Shown: in pieces, positions 1 to 64,000 of the stretch
How the letters are laid out: the number at the start of each line of letters is the position of its first letter
Numbering within the stretch: the stretch's first letter is position 1
Origin: Flaccisagitta enflata
Taxonomy: Eukaryota
Assembly (NCBI GenBank): GCA_965153355.1
Contig: OZ231126.1
Coordinates: 46,624,001 to 46,688,000 of the forward strand
DNA length: 64,000 nt
Direction of reading: 5' to 3'
Notes under the pieces: generated by a model
Seen by the model: the letters and a program-made list of their open reading frames with translations, nothing else
The model's database searches: none
What the model was told of the DNA's origin: nothing
Position numbers and translations under genes: made by a program

Positions 1-352
1 GAACCATTCAACTTCAATTGCTTATAACTTTTTTATGCGGAGGAGAAAAAAAATATGGTTGATCTCATCTGAAAGATCTTTCGAAACTCTTTCAGAATCT
101 CATGGATTTCAACTCATTTGGTTAAAAAATGGCGGTAAAGTGATCTCGTAAAGTACAGTAAATATTGTGTTTTTTTTTTATGATGGAACCATTGAACTTT
201 GACTGTTAGTAATTTTGTTGATCTTATCTGAAAGATCTTTCAAAACCCTTTCAGAATTTCATGGTTCCAAAAATGGTGGTGATCTCTCAAGGTACAGTAA
301 ATATCCATCCAAAAAAATATTGTTACTGCTTTCTTACTATTTTGTATTCATT

Positions 353-437
<85 letters not shown>

Positions 438-1046
438 AAATAATCGCGAGATGTAAACAAAGATTCAAAAAATCATAACTCAATAAATAATTGTTGTAGA
501 AGTCAATGTCTCTAACATAGTTGTAGGTTGCCTCTTAGCATGCTGTCGTTTTTGGAACAAATCAGCAGCAACTCATGAATCATGAGGTTCTGTGAGGTTT
601 ACAATATCTACTGTACTTTGGAAGATCAGTGTGCCGCTATTTTTAAACCAAATGGTTGAAATGGTTTAAATTCATAAGATTGCAGAGAGTTTTGAAAGAT
701 CTATCAAATGAGACTAACTGCTTTTGTTTGCATCAATTAGCTAAAAAGTTATAAGCAATCAAAGTTGAATGGTTGCGGTGATTTCCGGTCTCAGGCTCTG
801 GGGGTCAATTTTCATGGTAAACAAGTTGTTCTTGGGCAGATACTCATCGAAACATGGTAAAATTATCATATTTTTTTCAATCCTACATAGTAGAAGAATG
901 TATCAGGGAGATTTACCAGGCAAGAATGGTTTCAGGCGATATTGTTAAAAATCTTATTGATTTTTTATCATATATTGAACCTTTTTTTCTTTGTAATGTA
1001 TGTGTAACAGGCGCTTATTCACACTTTTATGAAGTTTGAATTCATT

Positions 1047-1431
1047 CAGGGCCCGACAAAATTTTCAGCTGCCTACAAGCTAGATTTTCTTACCAGCTCC
1101 TGCCTACAAAATACTTTCATGACTCTGTGCGTACTGTTATCCGAAACATATTGGAAAATAGTATAAAAGACAATTTTTTGTAGTACCATTATAATAAATT
1201 GTTTCAATTCATCATTGCATATAGATTGTAAACATTACTAAAAGATATGGCAAAATAAATGAAAACATTTGTAGAATTTTGATTTTTTTTTACAAATCTT
1301 TTTATTGATTTTGTAAAATTTTTCTTTATTTTTCTTTTTCATTTTCTTTTTTTTTCTAGTCTCCTTGCTTACAAATTCTGTTAGCTGCCTACAAGCAATG
1401 CTTGCGTGCTTGGGTACTTTGTCGTACCCTG
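1047..1431. mobile_element. hAT-type MITE
   Basis: TIRs cagggcccgacaaa / tttgtcgtaccctg; perfect 8-bp TSD aattcatt (1039-1046, 1432-1439). Confidence 0.85.
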
Positions 1432-2286
1432 AATTCATTATCTGGCTCTGCAATCATGCAGAATGTCATTATAAACCATTTGCCTTCTTTTCAAATCATT
1501 CAAGCAGTGAAAAAAAATTTTCGTTTAATCGGTTGGCCCTTCGATACACAAAAGGGGAAAAATGACAAAAATTAGCGTAAATCATATAGGATGACCATGA
1601 CATTGAAATTTTCCAAGGATGAATACAAGGAGTAGTGCAATGAACATGTTTTTTTGACCACTGTAACATGAGGTAAAAGATAGGCGTCAATAATAAACTT
1701 TTGACTAACCTTTACTGGTTTTACAGGGAACAATTGAGTTTCAGACATTCTAATTATTGTACATTTTCAATTGTCCCAACCGCGTCCGACTTGACTTATC
1801 AACTCTTTGAATACCCCAAAGACCCTCATTATGAAGATTTTCCCTCCTAATCTTTCTTTAAGTAGTGGGGCAGTGATGAAATGAAAGAAATCATCACCTT
1901 TCGCCTATTTTAGTAAGCCAGAGGGGCAAAAATTGAGTTTCGGACATTCAAATTATTGTACATTTTGCACAAAAAATGAAAAATTGACTAAATGCTTTGC
2001 AAACGGACTTGGATCAATTTTATTGGTCTAATTATCAAGGAATAGTACCTAGTAGATCGCCATAGGTGGTTTAGGGTGGAAAAACATATTTTTGTGAAAA
2101 ATCAAAATTTATGCAAAAAAGGCTAAAAGCTATGCAATTTATAATAAGAATGCAGAAAAAAAAATTAGGACCCATTAAGATCGGCTGATGATGAGTTTGG
2201 ACTCCCTAGACACATTATTGATTATATCTGAAAGCAAAAAAGGATATTGATCATATTTGAAATTGAGATTTTTTCTGCCGTAGCTA

Positions 2287-2873
2287 CAGTACCTTCCGAG
2301 CAAACCCGGCTAAAACTGGAGGAATAATTTTTGTTACTTTAATTTCATTTCCCAAACTTAATTTTTTGTATCTAACTTAATTAAAAGATACCTAATTCCT
2401 TGAATATATTTGGCTGTCAAAAAAAATAACTCGTGAAATCAAAGTGCATGAAGACATCAGAATTGAGTGTTCTAAGGAGAGATTTTTCATTGATACAGAA
2501 AGTTTCAGTCAGACAATTATTTCAGATTTTATAGCAATTCTTTTAAGGACAATTGTCTTAAAATAATTGAGGACAATTGTCCTTAAAAACTTTAAATGAC
2601 CATAAAATCTTAAATAGTTGTCTGACTGAGCTGTTCTTGTAGTCTAGGATAGGTAAAATTTTCTGCCGAATCCAATGGTTTGGGTTAGAACACTCAATTC
2701 TGATGTCTTCATGCACTTTGATTTCACAAGTTATTTTTTTTCACAGCCAAATATGTTCAAGGAATTAAGTATTTTTTAATTAAGTTAGATACAAAAAATT
2801 AAGTTTGGGAAATGAAATTAAAGTAACAAAAATTAATCCTCCAGTTTTAGCCGGGTTTGCTCGGAAAGTACTG
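2287..2873. mobile_element. Tc1/mariner-type MITE with ~190-bp TIRs
   Basis: CAGT...ACTG ends, TA flanks, long inverted repeats 2287-2477 and 2685-2873. Confidence 0.85.
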
Positions 2874-5800
2874 TAGGAGTCTGTTAGCGGAAATCACCTT
2901 CCATCATCCAAAAAACAAGGCCAAGTAGGCCAATAAGGTGCGACGTGTTGATCATCGAATGAATGGTTTACAGACAGACCAACCGACCAACCAACCAACC
3001 GACCCACGGACAGTGCCAGTTATAGAGGTGCTTTGTTGCACCTAAAAACAAACAAGATTTACTGTACTTTGTGAGATCACTGTACTGCCATTTTTGAACC
3101 AAATGAGTTGAAATTCGTAAGATTCTAAAAGAGTTTTGAAAGCTTTTTCAGATGAGACCAACCAAATTTGTATGCTTCAAAGTATTAAAAATCTATAAAC
3201 AGCCAAAGTTGAATGGTTCTATCGCCCAAGAAATCAATAACACCTCTCACAAAATTAGGCGAACTGGGATCAGAACATATACTTTAATCGCGTTTTAAAA
3301 TTTAAAACATGAGTCCAGGCTAATGATAATATCAAAACATGTTCTTTCCATGAGGGTTCTACAAAAAAATTCCAAATCATGTCAACCAAGAGCTGAAAAT
3401 AGCTTGATCAAATTATATCAAAAAATTTTAGGTTTAGTTTAGCCTCAAAGTTGTCGCTAAAACGATTTTATTTGACAAGGGGTTTCAATGCTTTTCGCAG
3501 CTGTCTCTGACTGTATCTTGGTACCCAGAATTTATTTTTTGTCTGTTAGTGATATAAGAACCTGAGAATTGATGTTTTCTTGCATTTTTTGTGGTAAAAT
3601 TCAAGTACTATCTAGAACATATGTATATCGGCGAGCGTTTTGGGTCATATCTCTGCTAAAAATAAAAAAATCATATAAAAATCGGTGAGATTCTGAAACG
3701 ACATCGAATTTGTGATCTAGTGCCACCAACCGCGTTCTTGTAGCCCAATCCGTTTGGAAATGATGGGCAAAACAAGAATGCTACTTCAAATGAAAATGGC
3801 TGAAAAAATCAGATTTTATTTCTTGTCGCTTTTGGTACTTGGCCAAGTGTTTTTTTTTTTTTAGTTTAAGGTTGTTGTCCGACTTTTAGGCTGCCACAGT
3901 GATGCCATAGGATCGCCTTGTCATTTCCATGGTCACTCCAAACTCAGTTATAGATCTGATGGTTGGTAAGTTGGCAGCTAAGGAGAAGGTATCGCACATC
4001 GTTTGATATGGATAAAAAAAATCTGCTCTCAAGGTGTGAGGGAAGACCGCTTCATCCTTTCTCAAAATATCTCTTCAAGAGCAAATAAAGATGATTTTGA
4101 CCGTTATTGTTGTTCACAAGATACATACAAAGAATCTCAAAGATAAAATTATGATTTTTCTAATCATTTGATGAATTAACAGCCTGATAATATTCTTGCC
4201 GATATACTTTTGTTCTAGATAGTAGGTTTATGATGTCTCATTATCAAAAATTTCCACGTCAAAACCAGTCATAATCTTTCATTGCATTTTTGGCCACCCA
4301 CTTTCAAGGGCACACAATTATGCCCCAATTTGTAAAAATACTATATTTTAGTTACCTCTGTGTCAAATTTCAGCCCGCCGACTCCATTATTTCTATCAAT
4401 TTTGCTCATTTTGTTAGTGCGTTTAATTATGTGAGAGGTGTTATTTACTGTACTTTGAGAGATCACTGTACCGCCATTTTTGACCCAAATGAGTTGAAAT
4501 TCATGAGATTCTGAAAGAGTTTTGAAAACTCTTTCAGAACCAACCAAATTTGTATGCTTTAAAGTATTCAAAATTCATTAATAGTCAAAGTTGAATGGTT
4601 CTATCGCCCAAGAATTCAATATTTACTGTACTTTGGGAGATCACTGTAGTGCCATTTTTAAACGAAATGAGTTGAAATCCGTGAGATTCTGAAAGAGTTT
4701 TGAAAGATCTTTCAGATGAGATCAACCATATTTTTTTTCTCCTCAGCATAAAAAAGTTATAAGCAATTGAAGTTGAATGGTTCATATCCCAAAATTACCA
4801 ACAACCATCAACACTTTGATTTGATCAATTTTTGTTCATTTTCCAAAATGAATCCAATTTTTTTGCTGAAACGCACTAGTTAACACCTATTCTTGCCAAA
4901 AAAATCAACTTTTTTGATTTTTGTCATTTTTTACAACCACCTCCATCAGGAGGTGAATTTTGGCCAATTTGGCCCCCTTACCCCCACCCCATGGGTGACC
5001 CCTCCCACCCATCCACTGTACCACCTACCTTAGTGTATTCTGACTCCATTAAGCCAAAAAAGTATGTTGGGTGGTGAAAATTTGACTGTTTTTGTCATTT
5101 TGCAAGTTAGAGGGTCCATAGTTAAATTTGGCCATTTTAGGCCATTTTTGGCCAACTAAAACTCATCCGAGCACTAACATGGTTAGACAAAAAGTCCCAC
5201 CAATGGTTCCCCCTCATTATATACACCATGTACCGTACCCAAACTTTTGGCACAGGCGTTTTTAGCATTTTTTGCAATTCCTGAACACACCAATGAAACG
5301 CCTACTGTGATTTTATGCCTGCTCATTATGGCTGACACATGTGGCATACGCTCGGGAATCAGTCGGGATCGAGGTCGTTTTAGCTTGATAAATGCTCTAT
5401 TAACGTTCTTTCCTTTTTTGTCATAAATGGCTTTCTGAGTTGGTAATGAAGGGATCATTTTTCTTTGGTTTTGAGTGGCAACGAAATATCATAGTTTGGC
5501 TCCTATAAAGTCACAAAGTAGGGAAGGTAGAGCACAAATGGAAAAATTGCGCGTTGATGGGGCACATTTGTAAACAAATGCAATATCGGTGAAACAAATC
5601 CTCATGAATATATTGCACACATCGAGAGTTCGAGACCCTCCCCCCCTTCTCCGTATATTGTTCGTTGACATGAGAGATTATGAAAAAATGGCGATTGTGC
5701 AATTGACGGAACTCTCGCATGTGCGTGTGTTAATGCGTGACAGCGATATCTCGCCTGCTTTATGCCACGTGCTACGAGTTGCTATGTCTGCCTGTTGGTT

Positions 5801-5997
5801 GTTTTGTCGGTCCAGCTAGCAGTCAAAATTAGTTTTTTTCCTGTATTTAGGGAGTTTTTTTTTTTGCATGAGCACTTCTGCCAAAATTTTTGGGTCGTCT
5901 TTGTGAACATTGCCCGGCTGTATGCCGCTGACCAGATGCACGTGACTTGTGTATCCTTGTGTACGGCCATGTTCCTTTGGCATTCCCCATCACTCAC

Positions 5998-6091
5998 CAA
6001 AAATGAGGCTGATGAGCGCATCTGGAGTTATGCAAACGAGGAAAATGACGAGGACGACAATCAGCATGATAGTGATGCGGTTTTTGCGTCT
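5998..6091 (-). CDS. Peptide GPCR exon 8 (TM6)
   Basis: RRKNRITIMLIVVLVIFLVCITPDALISLIF-G, an FMRFamide/sex-peptide-receptor-like TM6; ttgcag| and |gtgagt. Confidence 0.9.
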
Positions 6092-6205
6092 CTGCAATGG
6101 AAAGAGACAATAAAAGGTAACGACCTGGTTATCAATGTCATGGAAGCCTGGACTGCACAGTGTGCACACACAGAGACACAGACTCGCATACACACCCACA
6201 CTCAC

Positions 6206-6405
<200 letters not shown>

Positions 6406-6557
6406 ATAAAACGGTTTTGACGTGAAAAGACGAAATATGTAAAGATTCGCCAGGAATTATTCGTGACAGGACAAACCGCTTGGGAGGCCGAAGATCTGAT
6501 CTGGAACAAACCGAAAAGCAACTGATAAATGGTGCTGATATATGGTTTTGATGACAG

Positions 6558-6591
<34 letters not shown>

Positions 6592-7073
6592 CAGAAAGAA
6601 AGAGAAGAAGAAGAGAGATGAGGACTGAGATGAAGAAGAAGAAGAAGAGAAAGAGAAAGAAAGAAAGAAAGAGAATCAATGAGTTTGGAACAAATTGCAC
6701 GATGATAACACGAGGCTGAGACAGTTATTGTGTGTGAATGTCAAGGTGTTGTCACCCAGGCCAGGAATTGCCTAGTTCAGCAACAGCTAGAATACAAGAA
6801 AGAAGACAGAAGGAGAGGAAAAACAGAATGGAAAAAGAAATAACCAGCACTGGTCCAGCAGTAATTCAGAAGAAGAAAAAAAGCAAAGAAGAAAAAGAAG
6901 GTAGTAACAAAAAAGTAAATGAAAAATTAAAAACAAAATGATAAAGATAAAAGCTAGAAAGGAAAGATGAAAAAAACTTAGAAATTAGGAAAACAAGACA
7001 GAAAAAGAAGGAAAGTAATTAGGAGGAAAAAAAAAAAAAAAGAAAAAAAAAGAAAAACAGAAAAAAAGAAAAA

Positions 7074-7173
<100 letters not shown>

Positions 7174-7253
7174 CAGAAAAAATGGATTGAAACGCAGTGT
7201 CGACAACAAGCAACGTCTGCTGATTGTTAGGAATCTTGACAGACACAAACAGA

Positions 7254-7538
7254 AAACAAGTGACGCGGGTTCACAATATCGTTGCGGATGGGTGGGCAGG
7301 GGCAGCCAACTCCCATCCACACTGCACACCCCATGTCCCAACCACACCCAACATCCCATCCAACACCCTTTCCAACATAGTCACACAAAGAGCCTCAAAA
7401 TACTCATTTTTCCACTCTTCGATTCGTGCTCACGGACCAACGTACCGACGGACCGACGGACCAACGGACCGACGGACCAACGGATGGATGGACGGACGGA
7501 CAAAGCCTCATATAGAGTTGCGTGTCCGCAACTAAAAA
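7254..7538 (-). mobile_element. DINE-like element, second family
   Basis: aacaagtgacgcgggttcacaatatcgttgcgga...(GACG)n...agagttgcgtgtccgcaactaaaa; relatives at 8990-9203, 14985-15311 and 20605-20825. Confidence 0.7.
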
Positions 7539-9320
7539 GGGGAAGGAGAAAAACTCTTCATCAAGCCTCATTCTTAAGGACTGATAACGCGACAAGACAA
7601 TGGAGAGGATAAAATCGGTTTTGATCGTTCTTTCGTTCTTAATCGCTAATTACGTCGAGGCGTCAGTTATTAAAGGGAGGAAAGGGAGGAAAATATCTTC
7701 CAGGAAATCTGCGGGGATGAAGCGTGATAATAAGAAGCCATCAAGAACGTCTGGCAGCTACAAGAGAGCAGCGAGACCGCGGTAACAGAAAAAGTCTAGA
7801 CGCAGTAATGTCACATTTAGTTTAAGTTTGCCAGACATTTCCACATGGGAGCGCTTTGTTATCGCCTTTGTTTTTATCACGAATTCATTTAAATCTAATC
7901 GTCGGGATAAAATACCACATGAATGATTCTCCCGTTTGAAAACCTTTTGTTTTCCAGAAACTAAAGTTCTCCCAAACGTAGACGTCGCAGTTTTTCCCAA
8001 AGAAAGATTTAGACGGACTAACTGTAAGACAGAGGAATAGTCAGACAGACGCACTGACGGAAACGATGTCTCTTACCAATAACCAACTGAGCTCTCCATT
8101 CGAGTATACATACTTCTGAATCATTTCTAGTCGTGGTATAGCTATATCAAGTGACTGTGTTATTCCCTCCGTCCGTCGGTCTGTTGCGTATCGCATGACG
8201 TTGAGGAAATATTATGAATCTAGCTTTTTTCGACGACTTGTTTTGCATCATTGTGCCTGCCCACGGGAAACCATTTAGCTTTTTTTTTTTTATAGCTGCA
8301 AAAATGAACATGTTAAAGAAACGAAGATCAAGATAAAAGATACAAGATATATCAAGATGTAAAGAGATGAAGAAATTAAGAGAAAGCCTATAAAATCGCA
8401 CTTCGAGTATTTCGCATTACAGATATTCGGACCCTCTGAAAAAGATGCGAGGACGCATCTTAAAAAAAAAAGAAAACAACAAATGGCAAATATAGTCATT
8501 ATAGCTATTTGTCACAAAAGTGACAAAATGAAGAATGGAGAAAACAAATTATGAAAGAGGTTACGGACTTGGGAACGACTAAGACCACGTCCACGGACCA
8601 CAGAGTCGATGACAGATGAACCAGAGGACACGACCGGCATTGATAAATGACACTTCTGATGAATGACTTTTTCGCCTTTTGACTCATTGGGTCTTCCTCT
8701 TCTCAACACTCTGCTCCACCTCATGGCTATTCTCCCTGTATTTTCTACGGCCCAGGCCTGTATATTATTGAGTTCCCTCTCCCCCCCCCCCCCACGGGGA
8801 AGAAAATCAAAGGGGAAAAAAGAGAAAAAAAAAACCTTGATTACACTGTTTTCTTGCCTTTTGGGGAAGAAAATCATATATTTTTAAATGCGACGCGTCG
8901 CGGGGAAGAATCTCAAAGGCAAAGAGGGGGGGGGAATCAAAAGCGACTCAATTATATACATTCCTGTTCCATGCACAATTCATTTACTATTCTTAGACGC
9001 AGACTCGCGAATCTATGAGAGGCTTTGTCCGTCCATCGATCCGTCAGTCGGTCTGTCAGTCCATGAGTCCGTGATGATCAGGTTGAATAGTGTTTCGATA
9101 CGCATACATCCGCCTTGCCTATGTGTATGGGTATAAAGAGAGGGGAGGGTGTGAGCCCCTGCCCACCCGTCCGCGACGATATTGTGACCGCGCGTTACTT
9201 GTTCTCGATCTCTCTTTCACTGTCACGTTTTCTCTTCTATCTCATTCTGTTTTTGCCCATCTGTACTTTTCTCCGGGCGTCTCTTTCTATTTCCCACTCA
9301 TTGAATCTCTGTTTCAGTTA

Positions 9321-9738
9321 CACTCTTTTCAGTTTTTAAGGACCAGTTAAATTTTTTGAAGCCTGGATTGTCCTTAAATTTTTGCAAATTTCAGGCTGAA
9401 ATATCATTAGCGTGTCCTTAATATTTTTCTATGATTTTCTTACGATTATATCATACTCATTTAAATAACTTGTGTTCAGTATGAGTAAATACAAGTTAAA
9501 TATGATAGTTACTATTTTGAAACAAAGAAAATATGTCATTAAACAAAAAACATTATAATTTTCTATAGATGATACAATTTCCTCTTATATTTGCATAAAA
9601 ACAATCTAAATTGTCAATGAAATTTTTTTTTATTTTATAAATCCTAACCTGGGCTTTATCCTTAAAATGTCCTTAATTTTTGGCAAAATTTCAGCCTCAT
9701 GTCCTTATAAACTTTGTCCTTACTCAATAAAAAGAGTG
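9321..9738. mobile_element. MITE with TA flanks
   Basis: ta|cactctttt...aaggac and gtcctt...aaaagagtg|ta. Confidence 0.6.
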
Positions 9739-9856
9739 TATCACACTGTCGCGCTCGATATTTTCGCTTTTCCATTCAGCCTCTCCGCTTCTCCATTCTT
9801 CCGTTTTGCCGATCTGTCAGTCTCTGTCTCTCCTACTATGTTTCTATCTTTCTCTG

Positions 9857-10044
<188 letters not shown>

Positions 10045-10247
10045 CGATCCAAAGGACTGAGTTCCTCCTTTCTTTCTCACTTCCAAGTTACGATCATTTA
10101 TCTTCCGATTAAACAAAACGGGAATGGAGCAAACTTTTGACGCTGTCACTCAATCAGTATCGCAGTCTCTCCTCCGCTAATTCATGCTCGCTCTTTCCAT
10201 CTCTTTCTGTCTGTCTCTGTCTCTGTCTGTCTCTGTCTGTCTCTGTC

Positions 10248-10343
<96 letters not shown>

Positions 10344-10811
10344 GCGCTTCCCCCCTCTCTCTCTCTTACAGCCTCTCTGGTTCCGTGAAATAGCGTCTCT
10401 CCCCTCTGTCCGTCTCTGACTTTGTCTGTCTGTCTGTCCGTCTGTCTGAGACAAGAATCTCAATTCCCATTCAGGCTGTCAATCGATTTAAATTCCATCA
10501 AAATATCGTCGACTCTCAAGAGCAAGATGATCATGGATTATGATAGATGACAAATGTCAAGAACGTTCATTATCGTTGTTGGACCCGTTGATATGGAGGA
10601 TTGGAGATATGTATGACCGGCTTATCACTGGCTCGATCAAGTCCTTATTGCAGCGAAGTTGAATCGAATGTTTGAACAAACTTTATTGCCAATGATAATG
10701 AACTTGGGTTTAGTTTTGATTTATGACATGGCATCCATTGAGCCCAACAGATAAATGCTGTCAATTGTCATTTGTCACGCTAACCGAATTACGCATGGTC
10801 ATTGGTCATCG

Positions 10812-10891
<80 letters not shown>

Positions 10892-11168
10892 GTCATCACA
10901 TCATCATAAGTCATTATCATCATCATCATTATCATCATCATCATTATCATCATTATAATGATCATCAATGATGATTCATCAAAACCATCAGTCCATCACC
11001 ATCATCATCATGACGCAAATGCAAATGCCACGTATATTTGAATCAAAAACCCTTTCTAGTTCTACTTTTCGAGACAGCTGTTTTTCATTCATCACAATTT
11101 TACAGTATCACATCATGAGACATGACGTCATACCATCCATCCATCGAAACCAACCGTGAATAACTCAC

Positions 11169-11329
11169 CCTGGCGCAATTTCTGCCTTCGACTCGATTCT
11201 GGCTGAGTCCTCTTATGATGAAAAAGTTCAAAACCGACAGAATGAGAAAAGGAACGATGGACCGGAGAAAACTCTGACACCAACAAAACACCAGAAAAAA
11301 CGATTTCTGGTTGCCCAAATACGTGAGAT
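11169..11329 (-). CDS. Peptide GPCR exon 7 (TM5-ICL3)
   Basis: LTYLGNQKSFFLVFCWCQSFLRSIVPFLILSVLNFFIIRGLSQNRVEGRNCAR; actcag| and |gtgagt. Confidence 0.88.
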
Positions 11330-11404
11330 CTGAGTGTGCATGTAGGTTGTGTGGGGGTGTCAGCACATGTGGTTGTCATTGTATTTTGGAGAGAGAGAAA
11401 TTGG

Positions 11405-11454
<50 letters not shown>

Positions 11455-11687
11455 ATGAGCATACGGAAGAGGGAGACAGAAAGACATACCGACAAATAAT
11501 CAGAGGGGATGCGGGAAAGGAATGTGAAAATGTGAAATATTAAATAAAGAGGTTATAAAACTGTTTTTGAGAGATGTCCAATAAGTGCGTCCTCTAAAGA
11601 TATCTTGTAAATCGTGAAGAGAAATTTCGCGTTTACTACGGACGGAAACACTCTCTTATAGAAATGCGAGGACGCATCTAAAAAAAC

Positions 11688-11901
11688 GTTTTTTAGTCGC
11701 GTGCTACGCGACTCTACAACCCGCTTTGTAAGTCCGTCCGTCGGTCGGTCCGTCCGTCGGTCTGTCCGTCCGTCACACTTTACTTTTTTGGGGGTTTTGC
11801 GGTTTTTGGCCTCACTGCTCCTGCCCAAATGATATGGTGACCTCAATTACAGCCCCTGCCCACCCGCACGCGACTGGGATAGCCGTATATCCGGCCTTGT
11901 T
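11688..11901 (+). mobile_element. Helentron-associated / DINE-1-like non-autonomous element
   Basis: T-run start, subterminal inverted repeat agtcgcgtgc / gcacgcgact, (GTCY)n tract, 3' stem-loop gccg-tatatc-cggc, ends ttgtt. Confidence 0.75.
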
Positions 11902-12180
11902 ACTATACGGTCTGCTCCAGATAGGAAACTATATCCACCCAAATAAGTTCAACCTATCATCTCAATTTCCCCTCCATTTTGTAAAAATAATATTAAAAAA
12001 ATCATCCCCCCCTTCGCATATTTTCCCCGAATGTCTGAAAGTTTGTTTCGGGCTCGAATTCCCATCAATGTTGAGTTTGGTCCTGATGAAAAATGATACT
12101 ATCACAACACCGCCACAAAAAAATTATTCTTTACAAACAAAATTTGGCCACGTTTAAAAGTGCACAAAATCTCGTCTTAC

Positions 12181-12258
12181 TTATATCTGGTGAGATGACC
12201 CCGATGTCGATTTTTTCGTCGTCATCCTTTATTATCGTTCCGTTTTGATAAGCATAAA
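12181..12258 (-). CDS. Peptide GPCR exon 6 (ECL2)
   Basis: 78-nt symmetric phase-1 exon VYAYQNGTIIKDDDEKIDIGVISPDI with an NGT sequon; tttcag| and |gtaaga. Confidence 0.7.
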
Positions 12259-13000
12259 CTGAAATAGAGAGAGAAAAAAAAGATATAAAAAAAAAAGAGA
12301 TTGCTATGACGTTATATCCGTGTTGAGCCATTATGAGACATTAAGTCATTAGGACACATTCATGTTTACATTTTAAAATCTTTGCTTTTTGGGTGCAACG
12401 CTTGGAGACATGAGGGGATCTGCCTCCGGTTCAATAACATTATTTGCGCAAACGTTCTTTTGATCAACGAGTTTGGGATATGGACAGATCTTGTATGGGA
12501 ATGGGCGAATGGCATTTATTTATAATAAATCAAGCCCGTGTATTATTAATTAGTGCGGTTCTATTCTCAAATTCCGCTCATTAGTGTTTTGACGCAAAAG
12601 AGAGGGAGAAACGCCGCAAAAGCGCAAATGACGACAGCATCGGGTTTAAATTAACCGGAAATTGAAACCTTTACTCCCTCAACTTTACTTCCTCTCAACT
12701 CGGTCTCTCAGAATCAGTTGGTCTGTCTGTCTGTCTTTCCTACTATCTTTTCCCGTTGCTTTTTGTCCAAAGTTTGCTGATTCATATGTGAGTAATGAGT
12801 GAATACTGCTTTTACTAAAAGAAGTGTAAAGAGTCATTCGTGTGTGCTTTGTTTCATCTTCTGCCTAACTTATTCATTGTCTGTATCTCTCTGCGCTTCC
12901 TCTGTCTATCGGTTTCTGCCTGTCTCTGTCTCTGTCTGTCTCTGTCTCTCTCTTTCTGTCCCTCCGTCTCTGTCTCCGTCTCTATCTGTCTCTCTCTCTC

Positions 13001-13410
<410 letters not shown>

Positions 13411-13422
13411 AAACAGGTAGCC

Positions 13423-13552
13423 TTTTAAGGTGCGACAATGCACCTCTGCACCACTAACTGGCTGTGTCCGTCGGTCGGTCTGTCGGTCGGTCGGGTAACG
13501 CATTCGTTCGACGATCCACACGTCGCACCTTATTGGCCTACTTGGCCTTGTT
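13423..13552 (+). mobile_element. DINE-like element, third family
   Basis: aaggtgcgac...gtcgcacctt subTIR, (GGTC)n, ggcc-tactt-ggcc stem-loop; inverted copy at 2914-3048. Confidence 0.7.
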
Positions 13553-13588
13553 CTCATCAAAAGAGTGTCGTGAAGGACCTCTTCTTAC

Positions 13589-13719
13589 CTGTCTCATATC
13601 GAAGTCCGTAGGGAATGGCCGCGACTGCCATGGTCACGTAAACCAAAGAAGAAATAACTTTGGCTCTGAAGATGGTACAGAATGTCTTGGCCATTAATGG
13701 ATGACAGACTGAAATGTAT
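13589..13719 (-). CDS. Peptide GPCR exon 5 (ERY motif, ICL2, TM4)
   Basis: RYISVCHPLMAKTFCTIFRAKVISSLVYVTMAVAAIPYGLRYET; ttgcag| and |gtaaga. Confidence 0.93.
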
Positions 13720-13930
13720 CTGCAATGGCAAAACGAATCAAATAATGGATTCGGGTTATTGACAATCCAGGCGTCGCGTTGGTGAATGTGAGCGTTTCTG
13801 GTTCTGTAGGACCTAACAACTTATGTTTGTTCTTGGCATTGTTTGCTTACATTCGTGATATAATGACGATTTTACGAATATTCTTCATTTCGTCTTCTTG
13901 TTGTTGTTCAATTTTGTCTGACGACAGTCC

Positions 13931-14204
<274 letters not shown>

Positions 14205-14222
14205 TTCGTTACAAAAACGTAC

Positions 14223-14288
14223 CTTTCAATTCCGATGAAAACTGTCAGCCACGATGTGATGCAGACTGTGGCGTTCATAACATAATGG
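14223..14288 (-). CDS. Peptide GPCR exon 4 (TM3)
   Basis: [22 protein letters not shown]; aaacag| and |gtacgt. Confidence 0.9.
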
Positions 14289-15664
14289 CTGTTTTGACGC
14301 AACAATGACGAGAACAATTTGTAAGACAGAAACGAATGATGAAAAATCCGTGGGAGGAAATGAGGGGAAGGGTAAGGAGGAAAGTTGACGGGTGTGATGA
14401 AAGAGTTGGGGGTGGGGGGGGGGGTGGGGTGGGGGGGGGGTGAGATAAGAACAATATCTATTAAAGAGAGGCTTAGTCCCTTTGTACATTGATTAAAAAT
14501 GATTATATCGAAGGGGACGTCGCACTAGCTGAACCCTATACAGTTAACATAGCATGAACAATAAGTATTTCCAGCCGCATACGACACGACACAGTCTATC
14601 ACTTCTCGGTCGTTTGTCACTCGCCTCCGTCCGATATTAAATGTTACTGTGCATTTGTTTAGAACTTGAAACTCTGGGCCATCTGATTTAACTAATTCTT
14701 TGACCTTGTCGTGTGTTCATCAGAGGGGCAAGAACTGAAAAACTAATAAAAAAAAACAAAACAAAACAAAAAGACACATTGGCCGACGCTACGTCCCTTC
14801 CCTCGCACCTATTCTATAGCTCTCGAAAGCAGGAGCCGAGATAGAACAAGTAGGCTTCATCACGAATTTATTGGTTAGTTCACTTTGGCAAGTCGTGAGA
14901 AAGAATACTTTTAGTCTTTTAGTTGATGAACTCTTTCAGGGTCGATGTAAAGATTGAACTTGTCTGACTCCGGTGTTACTGTCACCAAGTGATGCGGGGT
15001 CACAATATCGTTGCGGACAGGTGGGCAGGGATGTCCAACCCCCATCCCTACCCCAACCCGCACACAAATATACCAAAAGTATCTACAACGCTCGTTTTTC
15101 CACTTTTCGACTCAATGACCCTGGACCAAGGGATGGACTGACGGACGTCTAGGTGATTCAAGGGGTTGTGGTGTCTTTGGGGTGTCAGAGGTGGTGATTT
15201 AGGTGGGATATCGGGTGGTTGGGTGGTTGTTTCCTCTGGCATATGTTAATAAACCACTGGACGGACAGAGGGACCAAGCCTCTTATAAAGAGTTGCGTGT
15301 CCGCTACTAAAGATACTATACAAAATAGTCGCAAACGCGTTAGGCCCTGCTTAAGTAGGTTGTGGTTGAAGTTTTGGGGTTGATGACCTATGCTTTCACA
15401 CATATGGAAAATTTTCTTCTCTTTCTTCTTCTCCTCCGCACCCCCCCCCCCTCTCCCCTAGCATCCGGGCCCATTTCTCAGCCTCGAGGCTCATATCCCA
15501 GCCTTGATGCCCAAATCCCAGTCTACAGGCCCAAATCCCTTGAGGCTGGAATTTGGGCCTTGGGGGTTGGGATTGGGGCCTTGAGGTCAGGATGAGCCTC
15601 AAGAGGATATGGGCCTGGCTGGGGAAGAAGAAAGAGGAGAATTACATGTGTGAACATGAGTCAT

Positions 15665-15720
<56 letters not shown>

Positions 15721-15823
15721 ACAGAGAGAGAGGAGACAGAGAGAGAGAGAGAGCAGAGAGCGAGAGAGAGAGAGAGACAGAGAGACAGAGGGACGGTTAT
15801 GACTGAACCTGGTAAGCGCTTAC

Positions 15824-15921
15824 CTGAAAGGATACAAGTGTGCAAACACGGTCTGGCCAACTCCCTCCTCCGCGACGGTAAACAGAAAATTGACCAAAAA
15901 GTACATGAAATCGTTCAAAAG
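15824..15921 (-). CDS. Peptide GPCR exon 3 (TM2-ECL1)
   Basis: LLNDFMYFLVNFLFTVAEEGVGQTVFAHLYPFS; tttcag| and |gtaagc; phases match both neighbours. Confidence 0.88.
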
Positions 15922-16242
15922 CTGAAAGAAAAGACGAGAGTATCTTTTACATCTTTCTGAAAAGACTTTGCAGGACGGCGTAGATGGAAAATGGAAAATC
16001 CTTTCTCATGGTTGATTTCCTGGATTCCGGAATATCACGTTCCTAAAGAAATGTTTGTGAGCTTAGGAAGTGGAAGCGGTTGACCGCTTCCAATTCGGAG
16101 GATGGGATAGCTACCAGTACCAGTATTTGGTCTGTAAAATGGAAGCGGAAGCAGAAGCGATGAAAGCGGCTCGAAATTCGACCGCTTCCACATCCCTCTA
16201 GTTAACATGGAATGACTTTTCAAAAGGTGGTGTGCTACAGTA

Positions 16243-16838
16243 CTATCTTAGAAATAAAAAGGTTTCCACCTGTAACATTAGTTCATTTATTGATATAAAA
16301 ATGGACAAAAATCAATTGCAAATCCATGAATATTTACTGTTAGCCTCCTTTGACTGAATCACTGCCGCTATTTATCAGGGAAACAGTTCGCGGAGCCTCT
16401 TCGTACTCTGAAGTGATGGCGTTCCAGACCTCTCTAGCAATTTTTTTAATCCCTTCTTTTACTACGTTTACACTAATAACTCCAAAGAAAATCAACAACT
16501 CATAGAAAAATTGGCGACATAAACATAGCCCTTCAAATTTGCAAGCAGTCTACGCAAACCGCATCTGTCTAGCTCAATGCGTTTAAAAGCAATCAAAAAA
16601 AAAATGAAGTGTCATCATTTGAAGATTTTGTAGAAATGATAAACGCAAAATTGAAACATTTCATTCAATGTTGATTAACTTTTGAGAGCATTGAGCTAGA
16701 AATATGCGGTTTGCGTAGATTGCTTGCAAATTTAAGGGGCTTTAAATAATCTCACAATTTTTTGATGACGCATTGGTTCCAGTCTTAGATATACATTTAT
16801 TCATGTGGATTGTGGAAACCTTTTTATTTCTAAGATAG
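16243..16838. mobile_element. Tc1/mariner-type MITE
   Basis: 27-bp TIR ctatcttagaaataaaaaggtttccac, TA flanks, internal ~52-bp inverted repeat (16528-16580 / 16689-16740). Confidence 0.85.
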
Positions 16839-18189
16839 TACATGTCACTTAACATTTTTTCAACCTCTCACTTGCCGCTGTGATTAGTGCGATTTGTTTA
16901 TAAAGCACATGAATATTGAGACATACAAAAACAGATATGAATAAATTTGACTGAGTAATGGCTGTACGTCTAGAGATGACCTCCATCTCCATTTTCTCAC
17001 ACTAAAACGGGAATGGAGGAAAGATGTTGTCCCCGTCAAAAGTCAATAATTTTTTGAAAGCATAAGGAAAACCATAAGAAAAAAACCCTCAGAGCAGATT
17101 CGGTTGTATCCCTCACGACCCAACGTCTACCATGCTGAACCAGATATAGTCATCTGTTCCTTTTCAGATTTGCTTAACTGGAATTAATCTTATATTGGCT
17201 ATCCTTGTATTGAAGCAACCATATGGCAATAGCTCCTTAATGATCGGGGTGGCTGCTAGCCAGTGGATTGACATTTTAAGTCTTTTAAGCCAGCTCCCTT
17301 ATTGCCACTGATAAAATGAAAATGGCGGTCAGCATGGCACAACTGTGATTGCGCCCTAAAAGCCAATACGCGTCTTACCATCATTCTATCTACAATGATA
17401 ACGATACCCCATCTGCCGGCCACGTCATGACAATTGCCCTGAGGCGCAAGTGCTCATGACGAAGTGAAAGATAGCCATCGACTCGGCCATCCAATAATGT
17501 CCGTATCGAGAGCCATCTTTGAGTAGGCGTACGCCTCCTTCTCCTCATCTCACTCATCTCATTATACTTCCATCTTTCATTGCCCGGAAAACGCAGCTTT
17601 TGGTATCTCTTACCTGGTTTCGTTTTCCGTGGGCAAAATGGTGTACCTTGGATTTTTTGTTTGTGTGTCTGTCTCTCTGTCTGTCTGGGAATCTGCTTTC
17701 GATTACACATTCACCGTGGTGACTATTGTATTTAGGAACATTTGCGGGGCAGTTACTCGACAGAATCGGTGAGAAAAAAAGTTGACTGTTTTTTTTTACA
17801 AGCTAATCAAGTGCAAGAATATCATGAAAAATGTTTAATTGATGATTACTATCCTCTGGTATTACGCAGAAAGTGTCTACAGAGCAAGCATCTCTCCTTT
17901 GAGCAATAAAAATCCACTCAGTTTTGGGGTAGTAAGCATATGTTCGATAACAAATGCTTTCACGCGTTCAAAAAGGCCCATACTCGGCTATACTCTTGGG
18001 GTCCGACAGTTTTGATCATGCTGATTCCAAATCTGGTTTCATATTTTCACTGAAATTATCCTGAGTAACGCTAACGCTGCAACAAGACACCCTTCCTTAC
18101 AAAGAGCTAAAAAAAAACACATCATGGATGTTGCGCGCAAAAATGATGTAAACTGTTTGTTGTTTGTGATCATTCGCGTTCGTCACACA

Positions 18190-19378
18190 TTTTTTTCTTC
18201 GCGACGGAATACCATCGCGACGCGGACTATATTTGAAGGCGGGTGGGTGTCGTGGTTGTTGTCGTTGTTGTTGTGGCCCCGGGCAACGAAGTTGCGTAGA
18301 AGGCTTCCAACGAGGTTGTTGTCGTTGTTGTAGTTGTCGTCGTTGTCCTCATTTTTTAAAATGGGCTAACTCTTGAACGCGTTTACCAATTTGCTTCATA
18401 TTTGGAAGGAAGTTGTACTAGGGTAGGCCGCTCTACAGCCTATGCGTATGTTAAGATCAGATCACCCTGACCAGCCCAACCAGCCTACTAGCCTAAAAGT
18501 GAAAAACGTGCATAACTTTGGCATTTTTCAACCGATTTGGTTGAAACTTGGTATGTAGTCTCTAGATGGAAGGACTCAACATACGTATTTGATTGGTAAA
18601 GATTTTAGCATGCTAACCGGCCAAACCAGCCTATCACCCAACTAGCCTACCAGCCTAAAAGTGAAAAATGTGCATAACTTTGGCAATTTTCAACCAATTT
18701 GATTGAATCTTGGTATATAGTTTCTAAATAGAAGGACTCAACATATGTTTGCAATTAATAGAGATTTGGGCATGCTAACCAGCCAAACCAGCCTACCTCC
18801 CACCCAGCCTACAGGCTTAAAAGTGGAAAATGTGTATAATTCAGGCATTTTCCAACCAATTTGGTGGAAACTTGGTATGTAATCTTAAAATAGAAGAACT
18901 CAACATATGATTCATAAAGATTTTAGTATGCTAAATGGCCAAACTTACCTTCCACCTAACTAGCCTACCTCCTAAAAGTGAAAAATTTGCATAACTTTGG
19001 TGATTTTCAACTGATTTGGATGAAACATTCTAGACTGTCAACGCCATTTGACAATGCCATTTAAAAACATCATTTGAAAACATCATTTGAAAACATCATT
19101 TGAAAACATCATTTGACAACGCCATTTGACAACGCCGTTTGACAACGCCGTTTGACAACGCCGTTTGACAACGCCGTTTGACAACGCCGTTTGACAACGC
19201 CGTTTGACAACGCCGTTTGACAACGCCGTTTGACAACGCCGTTTGACAATGCAGTTTGACAATGCTGTTTGACAACGCAGTTCAACAACGCCATTCGACA
19301 ACGCCGTTCAACAACACCATTTGACAACGCCATTTGACAACGCTGTTTGACCCCAGTCGCGGACCCACACTCTTTTTA
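18190..19378 (+). mobile_element. DINE-like element with internal tandem arrays (~170-bp unit x4 and 13-bp tttgacaacgccg array)
   Basis: cgcgac/gtcgcg subterminal motifs and T-rich ends; repeated cctaaaagtgaaaa..tgcataactttgg unit at 18491, 18654, 18817 and 18971; 13-mer array at 19040-19350. Confidence 0.6.
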
Positions 19379-19620
19379 GATATTTTTTAGAAATTATTGC
19401 TGATATTCATACATGCAAGAATTTGTCTAATTTTCACATAGTCGTTTGGTAGAGTAAGCGCGGTGTGACAGAGGTTACCAGAGAGTTGCATTTTAGAGGC
19501 TGCTGTGTGTTTGTCCCAGCGTGTTATTGTGTTTGGGGTGGGCGAGGGTGTGAATGGGGTTATATGCCCCTACCCACCCTTCCGCAACGATAATGTGACC
19601 CGGCGTCACTTGTTCCATTG

Positions 19621-19684
<64 letters not shown>

Positions 19685-20869
19685 TAGAGGGACGGCGATA
19701 AGACAAAATGCCATCGCTTGCCCCTTCCCATATCCCTCGACGTTGCCACATTGCTTTAAAAATCACCATCACTTCGCTGTTTTGAAGATGATTATAGGAT
19801 CATCATTCTTAACCATTGTGGTGATATAAGGCTTAAGTGAGTCTTTGTGGTGAAGTATTAGGTGGGTGATGTGACATGCTCGTTTTGGACAGATACACAG
19901 CATGTTCCAAGTCAAATTTTCATCGCCAAATGGATTTCAATCGGTTAGAAAGTTGAATCCAAACAAGTGACAGTCTCGCGAAAACGGCGCCAAATTCAAT
20001 ATAGCGTGAAATAAGTTTGAATAATAGTTAAAATATGCAATATGGGGTATCAATCAAAAGCCCTTGATATTCTGCATCAATTAATACCAATAATTGTGAT
20101 TTCGGAGAAAATTTTTTTTTTTTCGTCATACTTCCCTATTGTATTCTATGCTCGGGCGTTTTCAACCCTACCCAACCAAAGGCGACCGATACTTACTTGC
20201 CGCGTATCTGGCTTTGCTTGTCTTTACTCTACTTGGAATCGAATTAGCTAGACCCTAAGTGCTTCCAATCATACAGCAGAGCACCCTTTTTCACATGATG
20301 GACCATATATGCCTTGCCGCGTGCAATGAAATATTCGTCATCTAAAACGTTGGTCAAAAAATGGTCAATCTGTGGGTCGGTCTGTGGGTTAGTCGGTAGG
20401 TTGGTCGATCGCTCGATTGTTCAGTCGGTGGATTTTCAGGATGGATATTCCATCACAGCTGCGCTGCCTCCGCTTCATTTATTATCTTGTCATGTTTTTT
20501 TTTCTAAACAGTTAGTTTTTGTATTCACTAACTTTCCTCATACCTTGGACTCTTTTCCATTCATTTCCATTTTATGTCAACACCATCCACATAATGGATT
20601 AAGAAAACAAGTGACGCGGGGTCACAATATCGTTGCGGACGGGTGGGCAGGGGCATCCAACCCAGTTCCACACCCCAACTCCCACCCCACAAACAAACTT
20701 ACACAAAAAGTATCCAAAATGCTTGTTTTTGACTGTTCGACTCGATCATTAGCGACGGACCGACGACTGACAGACCAACGGACGGAAGGACAAAGCCTCT
20801 TATAAAGTTGCGTGTTCGCAGCTAATATCCCAAACAAACAACACACGCTCCTTTTTCTTGTGCACTTAC

Positions 20870-21006
20870 TTTGAGCAGGTCTGAGGTCGCCAAGGCGCCG
20901 AGATAAATGTTAGTCGATGTTCTCATGTTTTTTTGCGCGAAGATTATCAAAGAGAGCAGGTTGCCGACAATGCCGAAAGAGCACACCACCGGATAACAAT
21001 ATAGAC
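20870..21006 (-). CDS. Peptide GPCR exon 2 (TM1-TM2)
   Basis: GLYCYPVVCSFGIVGNLLSLIIFAQKNMRTSTNIYLGALATSDLLK with the GN and LAxxD class A motifs; cacag| and |gtaagt. Confidence 0.92.
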
Positions 21007-21040
21007 CTGTGTGAGGGATTGTGAGGTGGTGAGAGTAAGG

Positions 21041-21084
<44 letters not shown>

Positions 21085-21344
21085 GACAGCTCGTAATTTA
21101 GATTTTTCTAATGTGCGTAATTTAGAATTGACCTTTTGTGCGTTACTTAGATTCTAAGTTATGAATATTTATTTATGCGCGCTCCTCAGAGTCCTTAAAA
21201 TCTCTGTTTTTCTATCCTTTGTTTATTACTTAGAATCTACTAAGAATGTCTCCTTCTCTCACTCTCTTGCTCTTTTGCTCTCGCTCTCTTGCTCTCTTGC
21301 TCTCCTCTCTCCTCTCTCTCTCCCTCTCTCTTTCTTTCTTTCTT

Positions 21345-21515
<171 letters not shown>

Positions 21516-22602
21516 CTCTCTTTTATGTGCTTTTTAGGCAGCGGCCTGTGACCTGTGACCTGTAGGACACAGGGGGCAAATTCATATGTATGTCCTTCTG
21601 TCCCTCCATCCGTCCGTACGTCCGTCCCCGCCCCCCGCCTCCTTAGGCCAGAAACCTCAAACCTTATTGAATAACATGGAAAATTGACAAAAACTGAAAC
21701 ATACAAAATTTTTCATGGAAAAATTTAGAGAAAATGCAAAAAATGCAAAAATCCTGATTGAATAACATGGAAAATAGATGAAAATGAAAAAATGCAGAAA
21801 TTCCTATTAGATAGCATTGGAAATTGACAAAAAGGAAAAAATCTCAATAAATAACATGGAAACTCACCCCTGTGTCCTACAGGACATCGGTTTTTTGGGG
21901 CTGCTGCCATGCTCACACTCAGCTTTCACTAAATCACTCCCAGCAGGGCATTGGCTACCGCTGAACATGTGGGATCCTTAGATGACTAATTGTTTGTGTG
22001 ACTTTTTCAACTGACAATGGAGGGTCGAATAGACACAGCATTTGTTAAGGTTGCATTTCCATAACTCAATGCCAGATACACGGCTTCCCTAGTTGCGTGC
22101 AGGTTGGCAGGAGCATTTTTGGAGATGGTCACTAGGGCATCTGGGCAGGAGCTGTATGCTCAAAAAGCTCAAAAATGCCAAAAAAGTACCAAGGGGACCG
22201 ACCAATCCACGGACCAATATAGCGGGGTGTAAAATCTCCTAGCAGGTGACTAAAAACAAAATGAGGAGTAACACTTTTTTGACAAAAGGGTGCCTACTGC
22301 AGTTTTTTTTCTAAGAAGCGTCACATTTTGGAAATTGGAGGATTTTGTTGGAAGATCTTGGAAGAGGCTAGGGAAGAGAATAAGGAATAAACAAGGCCAG
22401 ATGCATGGCACTCCAGTCACAGACAGTTAGGCAAGAGCAGATATCTACATTGACTATAGATTCTAAATTATATAGGGTCGTTGTTTAGATTCTAAGTTAT
22501 GGTACGAACTCTGAATACTTTTTATGAAAAATGCCATTAAGAAAGCTATAGTTTTTGTCCCTGAGTCTATGTTTGTTTGTTTTATTGGTGCTGCTTTTGG
22601 TT

Positions 22603-22639
<37 letters not shown>

Positions 22640-22655
22640 GGGAAAAAGAGAGAGA

Positions 22656-22709
<54 letters not shown>

Positions 22710-22856
22710 AGAGAGAGAAAGAGAGAGAGAGAGAAAGAGAGACAGAGACAGAGAGAGAGAGAGATTCTAAATAGATTCTAAGTAATAAACAAAGGATAGA
22801 AAGACATACATTCTAAGTTATGAACGTTTTATTATATTTGTAAATTAGATTCTAAG

Positions 22857-22936
<80 letters not shown>

Positions 22937-22953
22937 GAAAGAGAGAGAGAGAG

Positions 22954-23802
22954 TGTTACTGAGCAACCTCAGTATATATTTCTAATGCCCTATTATGCTC
23001 CTGCTTTAGCGTTCGCGCTGAGTCCTTGACTGCTTGCTTATGTCTTCTAATAAATACAGCGAAATCTTATCCAAACGAATTCTTTATTAGAAGAAGATAT
23101 CCAAAGCAACGTAGTTTGAACTGTAAAGGACAGATAATAATGGAATTTAGACAGAGACACAAAAGCTATATAGTTAGGCCAGATGCTTTAAGACTCTAAA
23201 AATGTAACATGAAAATGAATCTAATATGTAAAGGAGGCCCAAGTTACCTTGGTTATGCGCTGAGACGGTAAAGAAAAGTATCCAGTATTCTCCAAAATCA
23301 GAGGCAAAGTATGAGAGTAACAATCCAAATCAGTAAATCCGGAGCAAATAAATCGTAATAAATTCGCAGGAGAATCTATCGTAAATGAATAATGCGGAAG
23401 GGAATTTGGCGGCTCTCGACTAATTCTAAAAGTGGTCAACAGAGGGCGCTGAATTCCGCCGCCAAAATCGCCTAAACATAAGGCCCGCTCAAATCTACCG
23501 TAAACAAAAGGCCTCTTCGTAGGTAAAGCGAATTAAAGCAAAGGACGCGAATAAACCGAAACTAAACAGAGAATAAATCTATTCGGACAGACAATAATCA
23601 AATGGGACAGACATAAGGACAGTTCAGACAGACAAAGGACATCAAAATAATCATCAAAATATAAAATCAAAATAATCAACCTGAAAAGAAAAGATTAGAA
23701 ATACCCAAATACCTACCTGAAATATGAACCCAAATTCAATATATATAAACCAAAATAAATCAATACCAATAAGACATGGCCCCAAAACCTTGCTTCACGA
23801 CA
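22954..23802 (-). repeat. 3' LTR (849 bp)
   Basis: Direct repeat of 41918-42764; immediately preceded on the minus strand by the purine tract GGGGGGAG. Confidence 0.96.
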
Positions 23803-23810
23803 CTCCCCCC
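23803..23810 (-). other. Polypurine tract (plus-strand primer)
   Basis: Minus strand reads AAAACGGGGGGAG directly before the TG of the 3' LTR. Confidence 0.85.
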
Positions 23811-24439
23811 GTTTTGACTCAAATTACAATATGTTTTATGCCAATTTGGGGAAAAACTATAACGAAGTCTTGAAGCTCGGTTTTGGGCAATTTTATGTTA
23901 CACATTTGAGATGGAAAACACTGTAGTAAGAATCTTGAGGGATGTTTCTGTCGACGGCTTCACTGAGCTCCTCTGCTCATTCTTGTACAATTATAGATGT
24001 GCACTTATTAGAGTTTATTTGTTTCTGGTGTTAGTAAGTTTCAGGTGTGCACATTGGGTGGGGGGGGGGTGGGACAATTTCAATCTCAATTCTCCGTAGT
24101 ATCAACTCTCGTCGAGTTTCGTCGATGGTGATCGTGGGCACAAAATGTTTAGTCAGCGGTAGTCAGATGGAAAGTTTGTTAGTTGTAAGTGCCACGATCG
24201 AAGTAGATAATCGAGTGACCGCGTGCGCTTTCCGATTGTAAAGTGTAGTCGAACGAAAGTTTGTAAAATGTAAGTGCTACGGTCGAGAAGGAATCGCCCG
24301 TCGCCGAAGGTGAATTATAGTCCGATCGAAGTCGATGATGATTGCGGATTGCGTTCAAACCGCCACCGTACAATGTTCGTTCGTCGAATGAGCGCGGACT
24401 GACCAAGTCCGCCGAAGAAGTCGTATCGTTGAGTGGTCG

Positions 24440-24487
24440 CAGCCTGTGCCCCGCCGAAGCGGGTCCCATCCGGGCGCAAGCAGGCTG
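24440..24487 (-). repeat. Structured 44-nt motif, copy 1 of 3
   Basis: gcctgtgccccgccgaagcgggtcccatccgggcgcaagcaggc; also present at 27416-27459 and 31150-31193. Confidence 0.85.
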
Positions 24488-24549
24488 ACGTCGAAGAGGT
24501 CCATTCCATTCGTCACTACGTCGCCATCGTCGTTGACGTTGTTGTTCCG

Positions 24550-24672
24550 TTGTTGTTTCATTGTTGTTCTGTTGTTGTTTCATTGTTGTTCTGTTGTTAT
24601 CATTGTTGTTCTGTTGTTATCATTGTTGTTCTGTTGTTATCATTGTTGTTCTGTTGTTATCATTGTTGTTCA
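24550..24672. repeat. 20-bp minisatellite (cattgttgttctgttgttat)n
   Basis: Visible tandem array of about 5-6 units. Confidence 0.85.
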
Positions 24673-24747
24673 TTGTTTCTTATCGTTGTTGTGTTGTTGT
24701 CGTTTACATTGGAGGTCGCGGTGCTAGATCCGTTACAGGCGAACGGA

Positions 24748-26555
24748 TCATTGCCGACGACCACCGCTGTCGGAGTTGTCGAGGATGTAAGCGAAGAAGG
24801 TGTTGATGCGTTCCGTGGAGTTGTTGAAGCGTACATGATAGTCGTGAAGTCGTCGATTGCTGATGATACGCTGTCGTCCCCAGTAACAAATCAGCTCCAC
24901 TCTTTCGCGGACGAGCCTTTCGTAGCGATCTTCCCTGTTGACGCGCCTTTGGATGATTCTTCGGAGATGGAAGGCGGCGAAGGCGCGGTAAATTACGCGC
25001 CGATCGTTGCCGTGATAACGGCAGAGGTTAGATTCGAAGGTCATCATACCGGTACGGTCAATGTGGTAGATGTATCGGTCGAGAAGCAATCCCCAGTCGT
25101 TGGTGACGGACGAGTAGCGCCATTCCCCTTCGAGGACGACGAGCGGATCGCGTCGGACGCGCATTCCAAGACCTCTTTTCAAATTGAGCAACAAGAAAGA
25201 GTCCACCTTGAACCACGTCCATACGTCTATCGCGCGTGCGGCGATGCCTCCAGGCGGGGCCCAATATGTCGACGCGTCGTCGCTGTCGTCGTCGTCGTCG
25301 TCGTAGCATCTTGCTCCGTAGAGATGGCGAATACTTTGGACGAACGACACGAACCCGCGATAAGAATATTTGTCCACAAACGTTTTTAGGAACGGCGGCG
25401 CCATGTCCACCATGCGTTCGGTCGAGACGATGTGGACCTTCCATTCGAGATCGAGGATCCATTGGCGAATGCTGTCGCTGAACTCCGTCGCTTCACTTTC
25501 CCAAACTCGTACCGTCGGTCCGCTTCCGTAGAGGTTTCCCATGAAGACGACCTTCTTGTCGAAGCGGAGGACTCGTCGGACAAGTCGCTGCGTTTCCTCT
25601 GTTCCCCAGCGATGTACTAGATGACAATCCGGCAAGTGAGGATTGTAATAAGCGATCGTTTTAAAGGTAAGTTTATCGGAAAGAGGCATTTTAACTTTCA
25701 ATAGTCCACTCGGATTGATTTTCAAGTGCCTAAATTTGGTCAAGTACCAGTGAACATAATAATTATCATTGCGATCGAGAGTTGAGATTCAACAAGTAGT
25801 TTAATATTTAGTGAATGATTAGCAGTCTAGTGAATACAGTATGACCGATCTCACATCAAATAAGCGGTCCCAGAATCGTTGATGTCATATTAACAAGTCT
25901 GGAATTCATTGGCATCGAGTGAATGAATCGAGTGTCTATCTAACATCGAATGAATGAATCTAGAATCAACTTGACATCGAATAAATGAATCTAGAATCAA
26001 CTTGTTATCGAATGAATGAATCTAGAATCAACTTGACATCGAATGGATCCAGCAGGAGATTATTAGTGTTGAATGAATGATCAGTTCAATTTTGAATCAT
26101 TTTCGGATCGAGTCGAGTGAATGATTTTGAGTTCGTGAATGAATTTGTGAGTGGATAAGGCAACAATTGTCCGGTTGAGCAAAGCGTGATAGTTTTTAAT
26201 GTTTTTCTAACATCAACTCTCTGGAGAGTATGCGTTATTCGCCGCCGTCACTTTTCTTCGGGTAGCTAATCCGTCGTCGGTCTTCGGAGGCGCCAACGCA
26301 ATTCTCCCCCCGTCGCCTTCTTTCGCCCACACTCGTCAGCGGAGGATCCTGAGGACGATGGAGTTGAGGGTCAATATTAATATCTATCGTTTAACTATGT
26401 TTCATAGCGTTTATAACGCATTCAAAGAGGGTATCATCGTCACACTCTATCATCGATACGCTTTGCTTAACCATTCTTACCGATGATCTTTCATCGTTGC
26501 CATTCGTTCGCTGACTAGAATTGCTCCTTTCACCGAAGTCGACTATCGTCCCCAT
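24748..26555 (-). CDS. Accessory gene B: main exon 25616-24748, tentative upstream exons 26555-26481 and 26348-26252 (~346 aa, unknown function)
   Basis: The 331-aa ORF has globular, aromatic- and Arg-rich composition and an acceptor catctag|TA. The upstream exons are phase-compatible (TCG|gtaaga..cctcag|GAT; AAA|gtgacg), but the second donor is weak. Confidence 0.55.
25915..26045. repeat. ~31-bp tandem repeat (atcgaatgaatgaatctagaatcaacttgac)
   Basis: Three to four degenerate units visible. Confidence 0.75.
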
Positions 26556-26819
26556 TGTTCGAGATCGAGAAGAAAGTCACCACGGTTTTCGTCGCCAATC
26601 AATTGTTTCAATTCATCTCTATACATCGAGTTTTCTCGCATTCTCTTGGAATGCGTCGTCTGAGTTTTTAATCTCTCTGATCGAGTCTGTACATTTTGAA
26701 TCATCACATCTTCAATGAATCTGAGGAAAATGACCATTTTTACGGTCCGGTGTTATCATCAATATCATTTTTATCATCATCATCATTTTATCTTTATCCT
26801 CTTTTTTTTTTAAATTTGC

Positions 26820-27125
26820 GATATCATCGTCATCGGCATTGTACATTTAACAGCAGTAATGTAATCACAATCATTGTGCCTTTTTTCCTATCTGAACGAT
26901 GAGACTGAATCTGTCAGTCCCTCTGACCGGAAAAAATATAGCGCTGATTTTTAACCACGAAGGTAATCTAAATATACATATCGTCATCGGCATCATATAG
27001 CAAAGCAATATAATCACAATCATCGTGCCTTTTTCCCTATCTGAACGATGAGACTGAATTTGTCAGTCTTTCTGACCGGAAAAAATATAGCGCTGATTTT
27101 TAACCACGCAGGTAATCTAGACATA
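26820..27125. repeat. Tandem duplication of ~160 bp inside the accessory region
   Basis: atatcatcgtcatcggcat...gtgcctttt...ctatctgaacgatgagactgaat...ctgaccggaaaaaatatagcgctgatttttaaccacg..ggtaatcta occurs twice. Confidence 0.8.
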
Positions 27126-27129
27126 CATA

Positions 27130-27380
27130 CCGGCATCAGCCGGGGAAAAATATGTTTGGCCTAAGCCGCAAGAAACATTGGCCGAAGCCACCAGAATTAT
27201 CAGGACTAAGCCTGCCAAAAATAATAGGCCGTAGCCAGACAAGAAAATATCGGCCGGAGCCGCCTAAAAATCAGGTCTAAGCCTGTACTTAAAACTAAGG
27301 CCGAAGCCATCAAAATAATCGGCTAAAGCCGCCAAAAAATCAGGTCTAAGCCTGTACTTAAAATATTGAGCCGTAGCTCA
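27130..27380 (-). repeat. Array of ~11 mini-hairpins (GGC-UNNG-GCC type on the minus strand) with variable U-rich spacers
   Basis: On +: ccggcatcagccgg, ggcctaagcc, tggccgaagcca, caggactaagcctg, ggccgtagcc, cggccggagccg, caggtctaagcctg, ggccgaagcc, cggctaaagccg, caggtctaagcctg, tgagccgtagctca; period about 21-28 nt. Confidence 0.75.
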
Positions 27381-27412
27381 CAAGCATTAAATCAAAGATA
27401 AATCATGAGGGA

Positions 27413-27462
27413 TCCGCCTGTGCCCCGCCGAAGCGGGTCCCATCCAGGCGCAAGCAGGCGGA
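27413..27462 (-). repeat. Structured 44-nt motif, copy 2 of 3
   Basis: Same core with one substitution; closing stem extended by tcc/gga. Confidence 0.85.
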
Positions 27463-27663
27463 CCCCTAAAAAAAAAAAATTTACGAGTATGATTGGATGC
27501 CATTAGGGCTGAAAACAGGCCGATTAGTGATTTGACGATGGATACAAGCCGATTGATGACGATGGATCAAATCTGATGATTGTATGTACATGATGATGAT
27601 GCTTCGAGGAGTGAAGTGCGGTGCTGCCGGCTTCAGGCGAGCCGGATCTGCCGCTACTTCTGC

Positions 27664-30600
27664 TCACTCAAAGTTCTTTCGCAGGTCATAGTAATCCCGC
27701 TTCCTCATGACGACGGCTGGCGGGTCGTGGCCGGGGGGGCGATGGACGTGGCCGCAGGCGCGGATTCCCTCCCAGTTGATGACCATGTGTTCTCCGATCG
27801 CCTTTTCCCATTCCCGAAGTCGGTCGTGGTGGCGGGCGACCCAGGAGGAGGCGTTGCAGACGATGAAGGCGCCTCTCGACCACACGCCGCAGGATTCTCC
27901 GGGAAGCGGTTCCGTGATGACCGGACCTGAAGCGAAGATGGTTCATCTAAATCTAACTGTTCTCCTAAGTCGAGTAAACTTAGGCTTAGATCTAGTTCTA
28001 AGTCTAACGGGTCAAAGCCTAATTCTTCTTCTAGATCTAACTCGACTAGTTCCTCTCTGTCTGTTCTAGGTTTTTCATTTGGTTCTGTCTGATCCTCAAT
28101 CGCTTCTAGGGTGGTATCTTCGTCATCGTTCTCTTCGAGATTCCCTTTTTTTAACTGATACAATTGATTGACTCTTTTTCTCTTTAATTTCCTTTTCTGC
28201 TGTCCTTCGTTCTCTTTCTCGTTTTTGTTCTTATCTTTGTTCTTTTCTTTGTTCTTTGCTTTGTTCTTTTCTTTGTTCTTTTCTTTGTTCTTTTCTTTGT
28301 TCTTCTCCTTCTTGTCCTCTGACGGCTCTATCGTCAACTTCTTCCGTTTTTTCTCTTCTTTTTCACCGTCTGAATTGTTTCTTTTTCTTTTCTGTTTTTC
28401 CTCGTCTGTTTTTTCTGTTTTTTCTTCGTCGGTTTTTTCTGTTTTTTCTTCATCGAGGAACTCGATTCTTCTTCTCTTTGACTCGATGTTTTCTTCTGCT
28501 TCTTCCTCATTTTTCTTTAGTTCTTCCGCCTTTCGTTTTTCTTCGAGTTCTTTTTCATATTTTTCTAGTTCTTCTTCAAAATTTCTAACCGGGCTGGCTG
28601 AGGCTGGATCAACTATTTGGACGGTATACCTTTTGCGGGGCAGAGGTAACCTCGGGAGAGAACGAGCGATTGCGTTTGTCTCCCGGATTTTCCTTGCCAG
28701 GGCAGTGTTGTGTGTTTTCTGCCATTCAATGTTTCTTTTGTTTGTTTCTTCTTTAGCTAGTGACTGTCTCAGATATATAATTCTTCCCTCTGTTTTTTCT
28801 ACCTCTTCATCTAGTTTCTTAGAGTGAGTAGCTAGCTGGTAGTTGTCAAGAAGTTTGCCTGACTTGGTGTAAATGGCCCCTGAATCGGCCTCCTGATCAA
28901 ATGGCCCCAAAGGGGAGATGTGGGTAAACTCGACATTGGGTCTGGTTAAGCCTGACTCTTCAATGGGTTTACCGGAGACGGGTAATGCGGCTCGACGGGC
29001 GTCTTCGGCAGCCTGTCGTCGGTCAGCGGCGTCGAGGGCGGTTCGGCGGCGGGCTGATCGCTTGCGATCCTCCTCCGCCAACCGTTTCGCCTGCTCGGAT
29101 TTGACGGACATGTTGGTGAAGTACTCGCTGGGGCGGTCGAAGTCGAGCTGTCGGCCGTCCCAGTTTTCCGCCGTCTTGACTTGAGCCTTTCGCCGGTGTG
29201 GATTGCAGCTGAGGATCTCGGAAGTCCGGTGTCCTTCGCGAAACGCGTAGTCGATGGTGGACGCCATTTGCTGCGGATTCAGACTTCCGTAAGGTCTCAA
29301 GGCCGCATCTTGCTGCAGAGCGATGTGGACTCGTCGGTCGAACTCGATCACCTTCTCGTCGACTTCTTTCTCGTTCATTCCGCGACCCAGCAAGGCTTGT
29401 CGGACGATGCCGCGATAAACATTCTGATTGGTTACATGAGGCAAAAAGGGGGGGGGGGGTTGTAAACATAAGTTGCTTCCCTGTCTCCTATTGCTCAGTT
29501 ACAAGTGTCCAAACAGGTGAAACATAATTCCAAGGTGATTTATAAACTGTTTTCCCGAATCCTACCACTAGTAAGCATGGTATTAAATTCATAGTTACTA
29601 GAAGAAAAGATCAGTAACAAATTGATATCCTAGGCTCACCCTAATCTTTCTGTCTTGAAGTTTGAGGGTGAACGCTTTATCGCGACGCGCTTGAGAGAGC
29701 CATTTGGGGACGCTCCACCCATGGGATCGCCAGAACTGAATGACTTCTGGGCCGATCTTCTTCTGCCACCGCTCGTTTAGCATCTCGGCTTCGGCGAGGG
29801 TCTTGCACGGCCTCACCTCAGAAAACATCGCGTTCTGTTCATCATGGGTGAGGGCCGCACGTTGGGACGGAGTGTGAGTGGGATGGGCTTCAAGTCCTCG
29901 GAACTCGAGAACTTTCTCCAGTTTGTCGATGTCGTCGTATTGCTCCCATTCTTCCTCGTCGATGTCATCCTCTGGATTGTTGCTGAACACTTGTTTGGCA
30001 ACGTCAACCAAGTCGGCTCGATCGTGGGCGCGATAGGAGATTTCCTTTCTTAGCTGTTTTCCTACAAGGGGAATTTGAGCCAATATTATTTGGTGTCATC
30101 ACCGTCCCCATGATAGAGTGAGAGAGAGAGAGAGAGCAGCGGAGGCGGCGTGGCTGTGCAAGGCTCGTCTGTAGACCTTGCCCGCTCCATGCTTCCTCCG
30201 CTGCTGATGATAAGACAACATTGACAGTGATAATCAGGCAGGTTGATTGTTTTGAATTAGTTATTACTAAACTATGCTAACCATTACTAAACTCTCGATT
30301 TCTAGCTATGCTAGCCATTACTAAACTCTCGATCTTTATCAGTTTTGTTGACTGAATTTGTTACCTGCTCGATCGATTTTGCAGGCATGCCTCTCGATGA
30401 AGTCCAGCGATTCAGGGATGTGGACATACACGGCTGGGAGCAAGACGTTAAATGTGTCCGCGATCGCCTTCCACTCTTCTTCAATGACCTCTTCGTCCTC
30501 TCTTCCCTTCTCCCTCTCTTCTTCCCTGTACCTTTCTCCCCCCGTTATCTTTGCCTCTTCCATCGTTTCCTTCCAATCTTTCTTCCTCTCCAACGCCTCT

Positions 30601-32036
30601 ATTCTGTCCCTAATACCTTGAACTTTCTCCCTTTCCCTCTTCTCCTGCTCTTCCTCACCCTTCTGCTTCTGCCTCATCCTTTCCGCTTCCTTCTGTCTTT
30701 CTCTTTCCGGCTTGTCTTCGGCGAATCTCTGCCTTCCTTCCTTTTCCGCTCTCTCCTTCGCCGCGTCGCGCAGCACGTGTCGTCGATGGGCGATGGCGTG
30801 GAATTTCTCCTCCACTTTCTTCAGTCTTAACTTATTCTCCTCCGCCTCCTTTTCTTCTTCAGGCAGAGCTGCCAACGCCGCCGATTCTTCCCTCATTCTC
30901 TTCAGTTTGTTTCTCCTTTTACGCTGGTTTCGGGTCAGCGGAGGAGGCATGGAGCGGGCGAGGGCTGCAGACGAGCCCTGCACAGCCACGCCTCCTCCAC
31001 TGCCCTCCACCGGCGGCCGAGGGGATGAGGAGCAAAGAGGAGGAGGAAGCGGCGGTGGCTCGACGGTCGACGAGGCGCTGGCGTCGGGTAGCCGGTTCAA
31101 CTTCTCCCGTAAGTCTTTAATGAAGACGTCGCATGGTCGAGAGGGCACAGCCTGTGCCCCGCCGAAGCGGGTCCCGTCCGGGCGCAAGCAGGCTGGCGTC
31201 TCGTTGGGAGAAGGGCAGCGCGGCGTCGAGATGGAAATGGGCGTCGCTGCGTCGATGCATCCCGCCAACATGGTGGACGCCAAAGAGACGTCCGTGGTCG
31301 ACGCGAGGGATGAAGTCGACGACGCCGGCGACGGATCAGGGGGAGGCATCATGAACGGCTGGAGATCGTGGCGGCGTTGAAGGGGGCGTCCTTTGGAGTA
31401 AGAGGAAAGGTTTTAGAGGCAAAAATATACATCGGGTGTAAGGCACGCGAGAAAATCGTCAACACAGTGGCTTACAAGAAAGATGACATCGAAAACGCAC
31501 TGAGAACAGGGTTCATATCGCTAATTATTCTTAAAGATTGCTTAACATGAGTGAATTGTGATTTATTAGGTGAAATGAGTGATTTCCTTGATCGTTAGGT
31601 TACAGGCTCGAATGACTCAGACACTGTGATTGTGGAAGGATCACATATTGATTAGTGGGAGTGACTTCTCACCTTTATGACGGAATGAGGGCACTTGACG
31701 CTGTGGCCGTGGTGGCGAATTGCGGCCCGTCAAGGCTTTGTGGCGGGGCACGCGGGGGGCTTTGAAGCCGTCCAAGGTTTGAGGCGGGAACATCACCGGT
31801 CTTTTCGCTTTGACCACCGGTTCCGCCGGCACTTCTTCCTCCGCTTCCGCCTCCTCGCCCGCGACGCTCTCCTTCAGCCAATCGTCCACCTGCTGGCGCT
31901 TATTCTCCCGTTGCTGTCGATGGTACGACCGCTCTTCATCTTGCTTCCTTTCGCTCTGGAATCGGTTGAAGCGGACTTCGTCCTCTTCGTCGTCGCTGAC
32001 CTGTCGGTCATGCATCGATCGATTTGGAGACGACAT
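27664..32036 (-). CDS. Accessory gene A: spliced, ~841-aa charged/proline-rich protein of unknown function. Exons 32036-31673, 31390-30365, 30061-29640, 29423-28973, 27926-27664; the last intron may be retained, giving a stop at 27705.
   Basis: Separate ORF-track ORFs (131, 337, 161, 579, 73 aa) join in frame at GT-AG sites with matching phases: AAG|gtgaga..ccaaag|GA, CAG|gtaaca..ttgtag|GA, AGG|gtgagc..aatcag|AAT, CCG|gtaaac..cttcag|GT. Exons are GC/CpG-rich and introns more AT-rich. No recognisable domain. Confidence 0.7.
31148..31195 (-). repeat. Structured 44-nt motif, copy 3 of 3 (inside a coding exon of accessory gene A)
   Basis: Same core with one loop substitution; translated as PACLRPDGTRFGGAQA. 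Confidence 0.85.
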
Positions 32037-32470
32037 GACGACAATAGCGGCGAAGGATAATCGAATTTCGCTTTCCGAAGATAATTCAGTTCAAAAATGG
32101 TTAACAATTTCTTCGTGGACGTATCGCACGGAATACACTCGTGACAATCACAGAGTGGGGAAGATAATTTCTTACTGAACCTGAGCACGAGGAAGCAAAC
32201 GAGTTTGTAATAGTTTATGTATAACAGTGGCGAGAAGAGAGAGGAAATAATGCAGCAATTCAATAATATCTATCCAACAATGTCTATTATGGTCAGTTGC
32301 AATCTCCGTCAACAGGCAATATCTGTTCTAACTGTCTAAGTTAACAAAAAATGCCAAAATTTATATCGAGCTTTTGATAATAATGGCATGTATCTAGATC
32401 GATCCCCCTCGTCATGGGATTTCACATGAGGGGTCGAAGTTGAAGGTGCGCCCAGCCGTTCTCTCAAAAT

Positions 32471-32699
32471 ATGCAAATTAGTGAACCGGAAGTGACAGCG
32501 GAAGTCGGACCGGAAGTGACGCGTTTCCGGCCACGCCTACTCCGCAGTCGAGGAAAGGGAGATTCTCATCGACGCTCTCCTCTCCTCCTCCCTGATTCTC
32601 GACTTCGACGCCATCTTGGATTACTCCGTCGACGGATTGATTTTCTCCTCCTCGCTCCCGGATCCGAAAGTGCTCGTCTTATTCGAGCTTTCTGATTGG
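32471..32699. promoter_or_regulatory. Candidate internal promoter/enhancer (octamer, tandem ETS sites, YY1, CCAAT)
   Basis: ATGCAAAT 32471-32478; CCGGAAGTG at 32486 and 32510, GCGGAAGT at ~32498, TTCCGG at 32525; CGCCATCTT 32609-32617; ATTGG 32695-32699; CpG-rich; lies between the pol stop and accessory gene A. Confidence 0.5.
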
Positions 32700-33314
32700 T
32701 TGACACGGCTTAGTCGAAATTGATTCTCCAAGCGTATTATCAAGAAAGTGATATCATGGGCTATTACATATGCGTTTCGTATATATGATTCAAAAAAGGG
32801 AAGAACTATAGTTTGAGCGCGTCTACTGGCCTCAGTGAACTACCATCGCTACTGTCGGCTATAGTGAATGACTAATTATGTAATTTTAATGTTCAGACAC
32901 AGATAACCAACTACCGGCAGTAACGAATATCTAAATAGTTCTATCTAACGATGAGGCAAAGATGAAACGTGTTGTTAGTTGTAACAAATGACTGAATGGT
33001 ACACTTTTCATTTGTCAGTTATGAATGACAGTGAAAACCCGGCAATAACGAATGGTTTTGGGTTACGTTTTGCGATGTCTTTAGTAATTAGTTGTACTAA
33101 TATTATTAACGTTCTCCAGTACAACTTAAATGAATTTTAAAAATTGACATCGGACTTATCCAGGGTTAGTAGTCTACAGAGTCTGCTATAGTGAACATTG
33201 TCGAATTCCTAAATGATTGTTGTCGTCGGGGACAGGATGAATGTTGTAACAAGTTTTTTTTAGAGCTTCGATCCTGTTTTCTCCCCCCGTGGAGGACGAA
33301 TTTATAATTCAAGT

Positions 33315-36300
33315 TCACATCTCCAGCAGGATCAAGCTTCTAATGGCGCGGTCGACGATGCGGCCATTGCTTAATCTCACTAGAAAGCGTCGTCCGTGAC
33401 TTTCGTCGGAATTGATGATGCGGGTTATCCGGCCCATAGGCCAATCCTCGCGCGCAGTTGCGATGTCCTCGACCAGGACAAGGTCCCCGGGTTTCACGAC
33501 TGTTGATGACTGCTTCGAACGTTTCAACAGCTGTTGGAGGTAGTTGGCGCGGAATTGCTCCCAAAAGGCGTCGAGCAGGTATTGACTGCAGCGGAATCCA
33601 TGGCGTAGAACCGACGTTTTCTCCGCCTGAGGAGGAAGAATGTGATTCATGGTTGAGGTAAACAAGTATGGGTACAGGAAATGAGCTGGTGTGAGTGCCA
33701 TGTCATCGTCCACATCTGCTGATACTGGGGTTAGCGGACGCCTATTCATTATCGCACTGGCTCCAGACAGAAGCGTCTCGAAATCCTCTAGATCTACATT
33801 CTTGCTACCTATCACTGACCTCAATAATTTCTTGCTAAGCCCTACCAACCTTTCCCAACTACCACCGTAGCTGCCACAATAAGCTGGGCCAAATGTCCAG
33901 GTAAGTTCTAACTTATCTAGTTCCTCACTGAGATTTTCTTTTTTCCAAGCTGCAACTGACTCTTTAATTTCCCTATCTGCACCTCGAAAATTCGTGCCAT
34001 TGTCTGAGAAAATGTGTTTGAGTGCGGGAAACTGGGAATGTATTTTCACCAAAGAGTTAATGATGCTTGAAGTGGTCATGTCTCTAAGTGGGACTAGAGT
34101 GATTGCTCGGGTGGACATGCAACACGCAATCAAGACAAATTGTTTGCGGGTGCCGCGCCCTGTGTGGCGCAAATGGAATGGGCCCAGGCAGTCTAGTGCA
34201 CAGTGGTAGAATGGGGGTACTATGGCCATCCTTTCTGCTGGTAAGTTTCCTTCCTTTTGGGTGGCTTTGTTTTTGGACAGTCTTTGACAGGTGATGCATT
34301 TACTTATGACACTCCGGACTGAATTTTTACCCCCTAGGATGAAATATTTGCCCCTCAGCAGTAGATGGGTTTGCATTATGGTGCAATGAAATTTCTTGTA
34401 ATGGGCTTGGTGGTAATGTCTGATGATGGATTGGACTATCTCATGTGAGCTATTGGGCAGGATAATAGGGAATCTGTGGTTGTAAGGGAGATATTCAGCT
34501 TTAGCTATTCTCCCCCCTGCCCGCATCACATTCGACTCATCCAAAAATGGGCATAGTTTGGCCAACTTAGAATTTTTGATATTCATGTCTTGAATGGAAT
34601 TTGGTGAAAATATTCCCAGTTTGATCAGGCTGAGTATTTCTCGCTCAAATTCTACATTCTGAAGGGCCCTAACTAGCATATTTTCTGCATCTTCTCTTTC
34701 TGAGTCACTTAGGTGAATGATGTACTTATCTGGTTTTTCTATTTTTGTTCTCAGCCTAGTACTCATTACACCCTGTTGTTTGTTTTTAACCCTTTCTCTT
34801 AATTTCAAAATCACACGCTTTATTATCGCTACCCGGCGAATCTTTGTTCTCCATTCTGAGAGCTTACTTGTTGCCTTCAGTGGCCATGGTGCGAAGTCGT
34901 GATTTTGTGCCTCCACGATCGGTTCTTCCGTTGACCCGTAAGCGGCGATGATATTGAGAGCGGCGACGTCAGCCACCAATTCCGCCGGATTTTTGTTTGT
35001 CGGATTGGGTCGAACCGGGGGCCACTGTGAAAGGGGTAAAGAGAGAAAGGGCGGGCCTTGATGAAAAATATGCCATTTTTTGGTATCATTGGCTTTAATT
35101 CCTTCGGACGCGAGGTCCGCAGGATTCATTAAGGTGGGGCAATGGCGCCATTCAGATAAAGGTGACAATGATCTGATACACTTGACGCGGAAATTTTCAA
35201 ACGTTCTGAACCTTTTCGTAAAATTATTTAGCCACCCTAAAACAGTGAGTGAATCCGAAAAGATAAAGATGTCCTCAAATTCTTCCCCTGCATCCCTGAC
35301 TAACGTATCTCTCCATTGGGCGGCCACTTTGGCCGCGCACAATTCTAGCCTGGGGATGCTGTCTGAATGTGGGATAGCCCCCTTAGTTGGGTTAAGCATC
35401 ATATTGGTCGGCACGACATGCGCCTTACCGACCAAAAAGGAAACACTAATTTTATCTTCAGCTCCTCTCTGGTAACGGCGTAGGTAACTACACATCCCGT
35501 AGCCGTCCTTTGAGGCGTCACAAAAAAGAACTAGCTGACAGACTGAATGTTCCATACCCAAGGGGTTGGTCCACCTGCTTATCTTAATTTTCTTTAAATG
35601 GACTATTGTCTGTTGCCATTTAACTACGTCATTTTTCATCTCAGGGGTGAGGGCAGTTTTCCAGGGAATAGTGTCAGAGCTAATTTTTTGAAACAATAGC
35701 TTTCCTGGTAAAAGCCAGGGGCTTACCAACCCTATTGGGTCATACACTGACGCCACAAAGCTAAGTAGGTCTCGCTTAGTAACTATTTCCCTGTCTGGTT
35801 TGGTCCCTACCCTGACATTCATGACATCTTCTTCGAATGAGTAGCCTAGACCTAATACCTTGTCGCTTAGATCGGACTCATTCAGAAATTCTTTAGCACA
35901 ACTTTCTGTGTACCCGTTATTTAGGATACTCACCAATTCCGACGGTGATAGTTGAGCTTCTTGTTCTTCATCATCTGGATCCCCATCTTCATCTTCATCT
36001 GGATCCGCATCTTCCACTGGGGGCGTCGACGGGGTTGGGGGAGGTGCGCGGTGCTCCCCCAGACCACAGGCGGGCTGGCGCGTGCCGCGCCCTCCCGGAC
36101 ATCCGTGACCGCCCTTCGATGGTTCTGCATTTGCGCTTTGGCCCTTTGCCGTCTCGACTTGTGCCGGAGTAGCGACCTCCACGTTGGCGTTATCTCTGTC
36201 AAGAGGGGTAAGGGAAAGAGAGGATGGTAAATCAAGGTCGGGAAAATTCGACTTCCACTTGCATATATCCATGCCCCCTAATTTAAGCACTGCAGTTATT

Positions 36301-37757
36301 TCTGATTTTATCCTCCTAGCTGTCTCTTTATCATCTGTACTCTCTAGCAAGTCATCCACGTACATGGCGTAGAGTAACGCCAAGTACGTGTCTACACTAA
36401 TCTTGTCCTTATGTGTTTCTGCGTGAAGCTTGAGGATAAAATTGGAGATGGTGGGTGATGAAGTCACGCCGAACATATGGCGCAAACTTTCAATCATTAC
36501 CACCTTCTCCATGGTCTCGTCAGACCACCAAGGATAGCGCAAGGCTGAGCGATCCCTAGGGTCTAACAATATCTGAAAAAAAAAGTTTGTGATATCCGCC
36601 GAAATGGTGTATCTTTTTCGGCGGAATCGCAAAATTACTTTTATTAGGCCATTCAAAATGTCAGGACCGCTAAACAAGTATTTATTCAAAAAATGAGGAC
36701 CGACTCTGGAAGCGGCGTCCTGACAAATCCGGAATTTTCCGGGTTTGTCAGGTTTAACTACAATATGATTTGGCAAATAACAGACAACATTTTCGGGGGG
36801 GGCGTCTAATGTGTCTATTATCCGCGCATGCCCCGCTTCCAGAGTCATCCTCATCTGTTTAAAGGATCCCTCTTTGAGGGTCGGGTTTAGTCTAAATTTG
36901 CGTTCCAGTTTTGAATGGCGGTTCATGGTCATTTTGTAAAAATCTATGGTTTTGAACAGGTCAGCGGTGGGTTGGCGCCCTAAACGCCATGGCATGGTGA
37001 TTTCCCACCTTCCTTCTTCTTCTACAAATCTAGCTGATTCCTGCATCATCTTTAAACTCTGTTCATCTTCAACTGATCTATGTGTCATCTCTTGAGGAAA
37101 TAGCTCGAAGTCCCTACAGATGAAATCCTGTCTGAACATTCTATTTATCATATTTGCCAGGGTGATGGTTTCAGCACTAATGGTCATGATGTTGTTAGCC
37201 TGAATATCATTTTCATCATCTTCCTCTTCATTGTCATTTAAAATTCTGGGGCCTATAATCGCATGGCCAAATTTTGTTCCCAGTGCTAAGGGCTCGTCAT
37301 GTTTGCCCAGGCGGTTATCTCCCGTGCAAAAATAATATGCGTACTTAGCATCAAGCAACAGATTAATTTCTTTATCTTCTAATTCACATATTTTCAGATC
37401 CTTTAAATGCTCAAAACAACTCAATTCGCTTTGGGTGGGGGGTTTTTCTGTTTCTGTAGATAATTGGCTACCAATAAGGGCGTTTTCTACTTTTATTTCA
37501 AAGGTGTTACTCAAATTAGTAACTTTGAAGGAAGTGATTTGTCTTGTAGCATTTGAGGAACTGTCAAAGGTGTTTAATTTAACTGAAATTGATTTTCTGG
37601 GTGCATTTAACTCATTGCAAAGTGACTCAGTTACGGCGCTTGTGTTAGCGCCGGTATCTATGAGTGCGTAAGTGGGGCGTCTTTTACCATTTACATGAAT
37701 CATCACAGGTACAATGGGCCTGGTGGCACCGTGACGCCCCACGAACGCAGCCCTCAG
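33315..37757 (-). CDS. pol: Bel/Pao Pol: aspartic protease, reverse transcriptase, RNase H, integrase; in frame with gag after a single TGA
   Basis: YALIDTGANTS (PR); KFRICQDAAS, ADITNFFFQI, FGVTSSP, YVDDLL (RT); LFCDAS, IPRLELCAA, FSDSLTVLGW, NPADLAS (Pao RNase H); CITCQR, LDCLGP, SDNGTNF, GGSWERLV (IN); FWEQF...PGDLVLV...WPMGRI (DUF5641-like). No internal stops. Confidence 0.97.
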   Translation of the reverse strand: MRAAFVGRHGATRPIVPVMIHVNGKRRPTYALIDTGANTSAVTESLCNELNAPRKSISVKLNTFDSSSNATRQITSFKVTNLSNTFEIKVENALIGSQLSTETEKPPTQSELSCFEHLKDLKICELEDKEINLLLDAKYAYYFCTGDNRLGKHDEPLALGTKFGHAIIGPRILNDNEEEDDENDIQANNIMTISAETITLANMINRMFRQDFICRDFELFPQEMTHRSVEDEQSLKMMQESARFVEEEGRWEITMPWRLGRQPTADLFKTIDFYKMTMNRHSKLERKFRLNPTLKEGSFKQMRMTLEAGHARIIDTLDAPPENVVCYLPNHIVVKPDKPGKFRICQDAASRVGPHFLNKYLFSGPDILNGLIKVILRFRRKRYTISADITNFFFQILLDPRDRSALRYPWWSDETMEKVVMIESLRHMFGVTSSPTISNFILKLHAETHKDKISVDTYLALLYAMYVDDLLESTDDKETARRIKSEITAVLKLGGMDICKWKSNFPDLDLPSSLSLTPLDRDNANVEVATPAQVETAKGQSANAEPSKGGHGCPGGRGTRQPACGLGEHRAPPPTPSTPPVEDADPDEDEDGDPDDEEQEAQLSPSELVSILNNGYTESCAKEFLNESDLSDKVLGLGYSFEEDVMNVRVGTKPDREIVTKRDLLSFVASVYDPIGLVSPWLLPGKLLFQKISSDTIPWKTALTPEMKNDVVKWQQTIVHLKKIKISRWTNPLGMEHSVCQLVLFCDASKDGYGMCSYLRRYQRGAEDKISVSFLVGKAHVVPTNMMLNPTKGAIPHSDSIPRLELCAAKVAAQWRDTLVRDAGEEFEDIFIFSDSLTVLGWLNNFTKRFRTFENFRVKCIRSLSPLSEWRHCPTLMNPADLASEGIKANDTKKWHIFHQGPPFLSLPLSQWPPVRPNPTNKNPAELVADVAALNIIAAYGSTEEPIVEAQNHDFAPWPLKATSKLSEWRTKIRRVAIIKRVILKLRERVKNKQQGVMSTRLRTKIEKPDKYIIHLSDSEREDAENMLVRALQNVEFEREILSLIKLGIFSPNSIQDMNIKNSKLAKLCPFLDESNVMRAGGRIAKAEYLPYNHRFPIILPNSSHEIVQSIIRHYHQAHYKKFHCTIMQTHLLLRGKYFILGGKNSVRSVISKCITCQRLSKNKATQKEGNLPAERMAIVPPFYHCALDCLGPFHLRHTGRGTRKQFVLIACCMSTRAITLVPLRDMTTSSIINSLVKIHSQFPALKHIFSDNGTNFRGADREIKESVAAWKKENLSEELDKLELTWTFGPAYCGSYGGSWERLVGLSKKLLRSVIGSKNVDLEDFETLLSGASAIMNRRPLTPVSADVDDDMALTPAHFLYPYLFTSTMNHILPPQAEKTSVLRHGFRCSQYLLDAFWEQFRANYLQQLLKRSKQSSTVVKPGDLVLVEDIATAREDWPMGRITRIINSDESHGRRFLVRLSNGRIVDRAIRSLILLEM

Positions 37758-40700
37758 TCAGTCAGTATCGTCACCGCCATCTGAAGCTTCATCTGACTCG
37801 CTATCTTGATTCTGTTCTGTCTGTCTTTTGTAATCCCGATGTAATAGCGAGTGATGAAACCCCCCTGTACAATGATCGCACTCAATCCCTGAGTCACAGT
37901 TCTTTGCAATGTGACCATGCTGAAAACATCTGTGGCATAGTCCTCTGGTTTTTAGAACTAAAAATCTCCCATACTGGTTTTTAGCTAGGAACTCTTTACA
38001 GTTGGTAAGCTCATGGAACTTGGACCGGTTGCAGACGGGGCACGACCAATTACCTGTAGTCTGTTTGGAAGTGGCTGCAGATTGGTTGTTGTTCCCTGAC
38101 GCCGAAGAGTCAGTGTTGGCGCCCTTTCTTTGATTGTTGGCGGCGTCGTTTCCGCCTGAGGGGCGCTTGCCGGTTCCATAAGTCTGAGATTGTTGTTTTT
38201 GTTGCGTCTCGAGTTTGGCGGCCGCCACCTGTGCAGCCTTTTGTTGCTGTTGTTTGACCGAAGTTTGCGACGCCGCGGGAGTGTTGTCTGAAGGTGAGGT
38301 ACTGTTGTTGCCGGGAGTAGAGTCATTTCCTCCTTGCGGCTTTCCTCTCCCTCTCCCTCGCTTTCCTCCTCCTCCTCTGAAATTGTTGGTTGTTTCGGGG
38401 GCGCCGTTGGTTGATGTTGGTGACGCCGCTATAGCGTCAATTTTCATTGTCCTGGCGTCTTTCTTATTTTTGGGCGTCTCTTTGGGACCTCCAATCAACT
38501 CTCGTTCGTCCGAGATGAAATTTTGCGACCTGAGGAAAGTTAGGAAATCATCAAAACGGGGTTCAGGTTCCGCATTTTCAGGTTCAACACCCATGACCTG
38601 TTTACCCCTTTCGACTGCCCATCGATTTTTTACAAATGGAAGTTTTTTCCTAATTATCTTGTTTATAGTGTCAGCGTTATCAAAGGAATTAGCCCTTCCT
38701 GAGGCTTTAGCCTTAGTGACCTCCCCTTCTAGGTTGATTCTAAACTTTTTAAAGGCTGCTGTATCCTCCTGTTTAATAGCTGCTCCTGTTAAGAGACGAT
38801 CTATTATGGCTTGAGCTGACCGGGCATGATACCCATACTCCTGTTTGAGGTGACGGATTGCTTTTTGTAGATTCTCTTTGGGGTCCCCCTCTCCCTCATA
38901 GAGTTCACATATTTTAGCGGCGTCGCCGCTAAAATAGTGTTTTAATTCATAACACTGTTCCTGGGGGGCTACTTTTGATTCCTCAGTAACTCTCTTAAAT
39001 CTAAGCAGGGTGGATTCGAAATCTACATTATGATTCCCGTCAAACCTCTGATCGATGGGCAGTCGGTTGGACTTCAAATAATCCCTAGCATTACCAGCAG
39101 TTTGAATTAATAGTAACTGTACAGCAGCATCTTTAGCCGGGTCTGGCACACCATTAGCAGCACCTGACGAACTGTTAACTGTGTTCGATTGATTGCTAAC
39201 TGTGTTTGACTGACTGTTAACTGTGCCTGGCTGACTGTTAACTACATTTGAGGGGTTGTTAACCGCACCTGCTGATGATTGTGAGGAGTCATTTTGGTTT
39301 CCAGGACTGGTAACCGTCGATTGGTAGTCTTCGTCGTCGTCGGATAATGGCGTCCGATCTAATGGCGTTGGGTTCGTTGCGACGGGTGGAGGATTTGTTG
39401 CTGCCGGGAGCGAGGGCGCCGCCGCGGGAATCGAGTTCGCCGCCGCAGCTGATGTAGGACTCACTCCCGCTGGAATCGGGTTTGCCGGCGCGGTCATCGC
39501 CTGTGGGACCGAATTAGATTGAGGATTAATCGGTCCAACCGGATTTACAGTCGGGTAAATGGGCAATGAGGGCGGGGGCATTTGGAACCTTGGGTCAAAA
39601 TAAGGCCATACAAACTGAGGGTTAGGCCAGGGAAATGTTTGACCTGATGGGGGCATCTGAATGACTGGGGGATTCACAGGGCTGGTACAGGCTACAGGCG
39701 AGCCTGCCGCTGCCGTGACTCCTCCAGCCGGGTGGAAAAGAGGGTTAGACTGAGGTGCCCTGGGGTTAATTGGATGGTTAATAGGCCCATTTATTCCTGA
39801 TTGGGCTCCGCGCCTAACAGTACTAGCAGTGATGGTTGAACTGCCTGAATCGGATGAATGATGATGATCGGGCTGACCCGACCTGACTTGACCTGACCTG
39901 ACCCGTCCTGACCTTACCTGTTCAGGCTGACCGGTTTGGGTCTGATTGGGGGCTGATGTTTGAATGTTCTGATTTTGACCTTGAATTGGAGCTGGGTAAG
40001 TCTGATCGGGGTCATGGTTAAATTGACTCTGAGGGGTATTGTCTTGCCTTATAACTGGGGTGATAGATTGATTACCGGAATGACCCACTTGAGGCTGATT
40101 ATTTTGGTCAATGGGAATCGAGGGATTAGAGGATTGATTCCTGTCATGCCTAGAGGATCGAGATCGAGGTGGTCTGTCATTACGGTCCGTATTTCTCGAG
40201 CAAGAGGAAATTGAGTCGGTCGGTCTGACCGCTGCCTGATTAGGGTCATTTTGAGTATCTAACCAGGAATCTGTACGGGTTGGACCGACTGGTGCTAAGG
40301 CTGCTCCACCGAGTGGATGTTGGAGCAGATCGCTTAGTTCGCCCACGGCAGCGTTTACATGTCTGCCTATTGACTGCAAGCTGGTATTATGTGCTTGTTC
40401 AGATATCCTAGTCATCTCCTCCTCATATCTTTGAACCCTTCTTTCAAGCCTACCCTTCTTTCTGTGAATTGAGTCATACCTAACACGTAGAATCGAGGTG
40501 GCATTTCCGGCGTTGGCGGTGGCCGGCGGGCTCTCGTCCATAGCGGGCTGATCGAAGTTAGTCCGATTAGAGGCCGTTGATGAGGAGACTAACGAGGTAT
40601 GGTCGGTCATCCCGGATACTAAGGATGTTGCATTAGATCGAGATGGAATTTCGCGGCGTCCGGCGCTGTTATTGCTTTCCGGCGGCGCCCTTTCGCGCGT

Positions 40701-41450
40701 CGTTTCATCGTCTATCACGGACGGCGCCCTCGACGTCTCACTGAAGGCTATGAGGGCTAGTTGAGGTTGAGGCGCCGTTCCAGCGGCCGCCGGCGTCGTC
40801 GCGATGGGCGCTGTAGATGATGCTTCCGGCGCCGGGAGTGCAGGGCGCGCGGGCGGCGCGGGAAGCGCCGGGGAAGCGGTTGGTCGTGTCGGTGCGGATA
40901 GTAACGGCGGCGGCAGTGGTCCTATGAACGGCTCCCTCGGCGGAAGCGGACCTACAGCCGGCGGCGTCGTTTCTAGTAGGCTGATCCGATTGAGCGGCGC
41001 TACTCGCAAATCGAGGGGAAACGGAGGAAGGACTGGTCCAGCGTCTCGATTGATCCTGTTAAGGAATGTACCAGCGATTTGTGGGTCAATTTCTATGACT
41101 GGTGGAAATTCAAAAGGTGGATGGGAGTCTAGTGACATCTGCATCCGACCAATTATACTGATCAAACTATCCCTGTCTGCAATGATGGTAAATTTATCAC
41201 AGATCTCAGAAATGGCTAACTTTTGTACTGTTAACTGAGACCTAAGGTCATTGGCCTGAACCTTAAATTCCTGGTCTGGATGGTCTCGGCCCATGCCAAA
41301 GGCTTGAACGAATTTTTGAATAAGGGCCGTAGACTCTTTTATCAGCTTACGGGCGTGACGACTATCAAAACGGGCAGCAACGTCATAATACATGGCACAC
41401 CCCGGGGGTAGGCCCCTGGGCGCGTCAGGGGGTAAGCCCCCTTCTGCCAT
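37758..41450 (-). CDS. gag: Bel/Pao Gag-like protein, 1230 aa
   Basis: Long ORF with a DUF1759-like core (FDGN...ELKHYFSGDAAKI...LKQEYG) and the C-terminal Cys/His cluster CPVC..H...C / CHRCFQHGHIAKNC / CDHCTGGFHHSLLH typical of Bel/Pao; long P/S/Q/N low-complexity N-terminal half. Confidence 0.92.
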   Translation of the reverse strand: MAEGGLPPDAPRGLPPGCAMYYDVAARFDSRHARKLIKESTALIQKFVQAFGMGRDHPDQEFKVQANDLRSQLTVQKLAISEICDKFTIIADRDSLISIIGRMQMSLDSHPPFEFPPVIEIDPQIAGTFLNRINRDAGPVLPPFPLDLRVAPLNRISLLETTPPAVGPLPPREPFIGPLPPPLLSAPTRPTASPALPAPPARPALPAPEASSTAPIATTPAAAGTAPQPQLALIAFSETSRAPSVIDDETTRERAPPESNNSAGRREIPSRSNATSLVSGMTDHTSLVSSSTASNRTNFDQPAMDESPPATANAGNATSILRVRYDSIHRKKGRLERRVQRYEEEMTRISEQAHNTSLQSIGRHVNAAVGELSDLLQHPLGGAALAPVGPTRTDSWLDTQNDPNQAAVRPTDSISSCSRNTDRNDRPPRSRSSRHDRNQSSNPSIPIDQNNQPQVGHSGNQSITPVIRQDNTPQSQFNHDPDQTYPAPIQGQNQNIQTSAPNQTQTGQPEQVRSGRVRSGQVRSGQPDHHHSSDSGSSTITASTVRRGAQSGINGPINHPINPRAPQSNPLFHPAGGVTAAAGSPVACTSPVNPPVIQMPPSGQTFPWPNPQFVWPYFDPRFQMPPPSLPIYPTVNPVGPINPQSNSVPQAMTAPANPIPAGVSPTSAAAANSIPAAAPSLPAATNPPPVATNPTPLDRTPLSDDDEDYQSTVTSPGNQNDSSQSSAGAVNNPSNVVNSQPGTVNSQSNTVSNQSNTVNSSSGAANGVPDPAKDAAVQLLLIQTAGNARDYLKSNRLPIDQRFDGNHNVDFESTLLRFKRVTEESKVAPQEQCYELKHYFSGDAAKICELYEGEGDPKENLQKAIRHLKQEYGYHARSAQAIIDRLLTGAAIKQEDTAAFKKFRINLEGEVTKAKASGRANSFDNADTINKIIRKKLPFVKNRWAVERGKQVMGVEPENAEPEPRFDDFLTFLRSQNFISDERELIGGPKETPKNKKDARTMKIDAIAASPTSTNGAPETTNNFRGGGGKRGRGRGKPQGGNDSTPGNNSTSPSDNTPAASQTSVKQQQQKAAQVAAAKLETQQKQQSQTYGTGKRPSGGNDAANNQRKGANTDSSASGNNNQSAATSKQTTGNWSCPVCNRSKFHELTNCKEFLAKNQYGRFLVLKTRGLCHRCFQHGHIAKNCDSGIECDHCTGGFHHSLLHRDYKRQTEQNQDSESDEASDGGDDTD

Positions 41451-41908
41451 GATAATTTCTTTTTAACTAAAGTCGATCAGGGGGTTTAGATCCTTAAATA
41501 GTTCAGGCCAAAGATCTTGGGTCAAGAAGGCTCGCGTACCGAGGCCTAACTGACGCCTAAGATACTAAATTCTGTTCTTCCTGGACACGGCGCCCCTCCT
41601 AAGGGATGGGCGCGAGGACTAATTATCGGACGGGCGTGACCCTTAGATGAACAAGTTTCTAACAACGCAGTTTCTCTTATAAATCCTATCTGACGGCCGA
41701 AGCTCTTCCCGGAGGAAAAGCACGGAACGTAATTTAACGAGAATTAGCAATGGACCGGCGCCCGTCGTGAGAGGGGCGCGGTCCTAAATTCGGATCGGTA
41801 AATAAATCTGAGAATTGTACTCGTCGAATACTCACCCACGGAGACGAAGTCTTTGACGTTTCCAAACGCAATTAAGCAAGAGCATAAAAAGAGCGCGCGA
41901 TATCAACA

Positions 41909-41917
41909 AGTTCAAAC
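41909..41917 (-). other. Non-canonical primer-binding site (candidate self-priming site)
   Basis: Minus strand after the 5' LTR reads GTTTGAACT with no TGG; it is complementary to LTR 42076-42084 (minus AGTTCAAAC). Confidence 0.5.
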
Positions 41918-42764
41918 TGTTACTGAGCAACCTCAGTATATATTTCTAATGCCCTATTATGCTCCTGCTTTAGCGTTCGCGCTGAGTCCTTGACTGCTTG
42001 CTTGTCTTCTAATAAATACAGCGAAATCTTATCCAAACGAATTCTTTATTAGAAGAAGATATCCAAAGCAACGTAGTTTGAACTGTAAAGGACAGATAAT
42101 AATGGAATTTAGACAGAGACACAAAAGCTATATAGTTAGGCCAGATGCTTTAAGACTCTAAAAATGTAACATGAAAATGAATCTAATATGTAAAGGAGGC
42201 CCAAGTTACCTTGGTTATGCGCTGAGACGGTAAAGAAAAGTATCCAGTATTCTCCAAAATCAGAGGCAAAGTATGAGAGTAACAATCCAAATCAGTAAAT
42301 CCGGAGCAAATAAATCGTAATAAATTCGCAGGAGAATCTATCGTAAATGAATAATGCGGAAGGGAATTTGGCGGCTCTCGACTAATTCTAAAAGTGGTCA
42401 ACAGAGGGCGCTGAATTCCGCCGCCAAAATCGCCTAAACATAAGGCCCGCTCAAATCTACCGTAAACAAAAGGCCTCTTCGTAGGTAAAGCGAATTAAAG
42501 CAAAGGACGCGAATAAACCGAAACTAAACAGAGAATAAATCTATTCGGACAGACAATAATCAAATGGGACAGACATAAGGACAGTTCAGACAGACAAAGG
42601 ACATCAAAATAATCATCAAAATATCAAATCAAAATAATCAACCTGAAAAGAAAAGATTAGAAATACCCAAATACCTACCTGAAATATGAACCCAAATTCA
42701 ATATATATAAACCAAAATAAATCAATACCAATAAGACATGGCCCCAAAACCTTGCTTCACGACA
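41918..42764 (-). repeat. 5' LTR (847 bp)
   Basis: Begins tgttactgagc and ends cttcacgaca on +; matches 22954-23802 apart from one 2-bp indel and one substitution seen by eye; lies upstream of gag on the minus strand. Confidence 0.96.
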
Positions 42765-42768
42765 GAGA

Positions 42769-42819
<51 letters not shown>

Positions 42820-43299
42820 AGAAGAAGAAGAAGAAGAAGAAGAAGAAGAAGAAGAAGAAGAAGAAGAAGAAGAAGAAGAAGAAGAAGAAGAACTAGTAGA
42901 AGACGAAGAAAAAGAAGTAGACGAAGAAGAAAATATTTATAGAAAGGGAAACATAACCAAACTGTTCAAGAAGAAAAAGATGGAGGGCAAAGACGAGGAG
43001 GTGAAGGATCATACTATGCCAGCCTGGGGGCTGGGGCATTAGCCACAGTGACTAGCTATGAAGCTGCATAACAAATTTTACCTGAGAAATTGTGGGGCTC
43101 ATGCTAATTCCATTGTTAATGCTAATGTCAATATTTTTTAGTACTTTTTAACCTAAGAAGATGTAATTCCTGATGCAAGCCTGCATTTATACCAGGAATG
43201 ATGTTGACTTTACCACCCCAGGTTGGTATAGTATCCCCCTTACTCTCCCCCCCCTTGCCATGTTAACATTATCTCTGATGATCTATGTTTCCTGTCACT

Positions 43300-43850
43300 G
43301 CCGATTCTGCCGCTGCCGACTGTCCATCACATTATCACATCACATCACGTTATCTCTGTCTCCTCTCACTGCCAATTCTGCTACTGCCGATTTTTATATT
43401 TTCTTTTCTCTGTGTCCTACCATTGCCGATTCTGCCGCTGCCGACTCTCTTCATTTCCTTTACTCTGTCTCCTACAGCAGCCGATTCTGCCGATGCCGAC
43501 TCTATTTCATTCTCTCTGGCTCATGCCTCTGCCAATTTTGCCAACCCTGCCGACCCTGCCGACCCTGCTAACCCTGCCGACTGCCGACTTTGCCGACTCT
43601 GCCGACTTTGCCGACTTTGCCGACTTTGCCGACTTTGCCGACTTTGCCGACTCTGCCGACTCTGCCGACTCTGCCGACTCTGCCGACTCAGCCGACTCAG
43701 CCGACTCAGCCGACTCAGCCGACTCAGCCAACTCAGCCGACTCAGCCGACTCAGCCGACTCTGCCGACTCTGCCGACTCTGCCGACTCTGCCGACTCAGC
43801 CGACTCAGCCGACTCAGCCGACTCTGCCGACTCTGCCGACTCTGCCAACT
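43300..43850 (+). repeat. 9-bp minisatellite (ctgccgact)n
   Basis: Visible array; source of the spurious ADS/PTL/CRL ORFs. Confidence 0.9.
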
Positions 43851-44272
43851 CTTCAATTTTTTTCAGAAAATTTCTTACTAATTTATTTTTCAGTTATAAA
43901 AAAAAACTTTTTTTTTATCTGATTTTCAGAAAATTTCTTACTAATTTCTTTTTCCAGTTATGAAAAAAAAACTTTTTTTTTATCTGATTTAGATTCTTCC
44001 TATAGGGATAGCTTTGTAGTTGCGTGCTAAGCGACTAAACACTACTTTGTCCGTCCGTCAGTTGGTAGGTCAGTTTAAAGTTTGAAGAATGAATAAAAGG
44101 GAAAATAGACAAATCAAGGTATTTATTGATAGACAACGGAACACTAGACAGGCTTGAAGACAGATACAGACATACAAGGGAGCAGGCTGACAGTTAAGAG
44201 ACAGTGAAGTTGAATGAAATTTCGGGCATTGGGCAGACGAAGAGATCAAGCCACAGGCACACAGGCACACAG

Positions 44273-44339
<67 letters not shown>

Positions 44340-45114
44340 AACGGACCAAAAACGCCAGGAACAAATTCGTGTAGCAAGTGCCGGAAAGGAATGATAATTT
44401 AAGAGGCTTTTTTTAAGAGCGAGCCCGCGAGCCCGCGTCTCTCCAATTTGCTGTTGGGCTCTCACTTTCTGCTGGCTCTGAGCCCGGCAGGCTCCCTCTT
44501 ATTTGGTGTGACATGTTAGACTCAAGTGGATTTAATCATTTTCGTAAAATTTTAAAAAAGCCGACTGGCAAGTTGAGAGTTACTGAAAAGTAAAATATCA
44601 GAAAGCAAATGCATTTCCTCCACTGGGGCGTTTCTAGTCGCAGACAATCGCGTTTTTAACGGGCCACTCGGTCGCTTGCTACGTTCGTTCGCTCGCACCG
44701 CTCACTCCACTCATGGGCTCGCTGGGAACAAATGCGTTTTTCATCTTCACTAGAAACACGCCCACTGTCTCTAATCTCTATCATGAAATGTGAACAGCTA
44801 ATTGTTAAATGAGCTTAAGCATCTAGGCTAAGATAAAATGTGAACAGCTAATTGATAAATGAGCATGCTAGGCTTCTCCACTGAGTCGGTGGGTCCATTT
44901 GTTGGTTGGTCCATTGATAACTCTTTCCTATTTGGGCGTTTAAACGCGTTTTCGGGACATTAAAGCATCACTGCCTGTTTTTTTCAAGTGCATTGTAAGT
45001 GTGTCTGTAGTTGATAATGATTTCTATTTACAGAGATACTAAGATGAAAGAAGCCACTGTTTGTAGGCACATAGGATTAGAAAATTGACAAAAATTGTCA
45101 TTTTTTTCCGTTTA

Positions 45115-45423
<309 letters not shown>

Positions 45424-45458
45424 GTCTCTCTCTTAGTCTCTCTCTTAGTCTCTCTCTT

Positions 45459-45600
<142 letters not shown>

Positions 45601-46252
45601 CGAGGAGCAGACGGAGTGGATGGAGAGGATGAAAAAATAATAATATTCTACCGTCTGAACATAACCTTTTAGAGTGTCATTTATCTATTTTCATTCATCT
45701 AACGCGTGATCAGCCTAGAGTATGATGCAATTACTCAAAAAGATTTGCTTGTACAAATAGAAATCGTCCAATAAAGTTACAAAGAGCCATCAACGTTTTT
45801 AGTCGCGTGGACGCGACTCTACGCCCCACTTTGTCCGTCCGTCCGTCGGTCGGTTGGTCCCCATTTTACTTTTTTTATCAATTTTATTTCTGTAAGTCAT
45901 TTTAAGTCATTTAAGGGTAAAATAAGTCATTCTAAGTCATTCCAAGTCATTCTATGTCAATCTGTAAGTCTCGCAGGCGACTTATAGGTGCTGGCCTTGT
46001 TATTTTTAATTACAATAATCATGGCTTTGCTTTATTTAGATAGGTGTAACTTAGATACCAAAATTTGACAAAGTTTTAAAACCTCATGTCATCTTATCTA
46101 GACATTTGACATTAGACAAAGTTGTTTTTTTCATACTTTGAAAAAAAAATGTCGAGATTACACGGTGCGCCCGAATAAACTAAAGACCCCAGATTGGTCC
46201 CATTTTAGAAGTCACCCCGTGTAATGGAAATTCTCAAACCATACAACTAAAA

Positions 46253-46896
46253 ATAGTCGCAAAAGCGTTAGATGGTCAGCGGTACCCGTTGCCCCTATGT
46301 GAGTGTATGTGTGGGAGAGGTGGTTAGAGGGGCAGCGGCCCCGAAGGGGCCGATGACCTATGCTGTTTTTATTTGAGCCTCAAGGCTGGGATTAGGGCCT
46401 GGAGGCTGGAATTTAGGCCTCCAGACTGGGATTTGAGCCTCGAGGCTGGGATTTGAGCTTCAAGGCTGGGATTTGAGCTTCAAGGCTGGGATTTGAGCCT
46501 CGAGGCTAGGTTTTGGGCCTCGAGGCTGGGATTTGAGCCTCGAGACTGGGATTGGAGCCTCGAGGCTGGGAATTGAGCCTCGAGGCTGGGATTTGAGCCT
46601 TGAGGCTGGGAATTGAGCTTCAAGGCTGGGATTTGAGCCTCGAGGCTGGGATTTGAGCCTCGAGGCTGGGTTTTGAGCCTCGAGGCTGGGTTTTGAGCCT
46701 CGAGGCTGGGTTTTGAGCCTCGAGGCTGGGTTTCGAGCCTCGAGGCTGGGATTTGAGCCTCGAGGCTAGAATTTGGGCCCGGGGGGGGGGGGACGGAGAA
46801 GAAGAAGGAGAAGAAGGAGAAGGAGGAGAAGGAAAAAGTTTCCCATATGTGTGAAAGCATAGGTCATCGGCCCCTTCGGGGCCGCTGCCCAAAAAA
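46253..46896 (-). mobile_element. Helentron-like non-autonomous element with central 20-bp tandem array (gcctcgaggctgggatttga)n
   Basis: 35-bp subTIR gggcagcggccccgaaggggccgatgacctatgct near both ends; inverted relative at 56759-57672 and partial copy at 15325-15660. Confidence 0.7.
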
Positions 46897-47018
46897 GACG
46901 CACTTTTGAATGACTAATTTAGCTTATGAATATAAGAAAAACTTATGAAAATCATAGGTCATCTGAAAGCCCTTCAAAAGTACTTTCATTTGTCGCCATT
47001 CTGATATTGCTTTCTTAA

Positions 47019-47921
47019 GGCTTACATTTCCTCAAGATAGGCGACAAATTAAAATTCTGTTTTCATGATGATTGAATTAATATGCGTACTGAGGGACTCT
47101 CTTTCAATTTTCGACTGTATAGCACTGGCCTGACCCAATTTAATAAGCAAAAACAAAATCAAGAATGCTTTGGTTAAGTAAAGGGGAAAAAATGAAAATT
47201 ATTAATGTATCAGTGCAGGAAATGAACAACAGACTAGAGGGGAATGTCTGTCCTTCCTTAATCACAAATTCCTCTTCCAATGTCAATGTTTTAAAAATTT
47301 GATTTCTATTCTCACCTTGCGCATTATCTCAGTGCTCATGTTAGGCGATCTACTCACAAGCCACAGACGCTGACTGCTTTCATGAATTTGTGCTTTAAAA
47401 CTGATAGTTAGGGAGGCTAAAAAAGAGTTGATGAAAAAAATCGTTCATGAATTGTTTCTTTACTGTGTATTTTCTTTCGCTTTTCACTTTAATGAATGAC
47501 AAAATGATGGTAATTTTCTAGACATTCGCTAACCTGACTGGGGCAACGTAGGAAGCTGAAATTTTTACTGATGATAGAGAAGACATGTGGCCAGGGTAGA
47601 CCTGGAACAAATTCCCAAAAAAGCTACTAGCCTCTATATGGTTACATTTTACAGATTTCTTCTTGGATTTATTGTATGTAAAATGATAAAATTTAAATCT
47701 TTTTTACAGGTCTACCCTGACCACATGTCTTGTCTATCTTCAGTAAAAATTTCAGTCTCCTCCGTGGCCCCAGTCAGGCTAGCGAGTGCCTGAAAAATTG
47801 CCTATATTTGGGTTTTTTCAATTTTCTGAAATTTTTTGAAGGGGTTTCTTACATTAGTATTTGACATTCTATAAAGGAAAAAAAAATTTCAGGGTAACTT
47901 CATTTTGAAGCAACGATAGCC
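47019..47921. mobile_element. TTAA-flanked non-autonomous DNA transposon (Kolobok-like)
   Basis: ttaa|ggct...agcc|ttaa; internal ~80-bp inverted repeat 47523-47603 / 47707-47789. Confidence 0.6.
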
Positions 47922-48142
47922 TTAAGTCGTTTAGAAATGGCATTTTTATGAGTAAAACATTGCTAATTTCAGTTTCCAAACCCCTACATAGAAATGTAAT
48001 TTCACAAATTAGTACTCTCTTTGCAGGGCGCTAGCTTCTACACCGTATGAGATGCAGACCTGGGATTGAAAGATTTTTTAAAAATCTTTCAAAATGTCTC
48101 TTTTAAAAACAGCTTAAATTATTCTTTTATCTGGTGATGTGA

Positions 48143-48174
<32 letters not shown>

Positions 48175-48177
48175 CAA

Positions 48178-48226
<49 letters not shown>

Positions 48227-48349
48227 AAAAGAGAAAAAGAGAGAGAAAGAGAGAGAGAGACCTGCAGGAGATGGATATCCGCAGGATCGGCAGGATTGGC
48301 ATTTGCGGAGACAAGGAGTGAGGGGATAGAGGCAAGAAAAAAGACGTTC

Positions 48350-49020
48350 AGCAGTCGGCAGGATCGGCAGTTGGCAGCAGAAAGAAATAAAATAGAGATA
48401 AGAGAGAGTCAGCAGTCGGCAGAGTCGGCAGTTGACAGCAGACAGAAATGAAAGAGATATCAGAGAGTCGGCAGTCGGCAGAGTCGGCAGTCGGCAGCAG
48501 ACAGAAATGAAAAAGACATGAGAGAGTCGGCAGTCGGCAGAGGCAGGAGACAGAGAGAAGGGAATAGACAGGGTCGGCATCGCCAGAATCGGCAGAGGCA
48601 GGAGACAGAGAGAAGGGAATAGAAAGGGTCGGCATCAGCAGAATCGGCAGAGGCAGGAGACAGAGAGAAGGGAATAGACAGGGTCGGCATCGGCAGAATC
48701 GGCAGAGGCAGGAGACAGAGAGAAGGGAATAGACAGGGTCGGCATCGGCAGAATCGGCAGAAGCAGGAGACAGAGAGAAGGGAATAGACAGGGTCAGCAT
48801 TGGCAGAATTGGCAGAGGCAGGAGACAGAGAGAAGGGAATAGACAGGGTCGGCATCGGCAGAATCGGCAGAGGCAGGGGACAGAGAGAAGGGAATAGACA
48901 GTCGGCATCGGCAGAATCGGCAGAGGCAGGAGACAGAGATAGGGTTCAAAATACAGAGTCGGCGGCAAAATCGGCAGAGGCAAGACCTGAGTCTGGACTG
49001 GGTCAGAATCGGCAGAATTG
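48350..49020 (-). repeat. 54-bp tandem repeat containing inverted GCCGAC motifs
   Basis: ggcagaggcaggagacagagagaagggaatagacagggtcggcatcggcagaatc repeated about 7 times. Confidence 0.9.
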
Positions 49021-49331
49021 GGAGGCCCAGAGGTAAAGGGTAGGGGCAGGGGCATTCTTATTCCTCCAAAGATATGAAGGGGAATTGAGTTAGTAAACTA
49101 TCATGACCCAGAAGGGTAAGAGAAACGGAAGAAATGGTCAATCTTAGTATCAAACATTATGGAATGGTAATGTTTAAGGGCAGGGGCAAAGGGCAGGCTC
49201 ATTCCGGCTAATACCCCAGCCCCCAGGTTGGCATTAAGTTGAAAAATGGGAATGATGCTTGGAGATGATATTGGCAGGATCAAATCGAGTAATAGCCTCA
49301 TTTCTTCAGATGCAAATCTCTCTCTCTCTTA

Positions 49332-49366
<35 letters not shown>

Positions 49367-49381
49367 TCTCTCATTTCTCTC

Positions 49382-49417
<36 letters not shown>

Positions 49418-49762
49418 TCTTTATTCCTGCGTTGATACGCCTGCCTCTCGTGGCTTTTGGACAAATTAAAACAAAAAACAAAAAGAAGTGACATGATAAA
49501 GAAGGATGAGTTTTCATTGTTGAAAGCCCTAGGCGCTTTGACTCCTTTTCTTGACGCACATCAAGATAAGAGGATAGATAAAAGGGGTTGTATTATCTAG
49601 ATATCATCGAGATATTCCCTATGCAATATCGCGATAATTTTCCCAATGCGACAACCCCTAAAAAAGGTGGGGTTATACAGTGAGTAGATAAGTAACACAT
49701 ATATGAGTTATGACCCGGCGTTGCAGTACGTACAGTAGATGTCGTCTAGACTTGGAAATACG

Positions 49763-50201
49763 GGGGAATTCATTACAGGAGGACAAATACTTAAGAGTAT
49801 TGGAATATAGACTAATGAAACGATGCTTTTTCCCATGGCGACAGTTGCTATGGAAACACATTTTAATGTATAATAACGAATGTTTTATTATTTTGTTTAG
49901 TTTACAATGTTTTTGAAATACAATTTGCAAACTTTTAGTATGTTCTGTAATAATACTTGTCGTTTTCTTTCTTGCCTTTAATTATGTTGACAGCAGATGC
50001 TCGTTTAGCAAATCTCACAACAATTTCTTCAGAACATTGTAAATTGTCGCAAATTTATAAGCAATTTTCCCTCAAAATTGCTCAAAATTGAACTAGATGT
50101 TAATGTTTTTATGGCAACCAACCAACATAAAACATCTTTTTATCAGTTTACATTCTAAATATCAGTCATAACTAAATTTGTCTTCCTGTAATGAATTCCC
50201 C
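49763..50201. mobile_element. MITE with 26-bp TIRs
   Basis: ggggaattcattacaggaggacaaat / atttgtcttcctgtaatgaattcccc. Confidence 0.7.
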
Positions 50202-51719
50202 AATAAATCCATATTCTCCTGTAAATCTACATATCGGTAAAGGGGTGGGGGGTACAAGCGGAAATGCTTTTACACTTTCAAAGTAAGCACGAGTGTTATG
50301 GATGGACTGACGGATTAACAGACTAATCGACGGACAAAGCCCTTTTTAGAGTTATGAGTCAACAAAGAACCCCCCCCCTCAAAAAAATGAAAATGAAAAT
50401 AAAAATAGAAATTAAAAAAAAAAGAAAGAAAGAAAGAAAAAAAAAAAGCGTTGACAAAATAATTAATTTCAATTATGATTGTTTTTAGTCGCGTGCACGC
50501 GACTCTATACCTTGCTCTGTCGGTCGGTAGGTCGGTAGGTCCGTCGGTCCCGTAACCTTTTTTAATTTTCGACATTTTTTAACATTTTTTAACATTTTTT
50601 TGCATTTTTTAACAATCTTTAACATTTTTTAACATCTTCTGACTTTTTTGGCATTTTAACATTTGTTAACATTTTTTATTATTTTTGATTATTTTTTAAC
50701 ATTTTTTAACATTTTTTAACATCATTTAACATTATTTAACATTTTTTAACATTTTTTAACATTTTCTAACATTTCCTGAAATTTTTAACATTTTGTCTGT
50801 CATTTCCAGACGCACGCGACTGTTGCCCTCTTGGGCTTGTTTTACCTATCATTCGGTTTTCTTCGATGCTTTGGAGCAACATAGATTTGCGTAAATACAT
50901 AAATAAATGAATCGTAAGGAAAAACGAAAAAGCGATGGGAGAGGTCGGGTCGATCGGGGTGCTAAACGCCTTTTTCTGCCCATCGACCAGCGATCCTATT
51001 TTAAGCAACGTCGCCCAATGATCATTTAGCGACCAATGTTTGGGCAGCCCTAACTGGGAATTATGGTGGCCACCGAGACAGAGAGGTCGAACCCCGTGGC
51101 CCCGCGCGCTGAAAACCAATCGCCTGTCAAAACGGCAACAATCGAGAGACGGCGAAAGACAGCAACCAGACCAATTGCCAGCTTCGCGTCAACGCCGTCT
51201 GACAATTTTGTCCGTTTGTCTGTTTATCTGTTTATTTGCCTGTCAATCTCGTTGTCTGTTCCCCCCCCCCCGCCCACGACGATATTGTAAGTGACAATAC
51301 TATTTGTGACCTCGTGTCACTTGTTCCATTTTCACATATTTTCATCCAAAGCCTAAGGCCCACAAGCTCTCAAGTTCCACGCGGCTTGAATAATATAATA
51401 GCGAGAAGGCCCGACGTATGATCAAAAACTAAAAAACATTTTCTAACAAACATACGACAGATCACCCATACCAGCAGCAAGCACGTGGTCGTCAGTAACC
51501 AACGCTTTTGGGCATGATCGCATGACTGAAACACCCTTGTCCTCCCACAAAAAAGCATTCCGTCAACTGGTTTCGTTATTTAAAAGAATCAAAATATGTA
51601 AAATTTCGGGCACCCATTGTCACTGTGCCATCCTCCTTTTGGTTATGGATATCTCAAAGGTGATGTAGTGACCTTTATACACGTATGTGCGTGCATGTGT
51701 GTGTGCGCGCGCGCGCGTT

Positions 51720-52939
<1,220 letters not shown>

Positions 52940-53093
52940 GGAAGAGTGGTTGACCAAGTTCTTTCGCTCATCAACTCATTCCATCACTATCTACTGTACT
53001 CATTGACGGTTGAGCTAAGATTTATTCATCCCTTCTGACCCATAAACTTACGACATCTATTATGCAGTCTTCAATGGAAATGAATCACTGACC

Positions 53094-53314
53094 AAACAAG
53101 GCCGGATACGCGGCTACCCCAGTCGCGTGCGGGTGGGCAGGGGCAGTGCTAGAGAAGGTCCCCAGAGCTTTTGGGCAGGAGCGGTAGGCTCAAAAAGCTC
53201 AAAAACGCCAAAAAAGTAAAAAGAGGACCAACCAACCGACCGACCAACCGACCGACCAACCAACCAACCGACCGACATAGCGGGGTGTAGAGTCGCGTAG
53301 CATGCGACTAAAAA
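53094..53314 (-). mobile_element. Helentron-associated / DINE-1-like element, same family as 11688-11901
   Basis: Reverse-complement copy with the same subTIR, an (ACCR)n tract and the stem-loop. Related copies at 22071-22256, 45796-46001 and 50481-50843. Confidence 0.75.
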
Positions 53315-54727
53315 GAAAGAAAGAAAAAAAAAGAAAGAAAGAAAAGAAGCAAACTATCGTTGTCCCGCCTTCCATGATTCAATGTTGAGTCGTAGAAACG
53401 GTAGAAATACGTAAATTTTAACTTTTTTTTTAGCATGCGTTATCTAAAGATGCTCGCCCATGACCGTCCGTTGATCCACCGGTCGGTAGATTGGTCTGTC
53501 GATCCGTCGTGCACGCTCAACCACCAATGTGAGCGCTGGCGTTTAGTGATTTCTGAGCCTTGCCATTGCCTACCACATTACAGCCCCTACCCACCGATAT
53601 CATGGCCTTGATTTTAAAGCGAGCCCGCGAGACCGATGCTCTTTATTTTGCTGTCGGGCTTTCATGTTTTGCTAGATGTGAGCCCGGGAGGCTCTTTCAA
53701 ATTAGGCTGCATATCGTCCTCACAAGTTGCGTTCATACTGAACATGTTGGACCTGTTGATGATACTTTAACCTTTAAAATTTGATAATTTTCACCTACTG
53801 AATCATTTGATCAATCAATCTACTTGACAGAAAAAGTGTGAACAGATAACGGCGCTAAATCCGTGAACTAATCCGGAAAAAGTGTTTTGTCGCAGACCGG
53901 CCATTCTGTAAGATCTGTACGTCCTTATACGTTGCAACTAGTGACGGCCCGATCTCCAGGTCGTTTCAAAAGTAGAAGCGAATTGAACTCAAATTGCACA
54001 ATGAATTAATCTCCAAGTGAGTTGATTTCTTTATATAATGCTCCTCCAACATAAAATCGATTAGGATAAGTCAGATGATTGACGGTTTGTTTCGGAAAAA
54101 AGTTGAAAAACGTCGAAAGTACTTAATTTAATCCACTAAATATATTTTGATGATGGCAAAGTAGTCTCATTCAGTAATCGATAGGGTAAGTTTTTGTTTT
54201 TCGCTCAAACAAAATCTTTTCCCTCGTAACTTCAACATGCAAATTAGGGTTTTATGACGTCTTTTATCGAGCTCGTTGTTTTACGGTCGGGCTCAATCAA
54301 ATTGTGAGAAGCAAGCCCAAAAGGCTCATTCGAAGAAATAGTTAAAATCAGGCCTGATTATTCATAGCCCCTATCCACTCAGTCAACTGCCCTTGCCCTC
54401 GCGCATTACTGCGCCTGTTCATCCGCAATATACCGCATGTTGATTTAAAATGGGGTCAATCTAAGTTAGGAAATTGCGGAACATCTATTCTACCCAGTCT
54501 GATTCCAGCAATAAAAACAAACAAACAAACAAACAAACTCTTGAGCATGCTTGCTAATGAAAGTGGAAAGTAATTGCAGCCAAACAGTCGCTGGAAATGC
54601 CTCGTTGAAGGCAAGGAAAAAAAACCTTTTCGTTCGATGCGCTATTTTTAGAACCATTTGTTTTACGAGTTGCCATTTCGGCAGATACTTACACGTCGGG
54701 TATGTGTGTTTCCTTTCCAGGAAAATA

Positions 54728-55290
54728 CAGTATGATCCATCTCGACTGTAACATTTCACGACGGCATGGCTCAAAAACTAAAACAGACTGTTCAATTCTG
54801 AAAAAAAACATATGAAAATTAATTGCTTGGCATTTTATGATAGACTATTTCCCAGACTTTTCTATCAAATTTTGATACTTTTTACACACAAAAGACTTTC
54901 TAGCAAATTATGCTAAAAAAGGTCATTTTTCTGTCTTTTTTTCACAAAACTGTATCCAATTACAATTTTTCTCACTTTAACCTTAAACCACATCAATATA
55001 ATTAATATTTGAGACCTATTTGATAACAAGAAGTGAAAACGTTTAGAAAATTAAAGCAATCCACAAAAGAATTTTTTTAACTAAGTCACAAAAATGTTTG
55101 TTTTGCAAAGCATGATTATTGGTTCATTAGAAATTTAGGGGTTTAGATTTTCTAAAAAAAAATCCTGGGCATCAATCATCATAAAATGCCAAATCATTAC
55201 CTAACAGAGACTTTTTTCAGAATTAGATTATCTTGATTACTTTTTTAGCAATGCCGTCATGAAACGTTACAGTCGAGATGAATCATACTG
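54728..55290. mobile_element. Tc1/mariner-type MITE
   Basis: ~40-bp TIR cagtatgatccatctcgactgtaac.tttca.gacggcat with TA flanks. Confidence 0.85.
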
Positions 55291-56758
55291 TACAACTACG
55301 AGTACTGAAGATGTGAGGTAGCAACCAGTCAAAGAGTCTTGTCGAAATAAGGCCGGATGTCGGGTAGCATCTGATGCTCGCGATTTAGCAGGAAGATTGA
55401 TCGATTGATCGTGCAAGAGTAGTCATGCAAAATCGCCCCAAAACTTTCAAGCCTAAAGAATAACACATTTTTTTTGCGCGCGCGACCGTCTAACTGACCG
55501 ACCGGCGGACATGCATAACGTAGTAAACCATCAACAGGCCACTGAGATATGATATAAGCCTTTACTCGAGGTAAGTATCTATCAGACAGGTAATGATCAC
55601 TTCGACGTTGCCACAATTTGGTCGACTGGTTCGCTTCAGATGGCTCATAAATCAACGCGAAAAAGTGTGAGAAAAGACGCAAACGCAACGCGTAAACCGA
55701 CGCACAGCGGTGGGTTTGAGGAGGGGTAAAGGGGGGGAGGCGGGTGGAGACAATGGGGGGGGGGGGTGGTTAGGGGTAAGGGATTTCACGAAGAAACTAA
55801 CATTTCCATTCCTTTGGTATAAAAGCAAATAAAATCATCGTCCTTTTTCCTAATCAAACTTGAATAGCAAAACATTTGATAGGTTATGGGAGGAAGGATG
55901 GAGGAAGCAGAGTTCAGCAAAAACAAGTAGCCCAAGGGTGCGATGATGCGTCCATTGGTCATCACACTTGTCAACTGGTCTGAGGCAATATTGTACAGTA
56001 GCATATGCTGGAGAAGAAACAGTCAAATAAATGGCTAGACATGTCTCTTGTAGATATGTCTCTCATAGATATGCGAGGACTTATCAGAAAATAAAGCTTT
56101 GGTAGTCGGAGTGGTGCCAAGTGGATCACGCGAGGCTCCGACCGTGAGCATGAGTGGTTTGAGTTTCTTCCCTCAGGCGATATTCATGATGTTTCAACTT
56201 ACTTACCTCCCCCAACCGCTCCCCACTCTGTTCCTCCTCCATCCATCTGCTCCTCCCTCTCTTCACCTGAATCCCTCATCTTTTACCCCTTTTGTTCCTC
56301 CCTCCACTTTGCTCCTCCCTCTAATCAACAGAATCCCTCATGTATTACCCCCTCTCTGTTCCTCCCTCATGTATTACCCCCTCTCTGTTCCTCCCTCCCC
56401 CTTTGCTCCTCCCTCTATTCACCCGAATCCCTCATCTTTTACCCCCTCTCTGTTTCTCCCTCTGTTCAACCGTATCCCCCATCTGTACTCCCCTCTTCCT
56501 CCATTTCCCCAACTCCCCCATCTGTTCCTTTCTTTGTTTCCCCCTCTGTTTCTCCATTTCCTCTGTTTCCCCCTCTGTTTCTCCCTCTGTTCCTTCATCT
56601 CCCCCACTTAATCTGTTCCTCCATTTCCCCCCTCAGTTCCTCCTTTTGCCCCTCCTTCTGGCTCTGCTTAGCGACTAAAAGGCGTTCGACCTTGTGGCCG
56701 TGAGTTGTAAAAAGCAGCAAAAGCTTTCGGCGTCAACTAAGTCTACTACCTGTTTTCC

Positions 56759-57672
56759 TTTTTGGGCAGCGGCCCCGAAGGGGCCGATGACCTATGCTTT
56801 CACACAGGAGAAAATTCTCCTCCTCCTTCTTCTCCTACTCCTTCTTCTTCTTCTCCGTCCACCCCCTCGACCAGCCTTAAAGTCCAAATTCCAGCTTTGA
56901 GGCTCAAATTCCAGCTACTAGCCTCAAATTCCAGCCTCAAAGCCTTAAATCCAGCCTCAAGGCTCAAATTGAGCCTCAAAGCCCAGAATCCAGCCTCTCC
57001 AGCCTCTCCACTTCTCCTTCCTCTTCTCCTCCTTCTCTGTCCAAAAAATCCAGCCTCGAGGCTCACATTCCAACCATGACCTATGCTTTCACACAGGAGA
57101 AAATTCTCCTCCTCCTTCTTCTCCTTCTCCTTCTTCTTCTTCTCCGTCCACCCTCTCGACCAGCCTTAAAGCCCAAATTCCAGCTTTGAGGCTCAAATTC
57201 CAGCTACTAGCCTCAAATTCCAGCCTCAAAGCCTAAAATCCAGCCTCAAGGCTCAAATTGAGCCTCAAAGCCCAGAATCCAGCCTCTCCAGCCTCTCCAC
57301 TTCTCCTTCCTCTTCTCCTCCTTCTCTGTCCAAAAATCCAGCCTCGAGGCTCACATTCCAACCATGAGGCTCATATTCCAGCTTCAAGCCTCAAATTCAG
57401 CCTCAAAGCCTAAAATCCAGCCTCAAGGCTCAGAATCGAGCCTCAAAGCCCAGAAACCAGCCTTGAGGCTAAATATCCGGTCACATGGCCCTAATTCCAG
57501 CCTCCAAGCTCAAATCGCAGCCTCTAGGCTCAAGTCCAAACATAAAGCCTCCAAAATAACTAAGCATAGGTCATCGGCCCCTTCGGGGCCGCTGCCCCTC
57601 TCACCCTCACACATCCACACACACTCACAGGGGCAACGGGTACCGCTGACCATCTAACGCTTTTGCGACTAT
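56759..57672 (+). mobile_element. Same family as 46253-46896, with an internal ~290-bp tandem duplication
   Basis: Same subTIRs; 56787-57075 repeated at 57076-57365. Confidence 0.7.
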
Positions 57673-59301
57673 TGTCTTTTAGAGCATCTCTCTTTAAGGC
57701 TATCTAAATAAAAGTTCCTCTTTGCGTTTCAGTGCATCTGACAGTCTCAGTCAGTGCTTCCAGTAACAAATATTTGTGGGTCTGCCTGTCTGACTTTCTA
57801 TCTCTCTGTCTTTTTGTCTCTGTCTCTCTCTTTCACTGACTCTGTCTCTGTCTGCACCCTCAGTAATCGGTGGAAATACAATGGAGTTTGCAAGTAAACT
57901 CCACAAATGCGGTTGTCAATTTCTGGTCTTAGGGTCAAATCCGAGTTCTTTGAACACAATTGTAGTTTTTCTTCACAACATCAAAAATCGCAATTAAAAG
58001 CATCGACAGACAGACCGACCAATGTAAGGACCAAAAACTGAAAAAAAAATAACCCTCTTTAAAAGTTGTAAAAATGCTTTTCCAAGCAAGATTGGGTTTC
58101 GCGTTTTGTAAGCCACAGAAATTAATAGACACAAGCATTTCATGACGTTTTGTCTTTAAAATAGCTGCAAGAGATAAATTTTGCTTAAAGAAGGAACTTG
58201 TAACCTAAAACTACCAAATAAAATCAAAAGACAACCGCATTGACGGAGTTTTCTTCATGCTTTGTTCTATTTCCAAAAAAAAAGCCAAATTGAGATGCGT
58301 GTCTGTCTCTTTTAACGCGTCATTCTGAACACTCGCGCCAATAACAATAATAACACCTCATGATATGAAGTGGGCAAAGGCCATTTGCAAAGATGGCGGA
58401 GTTGTACGTTCAGGACATTGCCATATAAAAAGACCGCGCGTATGAGGAACAATAAAAGCCACACGCATAAGCCACCACTCATGAGTTGAGGCACTTAGCC
58501 TCGCGAGTTGCCACTTCCTGCCTAGATTCACAACCCCATTATCCGAAGGTCATAATGAGCAAATGACGTCAAACGATGATGGGGGATATCACTTTCACAT
58601 GCTGATGGAAACAAAGTATCGTGAAGAAAGTACTTTTTTATGAAAAAAAGAAAGAAACCAAAAACAATATTTGTGACGATGAGGAGGACTAGTTGACAGA
58701 TAAGTTCAGTTTGAGAAGAAATGGCATCTCATTGTTCCAAAAAATGGTCAATCGGCCCCGAGAGAGCGGGTGCAGTGAAGAGCGATTTTTATGGTCTCTT
58801 GCGTTTATAAAATGGAGTAGATGTACTTTGCACAACCTACCCCCTCCCTCTCGCCCGTCCCCGCTTGTTTTCCGAGAAAACAGAAACCGATTACCTATTA
58901 CTTGCAGAAAACCACGGAATGACCGTTCGACAGACTCGACAAACGTAGTCGATAGAGCCGCGAACACTCGACTTATGATATTAGCAATATTGAAGTGCGA
59001 CAATCGCCTTAGCTCGTAACGACATATCGCCGCGCCATGAGGACTTAGGAGCATAAAGTAACGAGATGATAACTCGTTGGCGAGCGTTTCTGTTTGTTTC
59101 ATCATAGAAATTCTTTCTTTTATCAGGCGTCCTTTGCTTCTTTTTTTCGTTTGTTTCTTTGTCCTATTACAAGCTTTCATTGTTACTTTTCGTTCTCTCA
59201 TTTTAGGTTGTCCCCCACAAGCACCCACTGTGAGCCAGCATCGTCCCTTAGAGGCCCCCCCCCGCCTTTCTTTCATTCGTTCATTCATCCGTTTTTTTTT
59301 G

Positions 59302-59393
<92 letters not shown>

Positions 59394-59433
59394 TGTTTCT
59401 TTCTTTCTTTATTTCCTTCTTTCTTTTTTTATC

Positions 59434-59537
<104 letters not shown>

Positions 59538-59539
59538 TG

Positions 59540-59597
<58 letters not shown>

Positions 59598-59783
59598 CCT
59601 TCCTTCCTTCTTTCCTTTCTTTCTTACTTTCCCTCGCTCCCTCATTCTTTCGCTGTTTTTCCTCGTTCGTCGGTTGTTCATTTTAGCATCGTTGACCCGT
59701 TTTCTCCCTCACTCGCCCATGAGTCGTCACTCAGCCATAATTGCATTATCACATTCACACGCCCATAGTAAGTCGTAACTCAC

Positions 59784-59868
59784 CCGTTATTTTCCGCGCT
59801 GTTTCGAAAACAAACTTCATGTCATCTGGCGAAGAAGAGGCGTTGCCGAGCGCCGAAGTGTTGTTCAT
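59784..59868 (-). CDS. Peptide GPCR coding exon 1 (N-terminus)
   Basis: MNNTSALGNASSSPDDMKFVFETARKIT-G with N-glycosylation sequons; donor G|gtgagt; phase 1 joins 21006 to give ARKITGLYCYP. Confidence 0.8.
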
Positions 59869-59912
59869 CGTGCCGGTTTTATGTGGTCGAAGAGACTAGA
59901 GCGCGCGCCCAA

Positions 59913-59979
<67 letters not shown>

Positions 59980-60111
59980 AAAGAGAGGGAGAGTTTGTGT
60001 CTGGAGCTCACCAGAGGTGCCTATTCATAAATACTTGAGTGTTTTTCTCTGGCTTCTTTTCGCGATTTTTCCTGTGAGTGTGATATGACCTGTAAAGAGA
60101 TAAAAGACGAG

Positions 60112-60216
<105 letters not shown>

Positions 60217-61609
60217 ATCAGATAGACAGAATCAGACAAAATCAGACAGAAATAAGATTAGACAAAGCCACATTAACAAAAAAGCGGAGGAAAAAAAGAG
60301 TAAAGCATGATTAGCAAAAAGAGAGGAAAAAAGGATCCCCCCCATTATCAGACGAAATTGGATATGGCAAAAACGTCCATCTAACCGTGGCTATCGACAT
60401 CACTCTTTTTCCACGGTCAGGAATTCGCAATTTGTCCATTCCTAAGTCCTAACCTTGTCCTTGTCCTTTCACTGGCCTCGTCCTCTCACTGTCTATGTCA
60501 TCTCACTGCCCTTTGCCTTTCGATGGCGTAATTGCTCCGACCTTTGACCTTCCCAATGCATAATTATGCGAACCTTTGCCCCCTAAAAGTCGCCAAAAAT
60601 GTAGCCAAGCGGAAACATGCTGATATTTGCGAATGGGTTCTCGCTTGGTCGCTCGCGTCTTATTCGTTCCCAAGTGTGCACAAGAAAACTCTAAATCTGT
60701 CCCAAGTGTTCCATACTTTTTTTCTCTGAGCAAGGACAAAGTTTAGATAACGACATAATTTTTGAGAGAAATTTTCAAGATGGACCTTTGCCACATCTTT
60801 TTAGAGATTTCTTTTTTTATACAAACATACAGAACTTTTCTAGTTCAATTTTTAATACGATTTTTGATACAATTTTTGGATACGGTTTCAGAAATATCTG
60901 CAAAATACAGGGACATTCAAAATGGAGCAAAGAGAGAGTGACCTCGACACCCACATAGAGGTTTATACTAGAACTACAGCCACACCCAGCTATATCGGAT
61001 CCGATAATAAAGGAAAACCGCCTCTTACGAATATCATTTTGTTTCTTATATTAGCAAAAATTGGAATCCGTCTATGTAACAGATCAAATTCATTGGTACC
61101 TTGGCATCCGTTATTGCGAGGTTCAACTGTGCTCTCGTCCTTAACAGTATACTATGTACCATGTATACTATGTACTATGTACTATCATATCATGAGAATC
61201 GAAACGAAGAGATGAAATAAGGTGATGGTTAAGAGAAAAACATAAAAACTTTTGATATACAACTCTATTCAAAAGACTAAATTGGTCTGTTGGTCCTTTG
61301 GTCCATTGATTCGGCTGTGGGTCCCTTACAATGAGAGAGAATACGTACTTCTACCCCAAACCCTTCGTCCGCAACGAAATAGCAACCCCGGGTTACTTGT
61401 GATAGCTCATAATGAAAAGGATAAGGTGAGCGTTGGAGTACACAAATAGGAAAAAGCAAAGAACGGCAGCCTTATCCAGAACCACACACACTCAAACACA
61501 AAATACATCAAACTGTAATATGTCAAATGTTATCAAGAATATAAAATCATATTGGGGCGAGGGGTGAGGGTAATAACCGGAGGGCAACGAACAGGACAGG
61601 AAGGGAGGC

Positions 61610-61690
<81 letters not shown>

Positions 61691-61952
61691 AGACAGATCA
61701 GAAGAGAGACAGAAACAGTGGAAATAGGAGAGAAAAATGAGAATTGGCATCTGGATGATTTAAGTTTTAAAAAAATCTAAATTGAGCAAAAAACCTCTGA
61801 AGGCAGCTGAGGCGACACCGCGAAATTGAATTTGAAGAAAGGCACATTGATGCGGAAAAAACTCTATGATTACGAGTTACGAAATAAGAAGTCATGAAAA
61901 TGAATGTCGTTGAGAGAGGTGACATGAATTGCAGAGAGAACAACAACAACAT

Positions 61953-62048
<96 letters not shown>

Positions 62049-63032
62049 CTTTCCTTGTCATTGCCATATCACTCACAGGCAGCACTGACAACCAAAAAGA
62101 ATCACTATGACGACCATTGAAGTCTCGAAACCGTAGAATCATTGATTGAGCCTTGAAGCCTCATCAAACAGCACGTCATAGAGGTCAAAGGACACCAACA
62201 TCGGATTGCGGTATCGTATAGGGAAAATGCTCAGCTATACCTCTAGGGATTCAAGAGTGTTTGTAAGTGCCGGCAAAATGAGACAACTCCTTGGAGAGAT
62301 GGGGGGAATGTCAACGATTCTGAGAGGGAAAATGCTTTACCACTAGGGACTCTAAAGAGTATTTCAAAGTGCCCTTCAGATGAAACAAGCCCATAAGGCC
62401 AACAATCACGTGCTCCGTTTTACATGAAGGCCATATGCACTCCCCCAAATCGCGGATGGGAAGGCAGGAGCGGCATAGCGAAAAGACGCGCACATTTTGT
62501 TTTAGTTACGGACGGACTGAATGACCGACCGATGGACCATCACAGCAAGTTCTAGAGTCGTATGTCCGCGACGAATTACACACACAACTATATAGATACC
62601 TACTCCTTCCCTCCTTCCTTCCTTCCTTCCTTCCTTCCTTCCTTCCTTCCTTCCTTTAAGAAATGTGAGCGGCGGACTGACGGTCGACGGACCGATGTGT
62701 AAAGTCGCGTGCACGGGACTAAATCAACCTTGCAATAAAGAGAGGGAGAAGGGGGGGGGTGTTTGGGAACGCCAACGAATCAGAAGTTGAATGAGTATTC
62801 AAGTATTCCAGACGCGCGGCTGAGGCTTCCCCATCAAGTCAAAAGATTCTTTTTTTTTTTATTTTGCTCCCACTTGTCCAACAATAAGTCTTGCACGTAC
62901 GTGACACTTGAAAGAGTTCCAGCGCTCTTTCATGTCCTCTTTTTTGTCTCTGCCTATCATTTTGCGTACAATTGTCTGTTTTTGTCTGTCTGTCTATCTG
63001 TTTATCTCGCTGTCTGTGTCCCTGTCTGTCTC

Positions 63033-63123
<91 letters not shown>

Positions 63124-64000
63124 AATTGTTTTTAACACACTCTATGCACCATGTTCTAGATGAAAATGGAACATGAAAATGAAAACGAACACAATATTTA
63201 TTCCCTTCATGGAGCAAAATTAGTACAATAGTCAATAGCCTTATCCGGGAGGGTGGGGGTTGCACTTAGGTCGAGAATTCCTACGGCGTTAATATCAAAA
63301 TTCAAAAAAGTTGGCGTGTCTGTGTTGAACAACGTGTTCAAGGCAATCCCCATAAAATAGTCAAACGATTAACAAAATGTAAAAGCGGAGAGCCACCAGT
63401 TACCGGTAATGATACCGCTAAAACGAGAAAAAAAGTGTCCATGATACATCTGAAGGACTCTGTTAAGAGTCATTGACACCCTCTCATACATACGCCAACT
63501 TAAATGAGATGAATGAGATGTTTTCGATTGTCTCGGGGAGATATTTTTGCTTGTATCAAATGGAATTAATGAAAGGTGAGTCGGTCGCTAGTGGCGCTTC
63601 GATATATCATCTATAAAAGCCAATAGTCGATCTGTTATCACATGTATAAAAACCAATAGTCGATATGTCATCCATAAAAGCAAATAGTCGATATGTCATC
63701 TGTAAAAAGCCAATAGTCATTTGATAGCAGTTCAGGCGAATGTCACAATCTCTTTTCGACGCGAGAACCCGACTTCCTATCGCTTCAACAGTGTTGCTGC
63801 TTTAGCTACAGCATCGTATGAAGTTTCAAAGGTTTGATGACACACCTAACTACTCTAGGTACCTTGTCAAACCATTTTTGGCGACCATCCCCACCCCAAG
63901 GGGGTTGAAAAATAGGGCCAAATGGGTCATTTTGGCTTGTCCGAGATTTGTCCGGACAAGCACAAGGCTAATAAAACCAATCAAAAATAGTCTAATCATA

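Follow-up and report, generated by a model that had tools for sequence, protein, structure and literature searches.

Among the families of LTR retroelements, Bel/Pao has been studied least, and its members are described as compact, with 4-10 kb and at most gag, pol and env. In complex retroviruses the accessory genes lie 3' of pol, the leader carries a splice donor, and unspliced genomic RNA exists beside spliced mRNAs. The gammaretrovirus MLV produces Gag-Pol by readthrough of an in-frame stop codon that is closely followed by a stable RNA structure. Ogre elements contain a sense-strand intron, which some transcripts lose by splicing and others keep.

Bel/Pao elements measure 4.2-10 kb, with LTRs of 0.2-1.2 kb and the pol order PR-RT-RH-IN (PMC8742986). 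A second source describes three further systems (PMC6431247). Ogre, a legume Ty3/gypsy element, is giant and has extra ORFs, LTRs of 1.9-6.5 kb and an interior of 11-13 kb. Burro, a gypsy-like element of planarians, is >10 kb long, occurs in many copies and has added coding capacity. The third system consists of foamy-like fish endogenous retroviruses of 17 kb with accessory ORFs.

We analyzed a window of 64,000 nucleotides from Flaccisagitta enflata; positions in it carry the prefix w. It contains an element of 19,811 bp on the minus strand (w22954-42764) with an interior of 18.1 kb (Table 1). A sequence-only reading of this DNA had described a giant Bel/Pao retrotransposon of 19.8 kb, intact and very young. 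The measured length, roughly double what is known for the family (4.2-10 kb), the near-identical LTRs, the PPT and the open gag and pol frames bear this out. Canonical Bel/Pao elements (Belpaoviridae, Semotivirus: Pao, BEL, Tas, Cer, roo) have one to three genes, whereas this one has four and no env; the size and gene-count range of the family is descriptive and not a criterion of descent.

Table 1. Features of the element, listed in the direction of its transcription.
Feature	Position in window	Strand	Remarks
5' LTR	w41918-42764	-	847 bp; TG..CA ends; TATA-like TATATAG at w42134; AATAAA at w42050
Leader	w41451-41917	-	presumed primer-binding site abuts LTR; sequence does not start TGG
Candidate major splice donor GG|GTGAGT	exon end w41836	-	in leader; 8th of 850 GT sites
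gag	w37758-41450	-	1,230 aa; ATG w41450; ends in UGA w37760-37758
pol	w33315-37757	-	1,480 aa; protease, RT, Peptidase_A17 (Pao), integrase zinc finger, DUF5641
Start of pol with stem-loop, candidate readthrough stimulator	w37660-37757	-	begins 4 nt past UGA
Non-coding spacer	w32037-33314	-	1.28 kb after pol; word depth falls near here to gene A level
Strong candidate splice acceptor in spacer	exon start w32180	-	13th of 1,324 AG sites
Gene A exon 1	w31673-32036	-	ATG w32036
Gene A exon 2	w30365-31390	-	contains motif copy m31
Motif copy m31	w31122-31200	-	within gene A exon 2
Gene A exon 3	w29640-30061	-	
Gene A intron 3	w29424-29639	-	216 nt, GT..AG; exactly skipped in run X2 contig
Gene A exon 4	w27705-29423	-	stop w27707-27705
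Motif copy m27	w27407-27463	-	~240 nt downstream of gene A stop; T run before it
Gene B	w24748-25689	-	313 aa, single exon
Motif copy m24	w24414-24492	-	~260 nt downstream of gene B stop
Polypurine tract (PPT)	w23803-23815	-	immediately adjoins 3' LTR
3' LTR	w22954-23802	-	849 bp; TG..CA ends

A BLASTN alignment of the two LTRs has 849 columns, one mismatch and one gap (99.65% identity). Reading of the sequence showed that these are one G/T substitution and one 2-bp TA indel, the same differences as noted earlier. The 5-mers flanking the element agree, as in a target-site duplication, but only trivially, since the element sits in a (CT)n microsatellite. The primer-binding site of canonical Bel/Pao elements is complementary to tRNA-Arg or tRNA-Gly; the sequence after the 5' LTR of this element lacks a TGG start. 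The 64-kb window contains no tRNA gene, and no further copies or fragments of the element were found elsewhere in it.

Since the family is highly repeated, the structure could in principle be an assembly chimera or a collapsed repeat instead of one physical element, and no single public contig that spans it was found. Against this, 30 of 30 bins of the element are covered in each of three independent runs. In addition, a contig from run X3 (w32856-33646) passes through the pol stop into the spacer, two contigs from run X1 (records 3 and 5) cross introns 1 and 3 of gene A, and the LTRs, the PPT and the reading frames fit together. A chimera is thus extremely unlikely; the element is real, intact and recently inserted.

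Next we consider the affiliation of the element. The Pol protein has Pfam matches to an aspartyl protease (residues 19-76), RVT_1 (377-505) and Peptidase_A17 (660-836, E 4.5e-37), and in its C-terminal half to Integrase_H2C2 (1106-1160) and DUF5641 (1388-1478, E 5e-13); DTG, YVDD and DDE-type motifs were read by eye. These domains, in the order PR-RT-RH-IN and with the Peptidase_A17/DUF5641 signature, are those of canonical Bel/Pao elements and support the original assignment. The LTR length range, the PPT and a CCHC-type gag are further points of likeness. Gag has a long, low-complexity N-terminal part and CCHC knuckles, read by eye, at the C-terminus. Its Pfam matches are weak but in the expected order, namely a DUF1759-type capsid (E 0.19, residues 833-948) and zf-CCHC (E 0.12), and local BLASTP finds similarity, with E down to 1e-10, in the gag portion of fused Bel/Pao polyproteins.

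The domain PF05380 is present in 120 of 120 pol homologues, among the matches listed. The gag domain PF03564 occurs in the pol ORF of none of the 49 closest matches, as opposed to many distant ones. In a FastTree phylogeny of 73 rows, which lacks an outgroup of Ty3/gypsy elements or retroviruses as well as the reference clades of GyDB, a branch with support of 100 separates the window pol and 43 unnamed proteins from 15 named animal and 14 other pols. This pol thus differs from canonical Bel/Pao elements in its place on a long branch with support of its own, apart from all 15 named animal pols sampled. By this tree it is a member of a well-supported, diverse and deep clade, which may lie within or beside the described Bel/Pao clades and so far contains only unnamed marine sequences. 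The proposal of a separate lineage agrees with this clade; the lineage may be undescribed, as judged by literature searches.

The view that gag and pol are uninterrupted proved correct, with no internal stop in either. They are separate ORFs divided by a single in-frame UGA with C as the next base, and they do not overlap; in canonical Bel/Pao elements gag-pol is continuous or overlapping. The hairpin predicted after the UGA has a folding energy of -42.6 kcal/mol (z -3.34), which 2 of 200 shuffled sequences equalled. In all 7 relatives examined the pol ORF starts at most ~20 codons from the position after the UGA. The arrangement resembles that of MLV, in which an in-frame stop between gag and pol is also closely followed by a stable RNA structure. 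The stop context in MLV is UAG-G and the structure a demonstrated pseudoknot, while here it is UGA-C with a predicted long hairpin.

The ~9.5 kb of extra sequence reported between the pol stop and the PPT was confirmed by measurement (w33314-23816). This region holds two coding genes in sense orientation, gene A and gene B. Gene A has four exons, all in frame 0, and three GT-AG introns; the spliced coding sequence has 1,176 codons and no internal stop. Among 850 GT sites its donors rank at percentiles 99.6, 96.8 and 98.8, and among 1,324 AG sites its acceptors reach 98.6, 97.2 and 76.5; the ranks come from a weight matrix, and the sites were picked after the ORFs were known. The GC content is 0.49-0.60 in exons versus 0.39-0.44 in introns. 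The codon signal is present in exons and dips in introns; at the start of exon 2 it is almost absent over ~450 nt. Exon 4 encodes a conserved N-terminal part of ~300 aa, then a K/E-rich basic low-complexity region and a conserved leucine/aspartate-rich stretch. The introns are 282, 303 and 216 nt long, all multiples of three.

One contig from run X2 (depth 139.9) joins 29423 to 29640 and skips the 216 nt of intron 3, which read CT..AC on the plus strand; the shorter side of the joint is 30 nt, and that the run is DNA is our guess. In X1 the contigs that retain introns are as deep as those of exons (~117-142), which means that the introns survive amplification. Genomic copies keep the introns of gene A, and precisely intron 3 is missing from at least one contig of DNA type. 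In the RNA run X12, of which ~6% was sampled (12.2 million reads), there were no usable reads; the 10 matching reads were all partial and fell on a low-complexity run of aspartate codons (w25271-25306). Of the suggestion of spliced accessory genes, the two coding genes, the introns of gene A and the absence of one of them from a contig are thus supported. Transcription, and with it the current activity suggested earlier, the leader donor, the subgenomic RNAs and the splicing of introns 1 and 2 are putative.

The homologues of gene A form two clusters with 64-67% identity, and conservation starts exactly at the acceptor of intron 3. There are 16 members of 513-552 aa; so many slightly different copies look repeat-borne. 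Gene A matched no known family in Pfam, and no named host protein was among its homology matches.

The median word depth of gag, pol and LTR versus gene A was ~1,476 versus 288 in X1, ~1,258 versus 199 in X2 and 52 versus 3.3 in X3. In the three runs the 4.5 kb with gene A reach ~6-20% of the depth of gag-pol. Word depth must not be equated with copy number, and if gene A evolved faster than pol, it could slip under the 95% cut-off and so mimic absence. Full gag-pol depth is seen in the 1.1 kb after pol and in the 3' 3.7 kb that contain gene B. The low depth means that most close copies either have no gene A or have a diverged version of it. The family is high-copy, and gene A is therefore the cargo of a subfamily. 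Copies with the same LTRs but without the 9.5 kb had been named as evidence against the sequence-only reading; this evidence is half present, since absence or divergence is indicated for the 4.5 kb with gene A and not for the remainder.

The low depth would also be expected if gene A were a host gene, captured passively by one subfamily, either as DNA or through a read-through transcript that had not been spliced, and without any role, so that only gag, pol and perhaps gene B are needed. The multi-exon structure with its GC-richer exons fits this explanation, as does the fact that neither of the two homologue clusters found is near-identical, while near-identical clusters exist for pol (97%) and gene B (98%). 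Furthermore, the tail of exon 4 is without coding signal or third-position bias (8 listed variants in exons 2 and 4). A passive passenger does not, on the other hand, account well for an orientation and reading frame that are those of gag-pol, for the repeat-borne look of the homologues, for introns that survive amplification or for the lack of a named host match. We consider passive capture possible but doubtful.

If all or part of the 9.5 kb were an unrelated mobile element nested in this one, this would explain the large size of the region, its non-coding spacers and internal tandem repeats, and a depth of the gene A block unlike that of its flanks. However, self-BLAST of the region revealed neither LTRs inside it nor terminal inverted repeats nor a second PPT; no Pfam transposase or RT match occurs in the accessory ORFs; and all coding sequence is sense-oriented. 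The parts on both sides of the gene A block have the depth of gag-pol, and the divergence spread of the gene B family resembles that of pol. An insertion of this kind is very improbable.

Gene B also matched no known family, and its homologues constitute a small unnamed one: 5 clusters at 98, 79, 75, 43 and 39% identity, with 20 representatives at E<=0.001 in a search of 1.84 billion proteins. Among its variants, 10 of 17 listed sites are synonymous versus 22% expected (p 0.001), and its codon score is highest in its own frame. Gene B is a conserved, full-depth accessory factor of the lineage; the linkage of genes A and B to pol is seen in this copy.

The element had been compared to a complex retrovirus, and accessory genes 3' of pol together with strong predicted splice signals, including a candidate donor in the leader, are indeed features shared with these viruses and with the foamy-like endogenous retroviruses. 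The comparison fails with respect to env. The only sense ORFs of >=60 aa with a hydrophobic segment are of 63 aa and 131 aa, and neither gene A nor gene B has such a segment. The element also belongs to a different reverse-transcribing family, and its splicing is indicated indirectly and for one intron. Neither accessory protein showed homology to proteins of the tat, rev, bel or tas type.

A branched hairpin of ~60 nt occurs three times in the element, and the structured RNA signal proposed earlier is in this sense present, with a putative function. The motif core has 3 exact matches versus 0 expected by chance. The copies share an 18-pair fold with one compensatory and one one-sided change, a thin covariation over three copies, and one of them folds no better than shuffled sequences (z -0.39). 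Across the 64-kb window a covariance model recovered these three sites alone, all at E<1e-21, with 0.089 for the next-best match.

Together, these data are best explained, with a probability of roughly 0.7, by a full-length recent copy of a high-copy LTR retrotransposon family from a deep Bel/Pao clade, which has accessory genes and the following mode of expression. Pol II would transcribe the element from the 5' LTR, and the unspliced RNA would serve both as genome and as gag mRNA. Gag-Pol would arise from readthrough of the in-frame UGA, aided by the hairpin 4 nt downstream. Gene A would be expressed from a spliced subgenomic RNA, in which the candidate donor at w41836 is joined to the acceptor at w32180, and gene B perhaps likewise. 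At least 4 sense introns would have to evade splicing in the packaged RNA, so that the element would need a route for export and packaging of intron-containing RNA. The repeated hairpin is the best candidate for the cis signal of this route.

A more far-reaching version holds that a Bel/Pao lineage independently evolved the expression style of complex retroviruses. In addition to UGA readthrough, genomic RNA with several sense-strand introns would enter the cytoplasm unspliced, being exported and packaged via the hairpin, in the manner of a CTE or RRE, with gene B or gene A as adaptor. We regard this as unlikely. In the adaptor reading, the basic region of gene A is followed by its conserved leucine-rich stretch, and this stretch resembles an export signal. 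If it were true, the export/packaging signal would let an 18-kb interior replicate in thousands of copies.

The other giant elements offer partial parallels. Ogre is likewise a giant LTR retrotransposon with extra ORFs, but it belongs to another superfamily and its host to another kingdom, and much of its size is LTR, in contrast to LTRs of 0.85 kb and an interior of 18.1 kb here. The introns of the present element, moreover, lie within an accessory gene. Burro is also an animal LTR retrotransposon far larger than 10 kb with many copies and added coding capacity. In Burro host-like domains and an env-like part are included in one huge polyprotein, whereas the extra genes of this element are separate, lie 3' of pol, have no domain match and in one case are split by introns.

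A lineage of this kind, high in copy number and with 18 kb between its LTRs, would broaden what Bel/Pao elements are known to be capable of. New for the family would be the putative stop-codon readthrough, two conserved genes without a known fold, and introns that survive retrotransposition. The lineage would provide a natural system in which to study the retention of introns in packaged RNA and the pick-up and spread of cargo genes by retroelements. Its abundance in an animal that is present in marine plankton metagenomes suggests that it contributes to the genome size of this animal.

The Bel/Pao retrotransposon on the minus strand of the window is 19,811 bp long and its two LTRs are nearly identical, as the sequence-only reading had claimed. 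BLASTN of the element ends gave an LTR alignment of 849 columns at 99.65% identity, containing a single mismatch and a single gap; reading both copies showed that they differ by one G/T change and one 2-bp TA indel. Both copies end in TG..CA, a purine run directly adjoins the 3' LTR, and an AATAAA and a TATA-like word lie inside the LTR. A scan for bacterial-type promoters and terminators in the LTR has no meaning for this element. The insertion site is a (CT)n microsatellite, where the pentamers on either side of the element are identical and uninformative on target-site duplication. Self-BLAST detected no internal long terminal or inverted repeats, and self-BLAST together with BLAST against the rest of the 64-kb window detected no second copy. 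The element is real, intact and, by LTR identity, young. The TA indel is polymorphic across the family: among public sequencing runs matched against the element, the form with TA accounts for roughly one third of the depth in X1 and for 40% in X2, which are from the same organism, and for the entire depth in X3, a marine metagenome. The LTR difference may therefore stem from exchange between copies instead of being a new mutation, and LTR divergence is a weaker basis for dating as a result.

Coordinates of the element's features and of flanking repeats in the window
Feature	Position (w)	Strand	Description
5' LTR	41918-42764	-	TA indel at w42002
3' LTR	22954-23802	-	TA indel region at w23040
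Purine run	23815-23803	-	
gag ORF	37758-41450	-	1,230 aa
Gene A exon 1	31673-32036	-	
Gene A exon 2	30365-31390	-	
Gene A exon 3	29640-30061	-	
Gene A exon 4	27705-29423	-	
Gene A introns	29424-31672	-	282, 303 and 216 nt
Inverted repeat	30132-30203 / 30936-31007		72 nt, intron 2 vs exon 2 of gene A
Gene B	25689-24748	-	313 aa, single exon
Motif copies	24414-24492, 27407-27463, 31122-31200	sense	core about 45 nt
Spacer tandem repeats	24551-24698, 25913-26045, 26826-27137		20-mer x7.3, 31-mer x4.3, unit of ~150 bp x2
9-base-unit arrays	43353-43852, 48348-48941		opposite orientation
20-mer array	46371-46779		x20

The 44 kb of flank outside the element are gene-free and dense in micro- and minisatellites, with TRF listing 61 rows that score 100 or more. 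The flanks contain no tRNA, no Rfam match and no Pfam domain in long ORFs, the Pfam matches of flank ORFs being low-complexity noise; this content fits a large, repeat-rich animal genome. Two arrays in the right flank are built on one 9-base unit with 55-mer higher-order units; they lie about 4.5 kb apart on either side of the 20-mer array and possibly mark the two ends of a further element bounded by repeats. When the right flank was scanned for inverted repeats, microsatellites swamped the result.

The pol ORF (1,480 aa) follows the Bel/Pao domain order, with an aspartyl protease, RVT_1, Peptidase_A17 (E 4.5e-37), an integrase zinc finger and DUF5641; an acidic low-complexity insert lies between the RT and A17 domains. 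The gag ORF upstream of it has no Pfam match at E≤0.01; weak matches to DUF1759 and zf-CCHC occur in the expected order, and local BLASTP aligned the protein with the gag portion of fused polyproteins from Bel/Pao elements, with E values as low as 1e-10. Its first ~800 residues, ahead of the weak capsid match, are of low complexity and rich in proline, serine and glutamine. No paralogy was found among the element's own proteins. The sequence-only description is correct, with the refinement that gag and pol are two ORFs of one frame with a single UGA between them. The nucleotide after the UGA is C, and the 104 nt from the UGA contain a long stem-loop starting 4 nt past it; the predicted folding energy is -42.6 kcal/mol (z -3.34), matched by 2 of 200 shuffles. 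These features suggest stop-codon readthrough at the UGA. The break between gag and pol is a trait of the lineage, since in all seven relatives that were fetched the ORF opens no more than about 20 codons from the window's post-UGA position. A gag-pol boundary of the readthrough type is well supported.

A word-indexed search with pol yielded 183 proteins at E≤0.001, and the details that follow are from the 120 matches listed. The 49 closest among them (35-97% identity) are all unnamed proteins, 48 from ENA assemblies and one from Logan; each is an ORF with pol alone, about 930-1,530 aa long, and none contains the gag domain PF03564. Named animal proteins start at about 30% identity among the matches listed, and many of the more distant ones are gag-pol fusions. 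We then placed pol in a FastTree phylogeny of 73 hand-picked rows, comprising the window, 43 close unnamed proteins of at least 1,300 aa, 15 named and 14 other unnamed proteins; shorter close matches were left out. The window pol and the 43 close proteins fall on one side of a branch with a support of 100 and a length of 0.77. A separate clade for the window pol within this tree of 73 rows is well supported. Viral contigs contained no relative of pol.

According to the ICTV profile (PMC8742986), Bel/Pao genomes are 4.2-10 kb long with one to three genes, and gag and pol are continuous or overlapping; the same size range is given in PMC3118150. The window element, in contrast, measures almost 20 kb and has the UGA between gag and pol. 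The finding that its size lies beyond the Bel/Pao description is well supported. Giant elements of other groups appear in a 2019 review of giant eukaryotic transposons (PMC6431247), namely Cyclops (12 kb), Ogre (16-25 kb, interior 11-13 kb), the gypsy-like Burro of planarians (over 30 kb) and foamy-like fish ERVs (17 kb); the word 'Pao' does not occur in the review. No giant Bel/Pao element and none with accessory genes or introns was found in the literature searched, and the maximum-length supplement of PMC3118150 may list longer ones.

The extra 9.5 kb between the pol stop and the PPT contain two accessory genes. Gene A is built from four ORFs (149, 357, 165 and 597 codons) that share the gag-pol frame, and the gaps between them are AT-richer with many stops. 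At each gap, a strong GT donor lies 23-39 nt ahead of the stop that ends the upstream ORF, and an AG acceptor lies 22-75 nt into the downstream one. Scored with a splice-site weight matrix, the donors fall at the 99.6, 96.8 and 98.8 percentiles of 850 GT sites and the acceptors at the 98.6, 97.2 and 76.5 percentiles of 1,324 AG sites. All three joins are in frame, giving a spliced CDS of 1,176 codons with no internal stop. Sliding codon scores go up in the exons and down in the introns; exon 2 has a weak signal over its initial ~450 nt, as has exon 4 over its final ~200 nt. The intron lengths are all multiples of three (chance about 1 in 27), and the four exons share the genomic frame of gag and pol. 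Exon 4 has two clusters of homologues at 64-67% identity, one of them with 16 slightly differing members, and in the longer homologues the similarity to the window protein starts exactly at the predicted acceptor of intron 3.

Direct evidence for intron 3 came from a joint, that is, a contig skipping part of the element. One X2 contig (depth 139.9, shorter side 30 nt) joins w29423 to w29640 and thus skips 216 nt with CT..AC ends on the plus strand, GT..AG in sense, which is exactly the predicted intron. X2 is guessed to be DNA, and its mean contig of about 54 nt fits low-coverage genomic data; if so, partly spliced RNA of an element bearing gene A was reverse-transcribed and integrated. Most copies of gene A keep their introns, since X1 contigs that run through introns 1 and 3 without skipping them have the same depth (117-127) as exon contigs (142). 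The other joints had sides of 20-33 nt, ends that are non-canonical, or flanks of low complexity, and no reading was drawn from them. The 72-nt inverted repeat between intron 2 and exon 2 (88.9% complementary, arms about 730 nt apart) could form a long RNA duplex affecting splicing or feeding small-RNA pathways; one arm gave weak, sub-threshold miRNA-like Rfam matches and nothing more.

The gene A protein is rich in Glu, Arg and Lys; basic runs in it precede a leucine/aspartate-rich stretch that is conserved. Its sole Pfam match, DUF5946 (E 0.015), is below the family cut-off; there was no match in the PDB and no usable one in the ESM Atlas, so that none of these searches assigned a function. 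When the gene A alignment was searched against JGI metagenomes, 224 pattern stretches matched and none was confirmed.

Gene B is a real coding gene. Its homologues form five clusters at 98, 79, 75, 43 and 39% identity with invariant motifs, and 20 family members at E≤0.001 emerged when 1.84 billion representatives were searched with a profile; none of 31 members read across seven clusters is named. Its own frame scores best in a codon model trained on pol, and 10 of the 17 best-supported variant sites listed are synonymous compared with 22% expected (p 0.001), an expectation that transition bias would raise. A deeper alignment contained no stretch conserved enough as a search pattern, and viral contigs contained no relative. 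The window copy has no Pfam match at E≤10; among 25 members six families matched one or two members each at E≤0.1 (best E 0.0076), which we read as chance. The best E in a PDB sequence search was 0.99 and the ESM Atlas gave no usable match. An AlphaFold model rose from a pLDDT of 44.7 with 6 sequences to 68.5 with 25, and the latter had no Foldseek match to the PDB at E≤0.001. The best match in a wide structure search with VIA (Z 7.2) covered the long C-terminal helix alone (residues 227-310) and is a generic coiled-coil match. Pfam, PDB, ESM Atlas and structure searches thus gave no function for gene B. Neither accessory protein has a hydrophobic segment, and the element has no env-like ORF. 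The two conserved orphan genes are well supported, and so are the retained sense introns.

The whole element is covered in X1, X2 and X3 (30 of 30 bins each), with 1,163, 1,232 and 431 matched contigs respectively, about 35-41% of which are at least 99% identical to the window copy. The depth is uneven. Median summed word depth over the 15 bins from the pol stop to the 5' LTR was 1,476 in X1, 1,258 in X2 and 52 in X3, compared with 288, 199 and 3.3 over the seven bins of gene A (w27522-31980). In all three runs the 1.1 kb after pol are near full depth. So are the 3' 3.7 kb except for w26248-27521, which lies below the gag-pol medians in X2 (561, 284) and X3 (28, 18). Low-depth contigs stop at about w32176-32182, adjoining a strong candidate acceptor at w32180, for which a junction with w41836 is predicted. 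No clean deletion of gene A occurs among the 15 of 21 joints listed. We conclude that only a minority subfamily carries gene A or that versions under the 95% cut-off take its place, word depth not being copy number. Eight further runs (X4-X11) contained small shares of the sampled words. Among the runs listed with element sequence, none is recorded as RNA. In a poly-A RNA run (X12, about 6% sampled, 12.2 million reads) there were ten partial matches, all on a low-complexity aspartate-codon run, and no other match; this sample therefore gives no evidence of transcription. Should the family be a piRNA target, that could account for the lack of matches. For the predicted splicing of gene A, the X2 contig gives direct evidence at intron 3, and the RNA run gave no confirming match.

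The spacers of the accessory region contain tandem repeats. The region also holds a hairpin motif in three copies, and this agrees with the earlier suggestion of structured RNA signals. An exact 22-nt motif core occurs three times in the window compared with none expected, and the copies have a predicted three-way branched fold of 18 pairs in common, in which one pair differs by a compensatory change (A-U to C-G) and another on one side only. Folding is better than in shuffles for two copies (z -4.32 and -2.59) but not for the third (z -0.39), and a covariance model found these three sites alone within the 64 kb. The motif matched no Rfam family. The window as a whole had no match at Rfam gathering thresholds, the element giving weak sub-threshold matches alone, and the exact core was absent from metagenome and viral contigs. 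One copy follows the gene A stop and another the gene B stop, at distances of 240-260 nt, and the third falls in the early part of gene A exon 2, where the coding signal is weak. The roles of the motif and of the accessory proteins are inferred, and so is the idea of a retrovirus-like export system.

Follow-up and report, generated by a model that had tools for sequence, protein, structure and literature searches.

A repeated 44-nt three-way-junction motif as a candidate cis-acting RNA module of a Bel/Pao LTR retrotransposon

Three copies of a 44-nt motif were found on the sense (minus) strand of one intact Bel/Pao LTR retrotransposon, all of them 3' of pol, in the stretch of DNA analysed here (64 kb in full length, hereafter the window). 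We tentatively propose, with somewhat less than even confidence, that this unit is a lineage-specific cis-acting structured RNA module of the element's sense transcripts, most like the direct repeats (DRs) of Rous sarcoma virus (RSV).

The motif copies and the element that carries them

24442..24485, minus strand: motif copy 1 (reference), 262 nt past the ORF3 stop and 639 nt before the 3' LTR
27416..27459, minus strand: motif copy 2, 245 nt past the stop codon of the four-exon gene model
31150..31193, minus strand: motif copy 3, within exon 2 of the accessory gene
22954..23802, minus strand: 3' LTR, 849 bp, TG..CA, 99.65% identical to the 5' LTR
24748..25689, minus strand: ORF3, 313 aa, conserved, of no known family
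27120..27400, minus strand: hairpin array of the GGC-NNNN-GCC type, inside tandem repeats and directly 3' of copy 2
27705..32036, minus strand: accessory gene model with four exons (32036-31673, 31390-30365, 30061-29640 and 29423-27705)
33315..37757, minus strand: pol ORF, with Pao peptidase A17, reverse transcriptase, integrase zinc-binding domain and DUF5641
37758..41462, minus strand: gag-like ORF, 1234 codons from stop to stop, with weak matches to DUF1759 and to a CCHC zinc knuckle in its last third
41918..42764, minus strand: 5' LTR of the LTR pair

The features listed above are those of an intact Bel/Pao LTR retrotransposon of 19.8 kb, which is unusually large and recently inserted. Pol matched Peptidase_A17 at 4.5e-37, and RVT_1, Integrase_H2C2 and DUF5641 too, and a flanking CTCTC, as expected of a short target duplication, was present at both ends of the element, inside a CT microsatellite. 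The exons of the accessory gene model join into 3531 nt without an internal stop, encoding a protein of 1176 aa, and all three introns are GT..AG on the sense strand. Intron 3 was missing from a DNA contig of run X2 (joint 29423>29640). Since there are three GT..AG introns and also an intron-less DNA copy, spliced and unspliced RNAs probably both occur, and both can probably be reverse-transcribed. The depth of run X1 was roughly 180-1400 over the accessory region versus 1300-2900 over gag-pol, with many joints, suggesting that rearranged members of the family are common.

Relatives of the exon-2 product share an Arg- and Lys-rich stretch (PLTRNQRKR.NK) that is their best-conserved short segment and is invariant in 4/4 sequences; exon 4 codes for a segment that is acidic and leucine-rich, LDLELDLSLSLLDL. 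Pfam gave no credible match to any of the accessory peptides. For the N-terminal 134 aa of the exon-2 ORF, HMMER found no match among 1.84 billion representatives, and a short-fragment search gave 43 candidates, none of them significant. ORF3 had 502 pattern matches in metagenome contigs with no confirmed relative and no usable match in the protein atlas, and its AlphaFold2 model from six sequences (mean pLDDT 44.7) was too poor for a structure search. The sole viral-contig locus matching ORF3 lay antisense to a 2338-aa phage-like ORF, scored 7.9 bits against the model (E 4.3) and was rejected as spurious. A tRNA scan of the window found no genes.

The three copies differ from the 44-mer by 0, 1 and 1 mismatches (copies 1, 2 and 3), no further copy was present within the 64 kb, and dinucleotide shuffles yielded no match to the 44-mer (0/100). 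A covariance model was built from the three copies and run unfiltered against both strands of the window, where it returned these copies alone, at 80-82 bits on the minus strand and 13-15 bits on the plus strand. Half-motif searches allowing up to two mismatches likewise gave nothing beyond the three known copies. An earlier note on this DNA had placed three copies at these coordinates, one in coding sequence and two after stop codons, and had suggested a covariance model as a check. The mismatch and shuffle counts, the gene models and the search of the window agreed with these placements. All copies lie in sense orientation within the 9.6-kb accessory region, versus none in the remaining ~54 kb, and the ~44 kb of non-element DNA of the window holds none. 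Copy 3 starts at nt 562 of the CDS (codon 188, phase 0); a UTR-type signal would be unusual in a coding exon, which counts against an RNA module.

Outside the window, no match was found in the JGI, IMG/VR and GTDB collections, where viral contigs were searched with an exact-core 26-mer, and metagenome contigs and genome contigs with an exact-core 22-mer. In a DNA contig of run X2, unrelated letters that are absent from the window begin exactly at the motif edge 24442, suggesting at least one further context for the motif.

Fold and strand preference

On the sense strand, the motif was predicted to form a three-way junction with a cUUCGg loop, which was the MFE structure in 3/3 copies. A closing stem, GCCUG(CU)UGC/GCACAGGC, carries two hairpins, CCC-GGAU-GGG and CCCGC-UUCG-GCGGG. 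At the junction, strands of 0-1 nt link the helices, and a 2-nt bulge is the sole internal loop. On the plus strand, the three copies gave three different folds. The substitution of copy 2 (C14>U) makes a U-G pair on the minus strand and C-A on the plus strand, and that of copy 3 (U18>C) falls in the GGAU loop. All cUNCGg hairpins with a stem of at least 4 bp in the 64 kb (7/7) are on the minus strand and inside the element, with none on the plus strand; the loops of the hairpin array include UUCG, UCCG and UACG.

The 44-mers alone did not fold better than their shuffles (z -1.2 to -1.5), and copy 2 in 84 nt gave a z of -4.07. The closing stem is extended by CA/UG in copies 1 and 3, and by CC/GG and six more pairs in copy 2. 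With these extensions the helix spans 24438-24490 at copy 1, 27408-27467 at copy 2, where eight flank pairs are added and a U12 tract adjoins it directly 5', and 31138-31203 at copy 3. A G-U pair in the extension of copy 2 is, like the U-G pair of its core, a mismatch on the opposite strand. When compared with 1500 random flank pairs drawn from the element, the flanks of copy 2 added -19.7 kcal/mol (fraction of random pairs at or below, 0.002), those of copy 3 added -14.5 kcal/mol (0.011) and those of copy 1 added -7.3 kcal/mol (0.21).

The core has little variation on which covariation could be scored: one wobble, one loop change and one double change. Of 18 pairs, 16 are invariant, one has a change on a single side and one on both. 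The covariation score was reached by 175/500 shuffles, and covariation within the core is thin and not significant. The earlier note, which described the minus-strand fold, the wobble confined to that strand in copy 2, the loop change in copy 3 and flanks that extend the closing stem with different paired bases, was right in each of these observations, and its claim of strand-specific covariation stood for the strand preference but was overstated for the covariation.

These features also bear on two other readings of the unit. It might act as DNA, either as a repeated target of a transcription or insulator factor or as a recombination site bounding gene modules. Repeated protein-binding sites are known in LTR elements, the Su(Hw) sites of gypsy for example, and the copies roughly bound the accessory modules, being in the first gene, after the first gene and after ORF3. 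However, a double-stranded site would need neither the complementarity of the flanks nor the G-U-only pairs and the strand-specific UUCG loop, and we regard a role as DNA as very unlikely.

The unit could also be a new small self-cleaving ribozyme, which would process the element RNA at three places. Small ribozymes occur in other retroelements (hammerhead, HDV-like and twister), and the motif resembles them as a small multi-helix RNA with a three-way-junction shape embedded in retroelement transcript sequence. Unlike them, it matches no model and has no unpaired catalytic core, since junction strands of 0-1 nt and a lone 2-nt bulge leave almost no unpaired conserved bases. Rfam 15 at gathering thresholds gave no match in the whole window, and at E up to 10 around copies 1 and 2 only chance-level matches were obtained (RsmY, Fibro-purF, mir-214 and snR161, at 10-12 bits against thresholds of 50-67). 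Cleavage in exon 2 would, moreover, destroy the mRNA. The ribozyme put forward in the earlier note thus found no support, and we consider it extremely improbable.

The motif in a relative of the exon-2 protein

A relative of the exon-2 protein, P0011, is 63% identical to it. Its protein sequence, which represents one subfamily, was back-translated and aligned to the element DNA. In this alignment, 31/34 determined motif positions match without a gap in the motif, versus 27/34 (with 16 further gapped positions) and 39/47 in the two flanks; the motif match is not significantly higher than that of the coding flanks together (66/81). The 5' two-thirds of the motif are in a different frame in P0011 (QPACARMG versus PACLRPDG), and the same peptide was found at the motif site in all 11 cluster members that cover it. 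Since P0011 keeps the motif at the same site with part of it in another frame, the alignment points to conservation of the bases rather than of the peptide. All 16 core pairs are still forced (7) or possible (9). In hairpin 2, P0011 differs from all three copies, with an enlarged loop and a changed first pair, suggesting that the motif sequence is not rigidly fixed. An apparent 4-nt deletion in the motif of the relative was an artefact of assuming the same frame and disappeared with longer aligned context. The motif is therefore conserved in a related element, as the earlier note would have it, as far as a single relative represented by protein can show (31/34).

That a 63%-identical relative has the motif at this very site suggests that the exon-2 copy is old and part of the gene, which speaks against a short palindromic host mini-repeat, of the MITE or REP type, that landed three times in the element. 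In favor of such a repeat, the unit is short, GC-rich, nearly palindromic, hairpin-forming and sharp-bordered, such repeats often stand after genes, and the run X2 contig joins the motif edge to foreign letters. However, MITE and REP repeats differ from the motif, which within the window occurs in a single element and a single orientation, is absent from the ~44 kb outside the element, and has one copy as an old part of a coding exon that stays in an open frame, yet 44 is not a multiple of three. The depth bins of the motif also had no excess over their neighbors, although bins of 632 nt reveal only a very large excess. We consider the mini-repeat quite unlikely.

The relative also bears on a reading in which the copies have no function of their own and are left over from the duplications or template switches by which the accessory region arose, with cores homogenised by gene conversion or by RT strand transfer between direct repeats. 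Copies 1 and 3 are identical at 43/44 core positions, yet at only 21/28 bases directly 3' of the core; the contrast of core and flank favors the RNA module, and the homology past the core is like that of duplicated segments. The distinct hairpin 2 of P0011 would fit homogenisation lineage by lineage, and the frequent rearranged family members, with their uneven depth and many joints, agree with such a history. The near-identity of the three copies could therefore reflect concerted evolution, not selection. However, copy 2 has flanks unrelated to those of the other two copies, and conversion leaves the flank-flank pairing at copies 2 and 3 unexplained, as it does the sense-strand bias of RNA-typical features. 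A conversion tract with identical 44-base limits at three places would also be unusual. Taken together, we judge the relic explanation rather unlikely, and if the motif is such a recombination by-product it is of local interest only.

Proposed role and comparison with known systems

The explanation that we prefer is the cis-acting RNA module. In this proposal, a compact three-way junction, with an ultrastable cUUCGg hairpin as its cap and set on a helix whose outer part is free in sequence, would be transcribed and so folded in the cell. Its three copies in the accessory 3' third may serve as a repeated binding site for one trans-acting factor, for which both a host protein and a protein of the element are candidates. 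The factor would act post-transcriptionally on intron-containing RNAs, through their export, stability or translation, in a mode that may resemble the src-flanking direct repeats of RSV or the CTE that Mason-Pfizer monkey virus (MPMV) carries. Such a signal would be needed because the element carries three introns and spliced and unspliced RNAs probably both occur. The functional cis-acting RNA element envisaged in the earlier note is favored by the restriction of the motif to the element within the window, by the sense-strand features, by the flank extension and by the relative that keeps the motif; the covariation adds little to it.

The packaging or dimerisation signal that the note also named was not borne out. 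Such a role is unlikely, since the copies lie in 3' exonic or UTR sequence, which spliced transcripts would also contain, and the two hairpin loops lack self-complementarity. A role in 3'-end formation was dropped, because the copies have no AATAAA or ATTAAA at a common spacing; an ATTAAA accompanies copy 3 alone and begins 29 nt 3' of that copy. No element transcript was seen in the sampled part of the polyA RNA run X13 of the same organism (1824 million letters, ~6/100 of the run). The 65 reads of this run on the element were all partial and fell in two of 30 bins, namely a GAC repeat bin in ORF3 and 39386-40017, the latter at a depth of 0.17.

In a more specific and improbable version, the element would have its own Rev/RRE-like export system, with the junctions as response elements bound by the 1176-aa accessory protein, in which the Arg- and Lys-rich stretch and the acidic, leucine-rich segment described above are found. 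If true, this system would let a marine-invertebrate Bel/Pao retrotransposon retain three introns in its genomic RNA, and post-transcriptional control in the style of complex retroviruses would have arisen outside Retroviridae.

Cis-acting RNA signals that manage unspliced versus spliced RNA are well studied in vertebrate retroviruses, and to our knowledge they have hardly been described for invertebrate LTR retrotransposons. The element studied here is unusual in its 19.8-kb length, its intron-bearing accessory gene with a second conserved accessory ORF, and its recent insertion. Should the junction be a post-transcriptional signal, it would be a small, readily mutated tool for studying how giant elements carry introns and accessory genes across their RNA stage, and a new structured RNA motif would be added.

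Among known export signals, the CTE is a long hairpin in which NXF1 is bound by two mirrored internal loops, and the RRE is several hundred nt long. The motif is unlike the MPMV CTE in being a 44-nt three-way junction with a 2-nt bulge only and no mirrored loops, and its size also sets it apart from the RRE. Both the CTE and the RRE are structured RNAs that give intron-containing retroviral RNA its nuclear exit, as described in passages of PMC3856414. In the same passages, the RSV DRs are direct repeats in the 3' region that flank the src accessory gene and act in cis on unspliced RNA, with reported effects on its cytoplasmic accumulation, stability, Gag expression and packaging (PMC3856414). 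Elements of the RSV DR type are also defined by the need of at least one copy for replication. The likeness drawn here is one of description only, as the RSV DRs are 115 nt long and belong to avian retroviruses, whereas the present unit is 44 nt long, occurs three times, once in a coding exon, and belongs to Bel/Pao. To that extent the motif may be compared with the RSV DRs: its copies are short, directly repeated and located in a retroelement's 3' part, standing within or after accessory genes, and they bracket these genes in an element that must retain introns in its genomic RNA.

The host element and its accessory genes

Microsatellites are abundant in the window, which is eukaryotic DNA. 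Comparison of the window with itself revealed an 849-bp direct repeat, the two copies of which are 99.65% identical. Because this pair has TG..CA ends, is flanked by CTCTC at both ends and encloses gag-like and pol ORFs, 22954-42764 on the minus strand is a single intact, young, recently inserted 19.8-kb Bel/Pao LTR retrotransposon. Its sense strand is the minus strand of the window, and its main features are:

22954-23802 and 41918-42764, minus strand: LTRs
between the LTRs, minus strand: gag-like ORF of 1234 codons, with weak DUF1759 and zinc-knuckle matches
between the LTRs, minus strand: pol ORF of 1480 codons, with Pao peptidase A17 (4.5e-37), RVT_1, an integrase zinc-binding domain and DUF5641
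32036-31673, 31390-30365, 30061-29640 and 29423-27705, minus strand: exons of an accessory gene 3' of pol, all three introns being GT..AG
25689-24748, minus strand: ORF3, a second accessory ORF of 313 aa

The weak gag-type matches are confined to the last third of the gag-like ORF and leave an N-terminal extension of ~800 aa outside them. Bel/Pao elements are not known outside animals. The public runs containing this stretch came from one organism and from marine metagenomes, and contigs aligned to the element showed that the family is high-copy in them. In two of these runs, X1 and X2, contig depth was uneven along 23586-32433, with ~2300-4300 at the 3' end, ~1000-1400 between motif copies 1 and 2, and ~180-500 over exons 2-3 compared with 1300-2900 over gag-pol; most family members thus lack, or are divergent in, parts of the accessory region. 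In about 6 in 100 of a polyA RNA run from the same organism, 65 reads were placed on the element, all partial and in 2 of 30 bins, one containing the GAC repeat and the other being 39386-40017 (depth 0.17), and coverage was thus too poor to use.

The frames of the four exons are compatible, and the joined 3531 nt have an ATG start and no internal stops. Intron 3 is independently supported by an X2 DNA contig that omits 29424-29639 exactly (CT..AC on the plus strand, GT..AG in sense), and therefore a spliced transcript of the family has returned to DNA by reverse transcription. The encoded protein is charged, has low complexity and matched no Pfam family. In the main frame, the ~80 codons at the end of exon 4 do not look like coding sequence (27664-27990, minus strand). 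A possible 53-nt GT..AG intron at about 27978-27926 would lead into another frame with a Cys/His-containing tail and a TGA at 27666-27664; this alternative tail could mean either that there is a fifth exon or that this copy has suffered a frameshift.

ORF3 is a real gene and defines a conserved protein family, because relatives in public assemblies at 98, 79, 75, 44 and 39% identity all retain conserved blocks, among which APPFLKTF and KVDS.LLL.LKRGLG are invariant. Neither ORF3 nor its relatives matched a known family or Pfam. The poly-Asp run of ORF3 is encoded by a GAC microsatellite, which draws unrelated RNA and DNA reads.

Number and placement of the motif copies

A search of the 64-kb window with the 44-nt motif, allowing up to 3 mismatches, returned exactly the three copies that the earlier note had described, with 0, 1 and 1 mismatches for copies 1, 2 and 3, and none in 100 shuffles. 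One copy lies in coding sequence and two follow stop codons, also in agreement with that note:

31150-31193, minus strand: motif copy 3, starting at CDS nt 562 of the four-exon gene (codon 188, phase 0)
27416-27459, minus strand: motif copy 2, starting 245 nt past the stop of the four-exon gene
24442-24485, minus strand: motif copy 1 (reference), starting 262 nt past the ORF3 stop and ending 639 nt before the 3' LTR

The three copies, together with two flank pairs, were used to build a covariance model, which was run unfiltered on both strands of the 64 kb and found the same three sites only (80-82 bits on the minus strand, 13-15 on the plus strand). Searches with half-motifs, allowing up to 2 mismatches, gave no further copies. 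In an X2 contig, unrelated letters begin exactly at the motif edge, 24442. Since these letters are missing from the window, the motif occurs in at least one more setting, perhaps a variant of the family, perhaps a different locus. Read-depth bins with the motif showed no excess; at a bin width of 632 nt, extra copies are excluded only if their number is very large. We consider it distinctly unlikely that the motif is a host mini-repeat. Immediately 5' of copy 2's extended hairpin is a U12 tract (27468-27479, minus strand), which appears on the plus strand as A12 after the hairpin; copies 1 and 3 have none.

Fold and strand preference

On the sense strand all three 44-mers share one minimum free energy structure, the fold proposed from inspection: a closing stem whose 5+3 pairs are interrupted by a CU bulge, and the hairpins CCC-GGAU-GGG and CCCGC-UUCG-GCGGG. 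The plus strand gave three different structures. Taken alone, the 44-mers did not exceed shuffles in stability (z -1.2 to -1.5); adding 20-nt flanks gave z -4.07 for copy 2 and -1.82 for copy 3. The core carries two substitutions in all, a C>U that makes a U-G pair and a U>C in a loop, and the first flank pair changes from A-U to C-G. The strand-specific covariation claimed earlier is compatible with the fold, pairing being formally intact in 54 of 54 cells, but it proves little, as 175 of 500 shuffles reached the same score; the RNAalifold covariation term was -0.66. Flank pairing is stronger evidence for the fold. With the core fold forced, the flanks of copies 2, 3 and 1 added -19.7, -14.5 and -7.3 kcal/mol, and the fractions of 1500 random flank pairs from the element at or below these values were 0.002, 0.011 and 0.21, respectively. 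The flanks of copy 2 have no similarity to those of copies 1 and 3.

A strand signal independent of the motif exists in the distribution of cUNCGg hairpins with stems of at least 4 bp. All 7 such hairpins in the 64 kb lay on the minus strand inside the element: one per motif copy, a further three within an array of tandem repeats 3' of copy 2, and a single one in the 5' UTR. None lay on the plus strand. A DNA-level site, a reading on which this strand preference bears, appears improbable.

The array (27120-27400, minus strand), directly 3' of copy 2, contains at least 7 GGC-NNNN-GCC mini-hairpins within tandem repeats, with loops UUUA, UUCG, UCCG, UACG, UUCG, UUAG and UGAU, and its repeat number differs between family members (joints at 27193-27318 in X1 and X2). 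The surrounding 361 nt folded at -130.1 kcal/mol in sense (z -3.62) versus -100.2 kcal/mol in antisense. In the 5' UTR, CCCAUCC (41604-41610, minus strand), within a local GCGCCC...GGGCGC hairpin, is complementary to GGAUGGG of hairpin 1; over about 470 nt, a complementary 7-mer could have arisen by chance.

Conservation and possible function

Copies 1 and 3 are alike at 43 of 44 core positions and at only 21 of the 28 bases 3' of the core, and therefore something holds the core alike while adjoining sequence drifts. Motif-core and ORF3 searches of viral, metagenome and genome contigs yielded no DNA of related elements. A related protein, P0011, is 63% identical to the exon-2 ORF and spans the motif site. 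It was back-translated to degenerate bases and aligned to the element DNA, giving no gap in the element and one extra base in the relative at the motif. At determined positions 31 of 34 matched in the motif, 27 of 34 in the 5' flank (16 gapped) and 39 of 47 in the 3' flank, an excess over the flanks that is not statistically significant; one of the three motif mismatches is the base of copies 1 and 2. The bases persist while the peptides differ (CLRPDGTRF in the element, CARMGAAW in P0011), because the 5' two-thirds of the motif are read in different frames; P0011 reads QPACARMG, and copy 1 in that frame reads likewise. With the extra base put in the hairpin 2 loop, 7 of the 16 core pairs are forced, 9 possible and none excluded, the first pair of hairpin 2 changing from C-G to G-N. 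Eleven of the 15 listed cluster members cover the site, all 11 with an identical peptide. Taken together, these comparisons indicate that copy 3 is old, belongs to the gene and is conserved at the level of nucleic acid, the one subfamily compared being seen as protein only. That the copies are recombination relics homogenised by conversion is unlikely but merits some weight.

Among the functions offered in the earlier note, a ribozyme is unlikely because hardly any conserved base of the junction is left unpaired. The Rfam search suggested there matched no family at gathering scores in the whole window, relaxing the cut-off to E 10 around copies 1 and 2 gave chance-level matches only, and we give the ribozyme reading hardly any credence. 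Dimerisation or packaging is argued against since the loops are not self-complementary and the copies lie in sequence common to spliced and unspliced RNAs. There was no tRNA-like call in the window and no consistent poly(A) signal near the copies.

The reading we judge likeliest, with confidence a little short of even, is that the motif is a structured RNA module that acts in cis in the element's sense transcripts and serves as a repeated binding site. An element carrying three introns through an RNA intermediate would have an evident need for such a signal. The boldest reading, a Rev/RRE-like pair of the motif and the element's own accessory protein, is a long shot; within that protein, the short stretch that is best conserved is rich in arginine and lysine, and exon 4 contributes an acidic, leucine-rich one. 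The closest analogy for the motif is the direct repeats flanking src in Rous sarcoma virus. These are conserved and influence the accumulation, stability and packaging of unspliced RNA as well as Gag expression (PMC3856414).

What the first reader, a model, noticed from the sequence alone, without database searches (positions are those of the whole stretch)
27130..27380. Periodic array of ~11 covarying mini-hairpins with UNCG-type tetraloops
Seen: regularly spaced short palindromes whose stems vary but stay paired (tggc/gcca, cagg/cctg, cggc/gccg, tgagc/gctca). Minus-strand loops include C(UUCG)G, C(UACG)G and C(UCCG)G plus UUAG variants, and the spacers are U-rich and mostly non-identical. 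Established: cUNCGg is an exceptionally stable RNA tetraloop. Inference: structure rather than sequence is maintained, which suggests a multivalent protein-binding RNA scaffold (export, packaging or localisation element) downstream of accessory gene A and next to a three-way-junction motif.
Basis: partly seen in the sequence, partly recalled or inferred. Interest (0 to 1): 0.75.

Follow-up and report, generated by a model that had tools for sequence, protein, structure and literature searches.

The report
Hairpin-repeat array inside a giant retrotransposon
A real, regularly spaced run of about eleven tiny GC-rich hairpin-forming repeats sits in the non-coding part of an unusually large Bel/Pao retrotransposon; it may be a multi-site RNA docking element, but this is unproven.

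Summary
Window 27130-27380 holds 11 short GC-rich palindromes, with centres 22-26 nt apart and A/T-rich spacers between them. The array is a diverged higher-order tandem repeat: a unit of about 70 nt carrying three hairpins. It lies in the non-coding spacer between two conserved accessory ORFs of a 19.8 kb Bel/Pao LTR retrotransposon on the minus strand.

Cores are more conserved than spacers, and the outer stem pairs covary. This favours selection for hairpins. Against a sense-RNA role:
- every G.U-rescued pair lies on the antisense strand
- stems are only 3-5 bp
- folding z-scores are weak
- copy number varies between genomic copies
- no RNA read covered the array in the one run laid

No Rfam family matches, and no homologous array could be fetched from elsewhere. 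Best reading (about 0.38): a multivalent cis-acting RNA hairpin array. The main rival (about 0.30) is a neutral hypervariable repeat of the kind known from LTR-retrotransposon untranslated regions.

The adjacent "three-way junction" is one of three conserved copies in the element. It pairs better on the sense strand.

The parts
27130..27380 (-). Array of 10-11 mini-hairpin units (u11...u1 in ascending coordinates). It is a diverged higher-order tandem repeat of about 70 nt, with three hairpin types (A1, B, A2) per unit.
27244..27363 (-). The two best-preserved higher-order repeat copies (27244-27294 and 27313-27363, 88% identical). Their 6 differences fall 3 in a loop, 3 in spacers and 0 in stems.
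   Evidence: D6; differences read directly from the two printed sequences
27405..27467 (-). Junction module J2: a stem carrying two hairpins, one capped C(UUCG)G. Sense strand -39.5 kcal/mol (z -3.99); antisense -32.8 (z -3.11).
27468..27479 (-). U12 tract on the sense strand (A12 on plus), directly upstream of J2. It is unique to J2 among the three J copies.
31141..31193 (-). Junction module J1, 90.6% identical to J2 over 53 nt with unrelated flanks. It lies inside the stop-to-stop ORF 30339-31412.
24442..24489 (-). Junction module J3, 95.8% identical to J2 over 48 nt. It lies 259 nt after the stop of the P0004 gene and is preceded by a 20-nt tandem repeat.
26855..27140 (-). Two copies of a 149-bp repeat (26855-26991 and 27004-27140, 91%) abutting the array.
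27705..29498 (-). Accessory ORF A (stop-to-stop 597 aa). The N-terminal ~290 aa are conserved (85% identity to two database proteins). The middle is K/E-rich and variable. The basic KRK..KRKRV and Leu/Asp-rich LGFDPLDLE.DL motifs are conserved. No Pfam family.
24748..25689 (-). Accessory gene P0004 (313 aa from its ATG). It has 5 database homologues at 98, 79, 75, 43 and 39% identity and no Pfam family.
33315..37757 (-). pol: aspartic protease, RVT_1, Peptidase_A17 (Pao), integrase zinc finger, DUF5641.
37758..41462 (-). gag-like ORF with a CX2CX4HX4C knuckle near its C-terminus. It is in the same frame as pol, separated by one stop codon.
41918..42764 (-). 5' LTR (TG...CA).
22954..23802 (-). 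3' LTR, 99.65% identical to the 5' LTR over 849 aligned columns. It is preceded by the polypurine tract AAAACGGGGGGAG (23815-23803, sense).

Best explanation
The array is a cis-acting structured module of the retrotransposon's own (minus-strand, sense) RNA. It would form a string of about eleven small GC stem-loops, most capped by YNMG/UNCG-type tetraloops and separated by U-rich single-stranded linkers, next to a stable junction module. It would act as a multivalent docking platform offering many near-identical hairpin shapes to one protein. That protein could be the element's Gag/NC, the neighbouring accessory protein ORF A, or a host factor. The purpose would be export, stabilisation, packaging or dimerisation of the full-length RNA.

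Shown here: the array's anatomy, its place inside the element, its repeat nature, its presence in many genomic copies, and the excess of pairing. Inferred: that the array arose and keeps changing unit number through template switching or unequal recombination, that the sense RNA is the active form, and that a protein binds it.
For: 1. Cores are conserved and spacers are not. Core identity is 0.77; spacer identity is 0.58, against a shuffle baseline of 0.50. G7, C8, U9 and C14 are invariant. This is the pattern of a site array, not of a homogeneous young minisatellite.
2. Pairing exceeds shuffles. 80% of 50 stem cells pair, against 67.3% in shuffles; 0 of 500 shuffles reach the observed pairing or covariation score. 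All slid registers give at most 42%. In the outer two pairs, 12 of 20 cells pair against 6.6 expected (P = 0.0018).
3. Within each repeat lineage, read from A1, every changed stem pair in columns 5-8/13-16 is changed on both sides and still pairs. u1 has G-C and A-U where u4 and u7 have UxU and G-C. u9 has U-A where u3 and u6 have C-G. There are no one-sided changes there.
4. Four different stems (GGC/GCC, CAGG/CCUG, UGAGC/GCUCA, CCGGC/GCCGG) all keep the same hairpin register. A single dsDNA-binding protein would not explain that.
5. On the sense strand 5 of 11 loops are C(UNCG)G and 9 of 11 fit YNMG. YNMG is defined in PMC5633025 (passages read), where an enterovirus protein reads that loop class.
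6. The sense strand is the transcribed strand of the element.
7. The adjacent J module pairs better on the sense strand. It has two G.U pairs that become CxA on the antisense strand, and one compensatory CG/AU pair among its three copies.
8. GC-UNCG-GC occurs 10 times on the sense strand of the element and once on the antisense strand. The window total is 12, against 2.79 expected.
9. Word depth over the array bins in organism A's DNA runs (X1: 1060-1713) matches that over the pol 3' end (812-1758). Bins 29243-32122 are 178-377. The array is therefore carried by about as many laid contigs of at least 85% likeness as pol. Depth is a poor copy-number measure.
Against: 1. Every non-Watson-Crick cell that a wobble rescues is rescued on the antisense (plus) strand. 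These are the inner pair of u2/u5, pair 5-16 of u10 and pair 4-17 of u7. The sense strand has CxA there and no extra G.U (antisense 14 of 20 outer cells paired against 12 of 20 on the sense strand).
2. Thermodynamics are weak. Sense z-scores for the four 120-nt windows over the array are -2.02, -0.69, -0.04 and -1.76. Antisense values are -2.47, -1.51, -1.68 and -2.12.
3. In the unrestricted sense fold only 4 of 11 hairpins have pair probability of 0.5 or more. With span limited to 30 nt, 7 of 11 reach 0.85, the same count as on the antisense strand.
4. Three units have only 3 Watson-Crick pairs.
5. The statistics count paralogous units. Collapsed to 8 distinct outer-stem states, pair 5-16 pairs in 5 of 8, which is not significant.
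6. One covarying swap (C-G to U-A) lies on mirrored CpGs, with u10 as the one-step intermediate, so CpG decay can mimic covariation.
7. Genomic copies differ by whole repeat units, and the same 3' region holds at least five other tandem repeats without hairpins.
8. In the one polyA RNA run laid (about 6 in 100 of its reads), none of the 82 laid reads lay on the array.
9. No Rfam family matches.
10. No binding partner was tested.
Confidence: 0.38

Rival explanations
1. The array is a neutral hypervariable tandem repeat. It is one of the repeat arrays that build up in the untranslated or spacer regions of large LTR retrotransposons, through abnormal strand transfer during reverse transcription or through unequal recombination. 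The palindromic core is inherited from the founding unit. It may itself promote pausing and slippage, but it serves no purpose for the element.
For: - TRF detects the array as a degenerate repeat. It has a ~70-nt higher-order unit.
- DNA contigs of organism A and of a marine metagenome show forms lacking exactly one higher-order unit (joints 27193>27290, 27197>27290, 27237>27318), a 47-nt back-step, and a 2-nt spacer insertion.
- The same 3' region carries 12-, 24-, 20-, 31- and 149-nt repeats.
- Tandem repeats that vary in monomer sequence and length are described as common in the 3'UTRs of plant Tat/Ogre elements. They are ascribed to illegitimate recombination or abnormal strand transfer (PMC7004042, passages read).
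- Folding z-scores are weak and the wobble pairs are on the wrong strand.
- No RNA reads lay on the array.
Against: - The spacers have decayed almost to the shuffle baseline (0.58 against 0.50), while cores stay at 0.77 and remain palindromic.
- Within-lineage stem changes are all two-sided.
- Pairing and covariation exceed all 500 shuffles and all slid registers.
- Four different stem sequences keep one hairpin register.
- Faster slippage in A/T-rich spacers could explain part of the core/spacer contrast, but not the compensatory changes.
Confidence: 0.3
2. The hairpins matter on the other strand. They would act either in an antisense (plus-strand) transcript of the element or in the single-stranded minus-strand cDNA made during reverse transcription, which has the window's plus-strand sequence. 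There, hairpins with A-rich linkers would act as pause or strand-transfer sites, or as a structured antisense RNA.
For: - All wobble-rescued pairs are on the plus strand: TGGC/GCCG and CAGGT/GCCTG x2. On the plus strand 14 of 20 outer cells pair, against 8.0 expected, with none of 20000 shuffles reaching this.
- Plus-strand z-scores over the array are more uniformly negative, -1.51 to -2.47.
- A-rich linkers do not compete for pairing. In the unrestricted fold 5 of 11 hairpins keep probability of 0.5 or more.
Against: - Plus-strand loops (CGAA, CGUA, CGGA, CUAA) belong to no stable tetraloop class that I know of (recalled).
- The neighbouring J module is less stable on this strand and has CxA mismatches there.
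- No antisense gene or promoter was found. The plus-strand ORFs nearby have no Pfam match or mirror low-complexity coding repeats.
- Only 3-4 wobble events are involved. A G-to-A bias on the sense strand, common in retroelements (recalled), would create them without selection.
Confidence: 0.12
3. The array works as double-stranded DNA. It would be an internal enhancer- or insulator-like block of about 70 bp modules, each carrying two or three short protein-binding cores set in A/T-rich DNA. It might drive or shield the downstream accessory gene (P0004).
For: - The layout is conserved short cores with variable A/T-rich spacers, repeated about 3.5 times as a ~70-bp module.
- It lies 1.4-1.7 kb upstream of a conserved gene that needs some means of expression.
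- Arrays of this layout are known in insect retroelement leaders, for example the gypsy Su(Hw) site array (recalled, not checked in a paper here).
Against: - Half-site changes come in complementary pairs (u1 AGC...GCU, B units AGG...CCU). This keeps a palindrome but would destroy a fixed recognition sequence.
- The conserved loop letters are asymmetric (U9 invariant, its mirror column 12 is G in 9 of 11). That does not fit a symmetric dimer site.
- No known motif was matched.
Confidence: 0.1

Closest known systems
Hypervariable tandem-repeat regions in the 3'UTRs of plant Tat/Ogre LTR retrotransposons (Macas et al. 2009 as cited in Vondrak et al. 2019, PMC7004042; passages read)
   Same: Short tandem repeats lie in non-coding DNA between the last ORFs and the 3' LTR of a very large LTR element. 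Monomer number varies among copies. The presumed origin is strand-transfer errors during replication.
   Different: That case is in plant Ty3/gypsy-lineage elements, while this is a metazoan Bel/Pao element. Here every unit is a short palindrome with a conserved core, covarying outer pairs and near-random spacers. The passages I read do not describe that feature for the plant repeats.
Dispersed packaging signals of ssRNA viruses: multiple stem-loops sharing a coat-protein recognition motif (Twarock et al. 2018, PMC6281560; abstract and passages read)
   Same: Many small stem-loops vary in sequence around a shared loop/stem motif. Their spacing matters, and together they would give multivalent, cooperative protein binding.
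   Different: Those signals are dispersed over a genome and are experimentally bound by coat protein. Here the hairpins are tandem, clustered in 250 nt, and no binding is shown.
YNMG/UNCG tetraloop recognised by a viral protein (enterovirus oriL domain d and protein 3C; PMC5633025, passages read)
   Same: The loop class is the same: 5 of 11 loops are UNCG and 9 of 11 fit YNMG on the sense strand. The loop sequence drifts within the class.
   Different: That case is a single hairpin in a cloverleaf, not an array. That paper reports UUAG (4 of the 11 loops here) as never found in its data set. Three of the four UUAG loops here lack a closing pair on the sense strand.
Retroviral post-transcriptional cis elements beside accessory genes: HIV RRE, HTLV RxRE, MPMV CTE, RSV direct repeats (recalled, no paper read here)
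   Same: They lie in the 3' half of the full-length RNA near accessory genes. Some are built from repeats and bind several protein copies.
   Different: Those are long, complex stem structures with internal loops, not beads-on-a-string mini-hairpins. None is known from Bel/Pao elements. No sequence or Rfam similarity was found.
gypsy Su(Hw) insulator: about 12 short binding cores with A/T-rich spacers in a retroelement leader (recalled)
   Same: About a dozen conserved short cores are separated by variable A/T-rich spacers at roughly 25-bp spacing inside an LTR element.
   Different: That array acts as dsDNA, its core is not palindromic, and it lies in the 5' leader. Here the cores covary as palindromes.

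Membership tests
Any Rfam 15 RNA family | Covariance-model match at or near the family's gathering score | tested here: not met
   cmscan of 22900-42800, both strands, E up to 1. There were 4 weak chance-level matches (all far below gathering), none on the array or the J modules.
C(UNCG)G / YNMG tetraloop hairpins | Loop sequence U-N-C-G (or Y-N-M-G) on the strand read as RNA | tested here: inconclusive
   On the sense strand 5 of 11 loops are UNCG and 9 of 11 are YNMG; 2 of 11 (UUUA, UGAU) fit neither. None fits on the plus strand.
C(UNCG)G / YNMG tetraloop hairpins | Closing C-G pair and a stable stem | tested here: inconclusive
   A closing C-G pair is present in 8 of 11 units: the five UNCG units, u10, u3 and u11. 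It is absent in the three B units, which have CxA or CxU. Stems are 3-5 bp. Single-hairpin energies are -2.6 to -8.9 kcal/mol.
C(UNCG)G / YNMG tetraloop hairpins | The loop actually adopts the UNCG fold in the RNA | not testable with these tools
   Needs probing or NMR.
Tandem repeat (minisatellite) of LTR-retrotransposon non-coding regions | Head-to-tail units detectable as a repeat | tested here: met
   TRF reports periods 22-25 and 2.6-4.6 copies. The higher-order unit is about 70 nt.
Tandem repeat (minisatellite) of LTR-retrotransposon non-coding regions | Unit number varies among copies of the element | tested here: met
   Joints skipping 96, 92 and 80 nt and one going back 47 nt were seen in contigs of 3 DNA runs. 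Only 15 of 49 joints were listed.
Tandem repeat (minisatellite) of LTR-retrotransposon non-coding regions | Lies in non-coding DNA inside the element | tested here: met
   The array lies between ORF A (stop at 27705) and P0004 (ATG at 25689). No ORF of 100 aa or more crosses it.
Bel/Pao LTR retrotransposon (host element) | Two LTRs with TG...CA ends, a polypurine tract, and pol with protease, RT, Pao peptidase (A17) and integrase | tested here: met
   LTRs are 849 aligned columns at 99.65% identity. TG/CA ends and the PPT were read. Pfam gives Peptidase_A17 at 4.5e-37, plus RVT_1, Integrase_H2C2 and DUF5641.
Rev/Rex-type response element | Bound by an element-encoded shuttling protein and needed for export of unspliced RNA | not testable with these tools
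   Only suggestive motifs are seen in ORF A: an Arg-rich stretch, the basic KRK..KRKRV, and the Leu/Asp-rich LGFDPLDLE.DL, the last two conserved in two homologues.
dsDNA binding-site array (Su(Hw)-type insulator or enhancer repeats) | Match to a known binding motif, with function as duplex DNA | not tested
   No motif library was available. Complementary paired changes in the half-sites argue against one fixed dsDNA motif.

The most novel reading that the evidence does not exclude
This giant Bel/Pao element is a 'complex' invertebrate retroelement with its own post-transcriptional control system. The hairpin array would be a multivalent response or packaging element read by an element-encoded protein. 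The best candidate is ORF A, which carries an arginine-rich stretch, a basic NLS-like motif and a conserved leucine-rich acidic motif. The three conserved J junction modules would mark the ends of its accessory-gene units. This would be a Rev/RRE-like or packaging-signal-like solution that evolved independently of retroviruses.
Probability: 0.1. Interest if true: 0.85.

Novelty: new variant of a known kind. Interest (0 to 1): 0.5.

Why it matters
If the hairpins are selected, this would be the first cis-acting structured RNA array described for a Bel/Pao element. It would also be a natural example of a tandem, multivalent stem-loop platform in a retroelement that carries at least two conserved accessory genes. 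Accessory genes paired with their own RNA control elements are usually associated with complex retroviruses, so this would show the same arrangement arising in invertebrate retrotransposons. If the array is neutral, it is still a clear animal counterpart of the hypervariable repeat regions known from giant plant LTR elements, and a possible seed for satellite DNA.

Tried and rejected
1. Homologous arrays elsewhere.
- No whole genome is held for the window.
- Two pattern scans of metagenome contigs were run. The first gave 0 hits. The second gave 27 single-match loci with no blastn similarity and no motif cluster, so they are chance hits.
- Viral contigs: the array pattern gave 0 hits and the J-module 26-mer gave 0. 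The P0004 alignment gave 1 weak 50-residue match, L028, which was not followed. ORF A homologue P0011 gave 0 and the pol C-terminal half gave 0.
- Genome contigs: the J 26-mer gave 0 and the P0004 alignment gave 0.
- Earlier-findings look-ups by place, sequence and words returned nothing.

2. Per-base variation of the array among genomic copies. Read laying listed only 40 of 1105 difference rows, none inside 27130-27380. The stem-versus-spacer substitution test on real copies could therefore not be done.

3. RNA evidence. No RNA holder was listed by the look-up of sequencing runs.

4. Plus-strand retroposon tail (array + hairpin + A12 as the 3' end of a LINE/SINE on the plus strand). Rejected for these reasons:
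- there is no target-site duplication of 8 nt or more
- there is no RT-like plus-strand ORF
- ATTAAA lies 76 nt from the A-run
- the J module recurs twice more in the element without an A-run

5. Accessory protein function.
- Pfam gave nothing for ORF A, ORF 30339-31412, P0004 and three further ORFs.
- The AlphaFold model of P0004 was poor (pLDDT 47.3), so no fold search was made.
- The ESM Atlas gave no usable hit for ORF A, and only sub-0.9 phage-cluster leads for P0005.

6. Known protein-binding hairpin or DNA motifs considered by eye and dropped (all recalled, none tested):
- histone stem-loop (stem too short, wrong loop)
- NFI TGGC-N5-GCCA (the spacing here is N4)
- Smaug CNGG loops
- boxB
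- Sm-site-like AUUUUUGG linkers (about 2 of 10 spacers only)

7. Literature. Searches for a described hairpin or tetraloop array in retrotransposons found nothing relevant. This covers only the held open-access library.
Full report
WHAT IS THERE

Window 27130-27380 contains 11 short GC-rich palindromes. Their centres are 22-26 nt apart. On the minus strand the units, numbered u1 to u11 from 27380 down to 27130, align without gaps (alignment A1). G7, C8, U9 and C14 are invariant, and G6 and C15 are nearly so, giving a core of GGCU-NNN-(G/A/U)CC.

The minus-strand loops are UACG, UUAG, UUUA, UUCG, UUAG, UCCG, UACG, UUAG, UUCG, UUAG and UGAU. Nine of 11 fit the wider YNMG class, whose definition I took from passages of PMC5633025.

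The motif GGCYNNAGCC occurs at 6 sites in the array and at 1 other site in the 64 kb window. That is 9 strand-matches against 1.61 expected, with 0 of 100 shuffles reaching 9. Spacers are 50% U on the minus strand and nearly randomised: pairwise identity is 0.58 against 0.50 after shuffling. The 10-nt cores have identity 0.77.

IT IS A TANDEM REPEAT

TRF reports the region with periods of 22-25, 64-70% matches and 9-17% indels. The repeat finder shows a higher-order unit of about 70 nt. Segments 27244-27294 and 27313-27363 are 88% identical, and the CAGG-type unit recurs at spacings of 71 and 69 (D6 and D9).

Each higher-order unit holds three hairpin types, in sense order A1, B, A2. The eleventh unit overlaps the end of a neighbouring 149-bp repeat (26855-26991 and 27004-27140, 91% identical) and shares an 18-nt motif with it (D2 and D7).

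WHERE IT SITS

Two 849-column direct repeats, 22954-23802 and 41918-42764, are 99.65% identical. They start with TG and end with CA. Between them, on the minus strand, lie:
- a 1234-aa gag-like ORF with a CCHC knuckle
- a 1480-aa pol with aspartic protease, RVT_1, Peptidase_A17 (4.5e-37), integrase zinc finger and DUF5641

A polypurine tract, AAAACGGGGGGAG, abuts the 3' LTR. This is a Bel/Pao LTR retrotransposon of about 19.8 kb. That is much longer than the 4-10 kb I recall as usual for the group; I did not find lengths in PMC3118150.

About 9.5 kb lie between pol and the 3' LTR. That stretch holds several minus-strand ORFs with no Pfam family. Two of them are real genes by conservation:
- ORF A (27705-29498) has two database homologues at 85% identity over its N-terminal part.
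- P0004 (25689-24748) has five homologues at 98, 79, 75, 43 and 39% identity.

The array lies in the 2 kb non-coding spacer between these genes, 325 nt after the ORF A stop.

THE NEIGHBOURING JUNCTION MOTIF

The GC-rich stretch 27405-27467 folds into a stem bearing two hairpins, one of them capped C(UUCG)G. Its energy is -39.5 kcal/mol (z -3.99) on the sense strand and -32.8 (z -3.11) on the antisense strand.

It is one of three direct copies in the element:
- J1, 31141-31193, 90.6% identical to J2
- J2, core 27416-27463
- J3, 24442-24489, 95.8% identical to J2

The flanks of the three copies are unrelated. All core pairs are kept in the three copies. One pair is CG in J2 and AU in J1 and J3. 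One pair is C-G in two copies and U.G in J2, which pairs only on the sense strand. With three sequences this is not statistically significant (159 of 500 shuffles).

J2 lies 238 nt after the ORF A stop and J3 lies 259 nt after the P0004 stop. Neither J1 nor J3 has a hairpin array beside it, so the array is not an obligatory partner of J.

IS PAIRING SELECTED?

Evidence for:
- On A1, with a 5-bp stem and 4-nt loop, 80% of 50 cells pair, against 67.3% in shuffles. None of 500 shuffles reaches the observed pairing or covariation score. Sliding the 3' arm by 1-3 columns gives 14-42% (the 11 rows collapse to 10 distinct).
- Pair 5-16 shows CG, AU, GC and UA.
- In the outer two pairs, 12 of 20 cells pair against 6.6 expected (P = 0.0018).
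- Within each repeat lineage, every changed stem pair in columns 5-8/13-16 is changed on both sides and still pairs. This applies to u1 against u4 and u7, and to u9 against u3 and u6 (read).
- The 6 differences between the two best-preserved higher-order copies fall in a loop (3) and in spacers (3), with none in stems.

Evidence against:
- The units are paralogues, so cells are not independent. Collapsed to 8 distinct outer-stem states, pair 5-16 pairs in 5 of 8.
- The inner three pairs are conserved as sequence, which a sequence-specific reader would also explain.
- The C-G to U-A swap lies on mirrored CpGs, with u10 as the one-step intermediate. CpG decay alone can produce it.

I rate selection for hairpin potential as more likely than not, but unproven.

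WHICH STRAND?

For the sense strand:
- It is the transcribed strand.
- The loops are UNCG/YNMG only on this strand.
- J pairs better on this strand.
- GC-UNCG-GC occurs 10 times on the sense strand of the element and once on the antisense strand.
- CUNCGG occurs 32 times against 11, or 27 against 11 without the array.

For the antisense strand:
- Every wobble-rescued cell is on the plus strand (u2/u5 inner pair, u10, u7). The sense strand has CxA there.
- The 120-nt window z-scores over the array are -1.5 to -2.5 on the plus strand, against -0.04 to -2.0 on the sense strand.
- In the unrestricted sense fold only 4 of 11 hairpins keep probability of 0.5 or more, because the palindromic units pair with each other.
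- With pairing limited to a 30-nt span, both strands keep 7 of 11 hairpins at 0.85 or more.

The strand question is open. A G-to-A bias on the sense strand (recalled as common in retroelements) would explain the wrong-strand wobbles without selection.

EVIDENCE FROM OTHER COPIES

No genome is held for this window. One search for sequencing runs found DNA runs of a coded organism A and several marine metagenomes that hold parts of the stretch.

Laying four runs on 23803-33400 at 85% likeness gave these results:
- The family is highly repeated. Word depth over the array bins is 1060-1713 in X1 and 702-1595 in X2, similar to the pol 3' end. It is 125-377 over 29243-32122. Depth is a poor copy-number measure.
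- Some copies lack exactly one higher-order unit (joints 27193>27290, 27197>27290, 27237>27318), one has a 47-nt back-step, and some have a 2-nt spacer insertion at 27338.
- The inserted letters at the joints include a B-type unit with loop CTGA in place of CTAA. One has CCTA in place of CCTG, which on the sense strand turns the outer C-G into U.G.
- Only 40 of 1105 difference rows were listed, none in the array. The stem-versus-spacer substitution test could not be made.
- The polyA RNA run (about 6 in 100 of its reads) laid 82 reads, all on low-complexity stretches and none on the array.

All scans of metagenome, viral and prokaryote-genome collections for the array, the J module, P0004, ORF A or pol gave nothing related.

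WHAT IT MOST LIKELY IS

My estimates are as follows.
- Multivalent stem-loop array in the element's sense RNA: 0.38. Conserved hairpin cores, covarying outer pairs and YNMG caps on the transcribed strand, beside a conserved structured module, fit this best. It is conceptually closest to the dispersed packaging signals of ssRNA viruses (PMC6281560, passages read) and to retroviral response elements beside accessory genes (recalled).
- Neutral hypervariable repeat: 0.30. This kind is known from the 3'UTRs of giant plant LTR elements (PMC7004042, passages read). Copy-number variation, the many other repeats in the same region and the weak thermodynamics favour it.
- Hairpins acting on the antisense RNA or the minus-strand cDNA: 0.12.
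- dsDNA enhancer or insulator block: 0.10.

The rest is unassigned. No Rfam family matches. My four literature searches for hairpin or tetraloop arrays in retrotransposons found no description of such an array.

VERDICT

The feature is real and sits in an unusual element: a giant Bel/Pao with conserved accessory genes and three copies of a structured module. The evidence for selection rests on paralogous units in a single copy, and the strand signals conflict.

Noticed in passing
window 31141-31193, 27405-27467, 24442-24489 (minus): The 'three-way junction' is a ~50-nt module present three times in the element at 90-96% identity with unrelated flanks. Two copies lie 238 and 259 nt after the stop codons of accessory ORFs. 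There is one compensatory pair and one sense-only G.U. No Rfam match.
   Followed up: partly
window 22954-42764 (minus): The host element is a ~19.8 kb Bel/Pao LTR retrotransposon with near-identical LTRs (99.65%). gag and pol are in one frame, separated by a single stop codon. A 9.5 kb 3' part carries several ORFs with no Pfam family. The element is inserted in a (GA/CT)n microsatellite, so the target duplication (possibly CTCTC) is uninformative.
   Followed up: partly
window 24748-25689 (minus): P0004 is a conserved 313-aa protein with invariant motifs APPFLKTF and KVDS.LLL.LKRGLG. Homologues go down to 39% identity, all unnamed and from metagenome or run assemblies. There is no Pfam family, and the AlphaFold model is poor (pLDDT 47).
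   Followed up: partly
window 27705-29498 (minus): ORF A has a conserved N-terminal domain with an Arg-rich stretch (DRKRSA.RRT...DRRQ..EDARRA). It also has a variable K/E-rich repeat region encoded by 12- and 24-nt DNA repeats, a conserved KRK..KRKRV.QLYQL basic motif, and a conserved Leu/Asp-rich motif LGFDPLDLE.DL.L.LL.L.
   Followed up: partly
window 24540-24700; 25913-26045; 26855-27140; 28224-28455: The 3' part of the element holds further tandem repeats: a ~20-nt A/C-rich repeat before J3, a 31-nt repeat (4.3 copies), a 149-bp repeat (2 copies), and coding 12/24-nt repeats. Loose ends in DNA contigs at 26862, 26957 and 27106 suggest that part of the 149-bp unit also occurs in other contexts.
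   Followed up: no
window 29243-32122 and 27643-27962: Word depth of laid DNA contigs is 5-8 times lower here than over pol, P0004 and the array. This suggests that many family members lack these stretches or have diverged beyond 15% in them.
   Followed up: no
element sense strand, 22954-42764: The hexamer CUNCGG occurs 32 times on the sense strand and 11 times on the antisense strand (27 against 11 without the array). Outside the element the two orientations are 9 and 11.
   Followed up: partly
window 41463-41917 (minus): The 5' leader holds GC-rich inverted repeats, for example GGACCGCGCCCC...GGGCGCCGGUCC near 41785-41750. It also holds an AGCUUCGGCC motif (41695-41704) that is one letter off the array's A-type core, but with only a 2-bp stem.
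   Followed up: no
window 43538-43896; 46293-46852; 48479-48973; 56787-57336; 7251/14980/20602: The rest of the window is very rich in micro- and minisatellites: 9-, 20- and 55-nt arrays and long (GA)n runs. It also holds a 261-nt direct repeat at 98% identity and a ~97-nt dispersed repeat in three copies. None was examined.
   Followed up: no

Follow-up and report, generated by a model that had tools for sequence, protein, structure and literature searches.

A predicted multi-exon gene with sense-strand introns inside a recent BEL/Pao LTR retrotransposon

In the window, that is, the whole stretch of 64,000 nucleotides that was analysed, a structurally complete 19.8-kb LTR element (22954-42764, minus strand) encloses a multi-exon gene in sense orientation. 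On balance, this is probably a real and selected gene of a recent BEL/Pao element, in which introns 1-3 are of the ordinary kind and the stretch proposed as a fourth intron is coding, perhaps being alternatively removed. RNA-mediated copying normally strips introns. For three small host-type introns to survive in the accessory gene of an LTR element, splicing, export and packaging of its RNAs must be under control, as is known from complex retroviruses and, more recently, from Cer1 (PMC10309623). Literature searches brought up no comparable case among BEL/Pao elements.

The enclosing element

The element is a young, recently inserted BEL/Pao-type LTR retrotransposon (Table 1). Its LTRs have TG..CA ends and are separated by one mismatch and one 2-nt indel, and the purine tract GGGGGGAG lies immediately beside the 3' LTR; the 10-mer of the polypurine-like tract recurs after the pol stop, at 33290-33281. 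GAGAG is found on either side of the element, but both flanks are a (GA)n microsatellite, which masks any target-site duplication. The sequence following the 5' LTR does not start with TGG.

Pao-type domains were identified by Pfam in a single pol ORF: Peptidase_A17 (E 4.5e-37, 128 bits, cut-off 22.3), DUF5641 (E 5.1e-13), RVT_1 (E 6.3e-08) and Integrase_H2C2 (E 2.6e-06). A single TGA (37760-37758) divides gag from pol, and a tblastn comparison of pol with phages gave no match. The 3' region of the element covers 9.5 kb and houses the multi-exon gene as well as a second sense ORF, which is overlapped by an antisense ORF at 24433-25389.

Table 1. Positions of the gene, its parts and the enclosing element in the window
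Feature	Position	Strand	Remark
3' LTR	22954..23802	-	849 nt, TGT..ACA as read on + strand
Polypurine-like tract ACGGGGGGAG	23803..23812	-	adjoins 3' LTR
Hairpin motif copy 1	24414..24492	-	core 24442-24467
Second sense ORF of 3' region	24748..25788	-	346 aa, no known family
Hairpin motif copy 2	27388..27466	-	~200 nt past gene stop
Exon 5	27664..27926	-	87 codons + TGA; frame differs from long exon-4 ORF
Proposed 'intron 4'	27927..28972	-	1046 nt; open coding stretch continuing exon 4, an alternative intron at most
Exon 4	28973..29423	-	relatives at 81-86% identity
Intron 3	29424..29639	-	216 nt, phase 0; precise X2 contig joint, ends and insert of relatives
Exon 3	29640..30061	-	last part matched by relative P0007
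Intron 2	30062..30364	-	303 nt, phase 1; similarity of exon-2 relatives ends at donor
Exon 2	30365..31390	-	contains invariant basic motif and hairpin motif copy 3
Hairpin motif copy 3	31122-31200	-	within exon 2
Intron 1	31391..31672	-	282 nt, phase 1; present in contig of DNA-type run X1
Exon 1	31673..32036	-	includes first ATG of its ORF
Candidate acceptor (pyrimidine tract + CAG)	32181..32198	-	putative; 145 nt upstream of gene ATG, no intervening ATG
pol ORF	33315..37757	-	1480 aa; Peptidase_A17, RVT_1, Integrase_H2C2, DUF5641
gag ORF	37758..41452	-	ATG 41452-41450; shares pol frame
Candidate major splice donor (TGG/GTGAGT)	41830..41838	-	putative; the leader's only GTRAGT
5' LTR	41918..42764	-	847 nt

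Exons and introns of the gene

An earlier note on this DNA, made from the sequence alone, had described five minus-strand ORFs that join through GT-AG sites of matching phase (1,1,0,1) into one frame of ~841 aa, and all of these were found in the sequence. From the ATG at 32036 to the TGA at 27666-27664, the five pieces add up to 2526 nt, corresponding to 841 codons and one terminal stop. The donors read AAG/GTGAGA (31673), CAG/GTAACA (30365), AGG/GTGAGC (29640) and CCG/GTAAAC (28973); the acceptors read ..CCAAAG/G (31390), ..TTGTAG/G (30061), ..AATCAG/A (29423) and ..CTTCAG/G (27926).

The claim of four introns was upheld in part. Introns 1-3 are AT-rich (GC 0.39-0.44 versus 0.53-0.63 in the exons), contain stops in all three frames and look genuine, also with regard to where the exons of relatives end, and judged by these features they would be real spliceosomal introns of ordinary type. 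The fourth, by contrast, consists of conserved coding sequence, as detailed below. For the predicted intron 1, the case is made by the intron's own sequence signals.

Intron 3 is absent from one X2 contig (depth 139.9), which joins 29423 to 29640 exactly without 29424-29639, indicating that some molecules have lost this intron at the sites predicted; the intron-less form is known from a single contig, whose shorter side spans 30 letters, in a run presumed to be DNA. Among the relatives, P0007 carries an in-frame insert of 53 codons at the same phase-0 position, with V as first and Q as last residue, and P0019 and P0008 begin with ..Q/ at the intron 3 acceptor. In all three exon-2 relatives, similarity stops at ..RAG, the intron 2 donor, and their ORFs terminate 2-14 codons further on. 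Consistently, the exon-2 ORF and the exon-4 ORF of a relative are separate ORFs on equal-sized contigs (4861; 3906). A 72-nt inverted repeat was also observed, with one arm in intron 2 (30132-30203) and the other in exon 2 (30936-31007).

That these introns lie in the sense of an LTR element was borne out as well, the gene being sense-oriented in a complete element with near-identical LTRs. Given these LTRs, their TG..CA ends and the purine tract, the introns have passed through at least one retrotransposition. We propose that they persist because unspliced full-length RNA would serve as the template for reverse transcription, while the protein of the gene would be translated from spliced RNA; on this reading, splicing would be regulated and unspliced RNA selectively exported. 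A subgenomic RNA may arise if the candidate donor of the leader (41836) is spliced to the candidate acceptor close to 32181, and 'intron 4' may be removed in an alternative mRNA that links exon 4 to exon 5. Occasional reverse copying of partly spliced RNA would generate copies lacking an intron. In about 6% of RNA run X10 (12,162,974 reads), 10 reads matched the element, all of them partially and all at the low-complexity stretch 25271-25306; no read fell in the non-repetitive parts of the element, and nothing about splicing follows from these reads.

Relatives of the gene

Searches returned two relatives for exon 4, three for exon 2 and 13 at E<=1e-3 in an every-protein search, all of them unnamed metagenome ORFs. 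The protein relatives of exons 2 and 4 are 59-86% identical. Long open frames persist in relatives at 30-86% identity, with indels that are in-frame only. These relatives may be host genes. Comparison of the gene with the rest of the element revealed no paralogy beyond the hairpin motif described below, and the window holds no second copy of the gene.

Copy depth and the origin of the gene

Copy depth was evaluated as word depth at >=95% identity in three DNA-type runs. In X1, depth is 131-768 over 27601-32031 versus 738-2991 over gag-pol, and ~1010-1080 just upstream; in X3, it is 0.4-76 over the gene versus 11-91 over gag-pol. Overall, in X1 and X2 the gene segment is ~2-10 times shallower than the remainder of the element (~5-10 times in repeat-free bins), and in X3 the gene is far rarer in four of its seven bins. 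The low-depth stretch runs from ~27650 to ~32180, close to the ends of the gene. Most copies of the family thus lack this version of the gene, and for the same reason a passenger or captured gene is a live rival to the reading given above.

According to this alternative, which we regard as rather unlikely, a gene of the host or of another mobile element was placed, introns included, at the DNA level in the 3' region of one subfamily and has been carried for a few cycles without a role in the life of the element. Besides the shallower gene segment in X1, X2 and X3 and the near coincidence of its borders with the gene's ends, the host type of the introns would be in line with such an origin, as would a promoter-like cluster ~450 nt upstream of the ATG (two copies of the putatively ETS-like CACTTCCGG and one of ATTTGCAT). 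However, this cluster lies in the high-depth part common to most copies (bin 32032-32664 at 1079; 3529 at 32236). Moreover, none of the 15 joints listed out of 22 is a clean 'empty-site' joint across the gene, and conserved sub-stretches of the gene reach 423-768 in X1 and 32-76 in X3, which fits diverged versions of the gene in other copies. The sharing of the hairpin motif between exon 2 and two other sites of the 3' region, and the fact that none of the cluster members read is named from an annotated genome, likewise speak against a passenger. An RNA-mediated transduction of a host gene was rejected, since an intron-less copy would be expected whereas introns 1-3 are present.

Should the gene be an integral part of the family, as in the preferred reading, it would represent a new, unannotated protein family, provide a candidate RNA element with which export of unspliced RNA could be studied in a marine invertebrate, and constitute a natural record of intron loss through reverse transcription. 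A passenger, on the other hand, would mean that an LTR element has moved an intact gene together with its introns, which is unusual.

The protein and the hairpin motif

The predicted protein is highly charged and mostly helical, with an invariant basic motif; exon 2 contains the basic cluster RNQRKRRNKLKR, and a Leu-rich acidic stretch is also present. It had been noted that the protein is not env-like, and indeed the sequence showed neither a signal peptide nor a TM-like stretch, the best 19-residue Kyte-Doolittle mean being 1.23 for the 841-aa and 1176-aa forms alike. A retroelement env gene was rejected on the grounds that neither form has a signal peptide or transmembrane anchor. Nor was a domain recognised, in agreement with the earlier note: no Pfam family reached the cut-off for any exon, for the 346-aa ORF or for 17 family members, and the best E in a PDB sequence search was 0.13. 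In the Atlas, exon 3 had no usable match and the 346-aa ORF gave only 0.75, at chance level. AlphaFold, run on 300 aa with 17 sequences, predicted long helices (pLDDT 68, pTM 0.26), and the Foldseek comparison of this fold with the PDB, a check that the note had proposed, yielded no match at E<=0.001, which fits the absence of a recognised domain. Folded alone, exon 5 reached a pLDDT of 42, and a word search with the exon-5 ORF gave no candidate.

A hairpin motif of ~50 nt occurs three times, always in sense orientation, with one copy inside exon 2 and the other two at different sites of the 3' region, where none is expected by chance. Together with the consensus candidate donor of the leader and the good candidate acceptor ahead of the ATG, this motif speaks for a link between gene and element. 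One compensatory pair was seen among the three copies, a level reached by 181 of 500 shuffles and hence a lead only. Rfam gave no match at gathering in the window, and the 3' region produced only sub-threshold, chance-level rows.

We take the protein to be an element-borne accessory factor that would act in the nucleus on the RNA of the element. A more specific version, distinctly unlikely in our estimation, is that of a 'complex' belpaovirus-like element, in which a Rev/CERV-like adaptor binds the thrice-repeated CUUCGG hairpin and exports the intron-containing genomic RNA. Such an adaptor would use the arginine-rich motif, helical oligomerising parts and the Leu-rich acidic tail. No homology to a known export factor of this type was found among the Pfam families, PDB sequences and Foldseek structures compared. 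Under this version, host-type introns would have been kept through many cycles of retrotransposition, and conserved intron positions in relatives at ~50% identity would show that introns were retained for long.

The end of the gene

The stretch 27927-28972 contains no stop in the exon-4 frame, which stops at 27707-27705, and its protein sequence is still conserved in relatives that share as little as 30-33% identity. Such an open and conserved stretch is coding and does not represent a constitutive intron, and the 28973-to-27926 splice is consequently at most alternative. Read-through of the 28973 donor gives 1176 aa.

Substitution patterns support exon 5 and its predicted acceptor as real. 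The inferred single-base differences fall on the wobble position of exon 5 in 14.5/20 and 15/20 cases, compared with 14/34 upstream, and 13 of the 20 are synonymous in its frame, compared with 13 of 34 upstream. A close copy differs from exon 5 at four positions, two synonymous and two replacing (H>Q, I>V); one of the four creates a stop in the other frame. The alternative donors 28367 and 27980 were rejected, as they are not conserved.

It is improbable, in our view, that the end of the gene is translated without joining 28973 to 27926. The routes weighed were three: removal of a short intron (27980 to 27927), -1 frameshifting of the ribosome near 27930, and inclusion of exon 5 only when the phase-1 donor of exon 1 or exon 2 skips to it. 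The K/E-rich stretch and exon 5 both look selected, so that one mRNA containing both would be economical, and 27980 is phase-compatible with exon 5. Yet the 27980 donor is weak (TAA/GTTTAC) and P0001 and P0002 have D there, not S, while inspection of 27960-27900 by eye revealed no slippery heptamer. Most relatives, moreover, keep 'G[KN]' after LP.., as expected if the G/GTAA at 28973 is a conserved donor.

That the ORFs have no function at all, being a decaying or chance set or an assembly chimera, is disfavoured and highly improbable: the lack of expression in the ~6% of X10, the lack of a known Pfam domain and the low-confidence folds would fit, but relatives keep open frames with in-frame indels at 30-86% identity, differences lean to synonymous changes, and independent contigs of X1 and X2 span all of intron 1, all of intron 3 and the border between intron 2 and exon 3.

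Comparison with known systems

Complex retroviruses possess accessory genes of the Rev/Rex/Rem type together with an RRE or CTE. The present element resembles them in having a candidate leader donor and a candidate acceptor ahead of an extra gene, an invariant arginine-rich motif, and, within its 3' part, a structured RNA motif that is repeated. It differs in lacking env and in that its introns interrupt the accessory gene only, and the searches showed no homology.

The closest precedent is the five-exon CERV gene of Cer1, a Ty3/gypsy-type LTR retrotransposon of C. elegans. As described in the Cer1 study, retroelements must export intron-containing RNA, and CERV, made from a spliced five-exon mRNA, is required for export of the unspliced genomic RNA; it features a Cys-rich part besides a candidate NLS, and is reported to have no homologues outside its lineage (PMC10309623). 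Both elements keep sense-strand introns and encode an extra multi-exon protein. In contrast, cerv exons 1-3 use the gag frame, whereas the present gene lies wholly after pol with small introns of its own, in a BEL/Pao element.

In plants, Ogre, BARE1, Bagy2 and CRR have a spliceable intron in their genomic RNA and must avoid copying the spliced RNA, as stated in two reports (PMC3735527, PMC7264820). These Ty3/gypsy or copia elements differ in having one intron, tied to expression of gag, pol or env, and none is known to have a three-intron accessory gene. Finally, maize Bs1 is presented in one of these reports as carrying captured foreign coding sequence, in sense orientation, between pol and the 3' LTR (PMC7264820), and in this respect gene capture by LTR retrotransposons resembles the present case. 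Capture via RNA, however, would be expected to leave intron-less fragments, whereas here a whole gene with its introns is found.

Organization of the retroelement

The gene under study (exons 1-5) lies in the 3' region of a complete LTR retrotransposon, recognized by its LTR pair and ORFs. The two LTRs, reading TGT..ACA on the plus strand, are one mismatch and one 2-nt indel apart, and GGGGGGAG directly precedes the 3' LTR. The same (GA)n tract flanks the element on both sides; a GAGAG duplication is possible there, unreadable as it is inside the repeat. Downstream of the 5' LTR lie a gag ORF of 1234 aa and then a pol ORF of 1480 aa, and because pol contains Peptidase_A17 (E 4.5e-37), RVT_1, Integrase_H2C2 and DUF5641 domains, the element is assigned to the BEL/Pao type. 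Both ORFs share one frame, interrupted by a single TGA with CTG next; either the stop codon is read through during expression, or a recent mutation has inactivated this copy. From pol to the 3' LTR the element extends for another 9.5 kb, with the gene in the middle of this stretch and in sense orientation. The gene has travelled within the element, introns included, as the earlier note had proposed.

A purine-rich 10-mer, ACGGGGGGAG, occurs both just past the pol stop and adjoining the 3' LTR, bracketing the 9.5-kb extra region. Near the 3' LTR, two overlapping ORFs on opposite strands, neither of which matched a known family, occupy the deepest and most widely shared portion of the 3' region. 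Outside the element, short tandem repeats, (GA)n and (CA)n among them, make up most of the window; these flanks hold no long non-repetitive ORFs and no further element copies.

Features of the element and of the gene it carries
Feature	Position	Strand	Remarks
LTR retrotransposon	22954-42764	minus	19,811 nt
3' LTR	22954-23802	minus	
5' LTR	41918-42764	minus	
In-frame TGA, gag/pol	37758-37760	minus	
Purine-rich 10-mer	33281-33290; 23803-23812		
ORF, 346 aa	24748-25788	minus	
ORF, 318 aa	24433-25389	plus	
Gene	27664-32036	minus	ATG 32036; TGA 27666-27664
Proposed 'intron 4'	27927-28972	minus	1046 nt
72-nt inverted repeat	30132-30203; 30936-31007		intron 2; exon 2
GC-rich hairpin, ~50 nt	24442-24467; 27416-27441; 31150-31175	minus	CUUCGG loop; all sense
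Candidate leader donor	41836	minus	exon end
Candidate acceptor	32181	minus	
Clustered motifs	~32465-32530	minus	

Exons and introns 1-3

All the sites proposed in the earlier note (start and stop codons, four GT donors, four AG acceptors, phases 1,1,0,1) are present in the sequence, and the spliced exons total 2526 nt, encoding the expected 841 aa. The observation holds for exons 1-5 and introns 1-3. The introns (282, 303 and 216 nt) contain stops in every frame and have a GC content of 0.39-0.44, versus 0.53-0.63 in the exons. In all three exon-2 relatives, similarity stops at ..RAG, exactly at the intron-2 donor, and their ORFs end 2-14 codons further on. In the metagenome protein P0007, the end of exon 3 is followed by 53 unrelated in-frame codons (first V, last Q) and then by exon 4, while two others, P0019 and P0008, start with ..Q| immediately ahead of exon 4, so intron 3 has kept its phase-0 position in relatives at about 50% identity. 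One relative has separate exon-2 and exon-4 ORFs on contigs of equal size (4861 nt; also 3906 nt).

The two arms of a 72-nt inverted repeat, which are 89% complementary (of 72 positions, 64 form Watson-Crick and 3 G-U pairs), place the intron-2 donor in a loop; the repeat may influence splicing, or it may have been left behind by a rearrangement.

'Intron 4' and exon 5

The fourth proposed intron did not hold up as the other three did, as the exon-4 frame runs through it without a stop and its protein is conserved in relatives. Following LPVSG, every relative reaching that far retains the protein (NYQL.., RRVF.E.V, SP..FEE), and indels in the K/E-rich part are all in-frame. Judged from the alignments, 'intron 4' codes for conserved protein and would be an intron at most in alternative splicing; reading through it yields 1176 aa. 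Beyond acceptor 27927, similarity to relatives drops in the exon-4 frame. At wobble positions of the exon-5 frame lie 14.5 of 20 and 15 of 20 inferred single-base differences, versus 14 of 34 upstream, and 13 of 20 are synonymous in that frame, versus 13 of 34 in a control stretch. The read runs X1 and X2, guessed to be DNA-type, contain a close copy with four exon-5 differences, two synonymous and two replacing (H>Q, I>V) in the exon-5 frame, one of the four creating a stop in the other frame; upstream of exon 5, two of three are synonymous in the exon-4 frame. Protein conservation and substitution pattern together indicate that the extension and exon 5 both look selected, the frame switching at the acceptor. 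Since, moreover, among phase-compatible donors only 28973 (G|GTAAA) fits the 'G[KN]' of the relatives, the 28973-27926 splice is best seen as a putative alternative splice.

Read evidence and copy depth

No RNA reads fell on any non-repetitive part of the element, the gene included, in about 6% of one RNA run of the same study (12,162,974 reads); 10 reads were placed on the element, all partial and all at a repeat (25271-25306), so that these reads showed neither expression nor splicing anywhere in the element. Runs X1-X3, DNA-type by guess, gave coverage in all 30 bins. Contigs from X1 and X2 cover the whole of introns 1 (31372-32055) and 3 (29376-29909) and the intron 2/exon 3 border (29766-30165), so independent DNA data contain the introns. 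In one X2 contig, of depth 139.9 and with 30 letters on its shorter side, 29423 directly abuts 29640, and exactly the 216-nt intron 3 is missing (CT..AC on the plus strand). This shows that intron 3 is removed at the predicted sites, whatever the kind of X2; if X2 is DNA, an intron-3-less copy exists, as expected from reverse transcription of partly spliced RNA.

On one point, depth speaks in the opposite direction. In X1 it is 131-768 over 27601-32031, whereas gag-pol has 738-2991 and the adjoining upstream stretch ~1010-1080; X2 behaves alike, and X3, a marine metagenome, gives 0.4-76 over the gene versus 11-91. This lower depth at at least 95% identity indicates that this gene version is present in a minority of copies. 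Because depth is higher in the gene bins where the protein is most conserved, and the 15 joints listed out of 22 include none across the gene, the data fit, but do not prove, diverged gene versions in other element copies.

Low-depth contigs of the gene version stop at 32176-32182 (X2, X3), where depth climbs to that of the family, X1 having 3529 at 32236. The step (~32176-32236) adjoins the candidate acceptor, possibly by coincidence.

The protein and its relatives

Word searches retrieved two ORFs with exon 4 (81% identity) and three with exon 2 (59-68%), and a search of every protein with 300 aa yielded 13 relatives at E<=1e-3 (34-86% identity). All members listed stem from ENA or JGI metagenome assemblies, and none of those read in the 10 clusters examined is a named protein. 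In agreement with the earlier note, the protein has no TM-like stretch. Comparisons with known families, solved structures and folds gave no match, and an Atlas search no usable one. K+R amount to ~20% and D+E to ~19%, the motif PLTRNQRKR.NK is invariant, long helices are predicted by fold modeling, and the read-through form has a Leu-rich acidic stretch. Our guess is a nuclear, RNA-directed role.

RNA signals and comparison with known systems

Several signals would link the gene to its element. The GC-rich hairpin occurs near the 3' LTR, ~200 nt past the gene and within exon 2, amid unrelated flanks, where no copies are expected by chance. Its outer stem shows one compensatory change (A-U to C-G), covariation not being significant with three copies. 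In the metagenome protein P0003, the peptide across the motif matches it in two different frames, as if nucleotides rather than peptide were conserved.

The sole GTRAGT in the leader (TGG|GTGAGT) is a candidate donor; the candidate acceptor, a pyrimidine tract ending in CAG, lies 145 nt ahead of the ATG with no intervening ATG. The pair would be compatible with a retrovirus-like subgenomic mRNA. About 450 nt before the ATG, in a portion common to most copies, two CACTTCCGG, GACTTCCGC and ATTTGCAT are clustered, which we take to resemble ETS and octamer sites and which may form an internal promoter.

According to PMC10309623, retroelements require export of intron-containing genomic RNA, and in Cer1 this depends on CERV, the product of a spliced 5-exon mRNA. 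Among LTR retrotransposons, RNA splicing is described for copia, BARE1, Bagy2, Ogre and CRR in PMC3735527, which also states that replication must exclude spliced RNA. PMC7264820 reviews additional ORFs of plant elements and their capture of genes, and PMC6431247 reviews giant elements that carry accessory ORFs. A literature search, supplements aside, found no accessory gene with several introns in a BEL/Pao element. A passenger origin of the gene is possible. As the earlier note did, we infer regulated splicing and export of the element RNA.

Follow-up and report, generated by a model that had tools for sequence, protein, structure and literature searches.

How does a Bel/Pao retrotransposon prime reverse transcription when the site next to its 5' LTR does not resemble the target of a tRNA 3' end? 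The question is raised by an element on the minus strand of the window (the whole 64,000-nt stretch of DNA analysed here). Replication of the Belpaoviridae has been called "poorly understood" and is taken to be primed by tRNA (PMC8742986). The original prediction proposed another route, in which the element would use a short piece of its own RNA in the manner of Tf1. Tf1-like self-priming is the single most likely reading of the primer for this element, with a probability of roughly 0.45. It is the leading reading because an element that is very likely active has no tRNA-type primer binding site (PBS), and because an exact complement of the LTR-adjacent site, anchored at the LTR edge, lies in the element's own predicted R, for which chance accounts in well under 1% of cases.

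Structure and classification of the element

The element is an intact Bel/Pao LTR retrotransposon that occupies 22954-42764 of the minus strand (19,811 nt, or 19.8 kb). Its main parts are as follows.

41918-42764, minus strand: 5' LTR, 847 nt, with ends TGTCG...GTAACA
22954-23802, minus strand: 3' LTR, 849 nt; one 2-nt indel and one substitution relative to the 5' LTR
23803-23815, minus strand: polypurine tract AAAACGGGGGGAG, abutting the 3' LTR
37758-41450, minus strand: gag-like ORF, 1234 codons, ending in TGA; 1230 codons from the first ATG (37761-41450)
33315-37757, minus strand: pol ORF, 1480 codons, in the gag frame and directly after the TGA

Pfam identifies gag-asp_proteas (residues 20-72), RVT_1 (377-505) and Peptidase_A17 (660-836, E 4.5e-37) in the 1480-aa pol product, and Integrase_H2C2 (1106-1160) and DUF5641 (1388-1478) in its C-terminal part. 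The domains follow the Pao-type order PR, RT, RH, IN. The assignment to Bel/Pao, already made in the original prediction, is therefore sound; it is carried by Peptidase_A17, RVT_1, Integrase_H2C2 and DUF5641. Members of the Belpaoviridae have LTRs of 0.2-1.2 kb and genomes of 4.2-10 kb (PMC8742986). The LTRs of this element (847 and 849 nt, beginning with TG and ending in CA, the 3' copy preceded by a polypurine tract) are of the Bel/Pao type, and its length of 19,811 nt lies outside the 4.2-10 kb range, at about twice the family size.

The 5' and 3' LTRs are 99.647% identical over 849 columns. Their 2-nt indel (TA, at 42002 and 23040) is also polymorphic in other copies, with depths of 793.8/3262 in DNA run X1 and 9.07/9.07 in run X2. 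Such polymorphism is odd for LTRs that are expected to be identical at insertion; gene conversion between copies is a possibility. Both flanks of the element are CT/GA microsatellite, and CTCTC at the flanks would fit a target duplication but is no proof of one. The insertion site is itself a GA/CT microsatellite. Microsatellites and short-period tandem arrays are unusually frequent in the window as a whole; their repeat periods are 2, 3, 8-10, 9, 20 and 55 nt, and they are located at 9700-10450, 22600-22950, 42810-43900, 45000-45700, 46290-46850, 48480-48970 and 51680-52520.

A leader of 467 nt separates the 5' LTR from gag. The gag-like protein is very long. Its N-terminal domain, about 150 aa in length, is conserved; a low-complexity middle of about 700 aa, rich in P, Q, S and T, follows, and zinc knuckles are found near the C-end. 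Pfam has no match for this ORF. At the gag/pol boundary there is a lone in-frame TGA (37758-37760, minus strand) followed by CTG AGG, and the two ORFs together comprise 2714 open codons. Gag and pol share a frame, with one TGA between them and CTG directly after it, a layout that suggests stop-codon readthrough, which has been described for Tj1 and for type C retroviruses (PMC4600332).

The pol stop (33315) and the 3' LTR are 9.5 kb apart. Three ATG ORFs are found in this post-pol region (24748-31352), all on the sense strand of the element:

30339-31352, minus strand: ORF of 337 aa
27705-29378, minus strand: ORF of 557 aa
24748-25689, minus strand: ORF of 313 aa

The 557-aa and 337-aa ORFs are rich in E, K and R. 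None of the three has a match in Pfam. Fifteen relatives of the 313-aa ORF (E 0.001 or better; identity up to 77%) mark it as a conserved gene. Its AlphaFold model has a mean pLDDT of 66.9; when this model was compared with the PDB using Foldseek, there was no match at E 0.001 or better and there were 107 at E 10 or better. A search of the Atlas with the same ORF gave no usable match.

Copies, activity and relatives

Parts of the stretch are found in 20 of the 24 public runs listed. None of these contains half of its words, and the best share (0.40) belongs to a DNA run. The other runs are mostly marine metagenomes, and three are RNA libraries. Contigs of four of these runs were aligned to the stretch; DNA run X1 contributed 189, among which 52 are at least 99% alike. 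The window itself holds no second copy of the element or of the PBS. Given the open gag and pol ORFs and the near-identical LTRs, it is very likely that the element family has been active recently. It follows from this activity that a functional, non-canonical primer must exist.

Of 5621 candidates for the pol product, 104 match at E 1e-20 or better. The top 39 of these 104 are all ENA metagenome proteins (P0004-P0042; 87-32% identity), and named animal Bel/Pao proteins reach 32% or less. Contigs of up to 12.4 kb encode P0004-P0037 (87-35% identity). For the N-terminal domain of the gag-like protein, two of 83 candidates are relatives (P0002 and P0003; 73% and 54% identity). The metagenome Bel/Pao Pol clade is diverse and stands well apart from the named Bel/Pao proteins of insects, nematodes and fish. 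Deep "BEL environmental clades" in plankton are reported in a Tara Oceans study (PMC5029228), and the element may belong to one of these.

DNA of relatives was sought in three collections. Viral contigs yielded none with Pol, Pol-alignment and LTR-end-pattern queries, and genome contigs yielded none with the Pol alignment and the LTR-end pattern. In metagenome contigs, the gag N-terminal alignment gave 223 pattern matches, none of which was confirmed. A 63-aa ORF that spans the PBS was also compared with the protein collection, with the aim of finding miscalled ORFs in the LTRs of relatives; there was no candidate.

The primer binding region

On the minus strand, the 3' edge of the 5' LTR reads ...CTCAGTAACA at 41918, and the leader opens with GTTTGAACTTGTTGATATC at 41917. 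The first TGG of the leader lies 53 nt downstream of the LTR. A PBS for a tRNA 3' end is thus absent at the place where it is required, as had been claimed at the outset: the 52 nt that follow the LTR contain no TGG, and a tRNA PBS of the type described for the Belpaoviridae is not seen. Two other sites attract attention instead:

41909-41917, minus strand: candidate PBS GTTTGAACT, leader nt 1-9, directly after the 5' LTR
42076-42084, minus strand: primer-like site AGTTCAAAC, LTR positions 681-689 of 847, the exact complement of the candidate PBS

The counterpart of the primer-like site in the 3' LTR is at 23114-23122. The original prediction described a perfect 10-nt complement between the LTR edge and the LTR interior, with a 9-nt match anchored exactly at the edge. 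Both are borne out: leader nt 1-9 are the 9-nt match, and the duplex reaches 10 bp when the terminal A of the LTR (41918) pairs with the U at 42075. No extension is possible on either side.

To estimate how often such a match arises by chance, the LTR was shuffled 5000 times with its dinucleotide content preserved, and six anchor offsets around its edge were allowed. An anchored perfect complement of at least 9 nt was present in 34 of the 5000 shuffles (0.0068), and one of at least 10 nt in eight (0.0016). It should be noted that a 9-mer match between leader and LTR is ordinary as such. In the background comparison of the 467-nt leader with the LTR there are two complementary and three same-sense 9-mers, and none of 10 nt; the match is unusual only in being anchored at leader nt 1. 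When imperfect duplexes are allowed, the pairing energy between R and the PBS region is -13.1 kcal/mol; this is equalled in 269 of 1000 shuffles and is not unusual.

Copies of the element in other runs bear on the length of the primer-copied stretch. At minus-strand position 41906 (leader nt 12), the window has T (A on the plus strand), and the contigs of X16, X1 and X2 all have minus-strand A (T on the plus strand) at full depth. Because the contigs of all three runs differ from the window here, the change is private to the window copy. The difference at leader nt 12 would fit a primer-copied stretch shorter than 12 nt. Among the differences listed for the aligned contigs, none falls in either 9-mer site, and as far as these listed differences go, contigs of the three runs share the first 11 leader nt with the window.

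Promoter signals and transcript start

A Tf1-like mechanism would, we infer, need a transcript start at or next to 42084. Two signals in the LTR bear on this start, and both are found where the original prediction placed them:

42129-42134, minus strand: TATATA, 45-50 nt upstream of the primer-like site
42045-42050, minus strand: AATAAA; the LTR has no other on its sense strand

TATAWA occurs four times in the LTR (42709, 42707, 42134 and 41942), and only the copy at 42134 is both upstream of the poly(A) signal and near it. The primer-like site is placed between this TATATA and the sole AATAAA (42050), and so it lies inside the region where R is expected. The interval between the two signals makes up about a tenth of the LTR. 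The candidate PBS that adjoins the LTR is exactly complementary to a site in the element's own predicted R.

The exact start is a different matter. In metazoan genes, initiation takes place about 28-33 nt downstream of the first T of a TATA box. TATATA lies 45-50 nt upstream of 42084, and by this spacing the start would be expected at about 42101-42106, near CCATT, and not at 42084. The claim that R begins at 42084 thus holds in so far as the site is within the expected R, but the predicted start is about 20 nt further upstream. An initiator-like CA+1GTT context had also been proposed. CAGTT does occur, only once in the LTR (at 42085), and the primer-like site begins at its A; the initiator look, however, comes largely from the first four letters of the 9-mer itself. 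No fitting DPE or MTE was seen by eye downstream of 42084 or 42103.

The position matters for the mechanism. If the RNA began about 20 nt further upstream, the primer would carry a 5' flap; copied into the plus strand, this flap would prevent the second strand transfer, which makes the start position critical.

Contigs cover the region in part. Record 10 of run X16, an RNA library that may contain DNA, spans 41784-42106 and joins U5, PBS and leader. It extends 22 letters beyond 42084, which is below the 31 required for bridging. A DNA contig (record 17 of X2) ends nearby at 42097, so the X16 contig may stop at 42106 because of a break in the assembly. In RNA run X16, no contig covers 42120-42383, and cover in X13 is confined to 42333-42517; these gaps are not read as absence.

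Predicted RNA structure around the PBS

The fold of the RNA around the PBS was predicted with and without the leader. The predicted features are:

41921-41938, minus strand: U5-IR-like hairpin UACUGAG-GUUG-CUCAGUA of 7 bp, which stops 3 nt short of the LTR end; predicted in both folds
41951-41970, minus strand: U5 strand of a U5-leader helix (predicted fold)
41874-41898, minus strand: leader strand of the U5-leader helix (predicted fold)
41899-41917, minus strand: PBS-sized interval of 19 nt, from the LTR end to the U5-leader helix, mostly unpaired in the 247-nt fold

A U5-IR-like stem-loop is thus predicted next to the PBS. When the R-U5-PBS RNA is folded alone, the 10-bp primer:PBS duplex is present in both the MFE and the centroid fold, with a mean pair probability of 0.90-0.97. 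It is a short, AU-rich duplex (-9.1 to -10.7 kcal/mol). The U5-leader helix (-26.3 kcal/mol) forms once 40 or more nt of leader are included; the z-score of the fold is -2.78, and the pairing between U5 and leader is equalled in four of 1000 shuffles. With the leader included, the pair probability of the primer:PBS duplex in the nested model is 0.000. Because the two helices cross, they can coexist only as a pseudoknot. In this model the 19-nt unpaired interval would be arranged like a classical PBS that receives its primer in trans; it would be compatible with a cis primer too.

Search for a tRNA primer

ARAGORN finds no tRNA gene in the window. An Rfam E-value scan of 41400-42800 returned one match at chance level (E 3.1) and nothing tRNA-like. 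Metagenome contigs were also searched with a 17-nt primer-sense pattern that allowed both variants at 41906. None of the 118 matches listed lies in a predicted tRNA gene, in a collection that may lack relatives of the host. Likewise, none of the 118 is followed by an LTR end, i.e. none is a copy of the element. The metagenome result is a weak negative for tRNAs; it would miss complementarity of lesser length as well as any tRNA that the collection lacks. The 9-mer holds a motif which we take to resemble the conserved T-loop of tRNAs. A comparison of the PBS with animal tRNAs showed loop-motif resemblances only, and these are unusable as evidence.

Self-priming and its alternatives

Under Tf1-like self-priming, AGUUCAAAC (9 nt, in R of the element's own genomic RNA) would pair with GUUUGAACU just past U5, either by foldback or in trans within an RNA dimer. 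The RNase H of the element would cut after the 9-mer, and the freed 3' end would be extended through U5 and R. The plus strand would later copy the 9-mer back, so that the PBS and the R site would be perfectly complementary in every new copy. We infer every enzymatic step of this scheme.

In favour of self-priming, the LTR identity, the open ORFs, the polypurine tract and the near-identical copies mean that the family must have a working primer site. A complement that is rare by chance, a partner in the predicted R, a flanking hairpin and an R-U5-PBS fold that is predicted to form the duplex are all consistent with it. What stands of the original proposal is the lack of a TGG PBS, the anchored complement and its place in the expected R; the start at 42084 is not supported, as the TATA spacing points elsewhere. 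Several points argue against self-priming. The U5-leader helix of -26.3 kcal/mol would cross the duplex, the energy measure is not unusual, the transcript would start about 20 nt upstream of the site, and the 19-nt unpaired interval would have the size of a classical PBS for a trans primer.

These last points lead to a doubtful but serious alternative, in which a host RNA acts in trans. An internal or 5' tRNA fragment, or another small RNA, would bind to the 9-19-nt unpaired interval, with GTTTGAACTTG as the pairing target for its 3' end, and the complement in R would be due to chance. A U5-IR-like hairpin, a 19-nt open interval and a strong U5-leader helix would together make up a retrovirus-like PBS domain, as predicted here. 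The TATA spacing, which would put the start about 20 nt away from the R site on its upstream side, also favours a host-RNA primer. Matches of 9 nt between leader and LTR are common overall (two complementary and three same-sense), and the T-loop-like motif that the 9-mer presumably contains points in the same direction. There is precedent as well: the Belpaoviridae are described as primed by host tRNA (PMC8742986), and half-tRNA primers are known in Ty1/copia lineages (PMC6317226). This alternative comes at a price: the anchored match would be a coincidence with a likelihood of about 0.2-0.7%, and one about ten times rarer if the match is restricted to R. In addition, no tRNA gene was hit among the 118 listed metagenome matches to the 17-nt primer-sense pattern, the Rfam scan of 41400-42800 gave nothing tRNA-like, and the difference between copies at leader nt 12 is contrary to a long PBS copied from a primer.

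The mutual exclusion of the two helices in nested folds, with leader length deciding which one forms, can also be taken at face value. The complementarity between R and PBS might then have been selected as a long-range RNA switch, by masking of the PBS or by competition with the U5-leader helix, for example so as to control when translation, packaging or dimerisation takes place; something else would then serve as the true primer. This is improbable: a separate primer is still needed, there is no precedent in the Bel/Pao family, and a 9-bp AU-rich helix would be a weak competitor against one of -26 kcal/mol. It is still more improbable that this copy, or the whole family, is incompetent for replication, which would make the LTR-adjacent site a decayed PBS and the match meaningless. 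Nothing specific favours decay; the element is about twice the family size, with 9.5 kb of extra sequence. The near-identical LTRs, the 2714 codons of gag and pol that are open except for the one in-frame TGA between them, the many near-identical copies in a DNA run, and the first 11 leader nt, which are the same in contigs of three runs among the differences listed, all argue against it.

Self-priming, if correct, has wider implications. At somewhat less than even odds, this would be the first Bel/Pao (Belpaoviridae) lineage primed by a piece of its own RNA. Self-priming would then have an independent origin in a third superfamily, in a large undescribed clade of marine metagenomes; the element itself is of about twice the usual size and has conserved accessory ORFs. 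It would have evolved repeatedly across the superfamilies of LTR retrotransposons. Elements of this type would be freed from their dependence on host tRNA and would escape host defences that are based on tRNA fragments. PBS annotation pipelines that are limited to tRNA 3' ends would misjudge the clade of this Bel/Pao element. Whatever the priming mode, the size range of the Belpaoviridae is extended and a diverse marine Bel/Pao clade is indicated.

The original prediction knew of no such case in Bel/Pao, and the literature search, which covered main texts, found none either. There is no mention of Bel/Pao self-priming in the accessible parts of PMC6317226, PMC2864245, PMC3601003, PMC5443660 and PMC5445492. 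The words PBS, primer binding and tRNA are all absent from PMC3118150.

Comparison with known systems

Described members of the Bel/Pao family are 4.2-10 kb long and have an 18-nt PBS for tRNA-Arg or tRNA-Gly (PMC8742986), whereas this element has no TGG-type PBS and is 19.8 kb long. It shares its Pol domains, LTR length range, polypurine tract and gag-pol arrangement with canonical Bel/Pao elements (Belpaoviridae, genus Semotivirus).

A PBS that does not start with TGG can also serve a tRNA-derived primer. In copia and Ty5, the primers are cut from inside tRNA-iMet and the PBS has no TGG start. In avian retroviruses, U5-IR and U5-leader stems surround the PBS, and the primer, tRNA-Trp, acts in trans. 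The hairpin predicted upstream of the PBS in the present element and the long enclosing U5-leader helix are similar. Plant Ty1/copia elements primed by half-tRNAs likewise have a PBS without the initial TGG (PMC6317226).

Self-priming has also been proposed outside the Tf1/sushi group. Plant Tcn1 and Ty1/copia TAR elements, 12% of the plant elements surveyed, are predicted to be self-primed (PMC6317226). There, as here, it was deduced from sequence alone. The Tcn1 and TAR elements belong to different superfamilies from the Bel/Pao element and have plant hosts.

The closest parallel is with Tf1 and Tf2 of Schizosaccharomyces pombe, Tj1 of S. japonicus and other Tf1/sushi chromoviruses, which likewise have no tRNA-type PBS. 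They too have a short stretch near the start of R that is exactly complementary to the bases just past U5, and a hairpin that adjoins the PBS, as is predicted for the Bel/Pao element. The primer of Tf1 is the first 11 nt of its RNA, released by an RNase H cut between nt 11 and 12 (PMC7175516). That review also describes RNA structures that allow the 5' end of Tf1 RNA to pair with the PBS, and a title cited in it names a retroviral U5-IR-like stem-loop. Tf2 transcripts without the self-primer cannot be reverse transcribed (PMC5341516). The duplex comprises 11 bp in Tf1 and 9-10 bp in the Bel/Pao element. The Tf1 primer is the very 5' end of the RNA, whereas TATA spacing suggests a start about 20 nt upstream of the site in the Bel/Pao element. 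The Pol of Tf1/sushi elements is that of a Ty3/gypsy chromovirus and that of the present element is Bel/Pao; the element is therefore not a member of the Tf1/sushi group, and the mechanism alone may be shared.
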